Notes under the pieces: model-generated
Told to the model about the DNA's origin: nothing
The model's input: only the letters and a program-made list of their open reading frames with translations
The model's database searches: none
In this document: positions 1-64,000 of the stretch, piece after piece
Layout: each line of letters starts with the position of its first letter
Position numbering within the stretch: position 1 is the first letter of the stretch
Source of the DNA: an uncultured Bacteroidota bacterium
GTDB taxonomy: Bacteria; Bacteroidota; Bacteroidia; JABEUT01
Assembly (NCBI GenBank): GCA_963767125.1
Contig: CAVYDB010000007.1
Location: 78,083-142,082 of the forward strand
Direction of reading: 5' to 3'
Length of the DNA: 64,000 nucleotides
Made by a program: the position numbers and the translations under genes

Positions 1-673
1 AATAATCACATAAGGCGAGACCTGCAATAAAAGCCGGAATATAATCTGCATGAAGTAGTATGATTAAAATGCCATATACCAAGAACCTTTTCGATGAATT
101 GCCAAACAGGGCAAGTATGGCAAATACTAACATGGAGCCTATGAACTCTATAATCATAGTCCACAGTACATTGTTATAGGGGCGCGTTCCCCCGGTAAAT
201 AATGAGGAGTACAGCCCCTCTTTCAGCGCAGCGAAAAAATCGGGCTCCATATTCCAGAGATGTCCGAACCAGGAACTCTTTGTGTAGGTATTGGCAATAA
301 AAATATTCGTATAAGCCCCTGTTTTCAGAAGAATGTACGATACCAGTACCGAAAACAAAATAGGTACTTCCAGCCTGAAATATCTTCTAATTACTGACGA
401 GCGGAGATATTCTGTATCTTTTGAAATAAAATAATGATAGCTAAGTGCATATCCGCTTATTACAAAAAAGAGTGATATGGCAAAACTGGCATTATAAAAA
501 ATACTGACTGGCGTTAAGGCTATGGTATGCTCTATATTGTTATTCGTATGCACATATTGTGGTTCAAACTGGAAAAAACCCGGATAGAAACTTAACAGGT
601 AATGGTAAAAAACCACCATCAGGGCTGCCATGCCCCGTATGCCATCAATGTATTGTATCCTGTTTTGTTTCAT
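1..673 (-). CDS. Acyltransferase family 3 (membrane O-acyltransferase), N-terminal part; gene runs off the window start
   Basis: Absent from the ORF track because it has no stop in the window. My minus-strand translation from ATG 671-673 reads MKQNRIQYIDGIRGMAALMVVFYHYLLSFYPGFF...SLFFVISGYALSYHYF... and stays open to base 1. The IDG-RG-AAL-VV--H opening plus serial hydrophobic helices is the Acyl_transf_3 pattern. Confidence 0.6.
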   Translation of the reverse strand, partial: MKQNRIQYIDGIRGMAALMVVFYHYLLSFYPGFFQFEPQYVHTNNNIEHTIALTPVSIFYNASFAISLFFVISGYALSYHYFISKDTEYLRSSVIRRYFRLEVPILFSVLVSYILLKTGAYTNIFIANTYTKSSWFGHLWNMEPDFFAALKEGLYSSLFTGGTRPYNNVLWTMIIEFIGSMLVFAILALFGNSSKRFLVYGILIILLHADYIPAFIAGLALCDY

Positions 674-737
674 AGAAGTCGGCAAATGCCAAATGAGATT
701 CATTTACAATTTACAAGTAAGCATTTGCAATTATCCA

Positions 738-2054
738 TCAGGCTAATTTTTCAAGTGCTTGCAGGCGAATTCTCATTTCCTTTAAAATTTCATCTGCCAG
801 TTTTTCAGAGCAACCGGAGACGAGGCGCACCCCCTGTTCAACAATCAGTTTTCTCGATTCCCTGTCAGGCAAAGTAGTAGCAATATCTGAAAATGCCCTT
901 AATAACCGAAGGCTTACAGCCACATCTGCCTGGGCATACAGGCGTACTTGTTCAAAGGCAGATTCCAGTATCCTGTCAAACCCAAGCCAGGGCACGGTAA
1001 GTCTAAGCGTCCGTTCGGGGTAGTAAAATTCTGTTTGCGGCGCCCGGTGCATCGCAAACTTTATCAGTATGCTGCTCAACTGGTCTATACAATTGATGGC
1101 GGTGCTTGGGTCATTCACCGCAGGAGATACTGCTTTCAACGCTATATCCACTATCTGCAAAATACCAAATTCTATGTCTTCGTCCAGCGTGCGTGTAGGA
1201 CCGATATGAAAGGCTTTCAGTAGCGACTTATCTAACTCAGGCGTGAGTTTTCCATTTCCGGTAATTCCTAAAAGAGGGATGCCCGCCGGAACAAAATGCC
1301 CTACCCTTCTTACTACATGAATACAAATATCGTGGCTCTTTGCAAGCAAAAACAAGCGGTCGGTATCCATAGAGAGTATATACCCGGAAGTATCGCTTAA
1401 TACCGGGGTTCCGGCTTTATCAAGGCGGGTTGCTGAAACGGTTTTTTGTACGGGTTCCCCATCCTTACGCAACTCAGGCAAATCGGTAACTATCATGGCT
1501 TCTGTTTCGCGGGCAATACGGTCAACCAAGTGGGTTACACTCACCGCCCTTGAAATATGAATGATGAAAAACAACAGCCAGGTAACACATAAAAATGCAA
1601 GTATCATAGCCCCGAAAACAGTTACCACCGGGCAAAAAGCGGTAGGTAAATTGCGGGCGGCAGGCAGTGAGCCTATGCAATACAAAAATGTTCCGAGGAA
1701 TATGCCGAGCGTCTGCTGGGTAACCTTATCACGCACAAAACTGATAATAATACGGGGTGAAAACTGGGTAGATGCAAGGGTTAGGGTCATTAATAAAATG
1801 GCAAATACAATAGAGACTACCGTCATCATTGCGGTAGCAATATTGCTTAGTATCAACTGGGCTACCGCAGGGTCTTCGGTGGTGGGGAAAAGCAGGGTGG
1901 GTATCCAGTCTCTAAGATGCGGGTATTTTTCTTCGAGGAAAGACAAATACATCCCTAATGCCCCGATGGCAAGGGCAATAAACAGGGGGCGGATAAGGAA
2001 CCCAACCCGCATATCATTCTTTATCTTACTTAGTGCAAATCTATACCTGCTCAT
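738..2054 (-). CDS. Membrane protein, DUF2254-like architecture
   Basis: 438-aa ORF. The N-terminal half has several TM helices (FLIRPLFIALAIGALGMYL, AMMTVVSIVFAILLMTLTL, VVTVFGAMILAFLCVTWLLFFII) and the C-terminal half is soluble. The family name is from memory of this architecture only. Confidence 0.5.
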   Translation of the reverse strand: MSRYRFALSKIKNDMRVGFLIRPLFIALAIGALGMYLSFLEEKYPHLRDWIPTLLFPTTEDPAVAQLILSNIATAMMTVVSIVFAILLMTLTLASTQFSPRIIISFVRDKVTQQTLGIFLGTFLYCIGSLPAARNLPTAFCPVVTVFGAMILAFLCVTWLLFFIIHISRAVSVTHLVDRIARETEAMIVTDLPELRKDGEPVQKTVSATRLDKAGTPVLSDTSGYILSMDTDRLFLLAKSHDICIHVVRRVGHFVPAGIPLLGITGNGKLTPELDKSLLKAFHIGPTRTLDEDIEFGILQIVDIALKAVSPAVNDPSTAINCIDQLSSILIKFAMHRAPQTEFYYPERTLRLTVPWLGFDRILESAFEQVRLYAQADVAVSLRLLRAFSDIATTLPDRESRKLIVEQGVRLVSGCSEKLADEILKEMRIRLQALEKLA

Positions 2055-2195
2055 ATTTATCCTCAGCTAATAAAACCAATATGGACAAAGGTAAGGAGTT
2101 TGGAATAACTATGAACGATGAGCGAATCCAATACAACGGAACGCAGATGACGCAGATGATTATGATTAGCACTGATAAAATCAGTAAAAACCCCG

Positions 2196-2510
2196 TAAGC
2201 CCTGATTTGCAATCAGTGCTGGCTTTATGTTTAATTTATACTTAAATCCTTTCATCACTCTTTACTTGAATTCATATCGCAAAGTAACCAAAACTTACCA
2301 ATTGCATAGGTAATTATTGCAAATCAGCATGAGGGTTAGCTCCATCGGAGCGTTCTGTTTATAGAAAAGCATGAAAGTACAGATAACCCACAGCTCCATA
2401 GGAGCGACCTGTTGAGTTGAATGGAATAAAGAATTGGTCGCTCCTATGAAGCTTTAATGGTTGGGGTAATATACATTTCTACAAACAGGTCGCCCCTGCC
2501 GGGGCTACGA
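2196..2510. repeat. Cluster of small dispersed hairpin/MITE-like repeat units upstream of feoA
   Basis: GCTCC-ATN-GGAGC hairpins at 2339-2351 and 2393-2405. A 9-bp inverted repeat GGAGCGACC/GGTCGCTCC spans 2401-2444. The inverted pair CTGATTTGCAAT/ATTGCAAATCAG lies at 2202-2213/2316-2327. The 26-mer CAAACAGGTCGCCCCTGCCGGGGCTA at 2482-2507 recurs at 15878-15903. Confidence 0.7.
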
Positions 2511-2619
2511 ACACAGTATTTCCAAAACTGTTGCTCCACAAGGACAGCCCGAATACCTCAAACGCGGTATGTGCCTCTTATCAACAAGATATTAACTTTG
2601 TCTTTCAAAAATTTCCCCG

Positions 2620-2856
2620 ATGGCTGAAAAAGTATGTACCCTCGATAAATTAAAACCCGGTGAATCGGGCTGTATTGTTTCCTTTAATGATGAAGAAAAT
2701 GCGCTGAAATTCATGGAGATGGGATGCACCCCCGGAGAGGTTGTGCTAATGGACAGCTATGCACCGCTTGGTGACCCGGTTGCCATTATTGTTTCGGGAT
2801 ATAAATTAAGCCTCCGCAGGTCAGAAGCGGCATATATTAATATTAGTTGTCAGTAA
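2620..2856 (+). CDS. feoA: Ferrous iron transport protein A (FeoA)
   Basis: 78 aa, LKPGESGCIV...MGCTPGEVVLM...GDPVAIIVSGYKLSLRRSEA is the FeoA SH3-like pattern. It lies directly upstream of feoB. Confidence 0.9.
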   Translation: MAEKVCTLDKLKPGESGCIVSFNDEENALKFMEMGCTPGEVVLMDSYAPLGDPVAIIVSGYKLSLRRSEAAYINISCQ

Positions 2857-2935
2857 TCAGTTGTCAGTCAAAAGTTTGTAAAGTTAAATTCATTATCAAA
2901 TCACCAAATTATCAAATTAATCAATTAGTTCTTTC

Positions 2936-5098
2936 ATGTTCGAGAAGCGAAAATTAAAAAGAGATACTTCCATGCCAACCTTAAAGGTTGCCCTGATGGG
3001 TAACCCGAATAGCGGGAAGTCCACTCTTTTTAATGCGCTTACCGGGATGAACCAGCAAACGGGAAATTACCCGGGCGTTACTGTTGAGAAACGCACGGGT
3101 GAAACTATCCTGAAAGATGAAACAGGAAAAACTGCCTTTGTCTCTTTTCTTGATTTGCCGGGTACTTACAGCATGTATCCTAAAACATTAGATGAGGAGG
3201 TTTGCTATAAAGTGTTATGTGATAATACGGACGAAGACCACCCTGATGCGGTGTTAGTGGTTGCCGATTCCACCAATTTACGCCGGAGCCTTTTCCTCAC
3301 CACCCAGGTTATTGACCTCGGAATTCCCTGTGTGCTGGTGATGAATATGATGGATTTTGCCCGTTTACGGGGACTTGAAATAGATGCTGCCAAACTTTCT
3401 GACCTGCTTGGAATACCGGTGGTTGCAACCAATGCCCGTAAAAAAGTGGGGATGGACAAACTGAAAAAAGCTATCCTGAATGAATTACATATTCCATCGA
3501 AGACATTTCTCAATATAGGGAATTTCACTTCTCCCGAAATGCTGAAAACAGTGCAGGATATGTTTCCCGGTGAAAGTTCTTACGGAGCATTTCAACTGGT
3601 AAATAATCAAACAGGAATTTCACATTTTGAAGCTATACCGTATAAAAAAGAGGAGATAAAAAAGTTGATAAAAACCTATCACTTTGAAAAGCACAAAGTC
3701 CAGTCGGAAGAGACTATAGCGAGATACAAAGCTATTAATGAGGTAATAAAAGAGTGTGTAACTATTAATGAAGAAGAGAAGAAAAAATCTATTACGGCAA
3801 GGGTAGATAAAATCCTTACGCATAAGGTTTGGGGATACTTTTTCTTTTTACTCATTCTGTTTGTCATTTTCCAGAGCATATTTCTTATTGCCAAATACCC
3901 GATGGATGCTATAGAGTTTTGCTTCATCAAAATTTCAGAGTTCGGGAAGAATGTATTGCCACCCGGTGAGCTTTCCTCCCTGCTTATTAATGGAATTTTA
4001 GCAGGGTTAAGCGGGGTAGTAGTATTCGTTCCGCAAATAGCGTTACTCTTTGCATTCATCGCCATATTAGAAGATACAGGCTATATGGCAAGGGCAAGTT
4101 TTTTGATGGATAAACTGATGCGCCCTTTAGGGTTAAATGGCCGCTCCGTTATTCCCCTGATGAGCGGCATGGCTTGCGCAGTGCCGGCAATTATGGGCAC
4201 ACGCACCATCCCCAACTGGAAGGAAAGGATTACTACCATTATGGTTACACCGCTTATGAGTTGCTCTGCCCGGTTACCTGTTTATACTTTGCTTATAGCG
4301 CTGGTAATTCCTTCTACCCATAATTATGGCTATTTTAATTTGCAGGGGCTGGTGCTGATGGGGCTTTACCTGTTAGGCTTTATATCTGCACTGGGGGCTG
4401 CATTTGTAATAAAAATGCTTATCAAATCAAGGGAGAAAAGTTATTTTATGATGGAGATGCCTCTTTACCGGGTTCCAAAATTATCGGGTGTGGGGCTGAC
4501 GATTTATCAAAAATCATTTATTTTTTTACGCGATGCAGGAAAAGTAATTATTGCTATTTCGGTAATACTATGGGTAATGGCTTCACATGGTCCACCATCT
4601 AAAATGAAAGCCGCCGAAACTGCGTACACCAATGCTGATTCAGTGAAAAAATACAGCCCGCAACAAATACAGAGTTTTGTGGCTGCCGGAAAATTAAAGG
4701 AATCGTATGCCGGAAATGCAGGCAGATGGATTGAACCGGCTATAAAACCCCTCGGCTTCGACTGGAAAATTGGCATAGCGCTTATCACTTCATTTGCTGC
4801 AAGAGAAGTGTTTGTAGGTACTATGGCTACGCTTTACAGCGCCGAAGGAGCTGACAACAACCTCTCCATTCGCGAAAAAATGGCTACTGCCATAAACCCC
4901 GACACAGGTAAAAAAGAATATACTGCCGCAGTAGGTTTTTCGCTGATGCTCTTTTATGCTTTTGCCATGCAGTGCATGAGTACGCTGGCGGTAGTTTACC
5001 GGGAAACCAAAAGCATTAAATGGCCTGTATTCCAGTTTTTTTATATGGGCGGACTGGCATGGCTGGCAAGCTTCCTGGTGTTTACGCTGGCGAAGTAA
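2936..5098 (+). CDS. feoB: Ferrous iron transporter FeoB (start more likely at Met 2972)
   Basis: N-terminal G domain (VALMGNPNSGKSTLFNALTG, DLPGTYS, NMMD) followed by a polytopic membrane domain. Size 708-720 aa. Confidence 0.95.
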   Translation: MFEKRKLKRDTSMPTLKVALMGNPNSGKSTLFNALTGMNQQTGNYPGVTVEKRTGETILKDETGKTAFVSFLDLPGTYSMYPKTLDEEVCYKVLCDNTDEDHPDAVLVVADSTNLRRSLFLTTQVIDLGIPCVLVMNMMDFARLRGLEIDAAKLSDLLGIPVVATNARKKVGMDKLKKAILNELHIPSKTFLNIGNFTSPEMLKTVQDMFPGESSYGAFQLVNNQTGISHFEAIPYKKEEIKKLIKTYHFEKHKVQSEETIARYKAINEVIKECVTINEEEKKKSITARVDKILTHKVWGYFFFLLILFVIFQSIFLIAKYPMDAIEFCFIKISEFGKNVLPPGELSSLLINGILAGLSGVVVFVPQIALLFAFIAILEDTGYMARASFLMDKLMRPLGLNGRSVIPLMSGMACAVPAIMGTRTIPNWKERITTIMVTPLMSCSARLPVYTLLIALVIPSTHNYGYFNLQGLVLMGLYLLGFISALGAAFVIKMLIKSREKSYFMMEMPLYRVPKLSGVGLTIYQKSFIFLRDAGKVIIAISVILWVMASHGPPSKMKAAETAYTNADSVKKYSPQQIQSFVAAGKLKESYAGNAGRWIEPAIKPLGFDWKIGIALITSFAAREVFVGTMATLYSAEGADNNLSIREKMATAINPDTGKKEYTAAVGFSLMLFYAFAMQCMSTLAVVYRETKSIKWPVFQFFYMGGLAWLASFLVFTLAK

Positions 5099-5111
5099 GA
5101 CCCTACCCCTT

Positions 5112-5131
5112 CCTTCCCCCGGAAGGGAAGG
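5112..5131 (+). terminator. Hairpin after feoB (CCTTCCC-N6-GGGAAGG), no clear U-tract
   Basis: Perfect 7-bp stem seen 14 nt after the feoB stop. Similar C/G-run hairpins follow two T9SS genes (35290-35310, 36805-36825). Confidence 0.3.
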
Positions 5132-5310
5132 CTTATCTGTAATTTCCTACAAATCACTTATCTGAATTCGAGCACAGCATTTCTCTCCCATACTTTGTGT
5201 TCTTTGCGTGGCTGCTTACTTAGTCAAGATATTTTTAAGAACTTTCAGCATTTCTCCGTGAAACTCTGCTCACCCGGTGGGCTCTGTGTGTTGAAAAGTC
5301 TTTTATCTCC

Positions 5311-6996
5311 TTATTGGATATTTTCGTGAACAAGCTTAGTAGAAAAGTTCACATTTTCATCTTTGATGTTCAGGATGTACACGCCATTAGCTACAGACAA
5401 ATTTACCGGCAATTTCATCATTCCCCCTTCCTGTGCCGTTACAGCATTCCATTGCTGAATCAGCCGCCCGGTAATATCAATAAGCCTTACTACGGCATTT
5501 TTTAAATTGGCACCGGGCTGAATAAAAATATTATTGGTAAATGGATTAGTAATAATAAAAGAATTATTTTCATCTGAAATTGTTTGATTGACCCCGGTAG
5601 TTACGCTGCATGAGTTGGGAATAGGGTTTAATTCAATAGGGCTGCCGGGAGTAAGGGTTTGCCCTGCCAGCCCGCTATAAGCAGGTAAATAAAACACACA
5701 CCGGAAGGTATTGTTATTAACCGGCACCGTATATTGTGCAAGAGGTCCTGAAGCATTTACAGGGTTTACATAGTCCCACACAGAATCTTGAGCGGTATCT
5801 ATCACTTCGAAAAAACGCCCTGCTGTAGCCTGGCAAATAAGGGTATTTCCATTAGGCAGCCTTTGTCCGCTACCCATAACCTGCGAATAGAAATCAGTTG
5901 GAACAGGCGTCTTGTAACTCCAATCTGCCGCAGCCGGACCATACGCTTGTCCTGAATCAAGGGTATAATTACCTGTGGAATCAATAGGAGGGTTAATAAT
6001 ATCTACCGAGGAGGCATTACCGCCCGGACGTCCCAGTCCATTATTGAATACCATTATTTTGCCGGCATCGCGGTAGCCTGCAGGTATCCATGAGGGGTTA
6101 TGCTGGGTAAACAACATTCTGTTTGCGGGTGCACCTCTGTCATAAGCCTGCGGATTGCCCCAGCGGTATAAAAAATCACCCCCTTTGCCATATCTTCCTC
6201 CGGAGTGTAAAGCTGCCTGGGCAGTAGTGGTGCTATGGTCAATAATATAAATTTCGGAAAGGCTGCGAAAGCTGAACAAGACTTGGTCCAATACCGAATC
6301 GTAGCTAATGCCGTTCATGTGCAGCCAGTCAGCCGATCCATTCCCAAATATTCCCGTATAGTTCAGGTTTAATAATTCAGGATGGTTTGCAACCACTCCA
6401 TAATTGGGCTTAGTGCTATCAAAGTCTTGCACTAAATGGTCCCAGGCACGCCATTGCCATACAATAATGCCAGAATCGGTTCCGATGGGTTGAATCTCCT
6501 CTAATTTTGCGCTCCAAATAGAAGTACCAAGTAAAAATGGATTTCTTCCCGATGCAACAGATGTTGCTGAACTAATGTATTCCCAAACTATAGCAATAAC
6601 ATTGCCATTAGGCATAGGGCATGCATCATGGTTTTGGGTTTCCGTATCCGAAGAAATAGTATAGGACCACAATAGGTTGCTATTCCAGTCGTATTTGGCA
6701 ATGAGCCCCCCGGTAGAGCCATTACCGGTGAATACAGTATTAGCTACCGCTTCGGTTCTTAATAAAGTACCATCAGGAAGCAAGTACACTGAAAGTCCCG
6801 GCGTTCTGTTGCTTGACCACTCATGTATTTTTCTGCCACATTTATCTATCAAATAAGTGGTGTCGGAATATTGAGGACCAAATAAAACATACCCGTCCAG
6901 TGAGCCGGGAGATTCATCAAATAACCCTACCGTTTGCTGAGATTGGGATGTTAAATAAAGCAAGCAAAAAAGCAGTGTTGTAAAAATAATCTTCAT
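5311..6996 (-). CDS. Arylsulfotransferase (ASST)-like secreted protein with T9SS C-terminal sorting domain
   Basis: Signal peptide MKIIFTTLLFCLLYLTSQSQ (the track start 7020 is TTG; ATG is at 6996). The N-terminal DGYVLFGP..SDTTYLIDKCGRKIHEW...YLLPDGTLLRT resembles the Arylsulfotran_2 family. The C-terminus ...RLIDITGRLIQQW...NGVYILNIKDENVNFSTKLV is CTD-like. Confidence 0.55.
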   Translation of the reverse strand: MKIIFTTLLFCLLYLTSQSQQTVGLFDESPGSLDGYVLFGPQYSDTTYLIDKCGRKIHEWSSNRTPGLSVYLLPDGTLLRTEAVANTVFTGNGSTGGLIAKYDWNSNLLWSYTISSDTETQNHDACPMPNGNVIAIVWEYISSATSVASGRNPFLLGTSIWSAKLEEIQPIGTDSGIIVWQWRAWDHLVQDFDSTKPNYGVVANHPELLNLNYTGIFGNGSADWLHMNGISYDSVLDQVLFSFRSLSEIYIIDHSTTTAQAALHSGGRYGKGGDFLYRWGNPQAYDRGAPANRMLFTQHNPSWIPAGYRDAGKIMVFNNGLGRPGGNASSVDIINPPIDSTGNYTLDSGQAYGPAAADWSYKTPVPTDFYSQVMGSGQRLPNGNTLICQATAGRFFEVIDTAQDSVWDYVNPVNASGPLAQYTVPVNNNTFRCVFYLPAYSGLAGQTLTPGSPIELNPIPNSCSVTTGVNQTISDENNSFIITNPFTNNIFIQPGANLKNAVVRLIDITGRLIQQWNAVTAQEGGMMKLPVNLSVANGVYILNIKDENVNFSTKLVHENIQ

Positions 6997-7255
6997 AATT
7001 TTTTTTATTTGTCGAGGCAAAAGTAATACTTAAAGGAAAATTAAATGTTATAGAATTTGGAAATATATTTATAAAATTCTATCCTGTTTTTACGTCTCCG
7101 GCTTTTGAGGGGCTATATTGTTGTTCAAAATTATTGAAACAGGGAGACCTGCTGCAAACTTTTTATTACTTGTAATAAGTCGCCAATTTTAATCCCCGGA
7201 ATTCCGATATTTGCATCAGGCAATTCATTCTATTCAACCCTATTTTTACCTCATT

Positions 7256-7663
7256 ATGAAATACAACATCGGCACTAAAGACAAACCCGTGCCACTTAAA
7301 ACCCCACCGCTTTCTTCGGAATATACCATGCACACAGAGGAAAAAGATGGCAAGGAAGTGCTGGTATGCACCGTCGGCAAAACCATATTACATTATGATA
7401 TACGGTGCCTCAACGATCTGCATGCTATGCTTAAAAAGCATGGCGACTGGATGGAACTCGGTAGCGCCGATGAACAAAAACCAGCTAAAGAAGGTACGGT
7501 AGAAGCCTGGGGACGCTCTGAAAAGAACCCTGTGGGCGGATGGTATGGATTAAAGAAAGGTTTGCGTGGACGATTTGGTATGTATGTACCTCCACTTATG
7601 GAAAAGCTGGGGCTTGCTGAGTTAACCCATGAAGCAAAGGGAAATAAAATGAAGGCGAAATAG
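7256..7663 (+). CDS. Hypothetical protein
   Basis: The track ORF starts at TTG 7211; the first ATG (MKYNIGTKDKP) is at 7256. No motif recognised. Confidence 0.5.
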   Translation: MKYNIGTKDKPVPLKTPPLSSEYTMHTEEKDGKEVLVCTVGKTILHYDIRCLNDLHAMLKKHGDWMELGSADEQKPAKEGTVEAWGRSEKNPVGGWYGLKKGLRGRFGMYVPPLMEKLGLAELTHEAKGNKMKAK

Positions 7664-8003
7664 AGTTTTCTTTATTCAGAAAGAAAGGTATCGTCGTTTT
7701 CTCTCCGTCTCATTTTATTTTTTATAAAAACCTTGCTTGATGAAAGCCACAACAAGAGAAGTGGGGCGATAAGCAAAAAACTGAATGCATATTTTATAAT
7801 TGCCTGGGTATTCAATGTTATAAAAATTAGTTCTTTCATTTTTAAATATTATGAGGACGCAATTTTATTACTACCCGGACAAGTAAAGTATGATTTAAAA
7901 CAGGAAAGCAGATGATTTTTTCCTCCGGACGCTAATTATTTGTAACTTCAAACGGGGTGATGGTCATACCTGACTAAACTTCTTTATCAGGCCATGCATT
8001 CCA

Positions 8004-8567
8004 TTATTTTTTTATTTCGTACCATAGCTCCACCATGCCGCTTTTATAGGCTGTTATATCTTTCAGGTGAAGTGCCCCTTCTTGCTCAGGCTGGTTAAAA
8101 AGCCGCGTCCCCTCCCCTAATAATATTGGCATAACAGATACTCTTATTTCATCTGCCAGCTGCAGCCTGATGAAATGTTGGACAAGCATGGCTCCGCCTA
8201 CCACCCACACATTTTTGTATTTGGCTTTCAGGTGTTCATTCACCAACTTATTAAGGTCCCCCGAATAAATCGTAATGTTCCGCTTCTCAACAGGCAAGTT
8301 TCTGCTGCTTATTACAATAGTTGGTGTATCACCATAAGCCCAGCCATACAACTTTGAAAGCTCCAGTGCATGTTCATAGGTATGCGAGCCCATAACATAG
8401 CAATCTATCGTTTTAAGAAATTCACCGGTCTGTTGCTCCGTAATTTCCAGTCCTTTATCAAAGTGGTCATTGGTCTCGAACCAGGAAACGCTATTGTCTT
8501 TTTTGGCAATAATTCCGTCGAGGCTTGAAACAATATGAATGGTTATTTTAAAGGGTGATACCGTCAT
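8004..8567 (-). CDS. Dihydrofolate reductase family protein (RibD C-terminal domain type)
   Basis: 187 aa. ITIHIVSSLDGIIAKKD...WVVGGAMLVQHFIRLQLADEIRVSVMPILLGEGTRLF matches the RibD_C/DHFR-like pattern. Confidence 0.7.
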   Translation of the reverse strand: MTVSPFKITIHIVSSLDGIIAKKDNSVSWFETNDHFDKGLEITEQQTGEFLKTIDCYVMGSHTYEHALELSKLYGWAYGDTPTIVISSRNLPVEKRNITIYSGDLNKLVNEHLKAKYKNVWVVGGAMLVQHFIRLQLADEIRVSVMPILLGEGTRLFNQPEQEGALHLKDITAYKSGMVELWYEIKK

Positions 8568-8840
8568 TTATTACCGCAGTAGATATACAAATGTAAAGCA
8601 ATTTTGAAACGGGGGTTTATTGCCCTAACATTGCAATGCTTGGGCACAATGGCCTTTCAAGCGCTACCTGATTTTAGTTGTAAGTTTATCATACATTTTA
8701 TTCACCGCCAACTGCAAGTTATGGGATACCGGGAAAAGTAACTTTTCTTACTTGATTTGCTTCATGCAACAAATTTATGAATAATTATGGTTTTTGTATT
8801 AAACTTTGTTCTTTGCCTTACCTACCCTATTCCCCCCTCC

Positions 8841-10214
8841 TTACAAATAATACGTATCGCCTTTACGATCCAGGTAAAGAGGCGCGAACTTATTTCCCTG
8901 CGCACAATATTTCTCTACCGATTTCTTATCTGTTTCGCAAAGCAAGTAGTCCATGGCATCACTGGCATGACCATATTTCTCGCACACTATGCCGCTATCC
9001 ATTTTATATTTCTCCTTTTGCTTAGCTCCGTTCATATCTTGTTTAAGGTTCAGCAAATCCTGAATAAGATTTTCGCAGGTGGAAGAGATGCTGATTTTCA
9101 ATTCATCATTATTGCTAAATGCCTGGTTAATCCACTCTCCGCGTTTCTTCACCGAGGGTGCCGATTTAGCCACCCTGAATACAGGCTTAAACTCCTTCAG
9201 TTCCTCCCTGATGATTCCGAAATCATTATCCTGGCTGCGGCTGCGTGTGTCAAGGTGGTTGCCCGATGGATCACCATATATAAATATCCCCTCGCATAAA
9301 GAGGCGTCATGAATAACGTCTATACTAAACCAATTTTTAAACTTCCTGCAAATCTCGTAGGTGTTGGAGTCAGGAAAGGGCAGGCATATTTCATGAATAA
9401 AGCGCCGCTCCTCACCCACCGCCTGCATTATTTCAAGCGTGCAGTACGGATGCACATTAAAATCGAAACTCAGGTGCAGGGGGTAGTTGCGGTCGTAAGC
9501 ATATTCCCTCACGTGGCGTGTGGTGGAAAAGCTATGGTAAAATTCATGCCCCGTTTGCCCCTGCGACCAGATTCCAAGAGTCAGGTTCTCATACAAAGTC
9601 TTGTTTGTTTTTGCATTAATGAGCATCTGGTTTTTGTCGCTCTCATCCAAATAAGGGTTATCGTGGAAACTGGTAGTAAATATATAGCTGTCGGGCTCTG
9701 CCGCATCAAAAAAGCGGGCTTTAATCCAGTGGTGCTGGTTAGCAGGGTTAAAGGTGAGGCATACCTGCTTGTAGGTGTCCGATACCCCTCGCAGGCGGTA
9801 TTGCAGTTGGTTATAATCCACCTCATCCAGTTCGGTAGCTTCCTCCACCCATATATGCCTGATGCCATTGATGGATTTTAATTTATTCGGCTCATCAATA
9901 CCCCGGAAAATAATGTCGTTGCCATTGCGTACACACTTGATACGCAAGGGGCTTTGCGTAATTTTAAACAGGAGTTGCCATTCCATCGTATCTATTATTT
10001 CTATCAAATTAGCAAAAACAGATTCCCTGATATCTTCCTTCACCTTGCGCACACACAAGGCCCTGAAAGGGCTTTTTTCATGCAAGGTGCGATACAAGAT
10101 TTTAAATGCGAAGAATTTACTTTTGCCGCTTGCCGCAGTTCCGCAGCAGGCTATAGTACGCACCCGGCTTTCAAAAGCTTTTTCATAACCGGGCAGTATG
10201 TGGAAGGAGGACAT
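8841..10214 (-). CDS. terL: Phage terminase large subunit (PBSX/Terminase_3 type), intact, isolated
   Basis: 457 aa. Walker A is CCGTAASGKSKF and the Walker B/coupling motif is IRHIWVEEATELD. The C-terminal nuclease part has HLSFDFNVHP, IYGDPSG and HASDAMDY. No other phage ORF is adjacent. Confidence 0.85.
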   Translation of the reverse strand: MSSFHILPGYEKAFESRVRTIACCGTAASGKSKFFAFKILYRTLHEKSPFRALCVRKVKEDIRESVFANLIEIIDTMEWQLLFKITQSPLRIKCVRNGNDIIFRGIDEPNKLKSINGIRHIWVEEATELDEVDYNQLQYRLRGVSDTYKQVCLTFNPANQHHWIKARFFDAAEPDSYIFTTSFHDNPYLDESDKNQMLINAKTNKTLYENLTLGIWSQGQTGHEFYHSFSTTRHVREYAYDRNYPLHLSFDFNVHPYCTLEIMQAVGEERRFIHEICLPFPDSNTYEICRKFKNWFSIDVIHDASLCEGIFIYGDPSGNHLDTRSRSQDNDFGIIREELKEFKPVFRVAKSAPSVKKRGEWINQAFSNNDELKISISSTCENLIQDLLNLKQDMNGAKQKEKYKMDSGIVCEKYGHASDAMDYLLCETDKKSVEKYCAQGNKFAPLYLDRKGDTYYL

Positions 10215-10452
10215 AATTTTATACTATCGTTATTGCGAGGCTTCGCGAAGCAATCTCATAAAGTATAGAAACCCGTATGGCACGATAGCTTTGTGAAGCC
10301 ATGCCAGGCCGGTAGTTTTTGGCGTTTTACTTTTCAACCTTTCAACACCCGGGGGATGATTTTCTTCCGGTAATTGTATCCTTTGCCAGCTTTCTTTCAA
10401 GTTGTTTCCCTGTTCTTTTTTGTGGCTACTCTTTACCTGATTTTTATCTACA

Positions 10453-10495
10453 CAAAAATATAGTTTGAAAAGCGGGTTTGGGGAAAGTCATTGAC
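10453..10495 (-). promoter_or_regulatory. Composite late-type promoter upstream of terL (palindrome + -7 box)
   Basis: On the minus strand: AAAGTCAATGACTTT-type palindrome (core 10487-10495), a 26-nt gap, then TATTTTTG (10453-10460, matching TAnnTTTG). The same architecture occurs at four prophage late-region sites. Confidence 0.55.
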
Positions 10496-10585
10496 TTTCC
10501 CTTATATCAAGAAACGAAGCCAAGCCCTGTATTATTCCAACTTATGGGGCATATATGCACTTACGAAAAAAAACCGATGCCTGAT

Positions 10586-10610
10586 AAAAAGACAGCAATG
10601 CTGCCTTTTT
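10586..10610 (-). terminator. Intrinsic terminator of the adenosine deaminase gene
   Basis: The minus strand reads AGGCAGC-ATT-GCTGTCT (7-bp stem with one G-U) followed by TTTTTAT, about 95 nt after the stop at 10705. Confidence 0.5.
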
Positions 10611-10704
10611 CCATAGAACTTACTTTCCCATCATTCCTGTTATTTTCTTGTTGCATAAGGGAATAGGGCATCATTTCCCCGTCTTTAATTTATAGTTGAA
10701 AAAA

Positions 10705-12156
10705 TCAATATCCCTTACCCTGTGCAGTTATTTCAGCTTCAAAAGATTCAAACCGTTCTTTCAATTTTCTTACCTCACCCTGTTTTTCAGGTTCACTTAA
10801 AAAGGAATATTGTATGCTATTAAATACTATTCTTTTTATTTGCTTATAAGAAAACTTATACCGCGAAGCCAGTAAAACATATTCATGGGTAAGGCTGCTA
10901 CGGGAAACCCCGGCATCATCGGTACAAATAACAACAGGCACCCCGGCATCGTAATACAGATTTACAGGATGATTTTTCCCTTTAATACCTAAAATAAATT
11001 CATTGCTTGACAGATTTATTTCCACGGCTATGGAATCTGTTTTCATTTTTTTCAGCAATTCCAGTGAATTGGTTTCATACGGAATATCTACCCCATGCCC
11101 TATACGGTTGGCTTTGGCAATATATACCGCATCGTGAATGTGATACGCCAGATCTTCGGGTTTCACCATCCCTAGGCTTAGTTCCCCGGCATGCATAGCG
11201 GTTTTAACGGATGGAAATTTATTTTTTAAATACTTAAACATCTGCATGTGCAGCCAGTAATCTCTCATAGAGATGTAATTATTCTCGGGTGCAACAATAT
11301 TTACTCCCACTAACAGCGAAGACTTATCACGGTTCACAGCATCGAAACAGCTATACAACATAGAAAAAACCTTTGCGGGTGCAACTACCCTTACGGCATA
11401 CGCCTGGTAGCGCATAGTAAAACCAGAATCATCAATACCCGCATGGTAAGCATGAACACTGTCAATATAATTGGCTATTGATTTATCGTATCCGGAGGAA
11501 GATTTGATAGAATTCACCAGTAAATCAAATAATTGATAGAGGTGGGCGGTATCTTTTTTGGTTTGGTAATAAAGTAAGGAATCTTCCAGTCTTTCCCTGA
11601 AATCTATATACACATCGGGTATGCTTAACATGGTTTCTACATACTGGATATTCTGCTTTTCAGCTTCCAGCTTAATTTCTGCAAGTCCCGCGCGGTAAAG
11701 GGCTTTGCTGATATACCCGAAAAAAGAAAAGGTATTGAAAAAATGCTGGTCCGGCGGGTCCTCGATGTGAAAGTTATTGGAGAAATCTTCATCAGACCAT
11801 TGCTCCAATACAGCACGGTAGAGTATAGTATTCTCCATTAATGAGTCAATGGTGATGTGCGACTTTATGGTATCGGCCTGGCACAGTTTGAACGTCCTTG
11901 CATCTATATGAAAGTTTTTGCTTTTAGCCCAGTCAAGGTAGGTTTCGGCATACAAGGAGCCGGAATAGTGATGATGCAGGTCTCCACCCTTAGGCATCAT
12001 AGACATAAACAAAGTCAGCTTTGCATTGTCTCCTTCCTTTTTAATGGCGTTAAAATATTTCTCTGTACTATTTTCATTTCTACGGTGCCGGTTGCAAGAT
12101 GCGACAAACAGCGCGAGAGGCAGTAGATATAAAATGATGGTTGGTTTTATTCTCAT
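10705..12156 (-). CDS. Adenosine deaminase family protein, secreted lipoprotein
   Basis: Lipoprotein signal LLPLALFVASC. Metal-binding motifs are GGDLHHHYSGS, MHAGE and VVICTDDAGV, typical of adenosine/AMP deaminase-fold enzymes. Confidence 0.65.
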   Translation of the reverse strand: MRIKPTIILYLLPLALFVASCNRHRRNENSTEKYFNAIKKEGDNAKLTLFMSMMPKGGDLHHHYSGSLYAETYLDWAKSKNFHIDARTFKLCQADTIKSHITIDSLMENTILYRAVLEQWSDEDFSNNFHIEDPPDQHFFNTFSFFGYISKALYRAGLAEIKLEAEKQNIQYVETMLSIPDVYIDFRERLEDSLLYYQTKKDTAHLYQLFDLLVNSIKSSSGYDKSIANYIDSVHAYHAGIDDSGFTMRYQAYAVRVVAPAKVFSMLYSCFDAVNRDKSSLLVGVNIVAPENNYISMRDYWLHMQMFKYLKNKFPSVKTAMHAGELSLGMVKPEDLAYHIHDAVYIAKANRIGHGVDIPYETNSLELLKKMKTDSIAVEINLSSNEFILGIKGKNHPVNLYYDAGVPVVICTDDAGVSRSSLTHEYVLLASRYKFSYKQIKRIVFNSIQYSFLSEPEKQGEVRKLKERFESFEAEITAQGKGY

Positions 12157-12366
12157 AGGTATTTTCCATTTTTAAAAAATGGTATGGTAAAAATACCTAA
12201 AAAAATGGGGCAGCGCCCGACTACTAAAAAAACGGCATAAAACGGCATATCGCTTACCTAAGGATAAAGCAACTTGCACAATCATATTAAAATTTACGCC
12301 TTCCTTTCATGCATACAAATCATAATTTCACTCTGAAGTTTTGTATTTTCGCCTGAAATACTGAAC

Positions 12367-14091
12367 ATGAAGTACCTCGCTATTCCCTCGCTTTTATTCC
12401 TGCTGCTAATTAGTAATTCTTCATGTAATAACGCAGGCAATAGTTCCGGAATAAAATCGATACCCACATCAGATGCCACCATTAAAAACCTTACTGTTCT
12501 AGGGAAAGTATGGGGTTTTCTGAAATATTATCACCCGGCTATTGCAAAAGGGAGCTACGACTGGGATGCACAGTTATTCAAAATTCTTCCGGAATATAGT
12601 AGTTGTAAAACAGCCGAAAGCAGGAACCATCTGTTGTCCGCATGGATAGACGGATTGGGTAAAGTTCCCAATAACCCTACTCCTGAAATGGATACAGCCC
12701 ATGCTAAATTGTATCCTGATTTGAATTGGATTTATGATACCCTAACTCTTGGAAATACATTGTCGAAACAGCTTATTCAAATCAAAAATGCAAGCAGAAC
12801 CGGGCTGAATTATTATGTGAATTTAACATCGGGAATAGGAAACCCCGTTTTTAGCAATGAAAAACCGTATAAAACCACTGCCTGTCCCGATGCAGGACTG
12901 CGTTTGTTAGCTTTGTACAGGTATTGGAATATCATAAACTATTTTTATCCCAATAAATATCTCATAGGCGGAAACTGGGATAGTATATTGACCGAATTTA
13001 TCCCGAAATTTTTAAGCGATTCAACGAATATCAATTACAGGTTAACCGCATTAGAACTAATAGGCAGTATCCACGATTCTCATGCAGTTATTTACAGTGA
13101 TACTGTAAATATGAACGCTGATACTATTTTGGCAAATCATTTCGGTAAATACATACCTCCTGTTCTTGCAAGGTTTATCGGAGACACTGCTATTGTAACT
13201 ATAGTACGCAATCTTCCTGGAGAGAAACCCCCGGGTTTAGATACTGGAGATATTATTTTATCTATTAATAATAAACCTATAAAAAATGCTATAAAAGATT
13301 GGCTGCCATTCTCAGGGGCATCTAACTACCCTACCCAACTGAGGAATATTAGCTTTTCGCTTTTCGAGTCGAAAGATACTACGTTAAAAATTACGTATGA
13401 AAGAGATAATAAGATAGATTCTACCATACTAAAGTGTTATACCATGAATGAGTTACGGAAAAAGGTCGGGTTATTTAAGAAGGATACCTGCTTTAAATAC
13501 CTCTCTCCTGATATATGTTACATTTACCCGGAGAATATTAAAATAAAATATATAGCTGATATGATGGCATATTTCATGAAAACAAAAGGGATGGTTATAG
13601 ATATGCGCTGTTATCCGTCAGAAGTAATCTTTCCTGAGTTAAGCAGGTATTTACTTCCATCGAGAAAAATATTTGCAAGATTTACGGCGGGCAATATTAA
13701 AACTCCGGGCTTATTTTGCTTTACCGACACGGCTGCGGCTGGAGATTACTATAATCCGAATTATTATTACAAGGGCAAAGTAGTGATACTGGTAAATGAA
13801 ATGACCCAAAGCCAGGCAGAGTTTACTACCATGGCATTCCGTGTTTCGCCCAACGCCACTGTGTTAGGCAGCACCACAGCAGGGGCCGACGGAAATGTAT
13901 CGTTTTTCACCTTGCCCGGCGATATAACAACTGCCATTAGCGGAATCGGGGTTTATTATCCCGACGGAAAAGAAACACAAAGAATTGGTATCGTACCCGA
14001 TGTGGTTGTTAATCCTACCGTAAACGGAATTAGAAAACACCATGATGAAGTGCTTGAAAAGGCAGTGGAAATAATAAATGCGGGCAATTGA
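12367..14091 (+). CDS. S41 family peptidase (tail-specific protease-like) lipoprotein
   Basis: Lipoprotein signal LLLISNSSC. A PDZ-like segment (GDIILSINNKPI) is followed by a C-terminal S41 block (GKVVILVNEMTQSQAEFTTMAF...GSTTAGADG). Confidence 0.6.
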   Translation: MKYLAIPSLLFLLLISNSSCNNAGNSSGIKSIPTSDATIKNLTVLGKVWGFLKYYHPAIAKGSYDWDAQLFKILPEYSSCKTAESRNHLLSAWIDGLGKVPNNPTPEMDTAHAKLYPDLNWIYDTLTLGNTLSKQLIQIKNASRTGLNYYVNLTSGIGNPVFSNEKPYKTTACPDAGLRLLALYRYWNIINYFYPNKYLIGGNWDSILTEFIPKFLSDSTNINYRLTALELIGSIHDSHAVIYSDTVNMNADTILANHFGKYIPPVLARFIGDTAIVTIVRNLPGEKPPGLDTGDIILSINNKPIKNAIKDWLPFSGASNYPTQLRNISFSLFESKDTTLKITYERDNKIDSTILKCYTMNELRKKVGLFKKDTCFKYLSPDICYIYPENIKIKYIADMMAYFMKTKGMVIDMRCYPSEVIFPELSRYLLPSRKIFARFTAGNIKTPGLFCFTDTAAAGDYYNPNYYYKGKVVILVNEMTQSQAEFTTMAFRVSPNATVLGSTTAGADGNVSFFTLPGDITTAISGIGVYYPDGKETQRIGIVPDVVVNPTVNGIRKHHDEVLEKAVEIINAGN

Positions 14092-14137
14092 GTACCTGCT
14101 TCCGCCGGAGCTTATCTTTCTCAGGAGGCAGCTGACA

Positions 14138-14344
14138 TCAAGCATCACCTAAAAACTTTAATGCCTCTTTTTTAGAATACATTTTGTCCTTCATCGCTTT
14201 TTTCATAGCCAGTCCCAAGCCATATTCTTCAATTATATCCGATAGCATCTCATATTCATCGGCTGGAACTATAACATATTCTACTTTCCCGCTTTTTCCG
14301 GCAATGAATTGTTCGTGTGCAGTGATTAATTTTGGTGTTTCCAT
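14138..14344 (-). CDS. Phd/YefM-like type II antitoxin, orphan
   Basis: 68 aa. KVEYVIVPADEYEMLSDIIEEYGLGLAMKKAM...SKKEALKFL is the typical antitoxin pattern. No toxin ORF follows. Confidence 0.55.
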   Translation of the reverse strand: METPKLITAHEQFIAGKSGKVEYVIVPADEYEMLSDIIEEYGLGLAMKKAMKDKMYSKKEALKFLGDA

Positions 14345-14382
14345 ACTTCAAAGATACTTAAAATAATTAAGTCAGGCAGCCC

Positions 14383-14482
14383 CTGTAAGCGCTGATTTGC
14401 AATTAAATTCTTTATAATTCCGCCACAAGGTAATCGTAGATTATAAATTAAGTAAACACTGATTGCAAATCAGGGTTTACAG
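14383..14482. repeat. MITE-like element bounded by 21-bp imperfect inverted repeats
   Basis: CTGTAAGCGCTGATTTGCAAT (14383-14403) pairs with ATTGCAAATCAGGGTTTACAG (14462-14482), 19/21 complementary. The same terminal motif occurs at 2202-2327. Confidence 0.65.
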
Positions 14483-14585
14483 AGTAAGGAACACTCACTT
14501 TAAAATTAAAAAAGAGCCGTTACCCATTTTGCCCGTTAATAAAACTTACTAAAAAACTCCTATCTTTGAATCATTATCAATCCTG

Positions 14586-15854
14586 ATGCGCAAAATACTT
14601 ACCTATAACATTCTATTTGCTCTCATTCTTTCAACAATAATTGTTAGGGCACAATTAGTAACCCGCATCGTTACATCGAGACAAGCCGACAGCAATGTGA
14701 TGCACGATAACGACACCAACATAGCCATGCTGAATGATTCGGTAACCCGCCTGAATAAGCTATATGTATTTCTGCCGGGTTCGGGCGCTACGCCCCTGGG
14801 ATATGCCGATATTTTGGAAACAGCAGCTAACCTGGGCTATCATTCATTGGGCTTGGGATATAATAATGATTCCACTGTAGCCAGCCTGTGCAGCGGCTTT
14901 GGACCCTGGTGCGAAGGAGCAGTACGGGCAGAAATATTTTACGGGAAAAATTATTCGGCGCAGGTGAATGTAGATACTTCGGAGAGCATACGCACCCGTT
15001 TGGTGGCTATGCTCAAGTACCTGCAGGCGCATCATCCCCTGGATAACTGGGGGCAATATCTCGATGCGAATGATAGTGTGATATGGTCGCAGGTGTGTAT
15101 ATCGGGGCATTCGCAGGGAGCCGCTACAGCATCTCTTATTGCCTATTGGTACCCCGTGTGGAGAGGGGTATTTTTTGCCACCGGGGGCGATGCAAATGAC
15201 AGTTCGCGTTCCGTATCACTATGGATGCAGGGGCATTCCGTCACTCCGCCAGGCAAAAAATATGCCTTCGACCACCGCTATGATGAGTTGTATTGGGGAA
15301 CTTTACCTACCACTCCCGTAATTTGGGATACGCTGGGCATCGGCAACTACCTTGACTTTGATACTCTTTCAGGAAATTATTATCATGCACATTCCTTTAC
15401 CAGTTACGATACGGTTGCAATTCCGCCAAGCCCCATCCGTTATCACAACTGTGTTGTAACCGACCATTTTACTCCCATTATTTCCGGCAATTTCCTTTAC
15501 CTGCCTTTATGGATATATATGCTTACCGACACATCTACTGTAACAGGCATACAAACTGTTATTGCAGATAAAATAAGTGTACTGGTTTATCCCAATCCAA
15601 GCGGGGGCGTGTTTAAGTTCCAAGTAGAAACGGACCGTCCGGATGAACCGTTCGGACGGGAAAAGGGAAAAGGAGAAAGTGGGGAAATAGAAATTTATAA
15701 TGTGCTTGGTGAAAAAGTATATTCTCAATTCAATATTCAAACACCAAGTTTCAACATTGATTTATCTGCTGAGCCCAATGGCATTTATTTTTATCGTGTG
15801 CTTGATAGTAGCGGGGCATTGGAAGTTGACGGGAAGATAGAGATTGAGAGGTAA
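14586..15854 (+). CDS. Secreted alpha/beta-hydrolase-like protein with T9SS C-terminal sorting domain
   Basis: Signal peptide ...STIIVRAQ and a GxSxG nucleophile elbow ISGHSQGAA. The C-terminus is VYPNPSGGVFKF...IEIYNVLGEKVY...NGIYFYRVLDSSG. Confidence 0.5.
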   Translation: MRKILTYNILFALILSTIIVRAQLVTRIVTSRQADSNVMHDNDTNIAMLNDSVTRLNKLYVFLPGSGATPLGYADILETAANLGYHSLGLGYNNDSTVASLCSGFGPWCEGAVRAEIFYGKNYSAQVNVDTSESIRTRLVAMLKYLQAHHPLDNWGQYLDANDSVIWSQVCISGHSQGAATASLIAYWYPVWRGVFFATGGDANDSSRSVSLWMQGHSVTPPGKKYAFDHRYDELYWGTLPTTPVIWDTLGIGNYLDFDTLSGNYYHAHSFTSYDTVAIPPSPIRYHNCVVTDHFTPIISGNFLYLPLWIYMLTDTSTVTGIQTVIADKISVLVYPNPSGGVFKFQVETDRPDEPFGREKGKGESGEIEIYNVLGEKVYSQFNIQTPSFNIDLSAEPNGIYFYRVLDSSGALEVDGKIEIER

Positions 15855-15877
15855 GGTCGGAAAATAAATAATTCCTG

Positions 15878-15903
15878 CAAACAGGTCGCCCCTGCCGGGG
15901 CTA
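15878..15903. repeat. Second copy of 26-mer CAAACAGGTCGCCCCTGCCGGGGCTA
   Basis: Identical to 2482-2507. It contains the GCCCC-TGCC-GGGGC hairpin. Confidence 0.7.
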
Positions 15904-15979
15904 TGACTCGTTTTCCCTCATACCCGCAAGTTGCACTAAGCCCTTTAGCTGGGTTTAAATTGTAAGCCAAACGGACAAT

Positions 15980-16210
15980 TTATTTGCATATAAAAAAGGG
16001 CTTTATGAAAGCAAAACTACTTCCGGTTACCTTCCCGCCCCGGTTAATTAACATAACCTTGATTAAAAGCGTTATAAAACCGATTATATAACCGGCGACA
16101 AAAACTGCAGTAAGCTTGAAGCGTTGCCCACCTTTGTAGAACCAGGTTATAGCTAAAACTACAACCAGTGCTACGGCTACAGCCATCGAAAACGTTAGTA
16201 ATGATTTCAT
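15980..16210 (-). CDS. Small two-TM membrane protein
   Basis: 76 aa with two hydrophobic helices. No motif recognised. Confidence 0.35.
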   Translation of the reverse strand: MKSLLTFSMAVAVALVVVLAITWFYKGGQRFKLTAVFVAGYIIGFITLLIKVMLINRGGKVTGSSFAFIKPFFICK

Positions 16211-16361
16211 CTGTTTGAATAGTTTGTTTGTTACACGTAAATGTACGTCTTTTTCTATAAATAGGCCACCCCTGCGGGACTTTTTTCTTCTTTTTAAGCT
16301 GCACGTAAAGTGTAGGCAGAACTTTATTGTTTATTTACCCCCTATAGGAAGACCTTGACTT

Positions 16362-17066
16362 GTGAAGTTAAGCAGGGATAGCAGAGATGATATGTTTTTA
16401 TCACCGGCGTTTTCTGCCGGTGCAAACTGTGTTATCACCATTCATTCCAAATCTTTTACCTTTGCTCCCGGAAAGCAACAAATAATAAGCAAGGTGCATA
16501 GGTATTACATTCTCATAACCATACTTGGCTGGGTGACATTCTTCTCCTATTGGGGCAGGATGGCAAAGAAAGTAAAATCAGAAGTTTATTCGCAAGGTAG
16601 AATATCGAGGTTGGTTTATCTCTTTTTTCTCTTCTCGGGTTTAATTTCCGTTTATATATCTGCTTTGTCGGTCGGGTGGGCAGGCTACCAGGTTATTCCG
16701 GTTAGCAATTTATCAGGCTTTATAGGGGCGCTTATCAGCTTGTTGGGAATGGGATTTGCAATATGGGCCCGCAAAACATTAGGCTCCAACTGGAGTGCCA
16801 AAGTAACGCTGAAAGAAGGGCATGAATTAATTCAAAACGGACCATACAGTATTGTTCGACACCCCATCTACACGGGGTTTGAAATGGGGGTGCTGGGTCC
16901 CGCTATTGTTTTCGGGCAACTAAAGGGTTTTATAGCGCTGGCTATTGTCTTTGCAGCTCATGTATGGAAAATTGGCATGGAAGAAGATATAATGAATACG
17001 CAGTTTCCAACTCAATATGCAGCATACTCAAAACGGGTAAAGAGGCTTATTCCGTTTATATTCTAA
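16362..17066 (+). CDS. Isoprenylcysteine carboxyl methyltransferase (ICMT/PEMT) family membrane protein; true start probably internal (GTG 16494 or later)
   Basis: C-terminal LIQNGPYSIVRHPIYTGFEMGVLG is the ICMT family signature, and there are several TM helices. The first ~45 aa of the track ORF look non-coding. Confidence 0.6.
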   Translation: MKLSRDSRDDMFLSPAFSAGANCVITIHSKSFTFAPGKQQIISKVHRYYILITILGWVTFFSYWGRMAKKVKSEVYSQGRISRLVYLFFLFSGLISVYISALSVGWAGYQVIPVSNLSGFIGALISLLGMGFAIWARKTLGSNWSAKVTLKEGHELIQNGPYSIVRHPIYTGFEMGVLGPAIVFGQLKGFIALAIVFAAHVWKIGMEEDIMNTQFPTQYAAYSKRVKRLIPFIF

Positions 17067-17093
17067 TACCTTCAAACTAACAAACATACCCCT

Positions 17094-17480
17094 ATGATTG
17101 ACGCTGATATGATACCGATGTATGTGAAAATTATTATTTGGCTGTTTGCCCTGGTCAATATTGGGTACGGAATTGTAGGTTATTTTAAAACGTCCCAAAT
17201 ATTTGAAAACAGTACAGAAGGGATAGATGTAAAAGGAAAGGGAGCCAGGTATGCCGGCTATGAATATGCTTCGAGGAACCTGTCTATCGGAATAGGGGTG
17301 TTGGTAATTGGTATTGTAGGCTCTCCTCTTGCAATTGTTATTGTGATGGGTGTAAGGGCTCTGATTGAAATACAATCTATGTTGATAAATTTATCCCTCA
17401 AAAAAATAAACGAGGGGTTTATAACGGCCGCTGTATTTTTAGCTATTGAGCTGTTTGTTATTTTGAAAATGGTGGGGTAG
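17094..17480 (+). CDS. Small four-TM membrane protein
   Basis: 128 aa, four hydrophobic helices, 27 nt after the ICMT-like gene. Confidence 0.45.
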   Translation: MIDADMIPMYVKIIIWLFALVNIGYGIVGYFKTSQIFENSTEGIDVKGKGARYAGYEYASRNLSIGIGVLVIGIVGSPLAIVIVMGVRALIEIQSMLINLSLKKINEGFITAAVFLAIELFVILKMVG

Positions 17481-17600
17481 ATTTCATGTACCCTTTAAAC
17501 AAATGTTATCTTATTTGTATTTCAAACCGAGATATTGACCCACTATGCGACCAGCATTAACCATGCCTGACGCGGATAAAAATTTCGGGAAAAAGCATCT

Positions 17601-17978
17601 TTATTTAGAAACTACGTGTTCTTGCATCCATGTTCTGATATTGTCTCCATTCAATTGTCCGGAAGCTATATTCATAACAAAAGAATATTTCTCTTCTTCA
17701 GTTGCCCGGATATCGTACCCATGCTGAACCAGCAAAAGGCGCATTAATACATAGCCCGTCCGCTTATTTCCGTCAACAAAAGGGTGATTTGAAATAATAC
17801 TCTCTATAAGCGCAGATGCCTTCCCGATAGGCGTTGGATAAAGTTCGTTCCTGCTAAAACTGGCATACGGTCTATTAACTGCAGATTCTAATGCCCCTAA
17901 GTCTCTAAGCCCACTTTCTCCACCAAATTTCTCTATTAAAATAAGCTGGATTTTTAGGGCTTCTTTTACAGTAATCAT
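17601..17978 (-). CDS. doc: Type II toxin, death-on-curing (Doc/Fic) family
   Basis: LIEKFGGESGLRDLGALESAV and the Fic motif HPFVDGNKRTG. 125 aa. Confidence 0.9.
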   Translation of the reverse strand: MITVKEALKIQLILIEKFGGESGLRDLGALESAVNRPYASFSRNELYPTPIGKASALIESIISNHPFVDGNKRTGYVLMRLLLVQHGYDIRATEEEKYSFVMNIASGQLNGDNIRTWMQEHVVSK

Positions 17979-18163
17979 TTAGCCAATCGTTCGAGCAGGG
18001 CTTTATCTTCCTTAATAATTTCCCGGAGGTTTTTTGAAAGCTGGTTGGAATCTGCCGATTTTGACTGAATAGTTTTTACATACTCTAAAATATCCCGGAG
18101 TAAATTATCGGGAACTTTATCCAATACTTTCTGAATTTCGGTTTTTACTTCTCGCGATGTCAT
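17975..18163 (-). CDS. Antitoxin partner of Doc
   Basis: 62 aa, helical. Its stop overlaps the doc start by 4 nt (translational coupling). Confidence 0.65.
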   Translation of the reverse strand: MTSREVKTEIQKVLDKVPDNLLRDILEYVKTIQSKSADSNQLSKNLREIIKEDKALLERLAK

Positions 18164-18277
18164 GCTTCAGCACTTTATTAATACAAAGATACGCAAATAT
18201 TATAACAACTATTTAGGCTAAACCGCCAATCCTCACCTGTTTAGGGCTACCGTAGATAATGTCCTGTTAAAGCCCCC

Positions 18278-19801
18278 CTATCTTCCAAACCAGCGAGCAG
18301 CCTCCTGCCTGATTGATTTTTCACCAGGTTCGCTGTCAGAAGCCCAGGCGATAAACCCGTCGGGGCGTATTAGTGCAGCGCTCAAACCCAATTGCTCTTT
18401 CGCTTTATTAGAAACATATTTTATATGTTCGCTATATTCACCTGCCAGTGCTTTTAGGGAAGCATTATTATTGAAGTCAAGCAATATACCCTTGCCATCC
18501 TGCATTAGCTCGCCAATCATTGTACCATCTTGCAGTTCAAAGTTGGGTACGCTATAGCCTGTTAAAGGGTGTGTGCCCCCGAAATTATAATGCATATTAA
18601 CACCCCACACCCTTCCTGCCATATAGGTGGCTCCATCGCGGGTATCCATCAGGTCGCGGATAATGGCGTTCAGGGCACGGGCATGAGGTTCAGGCCCCAT
18701 AATTGCAGCCTGGGCGCGAGACCAATCCAGCACCTGCACACCAATGGGGTGCCGCTCAGTATAATAACTGTCCAGCAAACCTTGCGGGGCTTTCTCGTGG
18801 ATAGTTGCAGCGAGTTTCCAGCCGAGGTTCATGGCATCGCCCAGTCCGAGGTTTAGCCCCTGACCTCCCAAGGGCGCATGAATGTGTGCTGCATCACCTG
18901 CCAACAGCACCCTACCGTTTCGGTACGTGGTGGCTTGCCTTGCCCGGTCAGTCCAGGTGGTTGCAAAATGCAACGCGCTGATAGTTATATCGGTGCCCGA
19001 GATGCGGCGCAGCACCTCCCGGATATGTTCAAGCGTAATTGGCTCTTCAGAGCCATGAAATGCCCCGCCATCAAAATCTTGTATTGCTAAGTAACCCGGT
19101 TGCGATTGCAGGTACATTCCTCTTGGTGTCATAATTCTGCCGGGCTTTAGCTTCTCCGGGTCAGCAATATCTACTTTAGCAGAGTAGCCGGTAAATTCCG
19201 GTTCTGTTCCGGCAAATTCAAATCCGCCGGCCTTGCGCACAATACTACGCGCCCCATCGCAACCCACAAGCCATTTACCCTGAAAAAATTGGTCACCCGA
19301 CTGAACAGTAACCCCATCTGCCGTCTGCTGAAAGCCGGTAACTGCAAGCCCGCGCTTGATTTCTACACCCCGCATTTCTGCCCGACGAGTTAGCACCGTT
19401 TCAAGTTCCTGCATTTCAGAAATTAAACTGGTGGCGGTAGATCCGGGCAAGCGGTTCTTCCATTGCGAAGTATCAATATCGCCTTCGTGAAGTGGAATGC
19501 CTGCAAAGTGCCCTACTTGCCGGCGCGGACCTTGTACGGCATTCTGGTGCGGATTTTTAAGGCGTTTATGTATCTCCAGTTCTTGCAGGAGTCCCCGGCG
19601 GTAAAGCGCTTCAATAGTAGGTGCAGAAAGCCCCCGTATGCCGAAAGGAAGCTGTTTTAAGGGCGATTGAAGGTTCTCCGCCTTTTCTATTACAAGCACA
19701 GAGCATTTAGCTAATGCCAGTTCGCAGGCAAGAAAAAGCCCGACAGGACCAGCACCGGAAATAAGTACATCGTATATCGGTTGAGGGGAATTGTTATTCA
19801 T
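18278..19801 (-). CDS. Class A FAD-dependent monooxygenase (aromatic hydroxylase / Rox-like architecture)
   Basis: Motifs are DVLISGAGPVGL (GxGxxG), VGCDGARSIVRK and LAGDAAHIHAPLGGQGLNLGLGDAMNLGWKLA. A ~120-aa C-terminal extension ends in LIRPDGFIAWAS...WFG. Confidence 0.75.
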   Translation of the reverse strand: MNNNSPQPIYDVLISGAGPVGLFLACELALAKCSVLVIEKAENLQSPLKQLPFGIRGLSAPTIEALYRRGLLQELEIHKRLKNPHQNAVQGPRRQVGHFAGIPLHEGDIDTSQWKNRLPGSTATSLISEMQELETVLTRRAEMRGVEIKRGLAVTGFQQTADGVTVQSGDQFFQGKWLVGCDGARSIVRKAGGFEFAGTEPEFTGYSAKVDIADPEKLKPGRIMTPRGMYLQSQPGYLAIQDFDGGAFHGSEEPITLEHIREVLRRISGTDITISALHFATTWTDRARQATTYRNGRVLLAGDAAHIHAPLGGQGLNLGLGDAMNLGWKLAATIHEKAPQGLLDSYYTERHPIGVQVLDWSRAQAAIMGPEPHARALNAIIRDLMDTRDGATYMAGRVWGVNMHYNFGGTHPLTGYSVPNFELQDGTMIGELMQDGKGILLDFNNNASLKALAGEYSEHIKYVSNKAKEQLGLSAALIRPDGFIAWASDSEPGEKSIRQEAARWFGR

Positions 19802-19856
19802 GGGTGTGAATTAATTTTAATGAGTGAATATTCATTTATTAAATTGTGAAAAAAAA

Positions 19857-20399
19857 TTAAGGTGTTAAACCTTTTAAAACAATTTCTAAGGTTTGATACA
19901 TTAATTGGTTGCTGAATTTAAAATTGTTTCCGTCAGCGCTTTTCTTTTCATGGTGAAAATGAATGAGTGAATAAAGCGGTCCGTAAGCCAAACTCCAATA
20001 AACAGGGAATGACTTAATAGGAATGAGTTGTTTATTTTTAACGGCATTTTTTAAAAATGTTTCTAACAATGGTCTGAGTTGCTGATTCCCGTTATTCGCC
20101 AGAATATGTTCACCATAAGGTGAATTCCAGAGCATATCCATTAGCTTTGCTGAAAGAGGATTCTTTATGTAAAATTTCGCCCTGTTCTCCCACTGTAGCT
20201 TTAATCCGTCGGAAAAAGATAAACCGGAAGAAAAATTTTTCAAAGAAGCATTCAGCATTTTAGTGCTTTCCTCCAGTCCGGTTTTCAATATTAAATCTTC
20301 TTTGTGCCGGTAATAGATGTAAAGCGTAGCCACTGAAATGTTACAAACCTTAGCTAACTTTTGCATACTGAAGCCATCAAAGCCATTTTCCACCAGCAT
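19857..20399 (-). CDS. TetR/AcrR family transcriptional regulator (N-terminus unusually short)
   Basis: HTH FDGFSMQKLAKVCNISVATLYIYYRHKEDL. The reading frame stays open 15 codons upstream (RDEIKTELVKEQAIK) but contains no ATG/GTG/TTG before a TAG. Confidence 0.75.
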   Translation of the reverse strand: MLVENGFDGFSMQKLAKVCNISVATLYIYYRHKEDLILKTGLEESTKMLNASLKNFSSGLSFSDGLKLQWENRAKFYIKNPLSAKLMDMLWNSPYGEHILANNGNQQLRPLLETFLKNAVKNKQLIPIKSFPVYWSLAYGPLYSLIHFHHEKKSADGNNFKFSNQLMYQTLEIVLKGLTP

Positions 20400-20605
20400 T
20401 TTAATGGCTTGTTCTTTTACTAATTCCGTTTTTATTTCGTCCCTCTATACCCATTTATTAATCCACCCCCGAAGGGTTGAACGTAATTAACAAGGTAATA
20501 AATTACGAAACCCTTTTATTCCCCAATGGGATTGTAAATTCATGAAGCCAATACCCCGGACATCATCGGGGGTTACTCAGATGGAAGCCCTTCAGGGCTT
20601 CTGCT

Positions 20606-21157
20606 TTACGGATTATCTGCTGTTACATCCTCTGCCAGCCTGGCATCGTCAGGAGTATTCTCTATGTCCTTATCCAGTGAATATAACGCATCATTGGTGG
20701 CTTTTTCGCCCCCGGCAATTTTCATTTTATCTAATAAGCTGATAGCCATATTTTCCTCCTCTATTTGTTCTTTTACAAACCATTGCATAAAATTCCAGGT
20801 CGCCCAATCTTCTTCTTCAAAACTCATTTTCACTAATTTGTAAATAGACCTGGTATTCTGAACCTCCTGCTCAAATACTTTTTCAAAACAATTATTTACA
20901 CTCGTGGGGTTTTTGCCCGGGGCAGGAATTGCCGTTACGGCTGCTTTAGCCCCTCTTTTTAAAATATATTCCAATAATTTCATCATGTGGTTGCGCTCCT
21001 CCTGCGCGTGCCTGAAAAGAAAATTGGCTATCCCTTCGAACCCTTCGTTAGATGCCCATGCGGCATACGATAAGTAGGTTTGAGAAGCAAGCGCTTCCTG
21101 CGACATTTGTGCATTTAAGGCAGCAGTTAATTTTTCCGATAGCCTGTTCGTTTTCAT
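20606..21157 (-). CDS. ftnA: Bacterial non-haem ferritin
   Basis: LNAQMSQEALASQTYLSYAAW...FLFRHAQEERNHMMKLLEYI...WNFMQWFVKEQIEEE matches the ferroxidase-centre residues of FtnA-type ferritins. Confidence 0.9.
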   Translation of the reverse strand: MKTNRLSEKLTAALNAQMSQEALASQTYLSYAAWASNEGFEGIANFLFRHAQEERNHMMKLLEYILKRGAKAAVTAIPAPGKNPTSVNNCFEKVFEQEVQNTRSIYKLVKMSFEEEDWATWNFMQWFVKEQIEEENMAISLLDKMKIAGGEKATNDALYSLDKDIENTPDDARLAEDVTADNP

Positions 21158-21809
21158 ATTTTTAGGATATATTATTTTTAGGGTGTAAAAGTCAAATATA
21201 CATAAAACATTGTTGCGAAAGATAAAAATATACCATGAAATATTTTATTTTTATAAAGTCATTAACTTAACATAATCAATTACTCCCGGTCAGGTACCCG
21301 GTGCTATTTACTACTCTTAACTTTCTTTAACGCAAGTAAAATGAAGGAAGCAACGTCTATGTACATGTAAGTGGCTTTAATAATTTAATATCTACAATAT
21401 GTTATACGCAAAAGATTCATCAGCCGGGTTTATGGTTTCGGGTACAGCAACGCCTTGCCAGCTAATCCATAAAATCGGATGCATCCAATCCAACACAAAA
21501 AATGAACTTGAAAAATCAACGGACTATTCTGCTCCCGTAAAAGAAGTGGAGCAAACCGGCGAAACCCAAAATAGTGCCGCCCAATATCCTAAAAAAATAG
21601 AACGCCTGCGATACGACCTTAGCATAGCTATTGGCTGATATTTTTATTTTAATAAAATATAATAGCACATATACACTACTTTTTAAAATAAACTATAGTT
21701 GGTTGCCAAACCCGGCTTACAGTAAATATACTGATTGGCATACCTCCCTGCTCATGTAAATTTTCTTCCCGCTTCGGCAGAGGTCAATAGTCCCCGGGGT
21801 CAGTATTTT

Positions 21810-22046
21810 TTACGACCATTCATAAATAAGCTCTACTAAGCAATACCCTTTTTCTTCAATTTCAGCCATAATTTTATCAGGGTCTTTACCCGTTAATTGT
21901 TGTAAACTCATGGTTGGCCCTATTGTCAGGTAAGGCTTCCATTCGCCCTTGCATTCTTTTAAGTGAGGTAAGTTATGCCCATTTTGTTCGGGTGTTATTG
22001 CAAAAACATGCTTATCGAACGGGCAATTAAAAACATATAATGTCAT
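21810..22046 (-). CDS. Hypothetical protein
   Basis: The track ORF extends to 22127; the ATG at 22044-22046 (MTLYVFNCPF...) is the likelier start. Confidence 0.4.
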   Translation of the reverse strand: MTLYVFNCPFDKHVFAITPEQNGHNLPHLKECKGEWKPYLTIGPTMSLQQLTGKDPDKIMAEIEEKGYCLVELIYEWS

Positions 22047-22136
22047 ACGCTTTTGTTTTTTTATGAATACAAATATATCAAAGTTCTTCCCCCTCCAAAA
22101 AATATATAGCCTTGCCGAAAACCACAAGTAACCCGG

Positions 22137-22205
22137 CTAACGAACCCGAACCCGCTTTATATGCGCCTTATAAGCCCATAAAAAGAAAGAAAGAGGGGAA
22201 ATAAG
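22137..22205. repeat. ~70-bp repeat, copy A (brackets the PKD-DoxX pair)
   Basis: TAACGAACCCGAACCCGCTTTATATGCGCC...AAAAAGAAAGAAAGAGGGGAAATAAG aligns at roughly 75-80 percent with 23132-23204. Confidence 0.6.
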
Positions 22206-22353
22206 CTACGGGGAGCCTGCTTTATGCCGGGTTCTTGATTCCCGATAGATCCCATTTTAACTGACATTATAGTGGCTTTAACGAAATTTTAAATAAAACA
22301 GGATGTTCCGGATGTTAATTTGCGTATGAATAACAACGCAAAATTTAAACAAA

Positions 22354-22647
22354 ATGAAAACACTACGAACCCTATCTGCCGTTTTATTTCTGACTATCTT
22401 TTCCGTTTCTTGCCAGAAAACGGCCATTGCCAATTTCAGATATACTGAAAATGGAGTGAAAACAATTTCCTTTACCAACACGTCCACCAATGCATCCAGC
22501 TATACCTGGAACTTTGGCGACGGATCAAGTTCTACGGAGACATCTCCCGTACATACATACAATAATCTGGGTTCTTACACCGTTACCCTTACAGCCCATA
22601 GTTCAGGGGGCGATGGCACAAACACCCAAAATATAACTGTGTATTAA
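22354..22647 (+). CDS. PKD domain lipoprotein
   Basis: Lipoprotein signal LTIFSVSC. FTNTSTNASSYTWNFGDGSSSTETSPVHTYNNLGSYTVTLTA is a canonical PKD motif. Confidence 0.75.
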   Translation: MKTLRTLSAVLFLTIFSVSCQKTAIANFRYTENGVKTISFTNTSTNASSYTWNFGDGSSSTETSPVHTYNNLGSYTVTLTAHSSGGDGTNTQNITVY

Positions 22648-22666
22648 CCGCTACCGGCAGCCAATT

Positions 22667-23077
22667 ATGAAAAAACTGTTGAAACTTGAGTTTATTCCCA
22701 TAAATACTAACGTGGGTCTATTATTTATACGGGTTTGGTTTTGTGTCAGTCTTTTTGTAAAACATGGCATTGAAAAGGTATTTCATTATTCCGATATGCT
22801 GGCAAAATTTCCCGACCCCATACATGTGGGTCCTGCGGCAGGCTTGTCATTTGCATTGCTCTCCGACTTTGTTTGCCCCCTGCTCATCATCATTGGCCTG
22901 GGTACACGCCTTGCCGCACTGTTCATGGTTATTAACCTGTTAGTGGTATTTACTTTTATGCACCATTTCTCGTTTATGGATGGCCATGCCGAACTGGTAT
23001 ATCTATATCTTGGGCTGGCGCTATTCATAGTTATGGCAGGTCCCGGAAAATACAGTATTGATGGGAGAATGGGCTGA
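22667..23077 (+). CDS. DoxX family membrane protein
   Basis: 136 aa, four TM helices. GLLFIRVWFCVSLFVKHGIEK...GLGTRLAALFMVINLLV is typical of DoxX. Confidence 0.7.
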   Translation: MKKLLKLEFIPINTNVGLLFIRVWFCVSLFVKHGIEKVFHYSDMLAKFPDPIHVGPAAGLSFALLSDFVCPLLIIIGLGTRLAALFMVINLLVVFTFMHHFSFMDGHAELVYLYLGLALFIVMAGPGKYSIDGRMG

Positions 23078-23131
23078 CAATATACCTGCCGCCAATAGCT
23101 GCAAGGTAGTCGCTACACCACAAACAACCGA

Positions 23132-23204
23132 TTAATGAACCTGAACCTCCTTTTATATGCCCCTGAAAATCCTGTAACAAGGAAAAAGAAAGAGGGGAAG
23201 TAAG
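23132..23204. repeat. ~70-bp repeat, copy B
   Basis: TAATGAACCTGAACCTCCTTTTATATGCCCC...AAAAAGAAAGAGGGGAAGTAAG, a direct repeat of 22137-22205. Confidence 0.6.
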
Positions 23205-23307
23205 AAAAGCTTAAAAGGATAATAAGAAATCATTTCACGCCCGCTTGAATGACCACACCAGGCAGGCAAAGGCGTAAAGTAAGGAACTCGGAAAGGGCGG
23301 TTCTACC

Positions 23308-23628
23308 ATGCTAACCGATGAGTATTTTGTACATGGGGAATTAAATTTGAAAGGATATTGCCATAAATCTATTCAGCACAATTTGAAAATATATGTGCAG
23401 GGTGACGTACACACTAATACGATTGAAAATTTTTGGAGTGTGTTAAAACGTGGACTTTATGGTATCTACCATTATACCAGTAAAAAGCACTTAGACCGCT
23501 ATCTTGATGAGTTTTGCGCCCGGTACAATACCCGGGATTTGGGAGAAGTGGAAAGATTTGATAATTTCCTATCACAGGCAGGAGGTAAAACTTTGTCTTG
23601 GAAAAGACTGGTACAGGCAACAGTATAA
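23308..23628 (+). pseudogene. IS1595-family transposase, C-terminal fragment only
   Basis: MLTDEY...VQGDVHTNTIENFWSVLKRGLYGIYHYTSKKHLDRYLDEFCARYNTR is the C-terminal third of the IS1595/ISXO2-like DDE transposase. The N-terminal two-thirds and the inverted repeats are absent. Confidence 0.75.
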
Positions 23629-23723
23629 AAAAAACATTTAGGTTTTTTCATTTTTATGGAACAAATTCACAGGTTATTACGTATATTTGTTGAAAACCTA
23701 ACGTTTGCGATATGGAATTATTT

Positions 23724-23731
23724 TATATTTG
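23724..23731 (+). promoter_or_regulatory. Bacteroidota -7 box TATATTTG (second copy at 23682-23689)
   Basis: Matches the established TAnnTTTG consensus, 28 nt upstream of ATG 23760. Confidence 0.4.
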
Positions 23732-23759
23732 CGGCGTTAATACAACACAATAATTAAAT

Positions 23760-24020
23760 ATGTTACACATGGAAACTCCTAAACTGGTATTTACTGTTCT
23801 TGTCATAAAAGACACGAAAAGTGAAAATTACACAGCTATTCTAAAAGAATTAGAAGGGGTGGTTTCTCAAGGAACAACCCCGGAAGAAGCTGTAAAAAAA
23901 CTTCCATTTGTTTTAGCCGGACTTATGGAGGCTAATAGAGAAACTGTTGAAATGCCACCATACAATGCTGAACTTATGAGTGAGAAAGAATTGGTTTACG
24001 AAAATTGCGCGATGGCATGA
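23760..24020 (+). CDS. HicB-like (UPF0150 fold) antitoxin candidate
   Basis: YTAILKELEGVVSQGTTPEEAVKKL resembles the HicB N-terminal motif (..ELPGC.SQG.T.EEA). Its stop overlaps the next start in ATGA. Confidence 0.4.
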   Translation: MLHMETPKLVFTVLVIKDTKSENYTAILKELEGVVSQGTTPEEAVKKLPFVLAGLMEANRETVEMPPYNAELMSEKELVYENCAMA

Positions 24021-24316
24021 CACAGCAGGAACTTGTAGATTATATGTATCTCAATGGTTGTCCATTATTTAAGACAACCAGATACCATACATTTGTTTTC
24101 AGGAATAAAAAATCAGGAAAGAAAGGTAGTATAAGTATTGAGAATACATATATGCCAATTTCTGTTGTGGCATTATGCAAAAGCGTAAGAATTACGTGTC
24201 CTGACCATATGAGAGAACACGATGGATTGTTAAATGATATAATAAAAGAAGTTGATGAAGGTAAGTTAGGGGGAACTTATTACGATCCATCTCCCCGACC
24301 AAAGTCGGAAGCATAA
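24017..24316 (+). CDS. HicA-like toxin candidate
   Basis: The ATG at 24017 overlaps the upstream TGA. ELVDYMYLNGCPLFKTTRYHTFVFRNKKSGKKGSISI...ISVVALCKSVRI aligns loosely with HicA (EL...L...G..L.R..GSH..F....G....V.....L..GTL..I.K...). This is a weak call. Confidence 0.3.
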   Translation: MTQQELVDYMYLNGCPLFKTTRYHTFVFRNKKSGKKGSISIENTYMPISVVALCKSVRITCPDHMREHDGLLNDIIKEVDEGKLGGTYYDPSPRPKSEA

Positions 24317-24540
24317 TTAGCGCTGTTTTTGCATTTCATAATAGCATACTTTTGTTTCGTAATTCTTAGTTAAAATAATTTCCGTTATTTTATATTGTGT
24401 GCTTCCTTGTATCTAATTGTCAGTAGTTACCATTTAAGCAGTCATACCTATGCCAGCCCTAATGCCAGCCCGAAAGGTATGGGCGGGCGTTATATGCGGT
24501 TTCTTTAGGGTCTGGAAATTGGTGTAAGGGGAAGTTCAAC

Positions 24541-24960
24541 TCAGTCTTCGATAGCCTCAATGCCCAGTTGCCTGGCTCGTTCAACATTGTCTATCATCGT
24601 TTTGAGCTGCCCGGGCGGATGCCCTTGCCAATCCGTCACCTCACCGGTAACGCGCAGGGCAGCCTTTGTGCGGTACGACTTGGTTATATTTCCGGGGAAT
24701 TTTTTGTCTGTCAAATTAGGGTCGTCTTCAATAGTGCCGGTAGGCTCAACGATATAAATCCGGCCCCTTCCGTCGCCCCGGGCAAGCTCGGCTCCCCAGG
24801 TAGCAGCATCAAGGGTAGCGGTGAGATAGACATACAATGCCTTTTTACCCTTCCCAAAGTTTGAAGTAAAGCCGGGTTGAATGAGGTCGCCCGCCTTTAA
24901 ATCGGCTTTGGTGCCATGATAAAGTGTTTGTGAAGTCAAATCGAATGCAGGTTCTCTCAT
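24541..24960 (-). CDS. arr: NAD+--rifampin ADP-ribosyltransferase (Arr)
   Basis: 139 aa. LYHGTKADLKAGDLI, ATWGAELA, GRGRIYIVEPTGTIEDDPNLTDKKFPGNITKSYRT and DWQGHPP match Arr along the whole length. Confidence 0.9.
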   Translation of the reverse strand: MREPAFDLTSQTLYHGTKADLKAGDLIQPGFTSNFGKGKKALYVYLTATLDAATWGAELARGDGRGRIYIVEPTGTIEDDPNLTDKKFPGNITKSYRTKAALRVTGEVTDWQGHPPGQLKTMIDNVERARQLGIEAIED

Positions 24961-24979
24961 CTTTTTTCACATAGATTGT

Positions 24980-25153
24980 GAGGTCCCGAGCGGATTGCTA
25001 AAGCTTCCGCTCTCCCTCGAGTTGCAAATATGAATTGTAAACTCCGTTTCCATTCCTATTTACCCTGAGGTCCCGAGCGGATTGCTAAAGCTTCCGCTCT
25101 CCCTCGAGTTGCAAATATGAATTGTAAACTCCGTTTCCATTCCTATTTACCCT
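24980..25153. repeat. Two perfect 87-bp tandem units, each starting with the 17-nt 3' end of tRNA-Cys
   Basis: Unit GAGGTCCCGAGCGGATT+70 nt occurs at 24980-25066 and 25067-25153 (identical as read). The same 17-mer opens the genuine tRNA at 25154-25170. Confidence 0.95.
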
Positions 25154-25154
25154 G

Positions 25155-25225
25155 AGGTCCCGAGCGGATTCGAACCGCTGTACAAGGTTTTGCAGACCTC
25201 TGCCTAGCCACTCGGCCACAGGACC
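25155..25225 (-). tRNA. tRNA-Cys (GCA)
   Basis: The minus strand GGTCCTGTGGCCGAGTGGCTAGGCAGAGGTCTGCAAAACCTTGTACAGCGGTTCGAATCCGCTCGGGACCT folds as a cloverleaf. It has acceptor GGTCCTG/CGGGACC, anticodon stem GAGGT/ACCTT with loop CTGCAAA, and T arm AGCGG-TTCGAAT-CCGCT. No encoded CCA. Confidence 0.9.
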
Positions 25226-25284
25226 TTTTTTAAAAATGAGGTGCAAAGGTAATAAATATTGGAATGGCAGTATGCCCTACTCTT

Positions 25285-26679
25285 TTACTGAACCACAAAT
25301 TTATATTCTCCTATCAGTGCCCCTGTATCAGACAGTACCCTGTAAAGATACATACCCGGGGGGCGGGAGCTGATATTGATAGCGTTATCGGACTGCCCCT
25401 GCACAAGAGTAGCGCTATATACCATTTCACCAAGCATATTGTAAATTTCGATAGATGAGGCTCCGCTGCCTGATGATACATGAAGGATAAACTGCCCGTT
25501 ATTAGGATTAGGATATAGCTTAACAGATGCATTATTTTTAATAGTATTGATACCTGTAGAAGGCAATACATATTTAAAAATAACCCCGGCATAATTTGAC
25601 CCTCCGCCTATGGCTGTTGTCCCAAACAAGGTATGCCCTGAAATGGTAACGTTGCTAATGGGGTCATCACCGTTGGTACCATTGAAATCAAATAAATCGT
25701 TGTACACATAATTTGTATCCATCGAAAAAATACAGCCTGAATCATTCACGCCACCCACCTGGGCCATGCCATACAATTCACTTCCGGAAAGAACCAAATC
25801 GCCATCGGGATATTGACCGTAAGGAGATGTAGTTCCATCTAAATCTACCAGGTCGGCAAACCCTACCCCATTGGTATCAATAGAGAAAATATTACCATCT
25901 TCGTTTACACCGCCTCCATTTGTCATCCCGAAAAACTGGTATTTGCTTAATGTCAACAGGTTATTTGGGTAAGCCCCATCGTTCCCGCTAAAATCATACA
26001 TGTCAACAAAGCCGGTTCCATCAGAGTCCATAGAAAAAATATTACCAATACCATCCGCACCGCCATAACCGCCCATGCCATATAATTTATGCCCGATAAT
26101 GGTTACATCTCCATAAGGGCTTTGCCCGTCAGTGCCATCAAAATCAAACAGGTCTTTGTAATTATTTCCATTGGTATCCATCGTAAAAATATTTCCCATA
26201 ATATTTACTCCGCCGGTAAAAGTAATACCAAACATTTTATTACCCGACAGCACTAACGAACCAATAGGAGAAGCCCCGTTGGGGCCATTAAAGTCGAGTA
26301 AATCACGGTAATCAGCCCCGCTGGTATCAATAGAAAATACACAGCCGCTGTCGTTCAACCCTCCCCCGGCAACCATTCCATACAACTTATTCCCCGAAAG
26401 TTTTAATGAACCTCCCTGTGGATATGCCCCGTTTTCTCCGTCAAAGTCAAATATGTCTTTGTAATTGGCACCGCTGGTATCCATCGAAAAAATACACCCC
26501 ACTCCATTTACCCCTCCGCCATTTGCCATTCCATATAATTTGGAAGAGGAAAGCGTGAGAGCCCCCAGAGGATATGCCCCCGTAGTGATATCAAATGAAT
26601 GGAGAACAGTGTATTGGGCATCGGTAATAAATGTTCCTAAACAGAACAAAGCGGAAAATAATACGTAATACTTTTTCAT
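25285..26679 (-). CDS. Gloeo_Verruco-type repeat protein with T9SS C-terminal sorting domain
   Basis: A ~50-aa unit is repeated about 7 times (LYGM..GGG.N..G.IFS.DT.G..Y.DL.DF.G.NG..P.G.L.LSG.KL). There is a signal peptide, and the C-terminus is LYPNPNNGQFIL...IEIYNMLGEMVY...PGMYLYRVLSDTG. Confidence 0.6.
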   Translation of the reverse strand: MKKYYVLFSALFCLGTFITDAQYTVLHSFDITTGAYPLGALTLSSSKLYGMANGGGVNGVGCIFSMDTSGANYKDIFDFDGENGAYPQGGSLKLSGNKLYGMVAGGGLNDSGCVFSIDTSGADYRDLLDFNGPNGASPIGSLVLSGNKMFGITFTGGVNIMGNIFTMDTNGNNYKDLFDFDGTDGQSPYGDVTIIGHKLYGMGGYGGADGIGNIFSMDSDGTGFVDMYDFSGNDGAYPNNLLTLSKYQFFGMTNGGGVNEDGNIFSIDTNGVGFADLVDLDGTTSPYGQYPDGDLVLSGSELYGMAQVGGVNDSGCIFSMDTNYVYNDLFDFNGTNGDDPISNVTISGHTLFGTTAIGGGSNYAGVIFKYVLPSTGINTIKNNASVKLYPNPNNGQFILHVSSGSGASSIEIYNMLGEMVYSATLVQGQSDNAINISSRPPGMYLYRVLSDTGALIGEYKFVVQ

Positions 26680-26789
26680 GGTTTGGATAATTTATGGTTA
26701 GTAATGAAACGTGAAGATACACAAAATTTAATTCGGGAACAGGTATCCGGGAAAAATATAGTACGCTTTTAAAAAAAACTTCTTCCTTC

Positions 26790-27422
26790 TTAGGTCAACT
26801 CCAGCTTCCCTCTTACCAAATAAACCCCTAATACATCTTTCCGCTTTATTTCCATAGGCTCAAACTTTTCGTTGGCGCTTTTCAAAATAAATAAGGTTTT
26901 ATTAGAAGTATGAGGATGTATGTATTTCAATACGGAATAGTCGGCAAGCAGCACTATATGCGGCTCTCCGTAAGATATATGGCTTTGGTCATTTATTTTT
27001 TTACAAACTACAATATCACCGTTGCAATATTTGGGATACATGCTATGTCCATTTACACGCACTGCAATATGGCAGTCTTTAAAATGAGGAATAGTTAAAA
27101 AATAAGAAGCGTTTTTCACCTGTTCACCAAAGTTATTTACGTTGCCGCCTGTAACACTGGCTTCATAAAAAGGAATTTGAACCTCAGGCTCAGGGGTATG
27201 TGCCACTTTCGGTTCTTTTAACAGCCCTTTTTGAATCTTGGGGTTGTCTAAATCAAATCCAATGTGTCTAATTTTGTCTATATAATAGTCGTCCAGTATT
27301 TCCCGTTTAAAGAGAAGATACACATTCGCCCTTGATATTCCCATACCATCGGCAACTTCAGTAACGGTAAGGTTACTGTTATTTACCAGTTTTTTAAAAT
27401 ATTCTCCCTGATGCATAAGCAA
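26790..27422 (-). CDS. Phage CI-like repressor (HTH + S24/LexA-type peptidase domain)
   Basis: N-terminal HTH LTVTEVADGMGISRANVYLLFKRE. The C-terminal VRVNGHSMYPKYCNGDIVVCKK shows the S24 Ser/Lys arrangement. The gene is divergent from a Cro-like gene. Confidence 0.8.
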   Translation of the reverse strand: MLMHQGEYFKKLVNNSNLTVTEVADGMGISRANVYLLFKREILDDYYIDKIRHIGFDLDNPKIQKGLLKEPKVAHTPEPEVQIPFYEASVTGGNVNNFGEQVKNASYFLTIPHFKDCHIAVRVNGHSMYPKYCNGDIVVCKKINDQSHISYGEPHIVLLADYSVLKYIHPHTSNKTLFILKSANEKFEPMEIKRKDVLGVYLVRGKLELT

Positions 27423-27446
27423 TTAATAGCAGTGTTAATAATTTAG

Positions 27447-27505
27447 TGTCCATTTATTTGACATTCATATAATCTATCGTCTACTTTTGTGTCCAATTTA
27501 TGACG
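27447..27505. promoter_or_regulatory. Operator-like repeats in the repressor/cro divergent region
   Basis: GTGTCCATTTATTTGAC (27447-27463) and GTGTCCAATTTATGAC (27490-27505). An inverted half-site TGACACAC lies at ~27523-27530. Confidence 0.5.
27483..27490 (+). promoter_or_regulatory. -7 box TACTTTTG for the rightward (cro-like) transcript
   Basis: Matches TAnnTTTG. Its last base is the first base of the second operator repeat. Confidence 0.45.
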
Positions 27506-27745
27506 CAAATATATACAAAAATGACACACCCGACACTTACCCAAAAAATGCGCAGCCTGGCACAACGTGACCGGGACCTGCAAATTGCTATTGCCCAGGA
27601 AATTGGAATAGCCATAGTCACTATTTACCAATGGGCAAAATATTATCCCGAACGGCTTGCAAAGAACAGGGCAGCGTTGAGAGTAATTCTTCAATATATG
27701 AAGGAAAACAAAAAAACAGTAAAGCAGCAATTCACAAAAAATTAA
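27500..27745 (+). CDS. Cro/Ner-like small HTH protein
   Basis: 81 aa with HTH IAIAQEIGIAIVTIYQWAKYYP, first gene of the rightward early operon. The start may be Met 27521. Confidence 0.6.
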   Translation: MTQIYTKMTHPTLTQKMRSLAQRDRDLQIAIAQEIGIAIVTIYQWAKYYPERLAKNRAALRVILQYMKENKKTVKQQFTKN

Positions 27746-27755
27746 ACCTATCACC

Positions 27756-27887
27756 ATGTTAAACAAATTCAAAACACACTGCATACTGCGCAGGCAAAAA
27801 AGCAGCATTACTGTATGGCTCATCCTAATTGTACTAACAGAACTGCTGGTTTTGGGCTTACTGACATGGTTCATATTTCAGGCCTGA
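27756..27887 (+). CDS. Small single-TM protein (43 aa)
   Basis: Own reading: MLNKFKTHCILRRQKSSITVWLILIVLTELLVLGLLTWFIFQA. It is below the track size cut-off. Confidence 0.3.
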   Translation: MLNKFKTHCILRRQKSSITVWLILIVLTELLVLGLLTWFIFQA

Positions 27888-27920
27888 ATCTTATATCTTT
27901 TATACTTAATTATTTTTATT

Positions 27921-28127
27921 ATGAATACTACTCATCACGCGCAAACACCCGGGGATAAATTTCCGGCGGGGAGTTTAAACACAAAAGACATTCAGTTTAC
28001 CCAGGCGAAAAAAGCAAGTGATAAACCGGAAGAAACATTCATCATTCACGATGCAAAAATTATTACTCCCCGGCCTTATGGAGTATTTGCCTTATGTAAA
28101 ATTTTTGAACACCTGCAGATTAACTAA
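27921..28127 (+). CDS. Hypothetical early phage protein
   Basis: 68-aa ORF in the early operon orientation. No motif. Confidence 0.4.
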   Translation: MNTTHHAQTPGDKFPAGSLNTKDIQFTQAKKASDKPEETFIIHDAKIITPRPYGVFALCKIFEHLQIN

Positions 28128-28437
28128 CCCGGATAGCTATCGGCAACCGGCCAATTACCAAACCGTGCCAAAAATTATGATAACCATGCAAAACGGACAA
28201 ACAATAACAGCTTCCCCGCCGGAAAGCTTTCGCAAAAAATGGGAAAGGCTTCCTGCCGATGAATACCTGTATCGCTACCTGCTGGCAAATACTCCTCTTA
28301 CAGCCTGCAATGACGGGCTGCCTGATGAAGAACAAAAGGTGCTGAAATATTTCGGAGTAAAATACTGGGAACCGGGGACTGAAGAGGTGGAATTTCAAGG
28401 AAAAAAGTACAAATCGGTTATACCTTATGAGTTATGA
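28018..28437 (+). CDS. Hypothetical early phage protein (start uncertain, possibly ATG ~28176)
   Basis: The 139-aa track ORF overlaps the previous ORF. The C-terminal part is acidic/aromatic and has no motif. Confidence 0.4.
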   Translation: MINRKKHSSFTMQKLLLPGLMEYLPYVKFLNTCRLTNPDSYRQPANYQTVPKIMITMQNGQTITASPPESFRKKWERLPADEYLYRYLLANTPLTACNDGLPDEEQKVLKYFGVKYWEPGTEEVEFQGKKYKSVIPYEL

Positions 28438-28791
28438 GTTATCTACAAATACTACTTACTATTTACTCAATATGGATCATAACTTATAACTGACAAAATG
28501 AAATACTACGAATTTAATTACACAAACGGCTCTTATCAAATAAATAGCAACCCCGGCTTTAATCCCCTGTGGATAGCAGCAGCGCTGGGTTTATTAATGC
28601 TTCTTATCGCTTTACTATACCATTAATATGATACAATTCTCAACCTGTAAAGGAGCCCTGTTTCACCTTATTCCGTTGCCCTTTGTGGCGATGGGAAAAT
28701 GTGAGGCATGCAATGCAATCGTGTTATTACCCGGCATAAACACAGGTACTGAAATATTTACCATTCAACTACATTTTAAATCAACAAAACC

Positions 28792-29118
28792 ATGAAAAGG
28801 ATAGAAACAAGAAACGAGGTAAAAGCCATAGTAGATATGAACCCCGATGGAATTTCACTTACGCATTTGATGAATAAATTTCAGCGCATTACAACCCGCC
28901 TCCAACTGCGCACTATGCTGGGTGCGCTTTTTACCAACAGCGAAATAAGCAGGGAACGGATTTGCATACACAACCGACGGGTAACAAAATATTTCCCTTT
29001 TAACGGTACCCCGCCTGTGAAAAAAAAGAGAAACAAGGTAAAAGAAAGAAACAGGAAAATGCTGTCTATGAAAGATTTTATGCCGGGCAGAAAATACAGC
29101 CCCTACATAGATTTTTAA
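28792..29118 (+). CDS. Hypothetical basic protein, possible winged-helix DNA binder
   Basis: 108 aa. ISLTHLMNKFQRITTRLQLRTMLGALF followed by the basic tail VKKKRNKVKERNRK. Inference only. Confidence 0.4.
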   Translation: MKRIETRNEVKAIVDMNPDGISLTHLMNKFQRITTRLQLRTMLGALFTNSEISRERICIHNRRVTKYFPFNGTPPVKKKRNKVKERNRKMLSMKDFMPGRKYSPYIDF

Positions 29119-29256
29119 CTCATTACGGAAGCAATAATGGAACCGGTTAAGTTGACAGAAGCTGCAGGCGCGCTGATAATCGTATGGATTATTGTGCTGC
29201 TTTCCTGGGAAGAATTTATAGCGTGGTGGACCAATAGAGATAATGATAATTGAGAT

Positions 29257-29877
29257 ATGGGCAAAGATCCGGCATTCCTGTTTTACACTTCCGATTTCCT
29301 GATGGGAACTATGCTGTTGTCGTTTGAAGACAGGGGGAAATACATCACCCTGCTGTCTTACATGCACCAGTCGGGCAGGGCAACTGAAGAAACAGTAAAG
29401 TCGCTGGTGGGAGATACTTCAGCCAAACTAAAAATAAAATTTAAAATAGATACTAAAGGATTATGGTATAATGAACGGCTGGAGCAAGAGATTGCAAGGC
29501 GTAAAAAATTTTCAACCCGTTGCCGTGGTAATGGAAAATTAGGGGGGAGGCCACCACTTGGAAATCCTAAAATAATTTCACTTGAATCTCAGGGAAATGA
29601 AAAATATCCGTTTGAGAAATTCTGGAAGATGTATGACAAACCTACCGAAAAAATAAGTTGTGCATTAAAGTGGGTAAAGTTAACTGAAAATGAAAAAGAA
29701 CAAATCTTTCAGCGCCTGCCTGCTTATGTAACTGCCACACCCGAAAGGCAGTTCCGGAAGAACCCGCTCACCTATTTAAACCGCAAAGCCTGGATGGATG
29801 AGATATTGCCGGAACCTCATAAACCGGTTAAAAAATCGGCCATTGAAATATTGGTGGAAACAGGAAAGTATGAATAA
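29257..29877 (+). CDS. DUF1376 (YdaU-like) phage replication-associated protein
   Basis: N-terminal PAFLFYTSDFLMGTMLLSFEDRGKYITLLSYMH is the DUF1376 signature. Confidence 0.65.
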   Translation: MGKDPAFLFYTSDFLMGTMLLSFEDRGKYITLLSYMHQSGRATEETVKSLVGDTSAKLKIKFKIDTKGLWYNERLEQEIARRKKFSTRCRGNGKLGGRPPLGNPKIISLESQGNEKYPFEKFWKMYDKPTEKISCALKWVKLTENEKEQIFQRLPAYVTATPERQFRKNPLTYLNRKAWMDEILPEPHKPVKKSAIEILVETGKYE

Positions 29878-30415
29878 CCGCCCAAAAATAGCATCGCTCA
29901 CAGAAAAGGAACTTGGCGCCCTTTTGTCAGCGGCATTTTTCATTATAGGGAAGGATATTCGGTTACCGGCAGATAAATTAAAACTGTTTTTAGGAGAAGT
30001 ATATAAGTACCAGGGAGGGAAATATGTGGATGATTTCAATGAAGCATTTTCAAAATATGCAGCGCTTGAATTACCGAATGCTGAAACCCTGCGCCCGCAG
30101 GTATCGCCATTATTTATTAGCAGCCTGATGAAATTATATGCGAACAGGAATTCCAATAGCAGCCCGGCAAAAAAAACAGTAAAAGATAAACTGCTTGTTT
30201 TGACCCCTGAAAATAAATTTACACTTTTTGTTAAATATATTACCACCGGCAAAAGCCTGCCGGGTAACCCTGACTGGGTAACTATTTACGAATACCTCAC
30301 CGGGATAAATAAACTCCTCCTTCACCCGGAATGGGGCTCTATGGGTTACCACCATAAATGGAAATATGCCATGCAAACGCTTACAGAGTGGGCTTACAGG
30401 AACTATAACCTATGA
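29870..30415 (+). CDS. Hypothetical early phage protein
   Basis: ATG 29870 overlaps the upstream stop (ATGA). The track ORF starts earlier, inside the previous gene. Confidence 0.5.
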   Translation: MNNRPKIASLTEKELGALLSAAFFIIGKDIRLPADKLKLFLGEVYKYQGGKYVDDFNEAFSKYAALELPNAETLRPQVSPLFISSLMKLYANRNSNSSPAKKTVKDKLLVLTPENKFTLFVKYITTGKSLPGNPDWVTIYEYLTGINKLLLHPEWGSMGYHHKWKYAMQTLTEWAYRNYNL

Positions 30416-30434
30416 AAGATGAACAAGAAAACAA

Positions 30435-30698
30435 ATGAACAATATGAAAAAAATAGCGGCAATGCAGGAATACCTTCAACAGCTTTATGAAACGTATGAT
30501 GTGTTTCAAACGGAGTACAGGCACTTACACAAACGTTCAAAAATGCACGATACCGAACCGGTGGCTGAATACTACCTCCGCTGGAGAGACCGTATGCGGG
30601 CGGAAATACGAAGGATTGAAACGTTACTGATTAAGCTCCTGCCCTACCCCTGCAAACCGTGTATCAATACCGGAATAGAGATGAATGATAAGGTATAA
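30435..30698 (+). CDS. Hypothetical early phage protein
   Basis: 87 aa, helical, same orientation. Confidence 0.45.
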   Translation: MNNMKKIAAMQEYLQQLYETYDVFQTEYRHLHKRSKMHDTEPVAEYYLRWRDRMRAEIRRIETLLIKLLPYPCKPCINTGIEMNDKV

Positions 30699-30757
30699 GT
30701 TAATTACAAATTTATCATTCATTATAACTCATAACTTATAGCTCATACCTGAATTTC

Positions 30758-30982
30758 ATGTCTTATAGTTTCCTCAACCGCTACTGCACCATAACAGCAA
30801 ACCTGCCGGAAACAGGCATTACCACCTTTACCGGGTGGATTACCGATGCCGATAAACACGCCTTGCTCATTATGGATGAATACGATAACAACCACCTGGT
30901 AAAAAGAGAGGAACTGGTAGGGGATATTGTGGTGCTGCTGGAGCAGAAGGTGATGAATCTTGAAATAGTGACCCAGTATTAA
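30758..30982 (+). CDS. Hypothetical early phage protein
   Basis: 74 aa, last ORF of the rightward block. Confidence 0.4.
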   Translation: MSYSFLNRYCTITANLPETGITTFTGWITDADKHALLIMDEYDNNHLVKREELVGDIVVLLEQKVMNLEIVTQY

Positions 30983-31172
30983 GAACAATTTCCCTGACAA
31001 AAGTTAAAAAATGGTGTATAGTTTATAAGCATTATATCTTTTTTGCCTGATATTGCATTATATATAAATTATTTCCACTAAAGGTATGATGGTTTCAGAA
31101 CCGAAAATGCAAGATTGGGGTGGTCCCGGAGATATGCCAAGTGTAAGGGCTGCTTAATATTACACCAACAAT

Positions 31173-31204
31173 AAAAAAACCCGCCACTATCTGGCGGGTT
31201 TTTT
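31173..31204. terminator. Bidirectional intrinsic terminator
   Basis: AAAAAAA-CCCGCC-ACTATCT-GGCGGG-TTTTTT. It separates the early block from the convergent T9SS gene. Confidence 0.8.
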
Positions 31205-31225
31205 AGTTTACTTATAGCGTTTAGC

Positions 31226-33313
31226 TTATTTCACCACATCCACCCGTTGAACCAGGGTGCTGCCATTTTGCAAAATCACTTTCAGGATATAAACTCCGGT
31301 AGGGAATTGGCTGGTATTGATAACCGATAATTGTGAATTTTCTGAACCATTGAATTGGTGGGCATAAACTTGCTGGCCGGTAATAGAATATACTTCTATA
31401 GACTGAGCCGCTTTCTGCCCTTGTAATTGAACGGTAAATTCATCGGTGGCAGGATTAGGATATACTGCTATGCGGGCATTATTGGTAATAGTGGGGACAC
31501 CTACCGTGCAACTGCTTACAATAATACTCTGCTGGGCGGTACTGCCACATCCGGCTGAATCGGTATAAGAGTACGTAAAATTATATGTACCTGGTCCGGC
31601 AGCATTTGGGTTAAACACGTTCCCTGTTAAATTTGGGCCACCATACATACCACCGGCAGGAATACCAAAAAGGGTGTCTGCCAATAAGGAATCGCAAGCA
31701 GAATAAATCCCTGCATTCAGAATAACAAGCGGTATAGGCAGCGTGGTAACATACGCTTGCGCTGAATCATAACAGCCATTGGTATCATTTACAAATACAT
31801 AATATCCTATAGTACCTGTATCGGCAGGAACAGTAAGGGTATCTTCGGTTTGTCCATTATAATCCCAGGTATAAGTCAGCGGACCCATTCCGCCGGAAGC
31901 CCCGGCAGTCAATAATACCTCCGTATTAGCACATATTGATGGGTTTGGAGGGGTCAGCGTAATCGTAATAGCAGCAGGTTGGGTAATTACCACCGTACCC
32001 GTACCGGAACATCCTATACCATCGGTAATAGTAACCGTATAAGTTCCGGCAGATACATTGTCAACTTCAGAATTGGTACTGCCCGTTGGCGACCAGGAGT
32101 AAGTATAAGGAGCAAAAGGAGAAACCGGGAATGCTACAATTATACCATCGGTGCCTCCGTTACATTCCGGGTAGTTATATGATACCGCAGTGGCAGAGTC
32201 GCCCACACAGCCCGGGGTGATTTTTCTAATCCTGTTGTTTCCCAGGTCAGATATAAAGAGGTTTCCGTTCGCATCGGGTATCGCATCAAACGCATAATTT
32301 ATTTCAGCAAGATAAGCCGCTCCGCCATCGCCGCTAAATCCGGCAGTGTTATCTCCGGCAATGGCATACATAGTATTATTACTTGCAACTACTTCCCAAA
32401 CTAAGGCATTACCCGGGTCGGAAATAAAAACATTACCGTTAGCATCGGTAGTTACATTGGTAGGGTCCCAAATTTCGGTAGTATCAGGTGTGCCTGAAAA
32501 CCCGTTAAAACCTGGTGTCCGGTTTCCGGCAAATGTGCTGATTACCCCTGCGGCAGTAACCTTACGAACATCATTGCTATTATATTCGGCTATATACATA
32601 TTTCCGGTAGGGTCAATAGCTACACCGGCCGGTTGGTTTAATTCAGCAAGGGTAGCCTGTGCGCCGTCGCCGGAAAAGCCTCCATTATTTGTGCCTGCTC
32701 CAAAACCATTTCCCGCTACTGTTGTTATAACTCCGGTGCCTACGGTTACTTTACGAATTACATGGTTGGTTTGGTCAGCTATATATACGTTCTGCGCATT
32801 ATCAAGGCATATTCCCGTGGGGTCGGCAAATTCAGCCGCCGTAGCTTGTCCGCCATTGCCGGTATATCCTCCAAAACCGTTTCCGGCTATGGTGCTTATT
32901 CTTCCTGTACCCACAGTTATCTTGCGGATAACACCGTTTCCGTTATCAGAGAAATAAACATTCCCCGTCGGGTCAACACGTACACACACCGGGTAGTCTA
33001 TTTCTGCCGCCGTAGCAAGCCCACCATCGCCGGTATAACCGCCAACACCTCGTCCGCCTATCGTGGTTATAAGCCCCGTGGTGCTTACCTTACGGATACG
33101 GTTATTTTGAGAATCGGCTATATATATATTGCCGGTAGCATCTACGGCAACACTGTTGTTTTGGTCCAGGTCGGCAAGCGTAGCCTGTATATTATCTCCA
33201 TTATACCCGGCTGCAGCTCGGCCGGCTACGGTAGATATGATTCCCGATTGGGCATGCAACATGGCAAGGGACGAACCCAGCGCAACGAATGTAAATGCAA
33301 GTAGTTTTTTCAT
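31226..33313 (-). CDS. NHL-repeat + SprB-type repeat protein with T9SS C-terminal sorting domain
   Basis: Signal peptide ...LAMLHAQ. About seven repeats follow of the type TVAG.G..GY.GDGG.AT.AE...P.GV..D..GN.YIAD..N..IRKV. A Cys-rich SprB-like segment (CNGGTDG...YTYSWSPTG...GTYTVTITDGIGCS) comes next. The C-terminus is VYPNPATDEFTV...IEVYSITGQQVY...TGVYILKV. Confidence 0.7.
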   Translation of the reverse strand: MKKLLAFTFVALGSSLAMLHAQSGIISTVAGRAAAGYNGDNIQATLADLDQNNSVAVDATGNIYIADSQNNRIRKVSTTGLITTIGGRGVGGYTGDGGLATAAEIDYPVCVRVDPTGNVYFSDNGNGVIRKITVGTGRISTIAGNGFGGYTGNGGQATAAEFADPTGICLDNAQNVYIADQTNHVIRKVTVGTGVITTVAGNGFGAGTNNGGFSGDGAQATLAELNQPAGVAIDPTGNMYIAEYNSNDVRKVTAAGVISTFAGNRTPGFNGFSGTPDTTEIWDPTNVTTDANGNVFISDPGNALVWEVVASNNTMYAIAGDNTAGFSGDGGAAYLAEINYAFDAIPDANGNLFISDLGNNRIRKITPGCVGDSATAVSYNYPECNGGTDGIIVAFPVSPFAPYTYSWSPTGSTNSEVDNVSAGTYTVTITDGIGCSGTGTVVITQPAAITITLTPPNPSICANTEVLLTAGASGGMGPLTYTWDYNGQTEDTLTVPADTGTIGYYVFVNDTNGCYDSAQAYVTTLPIPLVILNAGIYSACDSLLADTLFGIPAGGMYGGPNLTGNVFNPNAAGPGTYNFTYSYTDSAGCGSTAQQSIIVSSCTVGVPTITNNARIAVYPNPATDEFTVQLQGQKAAQSIEVYSITGQQVYAHQFNGSENSQLSVINTSQFPTGVYILKVILQNGSTLVQRVDVVK

Positions 33314-33745
33314 AGTTTTATAATAAAATAAATTTAGCAGTTTTAATGATTAATTTTTTTTAAGTTTCAAGGTTCTCTGAAAGGCGTTACAAAAATCAAT
33401 ATGCAATATTACAAAAAATATGCTTCTGTGCAACAAAAAGCATAAATTATTAGTAATTTATTAATAACCAGTGACATTTCATCTCCGTTTATCTTGTTTT
33501 CAAGTAGGTTTTATTACCAGGTAGGTTTATAACAAAAGATTCTGAAAGCCCGATAATATAGATTTCTTTCCAGACCTGATGGGGGTATATCTGTACTGGG
33601 TTTTAAGTGAGAACGGCGAATTAGAGGGGAAGGGGGAAGTGGGGGCATATCCTTTTAAGCTTGGCTTTGTTTGTAAGTACAACTTACTTGTTATTAACCC
33701 ACTAAGCACAGCTTAGCGGGTACGGGGGCTTGGGGCATAACCTAC

Positions 33746-35128
33746 CTATTTTATAATTACTATTTTATCTCTTTTCACTATATTATTATCTACCGAAATT
33801 CTGTATAAATAAATGCCCTCACTTAGCGTACTTGCATTAATGTTCATTTTATCACTATTGGCATCCAATGTATATTCCGCCAGTTTTTCTCCTAACATAT
33901 TGTAAATGGTAAATTCCCCGGTTTGTCCCGTCTGCAATTGATACGTTAGGGTGAAGCCTCCGTTATTGGGGTTGGGGAAAACAGACACTTGCCCTTTTTC
34001 CATCTGTAAATTATTAATTCCAAGCGGGGTTCTCCATTGAGCAATATTATTGGCTGGAGTCCCTCCGGCATTAGTGAAAGTGCCGGCTGCAAAAAGTGCA
34101 GCGTTAAAATTATACAAGGAATAAACATACCCATTCATTCCCGAACCGAATGTTCCCCAGGTTGCTCCATTCCAATAGGCGATATTCTTTGCAGGTATGC
34201 CTCCTGCTGTATCAAAAATTCCTCCAACACATACAGCCGAATCATATACACATAAACCGAAAACATAATGATTGAGATGCAAATTATAAGGTATTCCAGT
34301 TCCTAACTGAGCCCAGGTGGTCCCATTCCACATAGCGATATTATTGCCCGGTTGTCCTCCGGCGCTATCAAATTGCCCTCCTACATAAAGAAGATTATTA
34401 AATACTGCCATACTTAAAACAGAGCCGTTTTTACTGATTCCCCCATTTACCGCAGTCCATGTCGTTCCGTTCCACTTTGCAATATTATTCACTGCAATAC
34501 TACCTGCACTATCGAAAGTACCACCCGCATAGAGTTCACCATTATAAGTACATAGAACATCAATGGGGACATAATTATTACGGCTATTACGAATGCCTGT
34601 TCCTACAGATGCCCATGCCGTACCATTCCATTTGGCAATATTGGTAGTATTCATTCCCCCGGCACTATCAAAATAGCCTCCTGCATAAAGTTCCCCGTTG
34701 TATATACATAAGGCATTAATTACAGCATTCGTAGTATATGATATTCCTAAGCCAACCGGCGCCCAAAGTATTCCATTCCACGCAGCAATAGTATAAACAG
34801 GCAAAATTCCTGAACTGTCAAATCGTCCTCCGGCATATAAAAGACCATTATAAACACATAGCGCATTAACCTCATTATTTAACCCTGAATCTAAGACAGA
34901 CCAACTTGTTCCATTCCATTCTGCTATACCATTACATCGTCTCCCGCCTGCATAATTAAAATCTCCTGCGGCATAGAGATTGTTTTGAAATTGAGTTTGT
35001 GCATATACTCCGCCCAAGGCTGACCCCGGAGAATAAGATATGATTCCATGGTTAAGAGAATCCCAATTTTGAGCATTAACGAAAAGGAAACTAAAAACGA
35101 AGCCAGAGAGTATGAGTAGTTTTTTCAT
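33746..35128 (-). CDS. Beta-propeller repeat protein with T9SS C-terminal sorting domain
   Basis: The ATG at 35128 gives signal MKKLLILSGFVFSFLFVNAQ. About 7 repeats follow of NIA.WNGT.W...G.G......V.AL..YNG.LYAGG.FD.AGG. The C-terminus is VFPNPNNGGFTL...FTIYNMLGEKLAEY...EGIYLYRISV. Confidence 0.7.
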   Translation of the reverse strand: MKKLLILSGFVFSFLFVNAQNWDSLNHGIISYSPGSALGGVYAQTQFQNNLYAAGDFNYAGGRRCNGIAEWNGTSWSVLDSGLNNEVNALCVYNGLLYAGGRFDSSGILPVYTIAAWNGILWAPVGLGISYTTNAVINALCIYNGELYAGGYFDSAGGMNTTNIAKWNGTAWASVGTGIRNSRNNYVPIDVLCTYNGELYAGGTFDSAGSIAVNNIAKWNGTTWTAVNGGISKNGSVLSMAVFNNLLYVGGQFDSAGGQPGNNIAMWNGTTWAQLGTGIPYNLHLNHYVFGLCVYDSAVCVGGIFDTAGGIPAKNIAYWNGATWGTFGSGMNGYVYSLYNFNAALFAAGTFTNAGGTPANNIAQWRTPLGINNLQMEKGQVSVFPNPNNGGFTLTYQLQTGQTGEFTIYNMLGEKLAEYTLDANSDKMNINASTLSEGIYLYRISVDNNIVKRDKIVIIK

Positions 35129-35313
35129 AGCATTTAATTTTGACCAAATATGATTATTCAAATCCTTTTTGTCAAGCTACATTTATTAAATGGCGGGTTT
35201 GACTTATTAAACGGTGGGTTTTGGGGGATAAAAAGAGGTTTTATCGCTCTATAATCACCTTCCCTTCCCCGAACCCCGCTCTTTCCTCCCCCCCATGGGG
35301 GAGAGCATATCTT

Positions 35314-36723
35314 TTACTTCTCCACCACCACTTTCCCTTCCCCTTCTAAACTACCGTTCTCACCTGTTACCCTATAAAGATAAACCCCGTTAGGTTGATT
35401 TGTCAGGTTAATCTCATTCAAAGCCCCTTTAGGGGTTTGGGGCTGAAGGGTTTCAGCCAGCACTTTTTCTCCTAATACATTATAAATCTCGACTGACAAC
35501 TGATTACTAATAACTGACGACTGCATGGTGAAAATGCCATTATTTGGATTAGGGTAAATTATCAACCCTGCGCCATCAAAACTTGTGTGATTAATATCAG
35601 TGGCAATCAGCCCGATTACCTTGCGGATTATATTATTACCCCAATCGGCAATGTAGAGGTTTCCGGAAGCATCACAAGCTACGTCGCTAGGGTCTTCCAA
35701 TTCAGCGGCTGTGGCGGGTCCTCCGTCCCCACTGTAACCATATCCGAAAGAAACATTCCCCGCTATAGTGCTTATGATTCCGAAGGTATTTACCATGCGG
35801 ACTACTTGAAGATTAAAATCGGCAATATAAAGGTTTCCAGAACGGTCGAAAGTTACACCATAGGGAGCATATAATTCAGCGCCTGTGGCGGGTCCTCCAT
35901 CCCCGCTATAACCAGCACCGTATCCATTATTCCCTGCTACAGTACTGATGGTTCCGGACGTATTCACCTTACGGATTATATAATTATCATTATCTGCAAT
36001 ATAGAGGTTTCCGGAAGCATCAAAAGTTATTCCTTCAGGATAGTATAATTCAGCGGCTGTGGCGGGTCCTCCGTCACCGCTGTAGCCTGGTCCTAATATA
36101 TAATTACCGGCTACAGTGCTTATGATCCCGGAAGTATTCACCATCCGGATTACGCTATTACCCCAATCAATAATGCAGAGATTGCCGGAGACGTCTAAAG
36201 CTACTCCTGCAGGAGAAGATAAATCAGCGGCTGTGGCGGGTCCTCCGTCACCATTGTAACCACCTATGTGATTACCCGCTACGGTACTTATGGTTCCGGA
36301 CGTATTCACCTTACGGATTATATTATTATTCATATCTGCAATATAGAGGTTATCGGAAGCGTCAAGAGCTACTCCGTAAGGATAATTTAATTCAGCAGCT
36401 GTAGCGGGTCCTCCGTCCCCGCTATAACCGGCTCCATGTGCATGATTACCCGCTACTGTACTTATGATTCCGGAGGTATTCACCTTGCGGATCACTTGAT
36501 TATACATCTCTGCAATGTAGAGGTTGCCGGAAGCATCAAAAGCTACTCCGTTTGGTCCATTTAATTGAGCGGCTGTGGCGGGTCCTCCGTCTCCATAATA
36601 ACCGGCTCCAAACGCATAATTACCTGCAACAGTAGAGATGGTTTGAGCACTGCAAAAAGTGAAAAGTGAAAAGCCAAGAACTAAGAGTGAAAATACAAGT
36701 CTTAAGGTAAGTTTTGTTTTCAT
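35314..36723 (-). CDS. NHL-repeat protein with T9SS C-terminal sorting domain
   Basis: Eight near-regular repeats IISTVAGN...GYSGDGGPATAAEL..P.GV..DASGNLYIAD..N.IIRKVNTSG. The C-terminus is IYPNPNNGIFTM...VEIYNVLGEKV...NGVYLYRVTGENG. Confidence 0.75.
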   Translation of the reverse strand: MKTKLTLRLVFSLLVLGFSLFTFCSAQTISTVAGNYAFGAGYYGDGGPATAAQLNGPNGVAFDASGNLYIAEMYNQVIRKVNTSGIISTVAGNHAHGAGYSGDGGPATAAELNYPYGVALDASDNLYIADMNNNIIRKVNTSGTISTVAGNHIGGYNGDGGPATAADLSSPAGVALDVSGNLCIIDWGNSVIRMVNTSGIISTVAGNYILGPGYSGDGGPATAAELYYPEGITFDASGNLYIADNDNYIIRKVNTSGTISTVAGNNGYGAGYSGDGGPATGAELYAPYGVTFDRSGNLYIADFNLQVVRMVNTFGIISTIAGNVSFGYGYSGDGGPATAAELEDPSDVACDASGNLYIADWGNNIIRKVIGLIATDINHTSFDGAGLIIYPNPNNGIFTMQSSVISNQLSVEIYNVLGEKVLAETLQPQTPKGALNEINLTNQPNGVYLYRVTGENGSLEGEGKVVVEK

Positions 36724-36889
36724 AAAACTTTAATTTGACGGTAAAGATACAATTATTTCTAAGGCATCACTTTCCTGTTTTTGCTAGCCTGTTCTTTACT
36801 ATCCCCCAAGGGGGAGAGCATAACTTTATCTTTCTATTATTATTTTTGCAATTCCGTGTGATTATATTCAGGTTGATTTTTATTTCTGT

Positions 36890-38659
36890 TTATTTCTGAA
36901 TTATCAATTTCCCTTGTCCAACCAATTCGCCATTCTCACTTAAAACCCTGTATAGATATATTCCATTGGGTTGAGAAGAAAGATTTATGTTGAATGTTGA
37001 GTTTTGAAGGTTGGATTGGGGATGCACTTGTTGACCAAATACATTATAAATCTCCACCGTTGACTGATGACTGGCCACTGACGACTGAATACTAAAATTG
37101 CCATTATTCGGATTGGGGAAAACTATTACCCCTATGTCTTCTTTGGGAGGCGAGTGCACCGTTGTGACTACATCTCCACATTCTCCCCATCGGGCTATAA
37201 AAGGAGAAAGATTTTCACTTGGAAAGTTATTATGGTAAGTAAAAGGGGTAACTGTATCACCTCCAAAAGACATTACGGTTGCAGTAGTACTTCCAAAATA
37301 AATATAATTGCCTGAGGTATCAGAGGAAATGGAATTAGTTTGTCCGCCTCCTCCTGATATTATTGAGGAGCATAATGTATTTCCATTTGAATCTAATTTG
37401 AAAACTATAGATGCTTCATCATACATAGAAGTATCGAAAAGACTCACGGTATCGCCTCCAAAAGCAACTTTACAATTATAGTAACCACCACCAACTGAAA
37501 GATAAATATGCTTATAATTATCTATTGAAAGTCCTCCCACAACCCACTCGTTGCTATCCAAAACTTCACAACTTTTTGCCCAAAGAACATTTCCACCCGA
37601 GTCATATTTGGTAAGAAAAAAACTATATTGTGATTGCGGAGAAATATTTTCTGCTATCAGTGTGTCAGTTCCAATTATTACCGAATCTAAATAGTCCCCT
37701 GCAAGATAAATATTTCCTGATGCATCTGATACTAAGGCATTGCCTTCGTTTTGACAATTACTACCTGGTTGGTATGTTTGTTTTGCCCAAATAATTATAC
37801 CATCAGGTGAATATTTTACAAGAAATGCATCATCTGCATTTATTGATAGCAGTTGATAAGCCCCAAACCAAATTGTATCTGAAAACCCCCCTGTAATATA
37901 AGTATATCCTTTGGCATCATTAACTACACCTAATCCGTCTCCCTCATTGTATTCAAAAGAATGACCTGTTCCCGCGCTTGCCCACAGAATATTACCAATA
38001 GAATCATATTTAACAAGAAAAGGGAGAGGAATATGTCTGTTTCCAAACATCAATGTAGAACCAAAAAAGACTGTGTCCGCCGAAAAAATACCTGTTACAA
38101 ATACATCACCTTTAATATCAACTGAAATGGAGTTTGAGGCTACTCCACTTGAATCAAAACTGTTGGTAGTCGGAGAAGTTGCCCAACGTAAATTCCCATC
38201 AGAACTATATTTACCGACCCAATAATCTTCTGTACCGATTGTGATAGGGAAAATAAATGTATAAGAACCAATAATTGCAGTATCGAAATATGCTGCATTA
38301 ATATAAATATTCCCTGCATTATCGAGAGTAATTGTTCCTCCATTACCCCAATTAATATTCCCGTAATTGACAGATTGCCTGACCCATTGTATATCTCCGG
38401 AATTATTATATTTTACTAAAAATGAACTTAATCCATTTTGGTTATGAGGGGGATTTATCAAAATACTATCCAAGAAACTAAGTGTATCATCACTATAATA
38501 ATACCCACTTAAATAACAGTTACCGAGACCATCAGAACCAGCAGATTCACCGAATCCATAACCAATACCACCCTTACCCCATAACCAGCTTTGAGCAAAT
38601 GAAAAATGAAAAGTGAAAAGTGAAAAATAAAATAGCAGGAGTACAATTTTCTTTCTCAT
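36890..38659 (-). CDS. SBBP-type beta-propeller repeat protein with T9SS C-terminal sorting domain
   Basis: Repeats of G..Y.TG.F.D...FG......D.FLVKY...G...WA. The C-terminus is VFPNPNNGNFSI...VEIYNVFGQQV...NGIYLYRVLSENG. Confidence 0.7.
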   Translation of the reverse strand: MRKKIVLLLFYFSLFTFHFSFAQSWLWGKGGIGYGFGESAGSDGLGNCYLSGYYYSDDTLSFLDSILINPPHNQNGLSSFLVKYNNSGDIQWVRQSVNYGNINWGNGGTITLDNAGNIYINAAYFDTAIIGSYTFIFPITIGTEDYWVGKYSSDGNLRWATSPTTNSFDSSGVASNSISVDIKGDVFVTGIFSADTVFFGSTLMFGNRHIPLPFLVKYDSIGNILWASAGTGHSFEYNEGDGLGVVNDAKGYTYITGGFSDTIWFGAYQLLSINADDAFLVKYSPDGIIIWAKQTYQPGSNCQNEGNALVSDASGNIYLAGDYLDSVIIGTDTLIAENISPQSQYSFFLTKYDSGGNVLWAKSCEVLDSNEWVVGGLSIDNYKHIYLSVGGGYYNCKVAFGGDTVSLFDTSMYDEASIVFKLDSNGNTLCSSIISGGGGQTNSISSDTSGNYIYFGSTTATVMSFGGDTVTPFTYHNNFPSENLSPFIARWGECGDVVTTVHSPPKEDIGVIVFPNPNNGNFSIQSSVASHQSTVEIYNVFGQQVHPQSNLQNSTFNINLSSQPNGIYLYRVLSENGELVGQGKLIIQK

Positions 38660-38710
38660 TAATTCTGATTAAGAAATGCGAAGGTACAACATTGCGCTAT
38701 AAGAAACTGT

Positions 38711-38947
38711 TTATTTTATAATTACTATTTTATCTCTTTTCACTATATTATTATTTACTGAAATTCTGTATAAATAAATACCTTGGCTTAAGTTGCTTGC
38801 ATTAATGTTCATTTTATCGCTATTGGCGTCTAATGTATATTCCGCCAGTTTTTCTCCTAACATATTGTAAATGGTAAATTCCCCGGTTTGTCCTTTCAGT
38901 AATTGATACGTCAGGGTGAAGCCCCCGTTATTCGGGTTGGGATATAA
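38711..38947 (-). pseudogene. Orphan T9SS CTD-coding fragment (no signal peptide or body)
   Basis: Own translation: LYPNPNNGGFTLTYQLLKGQTGEFTIYNMLGEKLAEYTLDANSDKMNINASNLSQGIYLYRISVNNNIVKRDKIVIIK*. It is near-identical at nucleotide level to 33746-33985. An in-frame TGA at 38966-38968 cuts off anything upstream. Confidence 0.85.
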
Positions 38948-38963
38948 GTTAAAGCTGAACCAA

Positions 38964-39080
38964 GTTCAGCATGACTACAAGATAAACATATCCTCCCAAT
39001 CCAACGGAATTTATTTTTATAGGATGCTGAAAGAAAATGGTGATTTAATTGGCGAAGGAAAGGTGATGATAGAAAAGTAG
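38964..39080 (+). pseudogene. Second orphan CTD-coding fragment, convergent with the first
   Basis: Own translation: VQHDYKINISSQSNGIYFYRMLKENGDLIGEGKVMIEK*, which is the last ~35 aa of a CTD only. It abuts the minus-strand fragment at the palindrome GCTGAAC-CAA-GTTCAGC (38954-38970). Confidence 0.75.
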
Positions 39081-39412
39081 GGATTTTAGCGCAAATTATG
39101 GCGTTAAAATAGAGCAGTAAATAATGAAAATGCATTTATCGTATAATTTTTTATTAACCTTTGCTTAACTAAAAACACCCCCTGAAACTCAATAGGGACA
39201 CAAGTCTTGGGGAATAGCCTCATACTCTGAATGTTAAGTAGCCGGATTTATGTCTCGCCCAAACGCCAGCCCGAAACATTCCTGCCCGAAAGGCATGGTC
39301 AGGCGGGCATTCTGGCGGGTACCATCCGGTATGGGCGGGCGTTTTATGCCGTTATTTTTATGGCTTAAAGTTCATTAACATTTCCTATCTTGGTCCTCAT
39401 AAAATTACTTGT

Positions 39413-41023
39413 ATGATAAAATCATTTACCTTTTTAGTATTTTTCATCTTCGGCTCCCTGCTTGCAGCAGGACAAAGCTGGGAATGGGCTAAGCAAGGCC
39501 TGGGCGCCTCCGGCGAAGGCATGGCAGTGGCAACCGATAAAACCGGAAATTCTTTCCTCACCGGAAATTTTTACGATACCCTGCATTTCGGTTCCAATAC
39601 TATCTCCACCCCTTCGGGAGATGTTTTCCTGGTAAAATATGATGCAAGCGGAAATGCATTGTGGGCAGTGCAATCTACCGCCGGATACGGGGCTTTCCCC
39701 TACTCCCTCGCCACCGACGATTCGGGCAATGTGTATATGACAGGCACCATTCTGTCACACATCACCTTTGATACCATAACGCTAAATGGCGCCGGAATAT
39801 TTATGGTGAAATATGACGGGAATGGCGCCGTTAAATGGGCTAAACGACAAAATTTCACCAGGGGGTTGTCGGTTTCGGTTGATGCGGAAGGGTTTCCGTA
39901 CTTCGCCGGAGACTTGTACCTGCTAAAATACAGCCCTAACGGTACTTTGCTTTTTGCTCTTAATTTCTCAACTAATGCCGAATGTTTTGGGATTTCAGCC
40001 ACGCCGGGCAAAAGAACCGCCAGTGCAGAATATATTACAGGCTATTTCAAAGGCAGCGCTATATTCGGCTCCGATACATTGGTTTGCAATAGCAGCACCG
40101 ATAATATTTTTCTTGTGAAATACGATTCGGCGGGGAATGAACTGTGGGCAAGGCAATCTGAAACACCGGGGTTTATGTATTCCTATATCACCAATGGCGG
40201 TTGGTGTGCGGTAGCCGCCGATATTAATGGGAATGCGTATATCACCGGGTTTTATAACAGCAGTATTTCGTTTGGAGCCGATACGCTGCCTTCGGGGTAT
40301 AACCTTTACCAACCTAATATGTATGTTGCCAAATACGATGCAAACGGGAATGTAAAATGGGCAAGTTCCATTTCATCTACCGATAGCTCTGTGGTAGGTG
40401 GATACGCTATTGCTGCTGATACTAATAATGGAATTTATTTTTCGGGCAGCTGCACTCCAAATCATACAAATAAAACATCGGTTACCTACCGGAGTGATAC
40501 CTTCAGTATCATTAACCCGGGCGATGCAGCCATTTTTATGGAATGTGATTCATCGGGCGCAGCGCTATGCGGGGGCTTGTTACGGAGCGGAGGTGATGAT
40601 AATAGCAGTGTGGCATGTGACCTTACGGGGAAATATATTTACTTCGGAGGCGATGCTGAATTTCAAACTATTCTTGGTACAGATACAGTGGGTTTCGGCG
40701 CCGACAGTGTAGAATTGCCTTTTGTAGCCCGCTGGCAAAACTGCTCCGGCGATATAATATCGGGTATTAATAAAGCCAAAAACAAGGAAGGAATAAATGT
40801 ATATCCCAACCCCTTTGATGCTTTTACTACCATTGCTTTAAGCAAAGGCGGCGAATATATCCTTGAAGTAGATGACCTGACCGGAAGAACAATAAAATAC
40901 ATAGAATTTACAGGAACAGAATATGAACTAACCGAACAGGGCTTGGCAAAAGGAATTTATTTTATTCGTGTATTCGATAACGAAAAAAATATAATTGGGG
41001 TAAGTAAGGTTGTGGTGCAGTAA
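39413..41023 (+). CDS. SBBP-type beta-propeller repeat protein with T9SS C-terminal sorting domain
   Basis: Signal peptide ...LLAAGQS. Repeats are GN.Y.TG.F...I.FG.DTL......D.FLVKYD..GN.LWA. The C-terminus is VYPNPFDAFTTI...GIYFIRVFDNEKN. It is an inverted paralog of 36890-38659. Confidence 0.7.
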   Translation: MIKSFTFLVFFIFGSLLAAGQSWEWAKQGLGASGEGMAVATDKTGNSFLTGNFYDTLHFGSNTISTPSGDVFLVKYDASGNALWAVQSTAGYGAFPYSLATDDSGNVYMTGTILSHITFDTITLNGAGIFMVKYDGNGAVKWAKRQNFTRGLSVSVDAEGFPYFAGDLYLLKYSPNGTLLFALNFSTNAECFGISATPGKRTASAEYITGYFKGSAIFGSDTLVCNSSTDNIFLVKYDSAGNELWARQSETPGFMYSYITNGGWCAVAADINGNAYITGFYNSSISFGADTLPSGYNLYQPNMYVAKYDANGNVKWASSISSTDSSVVGGYAIAADTNNGIYFSGSCTPNHTNKTSVTYRSDTFSIINPGDAAIFMECDSSGAALCGGLLRSGGDDNSSVACDLTGKYIYFGGDAEFQTILGTDTVGFGADSVELPFVARWQNCSGDIISGINKAKNKEGINVYPNPFDAFTTIALSKGGEYILEVDDLTGRTIKYIEFTGTEYELTEQGLAKGIYFIRVFDNEKNIIGVSKVVVQ

Positions 41024-41046
41024 AAACCGAACGGTTCCGGTTTTAT
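41024..41046 (+). terminator. Intrinsic terminator
   Basis: AAAACCG-N8-CGGTTTT followed by a T-rich tract, directly after the stop at 41023. Confidence 0.6.
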
Positions 41047-41106
41047 TTGTAATACATATTTATAATTCTACTTAAAACAATTAGGGCAAATCATTACATT
41101 TGTGGT

Positions 41107-41715
41107 ATGATATTCATAGACGTCCATAATTATGTGGGAACAGGGAGTCAATTTGAGAATCTATTACCCATTGTGGCGGCTTTTTTGGGTGCTTTAGCAG
41201 CGGTTAGATATCAATATTGGCTAATAGATAGAAGACGAAAAGATGATACATTGACAGAAATAGCATTCACTTGTGACCAATTATTGAGACACGCAATAAC
41301 TGCAGAAAAAAATCAACTTGTTTTTAAATTCCAGGAATGGATGTCTATTAAATACGCCAGTATTGATTTTAAAAATGAGCTTATGAAATTTGGGAACATA
41401 TCCTTAAAAGCTAATGGCAACTTTTACTTGACAAAAGGATTGTTGATGAAATATACACGAAATCTAAGAAACTATGACTCCAAGACAGCTGATCTAATGG
41501 CAATTTCAATGAGTAAAGTTGATGCCTATAAGATGCGAAGCTTCAAAGATGAATTTTCTCCGACTGAAGATGATTATCGTAAAATGTATGAACATTGTGA
41601 TAAGATAAACAATCAAATACATACTGATATTATTGACGGTAAATTAGGCAAACATTTGATAGAAATAATGGCTCTTGCGAAAGTAAATGTACATCTAAGT
41701 AAAAGAAACACTTAA
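41107..41715 (+). CDS. Hypothetical membrane-anchored protein in an AT-rich islet
   Basis: 202 aa with one N-terminal TM (LLPIVAAFLGALAAV). The rest is helical and Lys/Asp-rich, with no motif. Local G+C is visibly low. Confidence 0.5.
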   Translation: MIFIDVHNYVGTGSQFENLLPIVAAFLGALAAVRYQYWLIDRRRKDDTLTEIAFTCDQLLRHAITAEKNQLVFKFQEWMSIKYASIDFKNELMKFGNISLKANGNFYLTKGLLMKYTRNLRNYDSKTADLMAISMSKVDAYKMRSFKDEFSPTEDDYRKMYEHCDKINNQIHTDIIDGKLGKHLIEIMALAKVNVHLSKRNT

Positions 41716-41883
41716 AATTACTATGGTTACATTAAAAAAAGCGGCAATAATCAAAAAAAATATAAGCAATTGATAATCTAAATTATAATTATTAGCCCAA
41801 AGAGCTGAAGCAAACGCTGACAATGTAAGTAATATTAACACATTTTGAAGTTCTTTTATCGTTTTTATAATATTTGCTAACAT
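41695..41883 (-). CDS. Small two-TM protein
   Basis: 62 aa, two hydrophobic helices, very AT-rich. Coding status is uncertain. Confidence 0.3.
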   Translation of the reverse strand: MLANIIKTIKELQNVLILLTLSAFASALWANNYNLDYQLLIFFLIIAAFFNVTIVILSVSFT

Positions 41884-41995
41884 AATTCTTTAAATTAATT
41901 CACTAAAGGTACTATAGAGAATATCGTCTTCTTAAAAATCAATGACTTCTATAGAAAATACAAAAGTTTAATTATCTCACCTCGTTAATATATCA

Positions 41996-42526
41996 TCACA
42001 AGGGAAATGTCCCTTTCAAAAAGGTTTTCAATACTACCCAAAGCAGCAGAAACAACAAGGCAATTCCTACTACCGTGCGGCAGAAATAATCGTACCAATG
42101 GGCTTTATAGACATCATTTTCCGCAACACCAACCTGCACATGTTCCTTAAAATTGCTGATTATTTTATCTCGTATCGTTATTTCCTGTTTCAAGCTGTCG
42201 TCTTTACAAATAACGGTTACTTTCCCCGAATCAATATGGAGGGTAGCTGTTTCTAATCCCGATTTTACTGTTTTATTATAATGCGTTGGGCAGGGCTTAT
42301 CCATAAGGAATGTATCATGAAGCGTAACCGATTGAACGGGGAAATTAATTATGCTGTCACGGGTCAGGTATTGAGTAATGCTTGACGTACTGTCTTTTTC
42401 TATTGGCTTAAATAATTCCGGGTGCTTATTTTCCAAATGCTGAAGTTTCTGCCGGGGGGAACAGCTGATAAAGCTGATGGCTATTAGCCAATAGGTGATA
42501 GCTCCAGATATGATATTATTTTTCAT
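41996..42526 (-). CDS. Candidate unimolecular spanin (N-terminal lipoprotein signal + C-terminal TM helix)
   Basis: The N-terminus WLIAISFISC is lipobox-like. The C-terminus VVGIALLFLLLWVVLKTFL is a TM helix. It is the last gene of the lysis cassette. Confidence 0.45.
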   Translation of the reverse strand: MKNNIISGAITYWLIAISFISCSPRQKLQHLENKHPELFKPIEKDSTSSITQYLTRDSIINFPVQSVTLHDTFLMDKPCPTHYNKTVKSGLETATLHIDSGKVTVICKDDSLKQEITIRDKIISNFKEHVQVGVAENDVYKAHWYDYFCRTVVGIALLFLLLWVVLKTFLKGTFPL

Positions 42527-42552
42527 CGTCTTTCGTTTTTAGCTGAAAGCCA

Positions 42553-42807
42553 TCAGCTATTGGCTATGGGCTGGTTATTCGATTTATTCATCTGTACTGC
42601 CGTCCATCCTTTCACGGCATATAATCCGTTTATAAAGCCCACCAATACTAATATCAGCCCAATATCAACGGGCTTATCTTTAACCGTGTCCCAGGCTATG
42701 GTGAACATAATAGTTGCCATAGTTGCGAATGCGCAGATAGCCTTTCCGGAGCCTTTCTCTCCTTCCAGCAAGGTGCCTTTTATAATGTTCCAGAGTGTTT
42801 GGGTCAT
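42553..42807 (-). CDS. Holin-like small membrane protein
   Basis: 84 aa with two TM helices (AICAFATMATIMFTIAW, IGLILVLVGFINGLYAV) and a polar C-terminus. It lies next to the endolysin. Confidence 0.5.
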   Translation of the reverse strand: MTQTLWNIIKGTLLEGEKGSGKAICAFATMATIMFTIAWDTVKDKPVDIGLILVLVGFINGLYAVKGWTAVQMNKSNNQPIANS

Positions 42808-42878
42808 TCTTGTAGCTTATAGTTATTAGTTGATAGTTTATAGTTTATGTATTACTCGTTGCATTTTGACATAAGCCA

Positions 42879-43445
42879 TCAGCTTTCAGCCATTAGTTTA
42901 CTATTATATTTAATTAAATTATAAATCCGGTTCAACCAGCCATCTAAAAAAACATCCTGGCTATGATCGTTCTTTGCCTGTGCAAACGAAATTATATCGA
43001 AGCAGTATTGCCTGCGGCGCTCTATCAGTGATTCATATAATGAACCGGCATCACATGAATTAAGGGTTTCAATAGTGGCGGGTCCAAACACACTATCTTC
43101 TGCCAGGTGTTTATTGAAAATAGTATTGATTAATTTTTGTATATCCAGTTCAGGAAAATGTTGCCCGCTGCACCATACCCAGTCGGCAATGGTGTTGGCA
43201 ATGCACTGGTCGGCAACCTGGTCGGCAAGGCATTTATCCCAATAACAGGCTTTAAATAGCTGTGTCCAGTCATCGGCCTGCATAGCCCTGAAACGATGGC
43301 GACTGGCGGAAGCATCTCCAAAAAACGAAACCCAGCTATTCCAGGTAATACCTTTATTGGTTTCCCCTCCCTTATCTGCGGGGTTATTCACATACCCGCC
43401 TTCGGCAGCAAGTATAAAGGGAACCAGCTTTGACGCACTTGCCAT
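42879..43445 (-). CDS. Endolysin, glycoside hydrolase family 108 with PG_binding_3-like C-terminal domain
   Basis: N-terminal ILAAEGGYVNNPADKGGETNKGIT is the GH108 catalytic motif. GPATIETLN lies further downstream. Confidence 0.85.
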   Translation of the reverse strand: MASASKLVPFILAAEGGYVNNPADKGGETNKGITWNSWVSFFGDASASRHRFRAMQADDWTQLFKACYWDKCLADQVADQCIANTIADWVWCSGQHFPELDIQKLINTIFNKHLAEDSVFGPATIETLNSCDAGSLYESLIERRRQYCFDIISFAQAKNDHSQDVFLDGWLNRIYNLIKYNSKLMAES

Positions 43446-43457
43446 AATACCTTCTTT

Positions 43458-43682
43458 TTATGGGTTATTAATATTCTTCCGGCTTGTACGCCAGATGTGG
43501 TACCAGCTTGCTGCGGCGGCAGATATATAACTGAACCATTGCAACCCCAGCGTAATATTTCCCGAATCAATTTGAGAAAACTGGTGATACAACTTTATAG
43601 TTGTGCCAACAGCAATTCCGACCAAAGCAATACAAAGTTCTTTTATATCCTGCGGAGCTATATTATTGTGAAAAATGGGCAT
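43458..43682 (-). CDS. Small membrane protein (second holin/antiholin candidate)
   Basis: 74 aa with hydrophobic LCIALVGIAVGTTI and WFSYISAAAASWY, immediately upstream of the endolysin. Confidence 0.4.
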   Translation of the reverse strand: MPIFHNNIAPQDIKELCIALVGIAVGTTIKLYHQFSQIDSGNITLGLQWFSYISAAAASWYHIWRTSRKNINNP

Positions 43683-43715
43683 ATTTATAATTCAGGAGCC
43701 TATTGAGATTAATTT

Positions 43716-44600
43716 CTATTGATTAAATCCAATTGGAATTGCCACCCGGTTTTGAAAGTTATTATACTGTGCGCTTAAATTAATTGCTCCACTACCCACA
43801 AAACCCATACTGATACCAAAACCGCCCTGCCCAACCGGGGAACCATTATTGTTATTCGCCATGATAAACCAATTGTAGGCAGGCAATGCGGAAGTTGTTG
43901 CAGATGTAGTCCCCTGCGCTACGCCCCTATTGTAAAACCCGGCACTTGCTGAATTAGTTCTCCAACAGGCATTCAATGATAATGTATTAGATAGTGTATT
44001 AGTTATAGCGGCAGGTGTATATACATTAATATAATAACTCAACTGAGTGGCAGAGGAGCCATTATTATAAATAGTGCAAACAGCTTTCCCCGCCCCCTGT
44101 CCGTCAAAGGCAATATCATTATCACTATTGGGAGATACAGGCGCTGAATACCTATAGTCACCAAACGATCCGTTATTTTGTGTAAAATGGCTTCCTGCGG
44201 ATGCCGGAAAATTAGTGTTCAAATACATGGTGGACTGGTTGCCTTTATAGCCTTTCAGGGCTGTCCATGTGGTACTATTCACATTTGTTATATTTCCCGC
44301 CCCTGCAAAGTTTATAAAAGGGACCGTAGAATTTGCCTGTGCATAGGTTGCAAAGAACCACAGGATATCGTATTGGGCTAAATTACCATCCATGTATTCC
44401 CCATTCACAAAGCCTGCCAGGGAACCTATTACCAAACCACCTTCATGGGGGCTGGTTTTAATTATCCATTGCTGCACAGTTTTCGGAATGGCGCTACTCA
44501 AAGGATGCGCCCTTTGAGCATTCAAAACGAAAGGGCATAAAAAGAAAATCAATATCTTTCTCAATGTACCAAGTGTGTATAATTGTTGGCGCCGGTCCAC
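43716..44600 (-). CDS. Hypothetical secreted protein in the fibre region
   Basis: GTG start and signal-like ILIFFLCPFVLNAQ. Asn/Gly/Thr-rich, no CTD. Confidence 0.45.
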   Translation of the reverse strand: MDRRQQLYTLGTLRKILIFFLCPFVLNAQRAHPLSSAIPKTVQQWIIKTSPHEGGLVIGSLAGFVNGEYMDGNLAQYDILWFFATYAQANSTVPFINFAGAGNITNVNSTTWTALKGYKGNQSTMYLNTNFPASAGSHFTQNNGSFGDYRYSAPVSPNSDNDIAFDGQGAGKAVCTIYNNGSSATQLSYYINVYTPAAITNTLSNTLSLNACWRTNSASAGFYNRGVAQGTTSATTSALPAYNWFIMANNNNGSPVGQGGFGISMGFVGSGAINLSAQYNNFQNRVAIPIGFNQ

Positions 44601-44670
44601 ATAAAATAATTTAAATAACTATCGTAATAAATAGTATAAAGGTCAATGGCATTCCCAGTGGAAGTTAAGG

Positions 44671-45948
44671 TTATTGCTTGTCTTCCCCGCTTATCCCCCC
44701 TACATTCGCTTCATAACTTGACGGAGTTTTTTGATAAATAACAAGAGAATCTGAGCCGCCCGAACTCTGCTCAATTGCCAGGTTATAGGTAAAGCCTCCG
44801 GTATAGTTTGTTATTTCAATGCTGTCTCTCGTTCCTGTCCCCGAAAATACTATGTCAGCATTAGGATATTGCAAAACATTCCAGGTAAACAAACCACCTG
44901 AAACAGTAAGCAATTGATTGGAAGCAGGGATAGGTAAAAAGTTTTTCCAAACCCAATATTCTGTAGATAGCCTTGCGCCGTAACTATTACCGGTGGTAGA
45001 GTCAATGGAAATAATCCGTGGTTTTGCAGTTGTAATTTTTATAGCCCAACCTCTTGCATCCCCACTATCTCCTTTTTTAGCTAACAGGCTATCTACTGCC
45101 CACCAGGTAGGAATGCCGTATTTGGCATTCCGTGTTGTATCAATTTTTAATGTGCCACTTGAAGTTATTACTCCACCGCTTATCCCAAATCCAGAGCCCA
45201 CAGATATAACAGTCCCGTCTCCGGACAATGCGGATAAAGAATCCACATAATCTTTACTGGCTATATCAGTCGGGGCTTTAGGAAACTTTCCATTATTCCA
45301 TGTAAGATAGTTAACATTATCAGGGTATCCATTCCATAGTAATTCATATAAACTCCAGTTTAAAGAAATTTTGCCTGAGTTAGTCCACAGGTTTTGAAAA
45401 ACATCTTGCACCAGGCCAGAACGCAACGTATTAGTTCCGGTGAATACGGCATCATCTCCTTCCCCTGCGCTCGCCCAATCAGCCGGGGTGCTGGCAATTG
45501 AATAATTTACTACGGAATCTACATAAAATGGGGTAGCCAATGATTTTACTCTTGATAGCGTATCCCTGAAAGTCAGGAAATTTCCCGCGCCTATTAACCT
45601 GGCAAACTTAAAATGTGCTAAATTCCAGGTTCCGGTATTGGAAGTAGTGCAAGCATAAATACTGTCTGTTCCATGCAAAATATAATGACCGGGATAATAA
45701 GTGGTGTTTGGGAGAAAAACCTGAAAATAGTTCGTATCTGATAAAAGATTTACATACGAATTATTTTGGTTGAGCATAACCCCTTGAAGTGTTGCCCCCG
45801 TTATGGCATGGGTACTATTCTGATAAATATTCGACGTAATGTTTCCCGCCTGGTTTGTACGGTTCATCTGTGCACTGCAAAAGGTGACAATGAACAAACA
45901 AAGATTAATAATTACCAGGCATTTATTTTTTTTCATAAAATATTTCAA
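44671..45948 (-). CDS. Hypothetical secreted protein, tail fibre/receptor-binding candidate
   Basis: 425 aa with signal CLVIINLCLFIVTFCSAQ. The Asn/Thr/Gly-rich beta-type sequence and its position between spike and lysis genes suggest a fibre. Confidence 0.4.
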   Translation of the reverse strand: MKYFMKKNKCLVIINLCLFIVTFCSAQMNRTNQAGNITSNIYQNSTHAITGATLQGVMLNQNNSYVNLLSDTNYFQVFLPNTTYYPGHYILHGTDSIYACTTSNTGTWNLAHFKFARLIGAGNFLTFRDTLSRVKSLATPFYVDSVVNYSIASTPADWASAGEGDDAVFTGTNTLRSGLVQDVFQNLWTNSGKISLNWSLYELLWNGYPDNVNYLTWNNGKFPKAPTDIASKDYVDSLSALSGDGTVISVGSGFGISGGVITSSGTLKIDTTRNAKYGIPTWWAVDSLLAKKGDSGDARGWAIKITTAKPRIISIDSTTGNSYGARLSTEYWVWKNFLPIPASNQLLTVSGGLFTWNVLQYPNADIVFSGTGTRDSIEITNYTGGFTYNLAIEQSSGGSDSLVIYQKTPSSYEANVGGISGEDKQ

Positions 45949-45993
45949 ACGATAAAGTAACTATCCTTTTTTATCTGTAGATTTTATACAAAG

Positions 45994-46037
45994 CAAAATT
46001 AAAGTATGGAATATTACCTTTCTGAAAAGTCATTGAC
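45994..46037 (-). promoter_or_regulatory. Composite late promoter
   Basis: Core GTCATTGAC at 46029-46037, a 27-nt gap, then TAATTTTG (minus strand, 45994-46001). It lies 45 nt upstream of ATG 45948. Confidence 0.55.
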
Positions 46038-46069
46038 CAGTTACCGGAATTTTTTGTTTAGGTTAATAC

Positions 46070-46600
46070 CTATTCAAAACTTTCATCATAAGAAGGAAGG
46101 TCAAAACTCCCGCCCGGTAAATCAATGCCTGAAACACTTTCGCCCGTGCTGAAAATAACACCCATACCCGTAGTACGGTTCCATAGGCTGCTATTAAGTA
46201 TATGGGTGCTGTCGTACTTAAACTGTTGCAAATAAGCCCGGGTACTAAAATATACATTATTATCTATCATCAGCTTTACCTGTTTATCTAATGTGCCATA
46301 AGTCTGCAGGCATACATCAAATATATTTTGTCCGTCCATGCCCATCCAGCTATATTGGGTTAAAGGCAGTGCAGTATTTGATAAAACAGGGCCGGGAGAT
46401 AAAAAGGCTGTTACCAACACAGGGGCATAATAAATACGCTGTCCTGCCATCCGGCTTATATCAGCATCTATAGATGGGATGAGCGCGCTATTGTCAGAAA
46501 CGAATGCCACACTTTTCTCCAACGAGCCATAAACATCCATGATGAGGCTAAAAATATCGGAAGGGTTTTGGATTAGTTTATAATTCATAATGTTCGCCAT
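46070..46600 (-). CDS. Hypothetical tail protein with two LysM-like half-repeats
   Basis: The track start is TTG 46624; an ATG is at 46600. The internal repeats are DIFSLIMDVYGSLEKSVAFVSDN and NIFDVCLQTYGTLDKQVKLMIDN. Confidence 0.4.
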   Translation of the reverse strand: MANIMNYKLIQNPSDIFSLIMDVYGSLEKSVAFVSDNSALIPSIDADISRMAGQRIYYAPVLVTAFLSPGPVLSNTALPLTQYSWMGMDGQNIFDVCLQTYGTLDKQVKLMIDNNVYFSTRAYLQQFKYDSTHILNSSLWNRTTGMGVIFSTGESVSGIDLPGGSFDLPSYDESFE

Positions 46601-46682
46601 ATTATCAATTGAAAAAATTTGCAAGTTTTATAAAAGTTACAAGCCTGAAAAGCTACCTCATTACTGTTTACTTTATGAACTT

Positions 46683-47579
46683 TTAAATTAATTGCGGACC
46701 GTGCGTTATAGCGCCGTTTTCTATATCACCCGGCCGGGTTAGTATCAAACTTCCCGCCACATCTGCCGCTACAGGTGGTAACCCGGTAGTGGATGGGCTT
46801 CCCGGAACATAGCCTACCGCAAAACTATGCCATGCTGATACAAGAGTATTAACCAAATTTTCCAAATTATTTAATTTCTGTGCCAAGTTAGATGCTATGG
46901 GTATTCCATTATAGCTTCCATCATTAAGTTGCATAGTTCCGCTGCAACTTATTAATATTCCATTATCACTATTTGATGGCGGAGCGGTGCTATTGTTTAT
47001 CACTATCCCATTACCGGTATTTGATACCGGGCCTGTTCCACTGCTTATTACTACGCCATTATTTCCTATGCTGTTTGAAACAGAGCCCCCACCGCTTGAA
47101 ATAACTACACCGTTTCCGCCCCCGTCAATTATTTGTATGCCTAATGGTAAAGATGAATTGAATGTTGAATTGCAGTTTATTACAAATTCTTCGTATGTGC
47201 CATCAAGGTTTTTCTGGTGAAATACCAGTGCATCTATTTCAGAGCACATAAATACATATACCTCTTTCCTAAGGGTTATTGCAAGTATTACATTACTATT
47301 TACTTTGGGTACCTGAATAAATCCGTTACTCGCCCTTTCAGCTGTCAGTTGAATATTGGTATAGGTATTTTTAGCAGAGCCGCTCGCCATACCGGTAGCT
47401 ATCCGGGCTTCAGTAGCGCCGGTATTTCCGCTGATTAGCCGGGCGGTGCATAGCCAATTTGCTGTATCTACGCTTACAACTTTAGCTATTTCAAAGCTGA
47501 GCAGGTCTTTATCATAAGTACCTGCCAGCAGTTGAACGGCTCTTTGAACAGAGCCTGCATCTTTTTTTAAGTGGCTCAT
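46683..47579 (-). CDS. Central spike / baseplate protein V-like (OB-fold N-terminus + beta-helical repeat)
   Basis: The N-terminal EIAKVVSVDTANWLCTARLISGN... resembles a gpV/gp5 OB fold. The middle part has ~8-residue periodicity: GNGVVISS GGGSVSNS ...GVVISS GTGPVSNT GNGIVINN. Confidence 0.45.
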   Translation of the reverse strand: MSHLKKDAGSVQRAVQLLAGTYDKDLLSFEIAKVVSVDTANWLCTARLISGNTGATEARIATGMASGSAKNTYTNIQLTAERASNGFIQVPKVNSNVILAITLRKEVYVFMCSEIDALVFHQKNLDGTYEEFVINCNSTFNSSLPLGIQIIDGGGNGVVISSGGGSVSNSIGNNGVVISSGTGPVSNTGNGIVINNSTAPPSNSDNGILISCSGTMQLNDGSYNGIPIASNLAQKLNNLENLVNTLVSAWHSFAVGYVPGSPSTTGLPPVAADVAGSLILTRPGDIENGAITHGPQLI

Positions 47580-47598
47580 AATTTTTTGGGGAGGTAGC

Positions 47599-47994
47599 TT
47601 ATTTGGGTTTTGACGTGGCAGGAATGAATCCGAATTTTTGGGAAAACTTCACCAGCCAGCCGCCGCCCTTGAATTTATTTATTTTTGGCTTTTTATAAGG
47701 TGCAGTTGAAACAGGCTGAACAATAGGATTTACAGTAATATAATTTGTTTTAATTATATCATTAAGTCCTGTTTTATTTGATACTGCAAGCTGAACCGTA
47801 TAAACACCGGGAGTATAATAAGTAATAACTGGAATACGAGAGGAGTCATAATAGTCAACTATACTTGGCGTACCGCCAATAAATAACCAGGACCAGTCTT
47901 CGGGGTCGTTGAGGGATAAATCAGTAAAGGTGACAGAAGCCCCAACAGGGATTATGGTTTTATCAGCTTCAAAATTGGCTACCGGAAGGGGCAT
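47599..47994 (-). CDS. PKD domain phage protein
   Basis: VANFEADKTIIPVGASVTFTDLS...YYTPGVYTVQLAVSN is PKD-like. Confidence 0.6.
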   Translation of the reverse strand: MPLPVANFEADKTIIPVGASVTFTDLSLNDPEDWSWLFIGGTPSIVDYYDSSRIPVITYYTPGVYTVQLAVSNKTGLNDIIKTNYITVNPIVQPVSTAPYKKPKINKFKGGGWLVKFSQKFGFIPATSKPK

Positions 47995-48003
47995 AGGGCA
48001 GGA

Positions 48004-48483
48004 TTAGGAGAGGATAGTGCCGTAGATGTACATTTCACAGGTTAACGGGTTGCCTTCGGGAATGCCTAATGAAAGATACAATTGTTGTCCGACCAATTTT
48101 CCACCATATGTACCATCTGGACCACCATAAGGTGTTAAAACCGCTCCTGCAGCAAAAGAGGTAACTACACCATTATTGACATATGACAAGTTGCTATTAA
48201 GAAGTTGTAATGCATCTGGGCTTGCAAGAGATGATGACATTATTGAAATGCCTGTTCGACCTTCTAATGACCAAATTTGAGCATCTGAAGCTACTGTTAC
48301 AGGTGTTGTTGGATTGGATAAAACTATATCTGTAATAATAAATGAAGTTCCTCCCTTCAAAATTATCGGTTGGTCGGTAATGACATTAAGATCAATTATT
48401 TGTTGTGCAATCAATAAAAAAGCGGGCTGAGCTGAACTTGAATTTATTGCTTTTTCAAGAATCTTATCGGTTTGGGTATTCAT
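48004..48483 (-). CDS. Hypothetical phage structural protein
   Basis: 159 aa, first gene of a late transcription unit. No motif. Confidence 0.45.
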   Translation of the reverse strand: MNTQTDKILEKAINSSSAQPAFLLIAQQIIDLNVITDQPIILKGGTSFIITDIVLSNPTTPVTVASDAQIWSLEGRTGISIMSSSLASPDALQLLNSNLSYVNNGVVTSFAAGAVLTPYGGPDGTYGGKLVGQQLYLSLGIPEGNPLTCEMYIYGTILS

Positions 48484-48542
48484 GTTTTAATTTTTAGTAT
48501 GGAAATTGGAATTAATATTACAATAGAACATTTATTTGTCCG

Positions 48543-48586
48543 CAAAGAAGGTATAGAAAATAGTGTTTAGATAAAAAGTCAATGAC
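48543..48586 (-). promoter_or_regulatory. Composite late promoter, degenerate -7 box
   Basis: Core GTCAATGAC at 48578-48586, a 27-nt gap, then CTTCTTTG (minus strand, 48543-48550). The TTTG is kept but the TA is lost. Confidence 0.4.
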
Positions 48587-48818
48587 TATAACATGAGTTA
48601 TATCATTAGTAATAAGTAGTAAAACTATGCCAAGATAATACTTCAAAATGTATGGCAATACAAGACCAAAATAAAGAAGGAATAGCTTGAAGAATATTAT
48701 TCAAAGATCAACAAGTGGCAATTACAGACAAGTATTTTAAAATTAGAAGGGGATCTTGGTATCCTTTAGTAAATTTGCTCCGATTATATTATAATGAATA
48801 TTAATAAGTAAATTCGAA

Positions 48819-50456
48819 TTGAGTAAGATAAAAAAGATAGAAATTGAACTTCCTACCATTTTCCTTTGGCTAATAATCCTTCTTGTTAGCATGATCCGGT
48901 ACAGGCTCATTTCGGTTCCATTTGAAAGAGATGAAGGTGAATATGGCTATATAGGAAATTTGATTTTACATGGGATTGCACCTTTTAAAAACGGATATAC
49001 AATGAAACTTCCCGGCACCCCGTTTATGTATGCAATTTTTATGTTCGTATTTGGACACACAAATACGGGAGTCCATCTGGGGCTTCTCTTCATAAATGCC
49101 GGAACAATGTATTTTCTATTTCAAGCATTTAAAAAAATATTCAATCCCATATTAGGCCTTTCGACTGCTATTATTTATGGCTTTATGGCACTCAATAATG
49201 TATTTATTGGCTTTGCCGCACACGCCACACATTTTATTTGCTTTTTTAGTTCTGTCGCACTTTTGTTTCTTGCCAGCTTTATGGAGTCCGGTAAAATTTG
49301 GAAAATTATTCTTTCCGGTCTTTTCTTTGGCATGGCATTTCTAATGAAGCAACAAGCTATTTTCCTGATATTATTTGGCGTAATATTTCTATTTATGTAC
49401 CTGAATACTGAAAAAAAACGAAATTTAGCCGGAATAATAAAGAAGATTTTTGCATTTGGTTTAGGGGTTATTACTCCATATTGTATTGTAGTTTTAATAG
49501 TGATCGTTAGTGGAGAATTTCATACATTCCTGCTTTGGACTGTTGAATATGCCTCTCAGTACGAAAAGGTAAAAGCCACCCATGATGTTACTGTAATGGA
49601 AATTATCGGTGCTTATTTTAAAAGCACTTTTATACCTGCCTGGGATTCTCTTTATTACATTTGGATAATAGCATCAGGTGGAGTATTGACTTTATCTTGG
49701 AGCCCTTACTCACGTTTGCAAAAATTATTTGTGTTGTTATACCTTATTTCTTCTACATGTATGGTAAGTGCAGGGTTCTACTTTCGCCAACATTATTATA
49801 TTGTAATTTTACCAGTACTTGGATTACTCTCAGGAATATTTTTAGAGTTTGTTATTAAACAAGGACAAAAAAGAATAGGAATTTTAAAGTCCCCGAATGT
49901 TATTTTTATATTCCTTTCATTGCTTATCTCCTTTAATATCTATACAAACAGGAAATACTATTTTAGTTATACTCCTTTGATGGTTTGTAATAGTAGTTAC
50001 TGGGGCAATCCTTTTGATATAGCCCAAGAAATATCAAAGTACATTAAAGATAACACTAATGATTCTGATAAGATTGCCGTTCTGGGTTCAGAACCGGAAA
50101 TTTATTTTTATGCAAATCGAATTGCTGCTACCGGATACCTTTATACTTACCCCTTGGTGGAAAATCAACCTTACAATGAAATAATGCAGGAACAAATGAT
50201 AGGGGAAATAGAAAAAAATAAACCTGTTATTGTCATATTTAGCGATGTACTCTTTTCCTGGATGGCGGAAGATGGAACTCCCCAGGCAATATTTCAGTGG
50301 TGGGAAAACTATAAAACCGGCTACACAATTGTCGGCATAGCCGATTTTTTTCAGCATGGCGGGTGGAAATTTTATGGAAATGATAATATGAGCAGCCGTG
50401 TAAGCGGAGCCGACGGCACCCTTATTATTTACCGAAGAAACCCGGAGAATAAATAA
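48819..50456 (+). CDS. Polytopic membrane glycosyltransferase, ArnT/PMT (GT39/GT83-like) family; moron
   Basis: 545 aa, TTG start, at least 10 TM helices. The first-loop acidic motif is VPFERDEGEYGYIG and there is a soluble C-terminal domain. It is on the opposite strand to all surrounding phage genes. Confidence 0.6.
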   Translation: MSKIKKIEIELPTIFLWLIILLVSMIRYRLISVPFERDEGEYGYIGNLILHGIAPFKNGYTMKLPGTPFMYAIFMFVFGHTNTGVHLGLLFINAGTMYFLFQAFKKIFNPILGLSTAIIYGFMALNNVFIGFAAHATHFICFFSSVALLFLASFMESGKIWKIILSGLFFGMAFLMKQQAIFLILFGVIFLFMYLNTEKKRNLAGIIKKIFAFGLGVITPYCIVVLIVIVSGEFHTFLLWTVEYASQYEKVKATHDVTVMEIIGAYFKSTFIPAWDSLYYIWIIASGGVLTLSWSPYSRLQKLFVLLYLISSTCMVSAGFYFRQHYYIVILPVLGLLSGIFLEFVIKQGQKRIGILKSPNVIFIFLSLLISFNIYTNRKYYFSYTPLMVCNSSYWGNPFDIAQEISKYIKDNTNDSDKIAVLGSEPEIYFYANRIAATGYLYTYPLVENQPYNEIMQEQMIGEIEKNKPVIVIFSDVLFSWMAEDGTPQAIFQWWENYKTGYTIVGIADFFQHGGWKFYGNDNMSSRVSGADGTLIIYRRNPENK

Positions 50457-50500
50457 TATTTCGGAAATTTATTATACTAAACCCTTTCTGCGTATTTGCT

Positions 50501-51799
50501 TTACATTGCTTGTTGTAAAACGGCAGAGGGGATATTGTCAGTACGGAAATGCAGTTCAATATCCTGGCGTAATCCACTATCAATACTGAAAGAATGGTGG
50601 ACGGCTTTAACCATATAATGTCCGTTACGTTCGGGTAAAAGGCTGTCGCTGATATAAATAATATTGCCATGCTTAATAAAAGGCAAGCCAAATGTTTTGC
50701 TTCCCCTGAAACCATCGTAATGGTATCGGTTGAGATATGTTATTCCCCGGCTTTTTAATGTTTTACAATCGGGTGCATTTTTAAAATAAAAAATATAATA
50801 TTCATAATCGCTTAAGTTACTGCTCCCGGGAATGCTGACTGTAGCCTCCAGGCGTTTTGTCAGGAATTGGGTGGCCCCCATTTTATTTGTCTGTTGCTGG
50901 TTTTGTGCAAGGCTGGAAATGGAATAGCAAAGGGCGGCTACTTTCACATCATTTTTAAGGCTATATTGAAGCTGGTGGGAAATAATATTTTTCTGAAAGT
51001 TAAAACTGCTATATAGTGGGTTGCCGGTATTATCGGTTCCCGCAGACTGGTCCCGGGGGTAATACACCACACCGCCGCCGCGAAGGGTACCATCCCTGAA
51101 ATAAAAAGCCAGCGAAGGGAGTATTTTTTTAAGTTTGTTCAGCGCTACGGCGGCAGATTCATTACCTGTTGAAAAGCCTTCTACACCAAGTGTGAAGCCA
51201 CCTGTATCTGCGGTTATGAGGTACTCATTATTCACAAGATTTGAGGCTTTAACAATATCATTCAAAACATCGTTAATATCATTTTCAGGCGAGGTATATA
51301 TTTTAGATGGCATAGTGGTTTGCTTAAGCAGCCACATAAAATCTTCGCAATGAATTTTCAGGGTGCTTTTACTTTCAAGAGAGGAAACAAAACCATGAAA
51401 TACATTGTTGGTTGTTGAGGCATAAGTAAGGGTTCCATCGGTATTTACTTTTGAAATATAGGAATATCCTGCGGTAATTATTATTTCATCTCCCCTCATA
51501 ATCAGCGGGGCTTTTGATGCCTGCGGATTGGCAAATCCCCCGGCGCTTATATATCCTTTCGTTCTATCAGGAGTGGTGGATTCACCCCACATTATATTGT
51601 TATTGTTGGCATCTTTCACATAAATATTTTTGGGTATCTCGATAGTAGCAGTATCTGACAAAGATTTCCAGGAACTGTAAACCTCAAAGGAATGGCAGGA
51701 GTCAATGTCAAAAATTTCATTTCGGGGAATAGAATTGCCACTCGCATCGGCATAAGCCGTTACCTGGATAAGTTTTATTTTTACTATACATTGCAACAT
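50501..51799 (-). CDS. Baseplate hub / late-control-D-like tail protein candidate
   Basis: 432 aa. The segment order resembles gpD/gp27-type hubs (..DTATIEIP.., RGDEIIITAGY.., VFHGFVSS..LKIHCED). This is a weak, memory-based call. Confidence 0.35.
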   Translation of the reverse strand: MLQCIVKIKLIQVTAYADASGNSIPRNEIFDIDSCHSFEVYSSWKSLSDTATIEIPKNIYVKDANNNNIMWGESTTPDRTKGYISAGGFANPQASKAPLIMRGDEIIITAGYSYISKVNTDGTLTYASTTNNVFHGFVSSLESKSTLKIHCEDFMWLLKQTTMPSKIYTSPENDINDVLNDIVKASNLVNNEYLITADTGGFTLGVEGFSTGNESAAVALNKLKKILPSLAFYFRDGTLRGGGVVYYPRDQSAGTDNTGNPLYSSFNFQKNIISHQLQYSLKNDVKVAALCYSISSLAQNQQQTNKMGATQFLTKRLEATVSIPGSSNLSDYEYYIFYFKNAPDCKTLKSRGITYLNRYHYDGFRGSKTFGLPFIKHGNIIYISDSLLPERNGHYMVKAVHHSFSIDSGLRQDIELHFRTDNIPSAVLQQAM

Positions 51800-51873
51800 A
51801 CTACAATAGTCAGGAGTTATGAGTTATTCATGAATTAGCCACATTTATTTGAATCATAGCCTATCACTCTATT

Positions 51874-52416
51874 TCACCCGTTTAGCAGGGTAGGATATTT
51901 ATTGGTATCTATTTCACGCATATTAAATTTTATCTGCTGTTCGCCTATATTGCCTGCCTGTTGCGGAATTTCGTAGCCGGTTACTATAGCATATTCTATT
52001 TGAAATTGGTTAAGGTACCAGCTATTAATTTGAACGGGCTGGTTACTTTCGAGCAGCAGGTAAAAATTATCTATATCATTCAGGGGGTACTTTAAATTAG
52101 AGCCATAAATTTTTACAGTACATGATATTTCAGCGCTGTCTTCACCCGTATATTCAAGCAAGTCTCCATCCGCTCCATCAATACTTGTAACAATAATCCG
52201 TTTTCTTTTTTTTACTGTAAAAATAGCATCAGGTATTTGAATGGCATTATAGCTGATGGGTTTTCCATCCTTCCAATAAGTGCCTGCGGAAATATTTAAA
52301 TCAGAATATACCGGCGTGCCGAGGGGGCTGTTATATAATGCCGGTGAAGCCCCCGGAAAATTAGAAAAAGCTGATGCGAAAAGGGCTACGGATAAAGGCC
52401 CTGTGAAAGCGGTCAT
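51874..52416 (-). CDS. Phage structural protein, paralog 2 of tandem pair
   Basis: 180 aa, about 58 percent identical by eye to the 52429-52971 product. Confidence 0.5.
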   Translation of the reverse strand: MTAFTGPLSVALFASAFSNFPGASPALYNSPLGTPVYSDLNISAGTYWKDGKPISYNAIQIPDAIFTVKKRKRIIVTSIDGADGDLLEYTGEDSAEISCTVKIYGSNLKYPLNDIDNFYLLLESNQPVQINSWYLNQFQIEYAIVTGYEIPQQAGNIGEQQIKFNMREIDTNKYPTLLNG

Positions 52417-52428
52417 AGTATTAATAGT

Positions 52429-52971
52429 TCAGGCATTCAGTAACCGGGGATATTGATTGGGATTCAAATGGCGCATACTAAATTTCACCTGCTGATTGCT
52501 TATGTTACCTATTTGTTGCGGAAGTTCATACCCCGTTACCACAGCATATTGAATTTCCAACTGGTTAAGATACCAGCTATTTATTTGAATTGGCTGGTTG
52601 CTTTTAAGTACCAGGTAAAAGTTATTCACCTCATCCTTCGGGTAGTTTAGGTTGGTTCCGTAAATCTTAATCGTACAGGAAATTGTTGCGCTCTCAGACC
52701 CATTATATTCAAATACATTGCTGGCAGCGCCATTTATACCGGTGGTTTTTATCCGCTTTTGTTTTTTTACTACAAATAAAGCATCGGGTAGGTTTATCGG
52801 GGTATAACTTATTGTTTTACCGTCCACCATGTAAGAGCCTGCGGCAATGCTTAAATCTGAATAAACAGGGGTTTCGATAGGGCTTTTATATAATCCACCG
52901 GTATCTCCTTTAAAATTTGAAATACCCGCTTTGGAAATGGCAATGGATATAGGTTCGGTAAAAGCAGTCAT
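52429..52971 (-). CDS. Phage structural protein, paralog 1 of tandem pair
   Basis: 180 aa, MTAFTEPISIAISKAG...INSWYLNQLEIQYAVVTGYELPQQ. First gene of a late unit. Confidence 0.5.
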   Translation of the reverse strand: MTAFTEPISIAISKAGISNFKGDTGGLYKSPIETPVYSDLSIAAGSYMVDGKTISYTPINLPDALFVVKKQKRIKTTGINGAASNVFEYNGSESATISCTIKIYGTNLNYPKDEVNNFYLVLKSNQPIQINSWYLNQLEIQYAVVTGYELPQQIGNISNQQVKFSMRHLNPNQYPRLLNA

Positions 52972-53082
52972 ATTGTTTGTTTGTGGTAAGGAGTAAGGGA
53001 TATGAGATAAATTATTTAAGCTCTATATTATTACTTGTGGCTTACTACTTACTTCCTATTCCATATCCCCACTCTCTCGCTG

Positions 53083-53126
53083 CAAAAATAGATGCCGGGA
53101 AGGTGCTTTTAAAAAAAGTCAATGAC
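53083..53126 (-). promoter_or_regulatory. Composite late promoter
   Basis: Core GTCAATGAC at 53118-53126, a 27-nt gap, then TATTTTTG (minus strand, 53083-53090). Confidence 0.55.
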
Positions 53127-53170
53127 CTGACTTTATAATTGAGTCACGGTAGTGCACACTTCTTTTTACT

Positions 53171-53178
53171 TACTTTTG
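53171..53178 (+). promoter_or_regulatory. -7 box TACTTTTG for the plus-strand lipoprotein moron
   Basis: Matches TAnnTTTG, 20 nt upstream of ATG 53198. Confidence 0.45.
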
Positions 53179-53197
53179 TGTCTAATACTTTAGCAAC

Positions 53198-53791
53198 ATG
53201 AGAGAACATAAAATATGGAACCTGTTTAAAGGGGTTTCGGGAATGGGCATAATAATTTTAATTTCAATTCTTTTTATGCAAACCGGGTGCGACCAAATTG
53301 TATGGACCGGCGGCGATACCTCTAAAGATAGCCTTCAGCAAAAAAAGACGGTGGTACAACCCCAGCATACTTCACATGGCTTTAAGGATACCGGTAAACG
53401 GATTGCTGCACCGAAATCATTTTCCATCCAGCAATTATCATTGGGGGAAGTGGGGAACCTTTTAACCGGAACATGGGCCCCGGCCGATGGAGATACAGTA
53501 CCTTATTTCTGTTATGAAACTTATAGGGATGGGCAACGCTATGACAGTATTAAACATCATTCTAAAGATTCTGCTTACATTAAAATATGTGAAGATGATA
53601 CCTTGAAATACCGGCTCTTATCTGAACGCCCTTCTCGTATAAGTGAATTTCCGTGTCTCTGCTATATTTCCCTCGAAGGTGATGCCGGAAAGTATGAGTA
53701 CATGGCAATTTTGCGCATTACCAGGGATTCCCTCTTTCTTACAGATGGTAAAGATAAAGACTACTATAACGTTTGTGTGAAAGTACATTGA
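53198..53791 (+). CDS. Lipoprotein moron (opposite strand to late genes)
   Basis: Signal IIILISILFMQTGC. 197 aa, no motif. Confidence 0.55.
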   Translation: MREHKIWNLFKGVSGMGIIILISILFMQTGCDQIVWTGGDTSKDSLQQKKTVVQPQHTSHGFKDTGKRIAAPKSFSIQQLSLGEVGNLLTGTWAPADGDTVPYFCYETYRDGQRYDSIKHHSKDSAYIKICEDDTLKYRLLSERPSRISEFPCLCYISLEGDAGKYEYMAILRITRDSLFLTDGKDKDYYNVCVKVH

Positions 53792-53922
53792 TATTTTTGG
53801 CTGTGTAATATTTCTTCTGCCAGCAACTCATTTTCAAAGCGAGCTTGCAGGGCGGGTCGCTGCAGGTGGTTATTCGAATACCAACAGGTTCAAGGGCTTT
53901 CAACGGTATTACTTATTCCCGA

Positions 53923-55203
53923 TTATTGCAAGTCTGTGCTAATCCGTGAATCTGAAACAGCGGAGGTTAAAATTGCCAGTAGCTCATCCTGAATATCAGT
54001 AGGAGCATCTACAGCATGTGTATGGTAACTATCATTGGTATTTACATTTACAGAGATATTACTGCTACTGCCTCCTCCCCGGGAACTGCGTGGCTGGGAA
54101 ATATTCCCCGTTCCCGGTATTTCAAAAGATGTACCCGGAGAGTGAGGCTTAACTCCATTCTTTGTTTTCGCAGTTTTGGGTTTCAAATAATGATGATGTA
54201 TCTGCCCAATGCTGCCGCTATGGACGGGTTTTCTACTTAAAGGTGTGTATACCGAATTTTTTAGTGATTGGTAATTCGGCTCTCCCTGGTTAAGCTGCTC
54301 TGCCAATCTACGTATGGCTGAATACTGCATGCCTTGCTTCAAATTAGCCCCCGCAAATTGAGGAACAAAAGGAGGGGGAGTATATGTTGCATTAATAGGA
54401 GGAGCAGTGCGGTTATTTCCTTTAATGTACCAACTATACTTGTCAGACTGACCCGTTTGAAGTTCTTGTTGCATACGAATGATATAGCTCCGTTCATCAA
54501 AAAATTCATTTACGGTATTTATATCCTTCTTTTCCCTTTGCTCTTGCTTTTGAGTAAGTGTATTCGTTGACATAGAAAGGGCGCCAACTTCACTTATGTA
54601 AGGATTTATCTTAGACTGCAAATCTGCTAGTTTTTCTTTAGTTAATTCAATATCCCTAACTAAAATTCCTTCCATAAGGGTATCGTGTAAATAAGTAGCA
54701 TACCTGGGATGATTTACAGGGTCATAGGAATACAAACCCGAATCTAATGCGGACAAAGAGGCACTATCTTGCCTTAATAAAGGTCGTAAATGTATATACT
54801 GCTTATCCGTTTCAATTAAATTTACTCCAGCTTCTTCACCCTCTCTTTTATTATCAAATATCCGGTTGATTTGAGTACCCGGTATTTTTATTCCCCAATA
54901 GTTATTTTGTTTAACAGACTTTTTATATTGAATAGAATCTCCATAGCCGGATTCATTTGCTGATAAAGTAAGCATCAAAGCAGAACCCATTACACTATAT
55001 CCTTTACGCCGTGCGTAAGCATATATTTCATACCCCACGTCATTAAAGTATGATTCATGGTTCTGTGTAATCGGGTATTTTCGATTACTGTTAAACCCCC
55101 ACCAATTAGTCAGGTCCACACTATCTTTTGTGGGGGCAGGGTATATACGTTTAGCCGTCTTTTTTTCTTTGGGTTTCCCCATACTTCTCTTTTTACCACT
55201 CAT
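53923..55203 (-). CDS. Tail-associated peptidoglycan hydrolase (glucosaminidase-like domain); tape-measure candidate
   Basis: MGSALMLTLSANESGYGDSIQYKKSVKQNNYWGIK resembles the FlgJ/glucosaminidase motif (..ESG.G.S......NN.FGIK). A helical middle and a Ser/Gly-rich C-terminus follow. It lies downstream of the chaperone pair. Confidence 0.45.
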   Translation of the reverse strand: MSGKKRSMGKPKEKKTAKRIYPAPTKDSVDLTNWWGFNSNRKYPITQNHESYFNDVGYEIYAYARRKGYSVMGSALMLTLSANESGYGDSIQYKKSVKQNNYWGIKIPGTQINRIFDNKREGEEAGVNLIETDKQYIHLRPLLRQDSASLSALDSGLYSYDPVNHPRYATYLHDTLMEGILVRDIELTKEKLADLQSKINPYISEVGALSMSTNTLTQKQEQREKKDINTVNEFFDERSYIIRMQQELQTGQSDKYSWYIKGNNRTAPPINATYTPPPFVPQFAGANLKQGMQYSAIRRLAEQLNQGEPNYQSLKNSVYTPLSRKPVHSGSIGQIHHHYLKPKTAKTKNGVKPHSPGTSFEIPGTGNISQPRSSRGGGSSSNISVNVNTNDSYHTHAVDAPTDIQDELLAILTSAVSDSRISTDLQ

Positions 55204-55284
55204 TTTATATTCCGATAAGAAACGTGCAAAGTAAATATACCCATTAAAAGAGCGTTTTCTTAATAGGTCATTAACTTATCTGTT

Positions 55285-56055
55285 TCACCTGTTAAGTTTG
55301 CTATTCTCCGTATATTTATCCCGTTCCCAGCTTATATGGTGCAAAACTATATTGTAAAATTTCATAGCGCCTTTATAGAATTCTATGCCATCTGCATTAA
55401 CAAGTTCTTTATAGGATGAAGTATCTAAATCGGTTCTCACAAAATGCTTGTATTCTATCCTATACCTGCTTATTTTATATGGTGTCCAAACGGTGATTCC
55501 ATTACTATTATCGTACATTGACCGCATTCCATGCCCAATAATGATATTATTTTTCAAATCAACATAAATATAGTACGAACCTTCATAAATAGGATTAGTT
55601 CCATTCCCTTTCGCGAATTTCAAAGATTTATTTGTTCTATTAAGCAAAAACAATATCGTATTACCTCTCCAATTGCAAATAGGAATTATCATTATTGAAT
55701 CATTCAGAAGACAATTTTCTGGTTTCTTTTCACCCGGCACCAGAATTGGAGCAATATTATGGTATGAATAATATTGCGTATCCCAACCTATGCCTTCATG
55801 TTCAGCATTGAAAGTATCGTACAGTTGATTTAGCGAACACTTTATCATTGTTTGGTTATACAACACCACTTTAATGGTATCCTTTTTTATTATGGTATCG
55901 AAAACATCAAAGATCGGATAAGATTTTTGGGGTGCTTCCTTGTGTACCGCATATTTAACTGCTTCTTTCTTTTGCAAGCCCTGCGCTGTATCCTTTTTTA
56001 CTGCACAGTGGCACCCGACAAGAATAACAAAAGAGAAATAAAAAAACCTTTTCAT
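55285..56055 (-). CDS. Lipoprotein inserted between tail chaperone and tape-measure candidate
   Basis: Signal FYFSFVILVGC. 256 aa, spot G+C 30-33 percent. No motif. Confidence 0.55.
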   Translation of the reverse strand: MKRFFYFSFVILVGCHCAVKKDTAQGLQKKEAVKYAVHKEAPQKSYPIFDVFDTIIKKDTIKVVLYNQTMIKCSLNQLYDTFNAEHEGIGWDTQYYSYHNIAPILVPGEKKPENCLLNDSIMIIPICNWRGNTILFLLNRTNKSLKFAKGNGTNPIYEGSYYIYVDLKNNIIIGHGMRSMYDNSNGITVWTPYKISRYRIEYKHFVRTDLDTSSYKELVNADGIEFYKGAMKFYNIVLHHISWERDKYTENSKLNR

Positions 56056-56179
56056 GACTTCCGCTAAGGGGGAGATAAATTCAAGTTAAAGATATATTAT
56101 TTCCGGATACATCTCTCCGTCTATTAAAAATAAATATTAACTTTATTGAGACGGTTAACATATTGCCCTACCGGGTATA

Positions 56180-56392
56180 TTATTCCTCCATGATGCCCAG
56201 TTTTTTAAGGCAGTGGCACAGTTCTATCCATAATTCACCTATACGTTCCTGGGTGAGATTACCGGTATCTATATGAAAAAAGAACCGTATCCAGGCAGCC
56301 CATTTTAAGGTCTCGCTTGCTTCGAAATCTCCGGAATACTTATCTAATTTTTTTTTAACAAATCGCGGGCTACCATAATAAGCCCCAGACAA
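56180..56392 (-). CDS. -1 frame extension of the tail assembly chaperone
   Basis: The ORF is open in the -1 frame across the A9 run. After slippage it would read ...LLKKKLDKYSGDFEASETLKW... Confidence 0.55.
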   Translation of the reverse strand: MSGAYYGSPRFVKKKLDKYSGDFEASETLKWAAWIRFFFHIDTGNLTQERIGELWIELCHCLKKLGIMEE

Positions 56393-56739
56393 TAGTCAAT
56401 AGCGCCCAAATAGTACGCGTCGTTGTCATTATCACGGTCAAACACCCTTGCGTCTGACGCTTCTTTTATCACCGTAGCATCAAACAGCATAGCGCTTGCT
56501 TTCGATGGGCTTTGGTAAGACAAATCCATACACTGCATTTTAGTAAATGTAGTGGCGGCAGAAAAATAAACCACACAGGGTTTATCTTCCTTACCCATGC
56601 TTAAAATTGCGGCATTTACTTTGCCTTTATACCTCGCTTCCAGTTCCAGCCTTTTTGCTTCGGCATCAGCGCGCAATTGTTCACTATTTCTTTTTTCGTT
56701 TTCCGGTTTTCTCATACCTTTTAAAATTTCAAGCATCAA
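56344..56739 (-). CDS. Tail assembly chaperone (zero-frame product)
   Basis: 131 aa, directly after the tube-sized gene. It ends in ...LLKKN* within an A9 run. Confidence 0.6.
   Translation of the reverse strand: MMLEILKGMRKPENEKRNSEQLRADAEAKRLELEARYKGKVNAAILSMGKEDKPCVVYFSAATTFTKMQCMDLSYQSPSKASAMLFDATVIKEASDARVFDRDNDNDAYYLGAIDYCLGLIMVARDLLKKN
56348..56356 (-). other. Slippery sequence A AAA AAA (A9) for programmed -1 frameshifting
   Basis: The minus strand reads TTA AAA AAA AAT TAG. The heptamer fits X XXY YYZ, two codons before the zero-frame stop. Confidence 0.6.
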
Positions 56740-56806
56740 TCAGGTGGATGGGAACAGCTCAGGAGATACATGAACTATAAGTTCCCGCGTATCTCTTATA
56801 TCAGCC

Positions 56807-57232
56807 TTAGCTGTTCCAGTTAATATTTCCTATCAGCAGGGGAATTTTCATCACCAGTTTTTTATCATTTGTTTTTGCTGAAAAAGGGTTTTTCATAAAT
56901 ACGCAGCTTTGCAGGGTATCTATGGTTAATGCCTGGCTGGTGTTACCATATATCACTTTAATGGTGAATGCCGGTATAAGCTGTATTTTCCCTAATGGAG
57001 CCAGCGCAATAATATTGTTTATTTCCTCTTTGAAAAGCTCGATGGAGCCGGTGTATTTAAACTGACCATAGCCTTGCCCTATGGGAAAGTTGCCGGCGCC
57101 ATAGTTGTTTTCCATGGCTTGCTCTTCATCATATTCTATAGATGTGATGCCTACCAGTGGTGTAGTGCCGAAAAGCATTACCTGCACGTCGCCCCAGCTG
57201 TAATTAATGCCGTTTATAAGTGGATTTGCCAT
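56807..57232 (-). CDS. Tail tube protein candidate
   Basis: 141 aa, lying between the sheath-sized gene and the chaperone pair. Positional call. Confidence 0.5.
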   Translation of the reverse strand: MANPLINGINYSWGDVQVMLFGTTPLVGITSIEYDEEQAMENNYGAGNFPIGQGYGQFKYTGSIELFKEEINNIIALAPLGKIQLIPAFTIKVIYGNTSQALTIDTLQSCVFMKNPFSAKTNDKKLVMKIPLLIGNINWNS

Positions 57233-57288
57233 ATTTTTAAATTAATTTGATGATTTGGTAATTTGAAGATTTGATAATACTGTGAACT

Positions 57289-58869
57289 TTATAAGCTGAC
57301 TGCAAATTGAAGGTTAATGACTATTTCCCTTGCTACGCCCACCGGTTGCAGCAATACAGTTACTACCAGCGTACTTGTGCTTAACACATTTTGCGCCGGA
57401 TTAATATTCACTTTAAAGCCACTTAATTCCGGCCGGCCGGTATTGGGGTTTGTTTGAGCCATATTACTCAGCGCCTGTTCACCAATTCCTTCAAAAAAAG
57501 CAACGGTGGAATTAGTCAGTGTCCCATCGGCATTTACCGTTAATGGGGCAGCGAGTTGCTCAATATAGGCTGCATATAACTGGCGTGAAGCTTTATCGAA
57601 TGTGCGGTTATTTTCAATATAGGCGTAATCGGAGGTATAGGCTGTGCAGCAATGCGAATCATTTACATACGTTCCGTTCGGACTGTCGTTTATAAACTGC
57701 CGCCCGAAGATATACCGGAATGCATCCACCGAATTAATAGTGCCCGCGCTTAATGTACTTAATAATTCAGGTGTAACTCCAGCCCCACTAATGGTAGTGG
57801 CAAAAGCAGGAACGGCATTTTCTATTCCATCGGGGCTTAAGGTATAAGTGGCTACCCAGGCTATATCGTCAGAAACCTGCGATGCCGAAACCAGGCCCAA
57901 CACATCGCCAAGCTGGGTAACTGAAAAACCTTGTGCATAAAATATTCCTGCTCCTGTAGCCGCCCCATCCTGACCTATTACCAGGCTCACATGCTCTGAA
58001 CCTAATATGGAGAGGTCACTTAAACCGGAGGCGCCGTTGGTAAGGGTTGCAAAATCAGTCCCCACAATGGCGCTTAACGGGGCATTATTGGCTATCAATG
58101 TTTTTATTTGTGCTTCAATAGCGGTTACATAATCCAACGTTTGCTCTAACGTGGAAAAAGGGGTAGGTATATATACGCCTAATTGCCTTATGGCGCCGCC
58201 TGCAAAAGCCTGCATGCTCCCTACTTCGGGGAAAGCATAAGCATCTCCCGGCGATTCATCGAATATTCCAACATATAAGGTGGAATTGGGACTTTGGGTA
58301 AAGTACCGGTTTATATGATACCAGGTATTTAAAACCGAAGCTATACCCCCGGAAAAATTATGCGTCATGGTTCCTGCAATCGTTCCGGTGATATTCACGC
58401 TTAAAGGGGTATTCGGCGAGTTTGGGTATAGCCCAAGCCCGGGGCGTGCCTTAATAGTAACTGCCCCTGCCGTATTACTTGCAGTGTAGCCTGTTAAATT
58501 CGTATTGATGGCTTTAACGATACTATCTGCCAGAAGAGTGACAGAAGTATCGCCCGCTGAACGGGTATAGGTACACAATGTTATTAAATTGGTGTACTCC
58601 TGCACCTGGAATACCATAGTATCACCCGCTGCTCCGTATCCGGTTATTGTATATTCGGCAGTAGCTGCATCTTCATCTGAATAGTTTCCGGCAGATACCG
58701 GTATTATTCCTGCATTGATAGCATCCTGTATCCCGCCGAATTTGGCAATTCCCCCGGAAGGAAACAGAGTGGGCGCCGTGCCATAAAATACCAACCCGGA
58801 AATAAAATCCTGCCCTGATGGTTGCCGTCCAAGCCCGCCCTGTCCCCTGTTTATTATTACGTTATTCAT
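57289..58869 (-). CDS. Tail sheath protein candidate
   Basis: 526 aa, first large gene after the head genes, followed by the tube-sized gene and the frameshifting chaperone. Positional call, no named motif. Confidence 0.45.
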   Translation of the reverse strand: MNNVIINRGQGGLGRQPSGQDFISGLVFYGTAPTLFPSGGIAKFGGIQDAINAGIIPVSAGNYSDEDAATAEYTITGYGAAGDTMVFQVQEYTNLITLCTYTRSAGDTSVTLLADSIVKAINTNLTGYTASNTAGAVTIKARPGLGLYPNSPNTPLSVNITGTIAGTMTHNFSGGIASVLNTWYHINRYFTQSPNSTLYVGIFDESPGDAYAFPEVGSMQAFAGGAIRQLGVYIPTPFSTLEQTLDYVTAIEAQIKTLIANNAPLSAIVGTDFATLTNGASGLSDLSILGSEHVSLVIGQDGAATGAGIFYAQGFSVTQLGDVLGLVSASQVSDDIAWVATYTLSPDGIENAVPAFATTISGAGVTPELLSTLSAGTINSVDAFRYIFGRQFINDSPNGTYVNDSHCCTAYTSDYAYIENNRTFDKASRQLYAAYIEQLAAPLTVNADGTLTNSTVAFFEGIGEQALSNMAQTNPNTGRPELSGFKVNINPAQNVLSTSTLVVTVLLQPVGVAREIVINLQFAVSL

Positions 58870-58943
58870 GTGTGTTTAAAGTTTAATTATTAGTTATTAT
58901 AAATATGTTTTACTGTTTTATTTTCTTATTTCATAGGTCACCG

Positions 58944-59414
58944 CTACTTCACCAGCTTTTGCAAGGCTTCCGTTATTGCTTTCACGGGGCTGTCTTCGTC
59001 ATTATCTGTTTCAGCTTTTTGTTTTGCCTTCATTGCCCTTTGTTCTGCTTTGTATGCCGAAATAATTTCATCTTTGTTTTCCAGTACCTCGTCCCTGGAG
59101 TATTCCTTTATCACTGCTTTACGAGCAATATATTTTCCGGCTAACAAAACTTTCTTCTGTCTTTTACCCTGCTTTATCAGCGTAGCCTCGGTTGCTATTT
59201 TAGGGTCGAGGTCAACATATTCATGCAGGTCGCCCCCGGGGGAGAAGAAATACCCATCGGAAGTGATATACACCCGGCTGACATGCCCGCATAGCGCATG
59301 CTCAAGCGCATTGATAAGATTATACGCCTGCAGGCTGGTCAGTTCGGGAATTGGGTTTCCCTGAAAGAGGCTTTTTTCAACTTTAACAATAGGGTTAAGG
59401 GTTTTTACCGGCAT
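58944..59414 (-). CDS. Hypothetical head-tail joining region protein
   Basis: 156 aa with a Lys/Glu-rich C-terminal tail. Confidence 0.4.
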   Translation of the reverse strand: MPVKTLNPIVKVEKSLFQGNPIPELTSLQAYNLINALEHALCGHVSRVYITSDGYFFSPGGDLHEYVDLDPKIATEATLIKQGKRQKKVLLAGKYIARKAVIKEYSRDEVLENKDEIISAYKAEQRAMKAKQKAETDNDEDSPVKAITEALQKLVK

Positions 59415-59509
59415 TTTATTAGAGATTGATTATTATTGATTAGCTATAAGATGTTAGATAAAAGATAGTTGAAAACCACCTGTTAATTCCACCGTGTATT
59501 ACTTCCTTT

Positions 59510-59995
59510 TTAGTTTCCTGCCATGTACGAGGTTTCCCTCCAGGCATTTCCATCGAACATGAAAGTGATGTGATATGACTTTTTGGCTGCCACCGGGATA
59601 TTCAAATTAAAACCTTTAAACCCTTTGGTGAAGATGACGTGCTTTCTGAGAAAAAGCGTATCGGCGCCTACACACTGGAATTCGATTTTATCGCAAACAT
59701 TGCTGCGGGTAGTATTCGCATATAAGTACAAGGTGTCTTTTATGCTATCGCCCGGCTGTATAAAAGTTTCAAATCCGTGGGGAGTAAATTTTGCCGTATC
59801 GTGGTACCCGGTATCTTTTGGGGTATAATAATAATAAGTAAGCACCCTGCCTGTATTGTCGTCATTGGGTACTATACCGAAACGGGGAGATACGTTTTGG
59901 GCGAAACAGCTGAACGCAATTAAGTTGAAAGCAAATATAACTCCGCCGGATTTCAGAATTTTTGAAATACTATTTCTTATTTGATTTTTCTTCAT
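59510..59995 (-). CDS. Secreted protein inserted between capsid and tail genes
   Basis: Signal GVIFAFNLIAFSCFAQ. 161 aa, no motif. Confidence 0.5.
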   Translation of the reverse strand: MKKNQIRNSISKILKSGGVIFAFNLIAFSCFAQNVSPRFGIVPNDDNTGRVLTYYYYTPKDTGYHDTAKFTPHGFETFIQPGDSIKDTLYLYANTTRSNVCDKIEFQCVGADTLFLRKHVIFTKGFKGFNLNIPVAAKKSYHITFMFDGNAWRETSYMAGN

Positions 59996-60106
59996 GATTT
60001 TATTTTTTTAACTTTTTTAATATATACTTTTTATCTTTTCGGGGTATTCCCCCGGAAGACTGTTTCCAATACTCCGGGGTATTTACCCTAATCAACCCTA
60101 TGAAAA

Positions 60107-61123
60107 TTAATGTGTAATATTTGTGAATAGTACCATTTGGTCGCCCCAGCCGTGGTTTACATCCACTTTAAAAATCCCTTTTACATACCACAGGTCGCTG
60201 GGATTGCTGGTTTTTTTCATTTCAAGTTGAACATCATCGGTACTGTTTACACCAATCCAAAGGTTGCTTTGAATATCCGGTCGCCCGACGGTAAGGAACA
60301 TGGTTCCCGGGTTCAATCCTGCCAGCGGAACAATATCGTGACCTTTATACCGGTTGATACCGCTTTGGGTGGAGTCAATATTCTTATGCGCATCCTGACG
60401 TAAGGCCTCTTCGTAAATATCCTGGTCGGAATAACTCATAAAATATCTCAATCCTAATGGACCGTAACGATAGCATAAAGCTTTGCTGAGGGTATTATTC
60501 ATAAGGGTTTGGCGCATGGAAGTAAGCCTGTCCCTTATATTGGTGTAATCGTAGGATGTCCAGGAAAGGGTTTGTACCGTGGAATCACTTAATGCCTTGT
60601 AAAGGAACCCGTCGAACATATAGTCGGCATTGGTCTGTAACGTATTGTCGGTATAGCCTTTGCCGGTGGGAGCCACATTAGCTCCTGCGGGGTCAAACAT
60701 CAATCGTGAATTCCAGAATGCTGTTTCAAAATATTCGTTCAGGCGCTTCATGTATTGCAGCATAATGAAGTTCTCTGCTGTTGGGGGCAGCGTGCGGTCA
60801 ATGAGCCTGTCTTGTTCAAATTGTTCAGCGAAAAAATGCTGTTCAAAATCGGCAGGATTAAACTCCTGGTACATTTCAAACTTTTGGGGATCGAGTACAC
60901 GCCCATCCACCGTTATGTTCCCTGAGCTTACGGGAGTTGCAGCATAATGCTGTATTAGCCCGCTTACTTCCACACGCGGTATGGTTACTTGCTTGCGGAT
61001 TCCATCTACCACGTTGGCACAACCTTTTACTATTGTGTCCACGTCAACAACAGCGCGGGTTATCATATAGTCGAGTGCGGGACCCGACCAGCTTGTGTCT
61101 GTAATATTCAGTACGTCTGCCAT
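60107..61123 (-). CDS. Major capsid protein
   Basis: 338 aa, immediately downstream of the protease-scaffold gene. Size and position are typical; no motif checked. Confidence 0.65.
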   Translation of the reverse strand: MADVLNITDTSWSGPALDYMITRAVVDVDTIVKGCANVVDGIRKQVTIPRVEVSGLIQHYAATPVSSGNITVDGRVLDPQKFEMYQEFNPADFEQHFFAEQFEQDRLIDRTLPPTAENFIMLQYMKRLNEYFETAFWNSRLMFDPAGANVAPTGKGYTDNTLQTNADYMFDGFLYKALSDSTVQTLSWTSYDYTNIRDRLTSMRQTLMNNTLSKALCYRYGPLGLRYFMSYSDQDIYEEALRQDAHKNIDSTQSGINRYKGHDIVPLAGLNPGTMFLTVGRPDIQSNLWIGVNSTDDVQLEMKKTSNPSDLWYVKGIFKVDVNHGWGDQMVLFTNITH

Positions 61124-61161
61124 GTTAATTTATTTAAGATTTAAAATTTATGAACTACGAT

Positions 61162-62298
61162 TTATTGTTTCTGTTTTTCACTGATTGTCCTGCGCTTTGC
61201 TGCCATAAATGAGCCAATATTTACAGGCTGTTCCATCCCTCCGGCATTTTCAATATGAATTTTTGCAGCAGCCCGGTAAGAGGATAACCCATCAATGAGA
61301 GAGCGGGTGCGGTCTTTATCGGCTACATATAAATCGACCCAGGCATTTTTAGCTTCAGCTTTTAGCTTGCCCGTTTTTACTGCCTCATTCACCACTGTTT
61401 CAGCCTCTGCTTTTAGTACAAGGGCTTCGGCTTCCTTCCTTTTATTCTTCAAAGTTTCAGCTTCCAGTTTGGTTACTTTACACTCCTCTTCCATCGCTGC
61501 ATACTTCTCTCTCAGCTCAGTCAATTCTTTTTCTTTAGCTACAATGGTCTCTGAAAGTTTATCCAATTCTTCATTAGATGGGATGCTGTTCTTAATAGCT
61601 TTCACAGCTTTGATGAATTCCTTTTCCGAAGCATTTTCCGGAAGTTCGAGCAGGTTTGCAAGTCCTTTCATATATTCTGTTTGTTTTGATTCAATACTAT
61701 TTACCACTTCCAGCAGTTTTTTATGGGCTGCCTGTGGAGTAGTTTTATTGGTGATTTTTGGCAAATTGGCATCAGTGGTAATGTCCACAATCTCATCTAC
61801 CAACTTATTTTCCAACGATTCTTCAGCGTTCAGCCAGGAGGTTTTGTCCATTAAATCACTCATCTCCGATTCTGAAATTCCTGTACGCGGGCAAAGCATT
61901 TTTATAAGAGTTTCTTTCAGGGTATCTAACTCTTTGCTATCGCCTCCGCTGGGGTTGTGAAGCATTACCTGTCCCCAGGGAACCATTTTGCGGGTTCTGC
62001 CTGCCTGGAGAATTACACCAGCCATACTTACTGCTATACCCACACATACCGTATCTACCGGAATGGTGCAGGATTTGATAGCAGAATAAATAGTCATGCC
62101 ATCTATAATAGAACCGCCGAGGCTATTGATGTGAACCTCTATCCCTTTTTTAGCTTGCTTTTCAAGACACGTTAAATATTCCGCAAACTCTTTCCCGCTA
62201 ATCCCGCTAATGGTACCATCTTCATTACGCTCCTCCCCTATTACATCGTAAAGTTGCAATACCGGGATTTCGTCGTTTTCGTTTTTACAGAATATCAT
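61162..62298 (-). CDS. Prohead protease (ClpP/S14-like) fused to scaffold-like coiled coil
   Basis: The N-terminus is IEVHINSLGGSIIDGMTIYSAI...VCVGIAVSMAGVILQAG...VMLHNPSGG, the ClpP-fold Ser/His context. The C-terminal 170 aa are Glu/Lys/Ala-rich coiled coil. Confidence 0.8.
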   Translation of the reverse strand: MIFCKNENDEIPVLQLYDVIGEERNEDGTISGISGKEFAEYLTCLEKQAKKGIEVHINSLGGSIIDGMTIYSAIKSCTIPVDTVCVGIAVSMAGVILQAGRTRKMVPWGQVMLHNPSGGDSKELDTLKETLIKMLCPRTGISESEMSDLMDKTSWLNAEESLENKLVDEIVDITTDANLPKITNKTTPQAAHKKLLEVVNSIESKQTEYMKGLANLLELPENASEKEFIKAVKAIKNSIPSNEELDKLSETIVAKEKELTELREKYAAMEEECKVTKLEAETLKNKRKEAEALVLKAEAETVVNEAVKTGKLKAEAKNAWVDLYVADKDRTRSLIDGLSSYRAAAKIHIENAGGMEQPVNIGSFMAAKRRTISEKQKQ

Positions 62299-62337
62299 TT
62301 TTGTATAGTGAATACTATTTTATTTTCATTCACGTTG

Positions 62338-62392
62338 CAAAAATAAATGGTGAAAAAGGGTGTTCATAAAAAGTCAATGAGAAGTCATTGAC
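62338..62392 (-). promoter_or_regulatory. Composite late promoter with duplicated palindrome
   Basis: Cores GTCAATGAG (62373-62381) and GTCATTGAC (62384-62392). A 27-nt gap separates the first core from TATTTTTG (minus strand, 62338-62345). It lies 39 nt upstream of ATG 62298. Confidence 0.6.
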
Positions 62393-62491
62393 CGGTCCCG
62401 AAAAAAACATCTTATGATTTACCTTTGCATATATCTGAAAAGGGCTTCTGCAAAAGGGTTAAAGTCAATATAAGATATTCAAAATCTACTT

Positions 62492-62719
62492 ATGGCGCTT
62501 AGTTACCGCAAACAAATACAATCCAGCTTAAGTCCCCGGTACAAATTGCTGTTGCTTGCTTTCCGCAACCTAACAGGGAAAGACAACGAAGCCCATGCCA
62601 TTCGTTCTATTATCGAAGAAAAATTTGACAAGCTGCCCTTGCCCGATAAACTGATGTTTAAGCGTTATATCGAAAAGCATTTCCCCGATGATGCAAGTGT
62701 AATGCAGGGGATGGAGTGA
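62492..62719 (+). CDS. Hypothetical small protein
   Basis: 75 aa, plus strand, followed by the hairpin TTTTACC-N5-GGTAAAA. Confidence 0.4.
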   Translation: MALSYRKQIQSSLSPRYKLLLLAFRNLTGKDNEAHAIRSIIEEKFDKLPLPDKLMFKRYIEKHFPDDASVMQGME

Positions 62720-62856
62720 TATTATTCCCTTTTTACCTGAGGGGTAAAATTGTAACTTGAAGATTTCCTATTCCTTTCCGGTCAACTGCATCATAAAACC
62801 ATACTTAAAAAATTATGGTTCAGTTACTATTGTCCCGGGATATGAGTGCTTATTAT

Positions 62857-63002
62857 TTGCGGCGGCATTTGCGGTGTGATTTAAAGTTTGTAAATGTACA
62901 CTAAACATTTAATTATCAGATTATTATATTATACATTAAAAACTTAATCAGTGTACTGTACGGGCAATAATTGCGGCGCGAATTAAAGCAACAATTGCGG
63001 TG
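62857..63002. repeat. Iteron-like TTGCGG[CT]G repeats flanking an AT-rich core
   Basis: TTGCGGCG at 62857 and 62971; TTGCGGTG at 62869 and 62995. ATTTAAAG/AATTAAAG lies next to each pair. The ~80-nt AT-rich segment between them contains the inverted TGTACACT/AGTGTAC. Confidence 0.6.
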
Positions 63003-63114
63003 TAAATTGTGCTATAAAATATAAGCATAAAAAAAACCTATTCTGCCGGTGGATACCATTTGCAACCTCGAAGATAATTTTACATAAATTCCCAGGTATT
63101 AATTCCTTTACTTC

Positions 63115-63122
63115 TATATTTG
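63115..63122 (+). promoter_or_regulatory. -7 box TATATTTG
   Basis: Matches TAnnTTTG, 22 nt upstream of ATG 63145. Confidence 0.45.
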
Positions 63123-63144
63123 CTTACTAGAATTACCCATAAAA

Positions 63145-63693
63145 ATGACCCACTATATCCTCTTCACAGCCGAAGTGCAAATACATACATCTGCGAGGTT
63201 GCGCAAAGCAATTACCGATTCGTATAATGCCGGGGCAAGCTCACTTTATATTGCTATATCATCAGGCGGGGGGCTTATTTCCGAAGGGTTGTCGTTAGCT
63301 GCTTTATTAAGGAGCCTGCCGATAGAAGTGATAACCCATAACATAGGGCAAACAGACTCTATAGCCAACGTTATTTTTGCTTCCGGTAAAAAAAGATACG
63401 CCACAGCTACTGCCAGTTTTCTTTTTCATGGGGTAAGCCAGCCTCTTAATAGCAATATGTCGGAAACGCAATTGTACGAATCGTACACCAATTTGGTAAG
63501 GTTAAGGGAATCAATTGCCCTGCATTTTTCATCTTATACCGGTATTCCATTGGAAGATATTACTAACCTGATGGTGGACGGTGGGAAAATACTTTCTGCT
63601 ACCGATGCCCTTAACAGAAATATCATTCACGAAATGCGAAATTTTAATGTGCCTGCGGGAACTTCCATTATTTCGATAGGCAACGAACCATAG
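63145..63693 (+). CDS. ClpP-fold serine protease-like protein (second copy, non-structural orientation)
   Basis: 182 aa. LYIAISSGGGLISEGLSLAALLRSL...THNIGQTDSIANVIFASG...FLFHG parallels the ClpP/S14 layout (..INSPGG.., Ser, His). Confidence 0.55.
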   Translation: MTHYILFTAEVQIHTSARLRKAITDSYNAGASSLYIAISSGGGLISEGLSLAALLRSLPIEVITHNIGQTDSIANVIFASGKKRYATATASFLFHGVSQPLNSNMSETQLYESYTNLVRLRESIALHFSSYTGIPLEDITNLMVDGGKILSATDALNRNIIHEMRNFNVPAGTSIISIGNEP

Positions 63694-63731
63694 AAAGTTT
63701 ATAAAGTCTTTACTTTTGACTTTATAAACTT

Positions 63732-64000
63732 TTAACTTTTCACTAAAATTTCCTGCCCGTTAACATTTATCGTGAGAGCGCCATCAGCATTCATTGAAGC
63801 GGAAAAAGAGGTTAGCGTTTTGCCATCCAGTTTTAGCTGCTGGTTAATAGTGTTGCTAAGCTGCTGCCCTGTCCCCGGTGAATTAAGATAATTGGGTGCG
63901 GCGCATCCCACTAATGGAAACTGTTTCCACCAGCCCGGGTAGCTTAAAATTATATCCTCTGCTTCTTGCAATGTTGTGTCATCTACTGAAAAATCTCCGT
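63732..64000 (-). CDS. Hypothetical protein, C-terminal part (gene continues beyond window)
   Basis: The track starts it at TTG 63971, but the frame stays open to base 64000 (..GDFSVDDTTLQEAEDIIL..). Confidence 0.4.
   Translation of the reverse strand, partial: GDFSVDDTTLQEAEDIILSYPGWWKQFPLVGCAAPNYLNSPGTGQQLSNTINQQLKLDGKTLTSFSASMNADGALTINVNGQEILVKS

What the first reader, a model, noticed from the sequence alone, without database searches (positions are those of the whole stretch)
31226..41023. Ten-kb block of five T9SS cargo genes sandwiched between the early and late phage modules
Five large secreted repeat proteins (two NHL, two SBBP, one WNGT-propeller) fill the space between a strong bidirectional terminator (31173-31204) and the AT-rich end of the late region. 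All have signal peptides and type IX CTDs. If they lie inside the element, they are phage-carried cargo that exploits the host T9SS, a lysogenic-conversion mode I am not aware of being described. If they are chromosomal, the flanking phage modules are two separate remnants. The sequence alone does not decide this.
Basis: inference. Interest (0 to 1): 0.6.

Follow-up and report, generated by a model that had tools for sequence, protein, structure and literature searches.

The report
T9SS genes inside an old prophage
Five genes for secreted surface proteins lie inside one old prophage that sister species share; they look like ordinary host genes that collected in the prophage's variable slot, not a payload that a working phage delivers.

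Summary
Five ORFs (31226-41023) all carry a signal peptide, a beta-propeller body and a type IX secretion (T9SS) C-terminal domain (CTD). They sit between a strong bidirectional terminator and a myovirus late module.

- **One prophage, not two remnants.** The flanks match the gene order of complete free relatives, which are 34-41 kb and carry no CTD gene.
- **A native junction.** The block sits where the early and late transcription units converge.
- **Shared with sister species.** They have the same prophage beside tRNA-Cys, with an orthologue of the NHL-Ig gene, and probably of one SBBP gene, in the same slot. The rest of the slot differs between species.
- **Old and probably not packageable.**
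  - It spans about 57 kb.
  - terL lies about 73 kb from the portal gene.
  - I found no integrase.
  - Two relatives are decayed and one lacks the element.
- **Host-like block.**
  - None of its genes has the late-promoter palindrome.
  - It carries CTD recombination scars and a dispersed host repeat.
  - It borders the genome's densest T9SS neighbourhood.

Phage-encoded T9SS cargo already has a published precedent (Cryophage, 2020). Interest is moderate.

The parts
25154..25225 (-). tRNA-Cys, the single copy in the genome; conserved left landmark of the prophage region
   Evidence: ARAGORN. One copy per genome in 15 of 18 genomes of the genus. It lies beside the repressor in G006, G009, G016 and G005.
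25285..26679 (-). T9SS cargo gene (464 aa, repeat body plus CTD) between tRNA-Cys and the repressor; paralogues lie beyond the window at L001:6386-7816 and 8019-9500
   Evidence: Por_Secre_tail hit. A counterpart sits at the same place in G006. G009 has none there.
26790..27422 (-). CI/LexA-type repressor (HTH plus S24 peptidase)
   Evidence: Pfam Peptidase_S24. 70-75% identical homologues beside tRNA-Cys in G006, G009, G013, G016 and G004.
28018..30698 (+). Short early module: five small ORFs, no integrase, transposase or replication domain detected
   Evidence: Homologues in the same order in G006, G009, G016 and G013.
31174..31204 (.). Bidirectional intrinsic terminator at the point where early and late-side transcription converge
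   Evidence: A terminator of the same design sits at the same place in G009.
31226..33313 (-). Gene 1: NHL propeller plus Ig/SprB-like repeats plus type A CTD (695 aa). The conserved slot gene.
   Evidence: Full-length orthologues (58-61%) at the same position in G006 and G009, and a 58% match over the last 222 aa in G016.
33746..35161 (-). Gene 2: DUF5122/Rax2-type propeller plus CTD (471 aa)
   Evidence: Its CTD-coding end (33747-33976) is repeated at 38712-38941.
35314..36723 (-). Gene 3: NHL propeller plus CTD (469 aa), a member of a large host paralogue family
   Evidence: Paralogues at 72-77% nucleotide identity on contigs C32 and C49.
36890..38659 (-). Gene 4: SBBP-like propeller plus CTD (589 aa)
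   Evidence: The best G009 homologue (51%) lies in a non-phage context between giant surface-protein genes.
38712..38941 (-). Orphan CTD-coding fragment, 91% identical to the 3' end of gene 2. With it, it forms 230-bp direct repeats that bracket genes 2-4.
   Evidence: blastn. An 84-codon ORF ending in a CTD at 38714-38965.
39127..39360 (.). Copy of a dispersed repeat of about 230 bp, directly upstream of gene 5
   Evidence: blastn hits of 84-97% identity on at least 12 contigs.
39413..41023 (+). Gene 5: SBBP propeller plus CTD (536 aa), antiparallel to the late genes
   Evidence: SBBP-CTD genes with the same CTD subtype and the same relative orientation occupy the slot in G004 and G013 (35-37% identity; those two are 44% identical to each other).
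41107..41715 (+). AT-rich ORF of 202 aa with no family match, between gene 5 and the end of the late module
41996..62298 (-). Late module. In transcription order: protease-scaffold, capsid, sheath, tube, baseplate hub, fibre-position genes, GH108 endolysin, 176-aa end gene. Opposite-strand inserts at 48819-50456 and 53198-53791.
   Evidence: Collinear with G009:C35 and with complete IMG/VR genomes.
8841..10214 (-). Large terminase (Terminase_3), isolated among chromosomal genes. It lies about 73 kb from the portal gene but carries the late-promoter palindrome.
   Evidence: Pfam. Motif at 10495.

Best explanation
The five genes lie inside one long-resident prophage, probably defective or domesticated. 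They sit at the point where its early and late transcription units converge, which serves as the element's variable slot.

Shown:
- The flanks follow the gene order of complete free relatives.
- Several sister species have the same element beside tRNA-Cys.
- The NHL-Ig-CTD gene is a positional orthologue in four species. An SBBP-CTD gene probably is in three.
- The rest of the slot differs between species: an amino-acid permease in three, and SprB or CarboxypepD_reg genes in one.

Inferred:
- The slot has taken up host-type genes over a long residence.
- In this genome it grew by recombination between CTD-coding repeats of the host's roughly 200-member T9SS cargo repertoire. The CTD is the C-terminal sorting domain that the T9SS recognises.
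- The genes are transcribed from their own host-type promoters, not from the phage late promoter.
- Their products act as ordinary T9SS cargo. Sec exports them by the signal peptide, the T9SS translocon recognises the CTD, and the PorU sortase removes the CTD and releases the protein or anchors it on the surface.
- Today they are chromosomal surface-protein genes that happen to sit in phage-derived DNA, not a payload moved between cells.
For: One prophage in canonical order:
- Seven near-complete IMG/VR relatives show terL, portal, wedge, protease, capsid, sheath and hub in one run. The window plus L001 shows the same order except for terL.
- G043 has divergent early and late arms, so their far ends converge on a circular map.

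Same architecture in G009:
- Contigs C35 and C134 overlap by 100 identical bases. The joined order is late genes, endolysin, 174-aa gene, permease, 229-aa gene, NHL-Ig-CTD, terminator, early genes, repressor, tRNA-Cys.

Conserved slot genes.

Long residence:
- The element lies beside the single tRNA-Cys in G006, G009, G016 and G005.
- An aldo-keto reductase (AKR) gene lies on the same contig as portal or sheath genes in G000, G004, G005, G009 and G013.
- Phage proteins are 49-81% identical to those of relatives, against 55-87% for host proteins in the same genomes.
- G005 and G006 are decayed and G002 lacks the element.

Probably not packageable:
- The element spans about 57 kb (26.7-83.5 kb). 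Free relatives are 34-41 kb, with one at 51 kb.
- terL is displaced.
- No integrase or replication domain appeared in the early region.

Host-like block:
- None of 30 related viral contigs holds a CTD.
- No late palindrome lies in 31-42 kb, although it heads terL and five late units.
- 230-bp direct CTD repeats bracket genes 2-4, and a dispersed repeat lies at 39127-39360.
- Paralogues reach 72-77% nucleotide identity elsewhere in the genome.
- The right chromosomal flank holds 18 CTD ORFs in 60 kb.
- G+C is 41.7%, close to the chromosome's 41.4% and above the phage modules' 39.8%.
- Phage-free G002 has NHL-CTD and repeat-CTD genes beside tRNA-Cys.
- The host has a PorU sortase.
Against: - Almost all virion ORFs are intact in G000 and G009 despite 25-40% protein divergence, and the late-promoter palindromes are intact too. 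That argues for selection on the phage genes, so the element may still work as an inducible phage or a domesticated particle.
- T9SS genes occupy the slot in five species. They also make up about 7 of about 16 non-phage genes inside the element, against about 6% of genes genome-wide. That would also fit selective retention of such cargo by the phage.
- One family member is 51 kb, so the size argument is not absolute.
- All relatives are fragmented metagenome-assembled genomes (MAGs). Absences, including the missing integrase, are weak evidence.
Confidence: 0.55

Rival explanations
1. Genuine phage cargo (morons) of an active temperate myovirus. The phage packages the block, delivers it to new hosts, and makes lysogens coat themselves through the T9SS with propeller proteins, for example to mask receptors against superinfection.
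For: The block is inside the prophage, at a classic moron position bounded by terminators. T9SS genes occupy the same slot in five species, and two genes are conserved there. The repressor, late promoters and virion ORFs are intact. Cryophage is a published precedent. Another case is noted in this scan (e1-1534273), which I did not check.
Against: None of 30 free relatives carries a CTD gene. The span is 1.4-1.6 times the family's genome size. terL is about 73 kb from the portal gene and terS is not local. No integrase was found. The element is fixed at one locus, with divergence close to that of host genes and with decayed copies. Host dispersed repeats and CTD scars lie inside the block.
Confidence: 0.2
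2. Domesticated, vertically inherited phage-derived particle system (GTA-like, or a retained inducible particle). Its structural genes are kept by selection and co-regulated through the shared palindromic promoter. Its non-essential junctions are free to fill with host genes such as T9SS cargo.
For: The locus is conserved across a clade, and divergence matches that of host genes. terL and three terS-like genes are dispersed yet carry the same promoter palindrome. Virion ORFs are intact in G000 and G009. Host genes (AKR, permease, glycosyltransferase, T9SS genes) are interspersed. No integrase or replication genes were detected.
Against: G005 and G006 are decayed and G002 lacks the element, so it is dispensable. 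A prophage-type S24 repressor and an early module are retained. No evidence of particles or of host-DNA packaging exists. Incomplete genome assemblies could hide the missing genes.
Confidence: 0.13
3. Two unrelated prophage remnants that happen to flank a piece of ordinary chromosome carrying T9SS genes.
For: The early module is very short (about 3 kb), and the late module lacks terL and terS in place. The surrounding chromosome is rich in T9SS genes. A permease, a typical chromosomal gene, follows the late end in G009, G016 and G004.
Against: The early-junction-late arrangement recurs in G009 (contiguous after the contig join), in G013 (one contig), and piecewise in G006, G016 and G004. It also matches the circular map of complete relatives. 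Two independent remnants would not keep this arrangement across species.
Confidence: 0.07

Closest known systems
Phage-encoded T9SS cargo of 'Cryophage' (Bellas et al. 2020, Nat Commun 11:4403; PMC7468147)
   Same: Genes with type A T9SS sorting domains lie in variable regions of a Bacteroidota-associated phage genome, and their content differs between variants. The proposed idea is the same: the host T9SS exports them.
   Different: Cryophage was assembled as a free phage genome, and its cargo are enzymes and a PA14-domain protein. Here the genes are propeller proteins in an integrated, oversized and probably non-packaged prophage that was inherited with the host. Free relatives of this prophage carry none.
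Morons and lysogenic-conversion genes at module junctions of temperate phages (established knowledge, for example lambda bor/lom and P2 accessory genes)
   Same: Non-phage genes bounded by terminators are inserted between transcription units and read independently of the phage lytic programme.
   Different: Classical morons are one or two genes that travel with a packageable genome. This slot holds 10 kb of host-family paralogues, and I have no evidence that the element is still mobile.
Flavobacterium myophages vB_FspM_lotta8/pippi8 and F. psychrophilum FPSV phages, and about 219 IMG/VR contigs with a related sheath
   Same: The sheath is 36% identical to the cultured phages and 36-45% to the IMG/VR contigs. 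The IMG/VR relatives share the virion gene order terL, portal, wedge, protease, capsid, sheath, hub.
   Different: Their genomes are 34-41 kb and continuous, with terL beside the portal gene. The 30 IMG/VR contigs searched hold no CTD gene; I did not search the cultured phages for CTDs. The element here spans about 57 kb with at least five blocks of inserted genes.
Gene transfer agents and other domesticated prophages (RcGTA-type; established knowledge)
   Same: A conserved chromosomal locus, dispersed packaging genes, no recognisable integration or replication genes, and interspersed host genes.
   Different: This element keeps a prophage repressor and early module, decays in some relatives, and has no data on particles or DNA packaging.

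Membership tests
T9SS type A cargo protein (TIGR04183 / PF18962) | C-terminal sorting domain matching the family model above its curated cut-off, at the extreme C-terminus | tested here: met
   All five score 34-57 bits (cut-off 27) in Pfam and 39-52 bits (cut-off 23) in NCBIfam, each ending at the last residues.
T9SS type A cargo protein (TIGR04183 / PF18962) | N-terminal Sec signal peptide | tested here: met
   Hydrophobic N-termini ending in AQ/GQ in all five translations. By eye; no predictor was run.
T9SS type A cargo protein (TIGR04183 / PF18962) | Host encodes the T9SS machinery | tested here: met
   PorU sortase at G000:C25:79519-82932, 1189 bits against a cut-off of 420. The genome has 203 ORFs ending in a CTD. 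Other core components were not searched.
T9SS type A cargo protein (TIGR04183 / PF18962) | Secretion that depends on the T9SS, with CTD cleavage | not testable with these tools
   Needs secretome or surface proteomics in wild type versus a porV/porU mutant.
Phage moron / lysogenic-conversion cargo | Located inside the borders of a single prophage | tested here: met
   Collinear with complete relatives. The same junction is contiguous in G009 and G013.
Phage moron / lysogenic-conversion cargo | Carried by free (packaged) genomes of the phage lineage | tested here: not met
   None of 30 related IMG/VR contigs, 7 of them at least 90% complete, has a Por_Secre_tail match. These relatives share only 36-45% sheath identity, and no closer free genome was found.
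Phage moron / lysogenic-conversion cargo | The element can excise and package itself | not testable with these tools
   Indirect evidence is against it: a 57-kb span against 34-41 kb for the family, terL displaced, and no integrase found.
Phage moron / lysogenic-conversion cargo | Autonomous transcription unit (own promoter and terminator), independent of the late programme | tested here: inconclusive
   A terminator lies at 31174-31204 and no late palindrome lies in 31-42 kb. Host-type -7-like boxes were seen only by eye. There are no expression data.
GTA-like domesticated prophage | Vertical inheritance at a fixed locus across species | tested here: inconclusive
   The tRNA-Cys locus and the AKR gene among the virion genes recur in several clade members, with divergence like that of host genes. 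No phylogenetic reconciliation was done.
GTA-like domesticated prophage | Particles package host DNA rather than the element itself | not testable with these tools
   Needs particle purification and sequencing.

The most novel reading that the evidence does not exclude
The convergent junction of this prophage lineage is a selected T9SS cargo slot. Each host species keeps a different set of propeller proteins there, next to a conserved NHL-Ig gene, because the surface coat they form protects the lysogen, for example by masking receptors against competing phages. The phage-derived element itself is kept as a co-regulated particle system with dispersed terL and terS genes. That would be a Bacteroidota parallel to gene transfer agents or retained prophages whose accessory slots feed the T9SS.
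Probability: 0.15. Interest if true: 0.7.

Novelty: new member of a known kind. Interest (0 to 1): 0.38.

Why it matters
T9SS cargo genes are the largest and fastest-changing surface-protein repertoire of many environmental Bacteroidota, and how that repertoire turns over is poorly understood.

This locus shows that a resident prophage's module junction can act as a landing pad. There, cargo genes are gained, swapped and truncated by recombination between their shared CTD-coding ends.

If the element proved inducible, it would be a second, independent example of phage-borne T9SS cargo, and the first in a temperate phage. It would also give a testable route for horizontal spread of surface coats.

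As it stands, the finding is a well-documented case of host-gene accretion in an old prophage, not a new mechanism.

Tried and rejected
- **Empty-site mapping.** The aim was a close relative with both chromosomal flanks joined. The only phage-free close relative (G002) has a contig end 2.8 kb beyond tRNA-Cys. Flanking synteny is poor across the genus: genes flanking the G014 AKR and the G005 tRNA map to other contigs in G000. So I could not define exact borders or att sites.
- **Integrase search.** In G009, three 300-320-aa ORFs between the repressor and the early genes gave no recombinase match to solved structures.
- **Orthologues beyond the genus.** The genome-contig scan with the NHL-Ig protein returned only 34-47% relatives in unrelated chromosomal contexts and left out the window's own genus. 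It gave only a hint that the host is a Chitinophagales-like member of the Bacteroidota.
- **Mu-like transposable phage.** I considered this because of the Mu-I-like protease-scaffold. No transposase was found, and free relatives have direct terminal repeats, so I dropped it.
- **Contractile injection system.** I considered this for the sheath, tube and hub cluster. Capsid, protease and portal genes are present, so I rejected it.
- **Tool limits.** I compared relatives with concatenated protein queries through the genome search instead.

Full report
**1. The observation**

The window is G000:C7:78083-142082. Each ends in a type A T9SS sorting domain, the C-terminal domain (CTD) that the type IX secretion system recognises, above the curated cut-offs of Pfam PF18962 and NCBIfam TIGR04183.

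| Gene | Coordinates | Body |
|---|---|---|
| 1 | 31226-33313(-) | NHL propeller plus Ig/SprB-like repeats |
| 2 | 33746-35161(-) | DUF5122/Rax2-type propeller |
| 3 | 35314-36723(-) | NHL propeller |
| 4 | 36890-38659(-) | SBBP-type propeller |
| 5 | 39413-41023(+) | SBBP-type propeller |

- All five N-termini read as signal peptides (by eye).
- The bidirectional terminator at 31174-31204 is strong.
- The stretch 41-42 kb has 30% G+C.
- The host has a PorU sortase.

**2. The flanks**

- On the left are tRNA-Cys (25154-25225), another T9SS cargo gene (25285-26679), an S24 repressor (26790-27422) and about 3 kb of small plus-strand ORFs.
- On the right, on the minus strand, is a myovirus late module. 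It runs from the protease-scaffold (61162-62298) through capsid, sheath, tube and baseplate hub to a GH108 endolysin and a 176-aa end gene (41996-42526).
- Beyond the window (L001) the same strand carries fibre, wedge and lysozyme genes. Then come two more T9SS genes, a 1414-aa ATPase-like ORF, an aldo-keto reductase (AKR), an ORF6N-like gene, and then the portal gene and a 342-aa gene.
- terL lies alone at 8841-10214 among chromosomal genes.

**3. One prophage, not two remnants**

- The sheath has 219 relatives in IMG/VR at 36-45% identity. Its nearest cultured relatives are Flavobacterium myophages of 34-35 kb.
- Seven near-complete contigs of 36-41 kb (one of 51 kb; three with direct terminal repeats) all show terL, portal, wedge, protease, capsid, sheath and hub in one run.
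- Read on the minus strand, the window plus L001 shows the same order, except that terL is elsewhere.
- In G043 the early genes run one way and the late genes the other from a common point. On a circular map their far ends therefore converge. That convergence is where the T9SS block sits.

**4. Sister species**

Concatenated protein queries against 40 relatives mapped the element in the same genus.

- **G009.** The end of contig C35 and the reverse complement of the end of C134 overlap by 100 identical bases. The locus is therefore contiguous. Its order is late genes, endolysin, 174-aa gene, amino-acid permease, 229-aa gene, NHL-Ig-CTD (58% identical to gene 1), a bidirectional terminator, early genes, repressor, tRNA-Cys.
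- **G006 and G016.** Both have the NHL-Ig-CTD orthologue converging on the early module (61% identity; 58% over the last 222 aa).
- **G013.** One contig shows the early genes, then SBBP-CTD, SprB, CarboxypepD_reg and SprB-CTD genes, then the late-end gene coming the other way.
- **G004.** After the late end comes the permease, then an SBBP-CTD gene.
- **SBBP-CTD genes.** Those of G000 (gene 5), G004 and G013 share one CTD subtype and the same orientation relative to the late genes. They are 35-44% identical.
- **Gene 4.** Its best G009 homologue lies elsewhere, between giant surface-protein genes.

So the slot held T9SS genes before these species diverged, and the rest of its content has turned over.

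**5. Age and state of the element**

- tRNA-Cys is single-copy in every genome that has it. It lies beside the repressor in G000, G006, G009, G016 and G005.
- An AKR gene lies on the same contig as portal or sheath genes in G000, G004, G005, G009 and G013. The same AKR (79-81% identical) exists in phage-free genomes. In G014 it sits in a plainly chromosomal setting.
- FeoB identity splits the genus into a near clade (85-87%: G009, G006, G004, G005, G002, and probably G016) and a far clade (65-71%). Every phage-bearing genome that could be placed falls in the near clade. G013 could not be placed.
- Phage proteins are 49-81% identical to their counterparts, against 55-87% for host proteins in the same genomes.
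- G005 keeps only fragments of the repressor and portal genes plus the wedge and fibre genes. G006 has no sheath. G002 lacks the element altogether.
- The element spans about 57 kb, from 26.7 kb to the promoter of the 342-aa gene at 83.5 kb. That is 1.4-1.6 times the family's genome size.
- I saw no integrase, transposase or replication domain.

Together these points indicate a prophage acquired by the clade's ancestor and inherited since. It is now oversized and probably not packageable as a unit.

**6. The block looks like host DNA**

- None of 30 related viral contigs has a CTD match. The same search finds at least 150 in G000.
- I re-derived the late promoter from the upstream regions. It is the palindrome GTCAWTGAC, 26-27 bases upstream of a TAnnTTTG box. 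It precedes terL (10495) and late units at 46037, 53126, 62381, 67793 and 83492. No copy lies between 10.5 kb and 46 kb.
- The CTD-coding end of gene 2 (33747-33976) recurs at 38712-38941 at 91% identity on the same strand. The two copies bracket genes 2-4 as direct repeats, a mark of recombination between CTD sequences.
- A repeat of about 230 bp at 39127-39360 has copies on at least 12 contigs.
- Gene 3 has paralogues at 72-77% nucleotide identity on C32 and C49.
- The genome holds 203 ORFs ending in a CTD. The prophage borders the densest such neighbourhood, with 18 in the 60 kb to its right.
- Phage-free G002 has an NHL-CTD gene and a repeat-CTD gene directly beside tRNA-Cys.

**7. What remains open**

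- The virion ORFs and promoter palindromes are intact in G000 and G009 despite deep divergence, so some selection acts on them.
- T9SS genes are over-represented among the genes inserted in the element: about 7 of 16, against about 6% genome-wide. Tandem arrays and the local neighbourhood weaken that figure.
- I therefore keep two rivals alive: an active phage with real T9SS cargo (0.2) and a domesticated particle system (0.13).

**8. Comparison with what is known**

- Phage-encoded T9SS cargo was reported for Cryophage, with variable content between variants (PMC7468147).
- This case is a new example of a known kind. What it adds is comparative evidence for a conserved slot, for its turnover, and for CTD-mediated recombination.

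**9. Verdict**

- The reading "inside the element" is right in position.
- The reading "two remnants" is rejected.
- The reading [quoted passage not shown] is not supported by the evidence and is not new.
- Confidence in the best explanation is 0.55. Interest is 0.38.

Noticed in passing
G000 contigs C14:~31.4-31.8 kb(-), C20:~55.9-56.3 kb(+), C25:~85.0-85.4 kb(-) (outside the window): Three isolated genes of 134-141 aa each sit behind a perfect copy of the late-promoter palindrome (GTCAWTGAC, 27 bases, TAnnTTTG). They resemble the 131-aa ORF directly upstream of terL in G009, a likely small terminase. No virion genes were seen in the 4 kb downstream. They may be satellite-like or remnant packaging genes tied to the same regulator.
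   Followed up: partly
window 39127-39360: A dispersed repeat of about 230 bp, with copies at 84-97% identity on at least 12 contigs of the genome. This copy lies directly upstream of a T9SS gene. It could be a MITE-like element or a shared 5' leader or promoter of T9SS genes.
   Followed up: partly
window 62381-62392 (both strands): Palindrome copies at the same spot sit at the promoter spacing on both strands. On the minus strand a one-mismatch copy (CTCATTGAC, 62381) precedes the prohead protease. On the plus strand a perfect copy (62384) precedes the unit that ends in a second ClpP-fold gene (63145-63693). This suggests divergent late promoters.
   Followed up: partly
L001:9792-14036 (+) (window-equivalent 73792-78036): A 1414-aa ORF with a Walker-A-like GKGKSH motif lies between the two T9SS paralogues and the AKR gene, inside the prophage span. 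G009 has no counterpart at this position. It may be a defence NTPase.
   Followed up: no
window 48819-50456 (+): A PMT_2/ArnT-type membrane glycosyltransferase (33% G+C) is encoded antisense inside the baseplate and fibre part of the late module. It is a classic candidate for surface modification by a prophage.
   Followed up: no
L015:1085-1184 and L022:14503-14602: G009 contigs C35 and C134 end in the same 100 bases in opposite orientation. The two contigs therefore join across the NHL-Ig-CTD 3' end and its terminator.
   Followed up: yes
window 8841-10495 and L116:1688-3920: terL is detached from the rest of the virion genes in both G000 and G009, and it sits in different chromosomal contexts in the two genomes. 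The two terL proteins are only 52% identical, against 73% for the portal proteins. They may not be orthologous.
   Followed up: partly
L027:4397-5436 (G005:C10): In G005 the site beside tRNA-Cys holds repressor fragments followed by an IS1595-type transposase fragment. The window has an IS1595 fragment (23308-23628) on the other side of the tRNA, near arr.
   Followed up: no

Follow-up and report, generated by a model that had tools for sequence, protein, structure and literature searches.

Two bodyless T9SS CTD stubs abut at a probable deletion scar in a Bacteroidota genome with recurrent CTD exchange

The window, by which we mean the whole 64,000-nucleotide stretch of DNA that was analysed (C7:78083-142082), lies on a 360-kb contig (C7) of a 3.55-Mb metagenome-assembled genome (MAG) of an uncultured Bacteroidota bacterium (G000; 49 contigs, approximately 79% complete). 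It contains a minus-strand tandem array of four CTD genes, at 31226-33313, 33746-35161, 35314-36723 and 36890-38659, and rightward past the last of these lie, in order, a CTD fragment on the minus strand (fragment A), a CTD fragment on the plus strand (fragment B), a short repeat (39143-39363, plus strand) and a further CTD gene on the plus strand (39413-41023). Gene 36890-38659 encodes an SBBP-like T9SS cargo protein and provides the synteny anchor used throughout, and gene 39413-41023 is an SBBP/CTD cargo gene (PF06739, PF18962) for which close relatives were not found in public genome or metagenome contig collections. The two genes that flank the fragments are inverted paralogs of 34% identity, as a first-pass annotation of this DNA had described them. 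A third orphan CTD tail, decayed and on the plus strand, opposite to the array, occupies 33555-33641 in the spacer between genes 31226 and 33746; it reads ...GVYLYWVLSENGELEGKGEV..., matches 36905-36991 in inverted orientation (70% over 87 nt) and has nucleotide matches to other CTD ends in the genome as well.

Fragment A (38711-38953, minus strand) is a complete type A T9SS CTD that has no gene body. It comprises 78 codons and a TAA stop (38711-38713), preceded by the upstream codons F-N, and its minus-strand reading runs from stop to stop as TWFSFNLYPNPNNGGFTL...VKRDKIVIIK, with no stops and no indels across the 78 codons. Both domain models match over their full length: PF18962 at model positions 1-75 with 54.8 bits (cut-off 27), and the type A model TIGR04183 at 1-71/72 with 57.1 bits (cut-off 23). 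The frame is interrupted by a TGA 6 codons upstream of the CTD (38966-38968), and no ATG precedes the one within the domain; start codon, signal peptide and cargo body are all absent, and the segment accordingly does not qualify as a functional secretion signal. The first reading of this segment, as a complete 78-codon minus-strand CTD behind that TGA and devoid of body or signal peptide, therefore holds. Only 52 bp separate the stop codon of fragment A from the start of gene 36890, with fragment A on the upstream side and on the same strand as the array, a position that fits the expected 3' end of a fifth array member.

Two genomes of the same genus, G016 and G009, carry an intact gene at the syntenic position. 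In both, the orthologue of gene 36890 lies immediately downstream of a large cargo gene, here called X, on the same strand. On contig C67 of G016, X is an intact open reading frame that continues past the contig edge, has at least 1690 aa and lies 21 bp upstream of the 36890 homologue (C67:4534-6309, the best homologue in that genome, 49% identity), and it ends in ...HSAFNLYPNPNNGGFTLEYNLEKGQSGTFTIFDMLGK...VKQDKLVIIK before its stop codon; in G009, X is approximately 2500 aa long and lies about 55 bp upstream of the 36890 orthologue (C121:37273-39030, 51% identity). A third genome, G005, holds an open reading frame of at least 1624 aa with a CTD of the fragment A type. The X-type CTDs of G016, G009 and G005 show 61, 58 and 43% identity to fragment A, which also has the edge residues F-N/S-L-Y-P-N-P (FNLYPNP or FSLYPNP) common to X CTDs, the corresponding residues of paralog 33746 being V-S-V-F-P-N-P. 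When the X protein of G016 was searched against this genome, it matched through its CTD only, with fragment A the best match (63%, E 7e-28), above the CTD of gene 33746 (55%). Residues 1-1570 of the same protein found no match in any of the 49 contigs, an absence to be read against an assembly approximately 79% complete, in which the X body could lie in unassembled DNA. Fragment A is therefore the tail of a lost orthologue of X.

Fragment B (38954-39080, plus strand) is the remnant of a different gene, which we call Y. Translation, an HMM trained on the CTDs of this genome and paralog alignments identify it as the last 42 codons and TAG stop (39078-39080) of the Y CTD, reading ...KLNQVQHDYKINISSQSNGIYFYRMLKENGDLIGEGKVMIEK up to the stop; the earlier description of a plus-strand stub of a different CTD ending at 39080 was correct. 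PF18962 matches at model positions 46-70 only (18.3 bits, E 0.003), short of a full-length match, no NCBIfam model matches, and the genome-trained HMM aligns at positions 38-82 (E 9e-14), which is the C-terminal half of the domain; CTD positions 1-37 are missing and there is no open reading frame upstream. The subtype is the common one of this genome, '...TLNQVQGDN..NGIYLYRV..GEGKV' (...ATLNQVQGDNxINLSSQPNGIYLYRV..GEGKVxIEK). Fragment B aligns at the protein level with 11 paralogs, and its nucleotide matches to intact paralogs begin at 38955. No close or syntenic relative of fragment B was found in public collections, and an exact 24-mer from it gave 0 matches in metagenome contigs; the region upstream of X in G009 holds a same-strand CTD gene and a TraG-like gene, unlike the layout of Y.

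The sequence that follows fragment B bears on its origin. Beginning 62 nt past the fragment B stop codon, the segment at 39143-39363 (plus strand) is one copy of a species-specific intergenic repeat of approximately 220 nt that ends in a GC-rich hairpin and a T-run. The repeat family gave 73 nhmmer hits in this genome, about 25 of them full-length and about 45 half copies, and no BLAST match in 40 relatives. Of 24 full copies, 19 sit just past the end of a same-strand gene, and 11 of 25 follow a CTD gene, a placement expected for approximately 6% (P 1e-7). A structured RNA was considered for 39100-39400 and set aside, as the region has no Rfam match and consists of the repeat family, whose alignment yields no covariation, the copies being too alike. 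Because the copy at 39143-39363 stands at the usual distance and in the usual orientation, as after many intact CTD genes, it marks the intact 3' flank of Y, and fragment B together with the repeat is the genuine 3' end of the lost gene. Both stubs are thus homologous to the CTDs of intact genes, and the site is, as the first-pass annotation had proposed, a rearrangement scar that holds the remnants of two real CTD-bearing genes.

The boundary between the two remnants is sharp. DNA derived from X extends to 38953 and DNA derived from Y starts at 38954, with an uncertainty of about 1-2 nt and no filler DNA. This genome and the X gene of G016 share the 17 nt TTGGGATATAAGTTAAA, which end at 38953, and past that point their sequences are unrelated; BLAST matches to X-type CTDs (G016, G005) stop at 38953, and those to Y-type CTDs (G013, G006, G004, G020, G022) start at 38954-38955. 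The join pairs a site 3 codons upstream of the X CTD with approximately position 38 of the Y CTD in inverted orientation, and the partners share no homology there. A tail-to-tail fusion had been proposed for this site, but the stubs diverge, truncated 5' end against truncated 5' end with a stop codon at either outer edge, in a head-to-head arrangement.

The fragments had also been described as meeting at the 7-3-7 palindrome GCTGAAC-CAA-GTTCAGC (38954-38970, plus strand). The palindrome is present, but the join lies at its left foot and the palindrome falls wholly within fragment B, where it covers the codons (K)-L-N-Q-V-Q-(H). In this genome no fewer than 15 intact CTD genes have the string ACC CTG AA(T/A) CAA GTT CAG at the corresponding point of the domain and so share 13 of the 17 nt, and the symmetry is completed by a synonymous AAT>AAC change together with a flanking G and C. 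Taken alone, the location of the palindrome could have passed for mildly non-random, as only 2.6% of the window is that close (within 12 nt) to a perfect palindrome with 7-bp arms. The codons T-L-N/K-Q-V-Q are, however, common to those 15 or more intact paralogs, and for this reason we reject the palindrome as a recombination site; it is an inherited coding motif of the family, neither made by the join nor needed for it. The Y-side breakpoint falls exactly at the left foot of this hairpin-capable palindrome.

A near-copy of fragment A is found on an intact gene of the array, 5 kb away. The CTD of gene 33746-35161 (33746-33982, minus strand) is of the X type, and the 3.55-Mb assembly contains no copy of this subtype other than it and fragment A. 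Positions 38712-38941 and 33747-33976 are 91% identical over 230 nt without gaps. What had been called almost identical amounts to this 91%, with a dS of 0.40 and a dN/dS of 0.08-0.10 by the Nei-Gojobori method, and the gene in question spans 33746-35161. The homology starts at the invariant PNP motif (approximately 33976) and stops at the stop codon, beyond which the loci are unrelated, and gene 33746 keeps its own 'VSVF' edge ahead of the tract. Its body is a propeller of approximately 390 aa (Rax2/DUF5122-like), whose closest relatives, in four other genomes, are 44-47% identical to it and carry the common CTD subtype; the CTDs of these relatives are 29-34% identical to fragment A, against 43-61% for the CTDs of X orthologues. 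Gene 33746 presents both a sharp-edged tract and phylogenetic discordance, the features by which interlocus gene conversion or domain replacement is recognised. Since the relatives of its body carry another CTD subtype and the X orthologues carry that of fragment A, the CTD of gene 33746 is a transplant, and from these relatives the direction of transfer, from X to gene 33746, can be inferred. At the 3 amino-acid differences from gene 33746 that outgroups resolve, fragment A has the ancestral residue in all (Y, K and N). A dS of 0.40 indicates that the transfer is old, and the truncation of X would be recent by comparison, because both copies have been under purifying selection for nearly all of the time since the transfer.

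Exchange of this kind is not confined to the array. We searched the genome with the HMM trained on its own CTDs at iteration 2 (iteration 3 drifted, with 1018 hits) and obtained 247 hits, 226 of which have an open frame of at least 120 aa upstream. Among the 201 strong CTD segments, some 15 seemed to be orphans; the majority of these pair by frameshift with an open body directly before them, and a few are tails that truly lack a body. About 12 further gene pairs show 81-94% nucleotide identity that starts within approximately 15 nt of the CTD start, and in about half of them identity reaches to within 19 nt of the stop codon, the rest ending inside the CTD. Body comparison by blastp, made for nine of the pairs in which both genes are intact, found no relationship in any. 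C20_78657 and C7_188317, for example, are 94.3% identical over 245 nt with unrelated bodies. Most of the CTD-sharing pairs are neighbours, and in some pairs the tract extends through the 3' repeat, as between C20_78657 and C7_207212 (90% over 478 nt). No CTD-confined tract exceeds 94% identity, and pairs at 97% or above are whole-gene duplicates. CTD-confined exchange is thus recurrent but episodic in this genome. The proposal that conserved CTD ends act as recombination substrates is accordingly upheld for gene 33746 and the dozen or so further pairs, but not for the junction itself, which is not a homologous crossover between CTDs.

Taking these observations together, we consider it probable that the locus is a dead deletion scar that joins the stubs of X and Y and that arose after an earlier copy of the X CTD had been placed on gene 33746. 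The ancestral layout would have had X, on the minus strand, as the fifth array member directly upstream of gene 36890, and to its right, on the plus strand and divergent from it, Y, followed by the 3' repeat and then gene 39413, in the order [X CTD][X body][spacer][Y body][Y CTD]. Long before the deletion, the X CTD would have been copied onto the unrelated gene 33746, replacing the original CTD of that gene from the PNP motif to the stop codon, and this earlier copy would account for the near-copy of fragment A on an intact gene. One illegitimate (non-homologous) deletion, or a few in succession, would then have taken out the body of X, the spacer and everything of Y but the final 42 codons, so that the complete X CTD now adjoins what is left of Y at 38953|38954 with no filler. 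That the deletion was illegitimate follows from the inverted orientation of the partners and their lack of homology at the join; it may have occurred in a single step, through microhomology or hairpin-associated slippage. An insertion of the array into gene Y was considered as well and rejected, as the open reading frames to the left of the array block (28-30.4 kb) show no CTD or cargo features.

The X-side breakpoint lies 3 codons before the start of the CTD model, a coincidence of approximately 0.4% for a random endpoint within about 2500 codons, and this may point to a breakpoint that was not random, or to trimming in steps. Both stubs are presumably non-functional, since with no start codon, signal peptide or body they could not be exported. 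Other bodyless CTD tails occur in the genome at C11:82667-82915, C31:97599-97703 and C10:75687-75842, in addition to the one at 33555-33641 of the window, and turnover in this genome thus leaves relics of this sort as a matter of course. The scar, in turn, is a case of ordinary gene-family turnover.

An inversion or cargo swap is the alternative that the first-pass annotation had favoured: recombination between inverted CTD repeats would have inverted or exchanged cargo genes, with the stubs marking one breakpoint, possibly of a system that still switches. The flanking SBBP genes are indeed inverted paralogs, CTD-confined exchange does occur in this genome, and two CTD relics stand on the opposite strand to the array (33555-33641 inside it and fragment B at its upstream end), which makes past changes of strand plausible. 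A crossover between CTDs would, however, join equivalent positions of the domain and leave both genes with bodies, and neither is seen. No gene body in this genome ends in the N-terminal half of a CTD only, so that the reciprocal product of an inversion, a body followed by CTD positions 1-37, is missing from the assembly along with the X body. Serine and tyrosine recombinase genes are absent from the 360-kb contig (PF00239 occurs only on C17, and PF00589 on C43, C49, C8, C18, C2 and C44), and there are no inverted recombination sites flanking an invertible segment, the palindrome being adjacent to the join and inherited within the fragment B coding sequence. Because the X body and the reciprocal junction are absent from the assembly, the event was a deletion and not an inversion; we reject the latter and give it very little credence. 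The suggested swapping or inverting of cargo at this junction thus finds no support, and nothing points to ongoing cassette shuffling, given the age of the exchange, the lack of any CTD-confined tract above 94% and the lack of a recombinase on the contig.

A broader proposition would make the scar itself a signature of CTD exchange. In this lineage, type A CTD ends would be portable exchange modules that move without a recombinase, with the invariant PNP motif as their upstream limit and the stop codon or the 220-nt repeat as their downstream one; cargo genes would thereby swap their secretion and anchoring tags, intact orphans such as fragment A would persist as donor templates, and the nearly exact cut at the CTD boundary would reflect this process and not chance. 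We regard this proposition, taken as a whole, as a long shot.

The junction is seen in one MAG assembly, and a chimeric contig join at 38953|38954, with X and Y both intact in the real genome, has to be weighed for a metagenome-assembled draft of 49 contigs and 79% completeness, the more so as CTD repeats are known trouble spots for short-read assemblers. No independent contig or read spans 38742-38958. Two soil-metagenome runs hold the organism at 2-5x, and their contigs are the size of single reads and stop at 31-mers common to both CTD copies; independent Logan contigs end at 38741, one begins at 38959, and an exact-protein look-up returned one 2.3-kb Logan contig for gene 36890, ending at 38741, and none for gene 39413. 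An apparent joint in these runs from 38978 to 37101 appeared at 85% likeness and was gone at 90%, and we treat it as a paralog artefact. Against a chimera, the two sides of the join have no repeat in common by which a de Bruijn assembler could be misled, the sequence being of X type only on the left and of Y type only on the right; the independent short contigs are 100% identical to the window on either side; the flanks make syntenic sense, with fragment A at the site of the X 3' end and fragment B followed by the repeat; and the X body is missing from all 49 contigs. We therefore judge an assembly artefact to be very unlikely. Least probable of all, and only barely credible, is that fragment A is kept as a silent, promoterless donor template from which gene conversion would rewrite the CTDs of expressed cargo genes: although it is complete and uninterrupted with a dN/dS of approximately 0.1, retains the ancestral residue at the three resolved sites and has its copy on gene 33746, there is one cassette with one recipient, the dS of 0.40 between the copies speaks against recent transfer, function lost only recently would account for the low dN/dS equally well, CTD-confined tracts nowhere in the genome rise above 94%, and fragment B, like the other relics, is incomplete and in decay.

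On the reading that we prefer, a deletion that followed an older CTD transplant, the scar itself is of little consequence, a dead remnant of two lost surface-protein genes. A modest wider interest lies in the exchange that it brought to light: in a genome with approximately 200 T9SS cargo genes, the secretion tag behaves as a module that can be transplanted between unrelated cargo genes, a point of relevance to the diversification of secreted and surface proteomes in Bacteroidota. The same behaviour carries a warning for annotation and phylogeny, as the ancestry of a cargo gene cannot be read from the similarity of its CTD, and an orphan CTD hit is in most cases a relic or a frameshift partner, and the k-mers that CTDs share break short-read assemblies at exactly such sites.

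Among known systems, programmed inversion (the G segment of phage Mu with Gin, the shufflons with Rci, and the invertible promoters of Bacteroides) resembles the locus in that oppositely oriented 3' gene segments adjoin. Unlike those systems, this one has no recombinase on the contig, no flanking inverted sites and no constant 5' gene part, and the arms of its palindrome are adjacent coding sequence. Silent-cassette antigenic variation, as in Neisseria pilS and Borrelia vls, likewise places a promoterless partial copy near expressed paralogs; here, in contrast, there is a single cassette of old divergence (dS 0.40), with no mosaic tracts and no sign of repeated transfer.

The CTD transplant has a closer counterpart in the T9SS cargo genes rgpA, kgp and hagA of Porphyromonas gingivalis, which undergo modular rearrangements of adhesin domains (Dashper et al., 2017, PMC5266723). 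That work describes modularity of the adhesin and catalytic domains and treats the CTD as a conserved constant. As in P. gingivalis, a module of high identity is found between genes that otherwise differ, mostly nearby ones, and the proteins are surface proteins exported by the T9SS; unlike there, the exchanged module is the CTD secretion signal, from PNP to stop, and the bodies are unrelated. Our literature search found no published account of exchange confined to the CTD. The scar, for its part, shares with the truncated paralog relics of bacterial multigene arrays the lack of body, start codon and signal peptide, in the case of fragment A an intact syntenic orthologue, a join without filler and the presence of other stubs in the genome, and differs from them in that two oppositely oriented stubs abut and that one of these is a complete domain cut almost at its boundary. 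We thus place the scar with the truncated-paralog relics, and the CTD transplant onto gene 33746 with segmental gene conversion or domain replacement.

Several pairs of cargo genes in the studied MAG share a single unit of high identity that comprises the C-terminal sorting domain (CTD) coding segment, its 3' spacer, and an intergenic repeat of about 220 nt, with 84-92% identity over 478-704 nt. In one pair (C20:78657-79132 and C7:207212-207695), the shared tract begins at the CTD boundary itself (-2/+4 nt), and in comparisons of C20:207735-208377 with C47:42527-43169 and with C30:28947-29533 it starts 39-68 nt upstream of that boundary. We propose that the repeat, a copy of which lies in the window at 39143-39363 (plus strand), may serve as a downstream homology anchor in CTD replacement.

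CTD segments are also found apart from an intact cargo body. A third orphan CTD tail (...GVYLYWVLSENGELEGKGEV...), at 33555-33641, lacks a proper end. It is encoded on the plus strand, opposite in orientation to the tandem array of CTD genes, and occupies the spacer that separates genes 31226 and 33746; it resembles an older remnant of a further CTD gene that was lost or inverted. Elsewhere in the MAG, a second case resembling the bodyless complete CTD of the window was observed at C5:21643-21885, which has only 18 open codons upstream. Between the CTD start and the stop codon (250 nt), this segment shares 92.8% identity with the CTD of an intact gene at a distance of 2 kb (C5:23914-24156). 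Seven cargo genes have an open body just upstream of a CTD that lies in another reading frame or beyond a stop (C15:74652-76498, C7:225755-227736, C20:60857-62784, C25:107182-108589, C5:22938-24156, C2:38954-40000, and C7:164511-166464), though detection of such genes is biased towards breaks near the CTD and their clustering there may be an artefact. Genuine pseudogenization, indels introduced by assembly, or another cause could account for these genes.

At the other end of these genes, a stretch of the GAAAAGTGAAAAGTGAAAA type, which encodes FSLFTFHFS on the opposite strand (window 36655-36680 and 38602-38627), is common to the signal-peptide coding ends of adjacent cargo genes whose bodies are unrelated. 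Same-genus genomes contain many near-identical matches of 27-35 nt to it, and the leader end thus constitutes a second conserved module of these cargo genes.

In G009, a same-genus genome, a TraG/TrwB-type coupling protein is encoded (C121, locus L029, 10490-13519) upstream of gene X, the large cargo gene lost from the MAG, which points to a conjugative element adjoining the pair formed by X and the 36890 orthologue. The counterpart neighbourhood in the MAG is flanked by putative Mu-like prophage genes, among them one for a GH108 endolysin (window 42879-43445); in both genomes the region around the locus is rich in mobile elements and prone to rearrangement.

The repeat itself gave 73 nhmmer matches in the MAG (for example, C43:10225-10442 and C7:207483-207695), roughly 25 of them full-length and roughly 45 restricted to the first ~110 nt. 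Conservation of the core runs from ACTAAAAACACCCCCTGAAACCC to a terminal GC-rich hairpin followed by a T-run, and a conserved TTTG shortly precedes it. Copies are over-represented immediately 3' of same-strand genes, above all of CTD genes, which 11 of 25 full copies follow (P = 1e-7). Since it matched no Rfam family and BLAST against 40 relatives returned only one 35-nt match (in G017), the repeat looks species-specific from these searches; candidates for its nature are a MITE-like element, a terminator cassette, and an sRNA family.

What the first reader, a model, noticed from the sequence alone, without database searches (positions are those of the whole stretch)
45994..62392. Composite promoter GTCAWTGAC-N26/27-TAWTTTTG heads the late transcription units (and the distant terL)
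Seen directly: five intergenic sites share a two-part architecture on the minus strand, the strand of the late genes. Each has the palindromic core GTCAWTGAC (with an A-run on its + strand 5' side), then 26-27 nt, then a Bacteroidota -7 box. The sites, given as + strand coordinates of core / box, are as follows. (1) 62373-62381 plus a second core 62384-62392 / 62338-62345 TATTTTTG, before the prohead protease. (2) 53118-53126 / 53083-53090 TATTTTTG, before the paralog pair. (3) 46029-46037 / 45994-46001 TAATTTTG, before the fibre-candidate gene. (4) 48578-48586 / 48543-48550 degenerate CTTCTTTG, before gene 48483. (5) 10487-10495 / 10453-10460 TATTTTTG with a 26-nt gap, before the isolated terL. 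A 9-mer with one two-fold degenerate position is expected about 0.5 times in 64 kb at equal base frequencies (64000 x 2 / 4^9). I found five exact copies by eye, all intergenic, four with the same spacing to a -7 box. The distance is too long for the normal -33 TTG element. It therefore looks like the site of a late activator or alternative sigma, and it splits the late region into at least four units. Caveat: one-mismatch variants without the fixed spacing occur at 21260-21268 (upstream of ferritin), 55267-55275, 44642-44650 and 41938-41946.
Basis: seen in the sequence. Interest (0 to 1): 0.72.

Follow-up and report, generated by a model that had tools for sequence, protein, structure and literature searches.

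The report
Shared late-gene promoter with palindromic operator
A Mu-like prophage of a Bacteroidota bacterium heads each block of virion genes, and a terminase gene about 32 kb from the nearest other virion gene, with the same promoter: a 9-bp palindrome a fixed 27 bases upstream of the host-type -7 box, which probably binds a small phage-encoded activator; this is a new example of a familiar kind of phage late-gene control.

Summary
GTCAWTGAC occurs 5 times (0.19 expected), always between genes. The composite core-N26-28-TAnnTTTG occurs 4 times exactly, against 0 in 300 shuffles. A matrix trained only on related genomes recovers seven window sites at 31-46 bits (random maximum 20.7).

The same architecture heads shuffled late-gene units in every close relative, and terL operons in relatives whose terL is 51% identical. 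The spacer sequence diverges; the core, the T-run and the 27-nt gap do not.

The palindrome centre falls near -44, as for the phage Mu C activator (-43.5). The 75-aa orphan protein (62492-62719) is the best candidate binder. It co-occurs with the motif and carries the motif in its own promoter. Its diverged homologues in two sister lineages sit beside different operators in the same geometry.

Activation rather than repression is inferred, not shown. The protein's fold is unresolved. An alternative sigma is disfavoured.

Verdict: a new variant of a known kind, of moderate interest. It is unresolved why terL and ferritin lie among host-like genes.

The parts
62373..62381 (-). Promoter-proximal core (CTCATTGAC, 1 mismatch) followed by TTTTT. 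Operator of the protease/head-tail unit.
   Evidence: 27 nt to the box at 62338-62345. PWM 38.3 bits. Tandem cores 11 nt apart are also present in L001, L002 and L163.
62338..62345 (-). -7 box TATTTTTG of the unit protease 61162-62298, capsid 60107-61123, sheath 57289-58869, tube 56807-57232.
   Evidence: The box ends 39 nt before the protease ATG.
62384..62392 (+). Distal exact core. Operator for the divergent promoter of the 75-aa gene.
   Evidence: 27 nt to TACCTTTG. PWM 30.6 bits. Core-N27/28-(T/G)ACCTTTG also stands before the 75-aa gene in L001, L002, L004 and L171.
62420..62427 (+). -7 box TACCTTTG of the 75-aa gene.
   Evidence: 64 nt before the ATG at 62492.
62492..62719 (+). 75-aa orphan protein, the candidate operator-binding regulator. 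Probably monocistronic, with a terminator-like hairpin at 62706-62730.
   Evidence: Present in all motif-bearing loci that cover this region. 63-100% identical across 19 clusters. Diverged homologues lie next to different operators in L165 and L164.
55267..55275 (-). Core variant GTTAATGAC. Operator of the 426-aa gene unit (53923-55203).
   Evidence: PWM 31.6 bits. The same TATATTTA box type is found in L003, L006 and L080.
55232..55239 (-). -7-like box TATATTTA.
   Evidence: 27-nt gap; 28 nt to the ATG.
53118..53126 (-). Core before the paralog pair and the baseplate hub (52971 down to 50501).
   Evidence: PWM 46.0 bits, the best in the window. A homologous position carries the motif in L001, L009 and L163.
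53083..53090 (-). -7 box TATTTTTG.
48578..48586 (-). Core before the unit 48483 down to 46070 (159 aa, PKD 131 aa, 298 aa, 184 aa).
   Evidence: PWM 38.1 bits despite the degenerate box.
48543..48550 (-). Degenerate -7 box CTTCTTTG.
   Evidence: Similar TA-less boxes (TTTCTTTG, TTTATTTG) occur at the terL promoters of L175 and L176.
46029..46037 (-). Core before the fibre-candidate and lysis unit (45948 down to about 41996, including the GH108 endolysin 42879-43445).
   Evidence: PWM 41.4 bits.
45994..46001 (-). -7 box TAATTTTG.
41904..41946 (-). Weak candidate site: GTCATTGAT, 26 nt, TACCTTTA, before a 62-aa hydrophobic ORF (41695-41883).
   Evidence: Low PWM score because of the 26-nt register. 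Uncertain member.
21223..21266 (-). Full composite (GTTAATGAC-TTTA..., 27 nt, TATTTTTA) upstream of ferritin 20606-21157. A canonical TATATTTG box (21193-21200) lies 30 nt further downstream.
   Evidence: PWM 39.6 bits, third best in the window. Probable regulon member outside the structural cluster.
10481..10501 (-). Perfect 21-bp palindrome GGGAAAGTCAATGACTTTCCC containing the core 10487-10495. Operator of the terL promoter.
10453..10460 (-). -7 box TATTTTTG, 26 nt from the core and 238 nt before the terL ATG.
8841..10214 (-). Isolated, intact large terminase gene flanked by host-like genes.
   Evidence: Terminase_3, E 6e-46. The flanks are RibD_C and adenosine deaminase. Homologues 51% identical in L175 and L176 lie behind the same composite promoter.

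Best explanation
The element is the late (virion-gene) promoter class of a lineage of Mu-like, contractile-tailed temperate phages of Bacteroidota.

Each promoter has two main parts:
- The -7 box of the host primary sigma factor (TAHHTTTG, positions -12 to -5).
- A palindromic operator, GTCAWTGAC. It is usually followed by TTTT and is often extended to GAAAAGTCAWTGACTTTTC.

The gap between them is a rigid 27 (26-28) nt, which puts the dyad centre near -44. A dimeric, element-encoded protein binds the operator and helps RNA polymerase from that fixed position, in the way phage Mu C works at its four late promoters.

The most likely binder is the 75-aa protein at 62492-62719. It is transcribed divergently from the head operon, from its own operator-bearing promoter. 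At that locus two operators 11 bp apart each serve one of the two divergent promoters, which would give positive autoregulation.

Because every unit carries its own copy, units can be reordered, interrupted by cargo genes, or moved far away (terL) and stay co-regulated.

Shown: the motif, its statistics, its geometry, its conservation, and its co-occurrence and co-variation with the small protein.
Inferred: promoter activity, the position of the transcription start, activation rather than repression, and the identity of the binder.
For: 1. Enrichment.
2. A PWM trained only on relatives finds 7 window sites at 31-46 bits, against a random maximum of 20.7.
3. In 31 non-redundant composite matches collected at a 27-nt gap (two of them probably chance hits inside coding sequence), the core, the T-run, an AAA block and a T-block are conserved, while the rest of the spacer is not. 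The -7 box and the 27-nt gap were selection criteria for that set. That the gap is really fixed rests on the scans that allowed 24-30 nt: nearly every match is at 27, with a few at 26 or 28.
4. All sites point at the next gene start on the same strand, 20-238 nt away.
5. In relatives the motif heads homologous units even where the unit order differs. It also heads terL operons.
6. Relaxed composite density is 2.6 per 10 kb in loci with the 75-aa gene and 0.22 per 10 kb in 164 other loci.
7. The motif is absent from L164 and L165 (sheath 57% and 51% identical), which lack the close 75-aa form. These carry diverged homologues at the same divergent position (35% identity for L165; for L164, 16% in the alignment and 45% to the L165 protein). 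They also carry other operators in the same geometry:
   - L165: TGTTTACCT, in tandem 11 nt apart, then N28/29 and TACTTTTG, at two late promoters.
   - L164: TGTCCGC-N5-GCGGACA, then N27 and TAGTTTTG, plus a half-site at a second promoter.

8. Numbering of the -7 box comes from PMC6847099. The Mu C site, centred at -43.5, and the requirement for the adjacent downstream bases come from PMC2582627.
9. The protease carries Mu-like_Pro_N, and relative L164 has Portal_Mu and Mu F.
Against: - There are no transcription data and no binding data.
- The -7 boxes are near-consensus, and host-like promoters here also lack a -33 TTG. The promoters might therefore be strong on their own and need repression, not activation.
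- The 75-aa protein has no detectable DNA-binding domain. Pfam and PHROGs gave nothing. A PDB sequence search gave nothing. The AlphaFold model is only moderate (pLDDT 72). Foldseek found nothing significant. hhalign against a hand-typed ribbon-helix-helix set gave 0.2% probability.
- A regulator that sits behind its own target promoter needs an unidentified trigger.
- The co-variation rests on only three lineages. Any other lineage-specific factor would co-vary in the same way.
Confidence: 0.6

Rival explanations
1. The palindrome is a repressor operator. The promoters are intrinsically strong primary-sigma promoters. A dimeric protein, possibly the autoregulated 75-aa protein, keeps all late units silent until induction by blocking upstream contacts of RNA polymerase.
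For: - The -7 boxes are near-consensus, and the -33 element is generally absent in this organism (PMC6847099).
- Small autoregulated proteins encoded next to their operators are typically repressors (general knowledge).
- Tandem operators 11 bp apart suggest cooperative binding.
Against: - The site lies at -48 to -40, upstream of the core promoter rather than over the -7 box or the start site.
- A gap fixed to within 1 nt across about 30 independent promoters with divergent spacers is what a stereospecific contact with polymerase predicts. It is not needed for steric repression.
- A separate S24 (CI/LexA-type) repressor is already present at 26790-27416.
Confidence: 0.2
2. The site belongs to a host transcription factor, for example a stress- or iron-responsive one. 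This phage lineage has plugged its late genes into that host regulon.
For: - A high-scoring site stands before a ferritin gene among host-like genes.
- terL with the motif also lies among host-like genes.
- No DNA-binding domain was recognised in the 75-aa protein.
Against: - In roughly 36 kb of host-like DNA in the window, only ferritin and terL carry the motif.
- Motif presence tracks the 75-aa gene, and sister lineages have other operators.
- The 75-aa family is tiny and linked to the element (19 clusters among 5.8 billion proteins).
Confidence: 0.1
3. The composite is read as a whole by an alternative or phage-modified sigma factor, with the core/T-run as an upstream element and the box as the downstream element.
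For: - The architecture is rigid and bipartite.
- There are extra conserved A and T blocks in the spacer.
Against: - A 26-27 nt gap is too long for known sigma -35/-10 pairs.
- The downstream element is the signature box of the primary Bacteroidota sigma (PMC6847099).
- A palindrome suggests a dimer, not a sigma domain.
- No Sigma70_r2 or r4 domain was found in any scanned ORF of the window.
Confidence: 0.05

Closest known systems
Phage Mu late promoters (Plys, PI, PP, Pmom) activated by the C protein (Mor/C family)
   Same: - Several separate late promoters head the lysis, head (protease) and baseplate units.
- A dyad-symmetric site is centred about 43-44 bp upstream.
- The bases just downstream of the dyad also matter.
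- The host primary sigma is used (PMC2582627).
- The element here is Mu-like in its protease. A sister lineage (L164) carries Portal_Mu and Mu F; no portal was found in the window or in the motif-bearing loci.
   Different: - The operator sequence is unrelated.
- The core promoter is the Bacteroidota -7 type.
- No Mor/C homologue was found among the scanned ORFs.
- The candidate regulator is a 75-aa orphan that sits behind the same kind of promoter, divergent from the head operon.
- Here the regulon includes a terL about 32 kb from the nearest other virion gene, and possibly a ferritin gene.
Class II activator-dependent promoters (CRP/FNR at -41.5)
   Same: A dimer site abuts the upstream edge of the core promoter at a fixed distance. 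The promoter-proximal flank is more constrained than the distal one.
   Different: The core palindrome is only 9 bp (half-site centres 5 bp apart), although many copies extend to 19-21 bp. There is no CRP/FNR-type protein or motif.
GafA/CtrA-controlled multilocus gene transfer agent of Rhodobacter (PMC5026251)
   Same: Virion genes lie at more than one chromosomal locus and are tied together by a common regulator. The regulator is autoregulated (general knowledge).
   Different: Most genes here are still in one prophage-like cluster with a CI-type repressor, an endolysin and a replication-initiator-like gene. Nothing shows packaging of host DNA or vertical inheritance.
Hankyphage (Bacteroides phage p00), the nearest cultured relative by capsid protein
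   Same: It is a Mu-like temperate Bacteroidota phage, and its protease-capsid operon starts at a divergent intergenic region.
   Different: - Capsid identity is only 26%.
- Its divergent partner is the terS-terL-portal operon, not a small regulator gene.
- The GTCAWTGAC composite is not present in that region.

Membership tests
Bacteroidota primary-sigma promoters (-7 TAnnTTTG / -33 TTTG) | -7 box TAHHTTTG | tested here: met
   Exact at 5 of the 9 window sites. The other four carry one or two mismatches.
Bacteroidota primary-sigma promoters (-7 TAnnTTTG / -33 TTTG) | -33 TTG about 19-21 nt upstream of the box | tested here: not met
   There is no conserved TTG at that position in 31 sites. 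It is also absent from most host-like promoters of the window, and it is weak in F. johnsoniae (PMC6847099).
Bacteroidota primary-sigma promoters (-7 TAnnTTTG / -33 TTTG) | Transcription starts 4-5 nt after the box | not testable with these tools
   Needs 5' end mapping.
Mu Mor/C-type activated late promoters | Dyad-symmetric site centred near -43.5 at several late promoters | tested here: met
   The centre is at -44 for a 27-nt gap, using the numbering of PMC6847099. The start site itself is inferred.
Mu Mor/C-type activated late promoters | Activator of the Mor/C protein family encoded by the element | tested here: not met
   No Mor-family hit in the scanned small ORFs of the early region, nor in the 75-aa protein. 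Parts of the element lie outside the window.
Mu Mor/C-type activated late promoters | Promoter inactive without the activator | not testable with these tools
   Needs reporter assays or in vitro transcription.
Ribbon-helix-helix regulators (Arc/MetJ/CopG), for the 75-aa protein | N-terminal strand plus two helices, recognisable by profile or by fold | tested here: inconclusive
   By eye the sequence fits the pattern. The model has a coil at 1-14 followed by helices at 15-28 and 33-47. But Pfam found nothing, hhalign gave 0.2%, and Foldseek gave only non-significant hits, some of them ribbon-helix-helix proteins (E 2-10).
Gene transfer agents | Virion genes dispersed over several loci under one regulator | tested here: inconclusive
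   terL lies about 32 kb from the nearest other virion gene, with host-like genes in between. In one relative the baseplate-J module stands alone beside the small gene. Other relatives have contiguous clusters.
Gene transfer agents | Random host DNA packaged; the element cannot transfer itself | not testable with these tools
   Needs particle purification and sequencing.
Alternative (ECF-type) sigma promoters | -35/-10 pair at 16-17 nt spacing, and a cognate sigma gene | tested here: not met
   The gap is 26-27 nt, the downstream element is the primary-sigma box, and no sigma domains were found.

The most novel reading that the evidence does not exclude
The motif marks a dispersed regulon rather than a compact prophage. 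Virion-gene modules (terL here; the baseplate-J module in another genome) and at least one host-type gene (ferritin) are scattered among chromosomal genes. They are held together only by a trans-acting small regulator. This would be a phage on its way to domestication, or already a gene-transfer-agent-like particle producer, which has not been described in Bacteroidota.
Probability: 0.12. Interest if true: 0.8.

Novelty: new variant of a known kind. Interest (0 to 1): 0.55.

Why it matters
- It gives a precise, testable pair for late-gene control in Bacteroidota phages, where almost nothing is known about transcription programmes: the operator GTCAWTGAC at -44 and a 75-aa candidate protein.
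- The motif can be used to delimit transcription units and to find displaced members of the regulon, such as terL, in fragmented metagenomic genomes.
- Sister lineages with different operators in the same geometry suggest a family of orthogonal regulator/promoter pairs. These could become expression switches for Bacteroidota genetics.
- The isolated terL and the ferritin site raise the question of whether parts of such prophages are being dispersed or co-opted.

Tried and rejected
- **Annotated relatives.** Megablast of the late region against 50,697 phage records found nothing. The protease alone found no relatives in IMG/VR.
- **Pattern scan of IMG/VR for the composite.** It gave three single hits that do not look like the promoter and are probably chance; two were not even in the promoter orientation on re-inspection. 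They were not followed up.
- **Terminator reading.** The scan flags the tandem cores at 62372-62393 as a hairpin followed by a T-run. I rejected this: no - strand gene ends nearby, and single cores cannot form a stable hairpin.
- **Mobile repeat or recent duplication.** Rejected because the spacers differ between sites within one genome.
- **Pfam on neighbours of terL and of the small gene in relatives.** Only a weak DUF5681 hit.
- **Portal and terS.** Not found in the window or in the extension L170. The 360-kb parent contig could not be fetched.
- **Remnant of the two small genes upstream of terL.** I looked in the 238-nt leader and found none.
- **Hankyphage divergent region.** It has other palindromes, not this motif.
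- **Literature.** Full-text search for the 9-mers returned only unrelated primers and a eukaryotic nuclear-receptor site.

Full report
**1. Observation**

GTCAWTGAC occurs exactly five times in the window: at 10487, 46029, 48578, 53118 and 62384. The expectation is 0.19, and no shuffle of 100 reached five. All five lie between ORFs. My ORF set covers 81% of the window.

On the - strand the sites read GTCAWTGAC-TTTT..., followed after 27 nt (26 nt at terL) by a Bacteroidota -7 box.

- Exact core with an exact box at 26-28 nt: four times, against 0.0 in 300 dinucleotide shuffles.
- One mismatch allowed in each part: nine times, against 0.59.

- 62373-62381 is a one-mismatch copy.
- The ferritin variant is at 21258-21266.
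- Three of the four 'caveat' variants do in fact have the fixed spacing.

**2. Anatomy**

I compiled 31 non-redundant composite matches from the window and its relatives, all collected at a 27-nt gap. Two of them are probably chance hits inside coding sequence. They give this consensus:

(A/G)GTCAWTGAC TTTT y N3 AAA acac TtTTT ca N5 TATTTTTG C

- Many copies extend the palindrome to GAAAAGTCAWTGACTTTTC. The terL copy is a perfect 21-mer.
- The promoter-proximal T-run is much better conserved than the distal A-run.
- In F. johnsoniae the box occupies -12 to -5 (PMC6847099). On that numbering the dyad centre is at -44, the T-run at -39 to -36, the AAA block at -31 to -29 and the T-block at -24 to -20.
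- There is no TTG where a -33 element would be. Host-like promoters in the window lack it too, so this absence is not diagnostic.

**3. Context**

| Window region | Content |
|---|---|
| 42-62.4 kb, - strand | Late cluster of a contractile-tailed phage: protease with Mu-like N-terminus, capsid, DUF2586 sheath, tube, baseplate hub, fibre candidates, GH108 endolysin |
| within that cluster, + strand | Two interrupting genes, one a PMT_2 glycosyltransferase |
| 26.8-31 kb | S24 CI-type repressor and a short early-like region with a replication-initiator-like gene |
| 31-41 kb | Five genes with the type IX secretion sorting domain |
| 0-26 kb | Host-like genes: FeoB, arylsulfotransferase, adenosine deaminase, S41 peptidase, TetR, ferritin, Arr, an IS fragment, tRNA-Cys |

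- An intact terL (8841-10214) sits between RibD_C and adenosine deaminase.
- No portal or terS was found.
- A short contig from the same genome (L170) extends past 64000. It shows a baseplate-J module on the late strand, again headed by the composite.

**4. Full site list in the window**

A weight matrix trained only on relatives scores the sites as follows. The maximum in 30 random windows was 20.7 bits.

| Site | Score (bits) | Note |
|---|---|---|
| 53126 | 46.0 | |
| 46037 | 41.4 | |
| 21266 | 39.6 | before ferritin |
| 62381 | 38.3 | |
| 48586 | 38.1 | |
| 55275 | 31.6 | |
| 62384 (+ strand) | 30.6 | faces the 75-aa gene |

- The sites at 10495 and 41946 have a 26-nt gap, so the fixed-register matrix scores them low.
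- Every site faces a gene start 20-238 nt downstream.
- The late cluster therefore consists of at least five units: protease to the 256-aa gene; the 426-aa gene; the paralog pair plus hub; 159 aa to 184 aa; and fibre to lysis. In addition there are the J unit beyond the window, terL, the 75-aa gene, and probably ferritin.

**5. Comparative evidence**

The sheath has no homologue above about 72% identity in the databases searched.

- The loci with a sheath 58-72% identical (L001-L009, L163, L171, from Bacteroidota genome bins and metagenomes) each carry 2-5 copies. These have the same orientation, the same 27-nt gap and the same tandem pair before the protease, while the spacer sequences differ.
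- The order of units differs among these relatives. The motif travels with the first gene of each unit.
- terL homologues 51% identical (L175, L176) lie behind two small genes that are preceded by the same composite. The terL link is therefore ancestral, not a coincidence of this genome.
- Relaxed composite density is 2.6 per 10 kb in loci carrying the 75-aa gene, against 0.22 per 10 kb in 164 other loci.

**6. The candidate factor**

The 75-aa gene (62492-62719) is present wherever the region upstream of the protease is covered in a motif-bearing locus.

- It is 63-100% identical within a family of only 19 clusters among 5.8 billion proteins. At 50% identity the family collapses to a single representative.
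- It is always preceded by core-N27/28-(T/G)ACCTTTG.
- In the window the two cores 11 bp apart each lie 27 nt from one of the two divergent boxes.
- Relatives without the motif (L165, L164) have diverged homologues in the same position. They also have different repeated operators in the same geometry:
  - L165: TGTTTACCT, twice, 11 nt apart, then 28 nt to TACTTTTG before the protease; and again 29 nt before TACTTTTG at a second late gene.
  - L164: TGTCCGC-N5-GCGGACA, then 27 nt to TAGTTTTG, plus a half-site at a second promoter.
- An unbiased search for 8-mers shared at this offset within a locus recovered the GTCAWTGAC loci with long overlapping runs and L165 with a three-8-mer run. A dozen other loci gave isolated shared 8-mers, up to a 10-mer in two of them, which I take to be chance.

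This co-variation is the main argument that the small protein reads the operator. Its fold is unresolved. A ribbon-helix-helix pattern is visible by eye, but no test supported it.

**7. Mechanism and rivals**

The rigid distance to the -7 box across about thirty independent promoters argues for a stereospecific contact with RNA polymerase. So do the dyad position at -44 and the extra constraint on the proximal flank. Together they point to an activator acting like Mu C, whose 16-bp dyad is centred at -43.5 and needs the adjacent downstream bases (PMC2582627).

- A repressor reading stays open, because the boxes are near-consensus.
- A host factor is less likely, because the motif tracks the element.
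- An alternative sigma is unlikely, given the box type, the gap length and the absence of sigma domains.

**8. Comparison and novelty**

Functionally this is a Mu-type late regulon. It is not a member of the Mor/C family as far as tested.

- The nearest cultured phage by capsid protein is the Hankyphage, at 26% identity. Its protease operon also starts at a divergent region, but it has other sequences there.
- I found no publication of this motif.
- It is a new variant of a known kind.
- The unusual aspect is the reach of the regulon: a terL about 32 kb from the nearest other virion gene and about 42 kb from the protease promoter, lying among host-like genes; a ferritin gene; and, in one relative, a free-standing J module. 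I cannot tell whether this reflects rearrangement of a prophage, a second decayed prophage, or dispersal of a domesticated element.

Noticed in passing
window 21223-21266 and 20606-21157: A ferritin gene among host-like genes carries a full composite site (39.6 bits). A separate canonical -7 box (TATATTTG, 21193-21200) lies 30 nt further downstream, so it may have two promoters, one of them tied to the phage late regulon.
   Followed up: partly
window 24979-25225: tRNA-Cys (25154-25225, - strand). Its 3' terminal 18 nt (TGAGGTCCCGAGCGGATT) is repeated three times at an 87-nt period (24979, 25066, 25153), like stacked attachment-site scars. Arr (rifampin ADP-ribosyltransferase, 24541-24960) and an IS1595 fragment (23308-23628) lie next to it.
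   Followed up: partly
window 10233-10253 (- strand); also L001 2639, L004 6789, L056 (three copies), L163 2801, L175 1122: A REP-like GC-rich palindromic element, TTGCTTCGCG(A/G)AGCCTCGCAA, sits just upstream of the terL start codon. It recurs in non-coding spots of related contigs, including just before the terL of L175.
   Followed up: partly
window 25285-26679 and 31226-41023; L171 17283-20207; L173 157-2220: Genes for NHL or beta-propeller proteins with the type IX secretion sorting domain flank or interrupt the element here. Their homologues (45-57% identical) neighbour the element in two other genomes. This is a recurrent association of unknown meaning.
   Followed up: partly
window 51874-52416 and 52429-52971: The two 180-aa genes are 61% identical paralogs (DUF6046-like in relatives). 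Relatives have a single copy, so the duplication is specific to this genome.
   Followed up: partly
window 48819-50456 (+) and 53198-53791 (+): Two opposite-strand genes are inserted at unit boundaries inside the late cluster: a PMT_2 membrane glycosyltransferase and a 197-aa unknown. The palindrome 53118-53126 lies 44 nt upstream of the + strand box TACTTTTG (53171-53178) of the second gene, so its centre is near -61.
   Followed up: no
window 63145-63693 (+): A second, short ClpP-family protease gene lies next to the 75-aa gene, on the strand opposite to the late genes. It is absent from this position in the relatives.
   Followed up: no
L165 6235-6290 and 17516-17561; L164 6365-6425 and 17262-17310: Sister lineages carry their own operators (TGTTTACCT; TGTCCGC-N5-GCGGACA) at the same distance from -7 boxes. 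This suggests a family of regulator/operator pairs.
   Followed up: partly
contig of sample ERZ1426579 (no DNA held): In this relative the 76-aa gene and the baseplate-J module stand alone between a sialate esterase-like gene, secreted-protein genes and an aldo-keto reductase, without the protease-capsid-sheath module nearby.
   Followed up: no
window 10215-10452: terL has an unusually long (238-nt) leader with no ORF. Relatives have two small genes there, one a weak DUF5681 match and a possible small terminase, which are missing from the window.
   Followed up: partly
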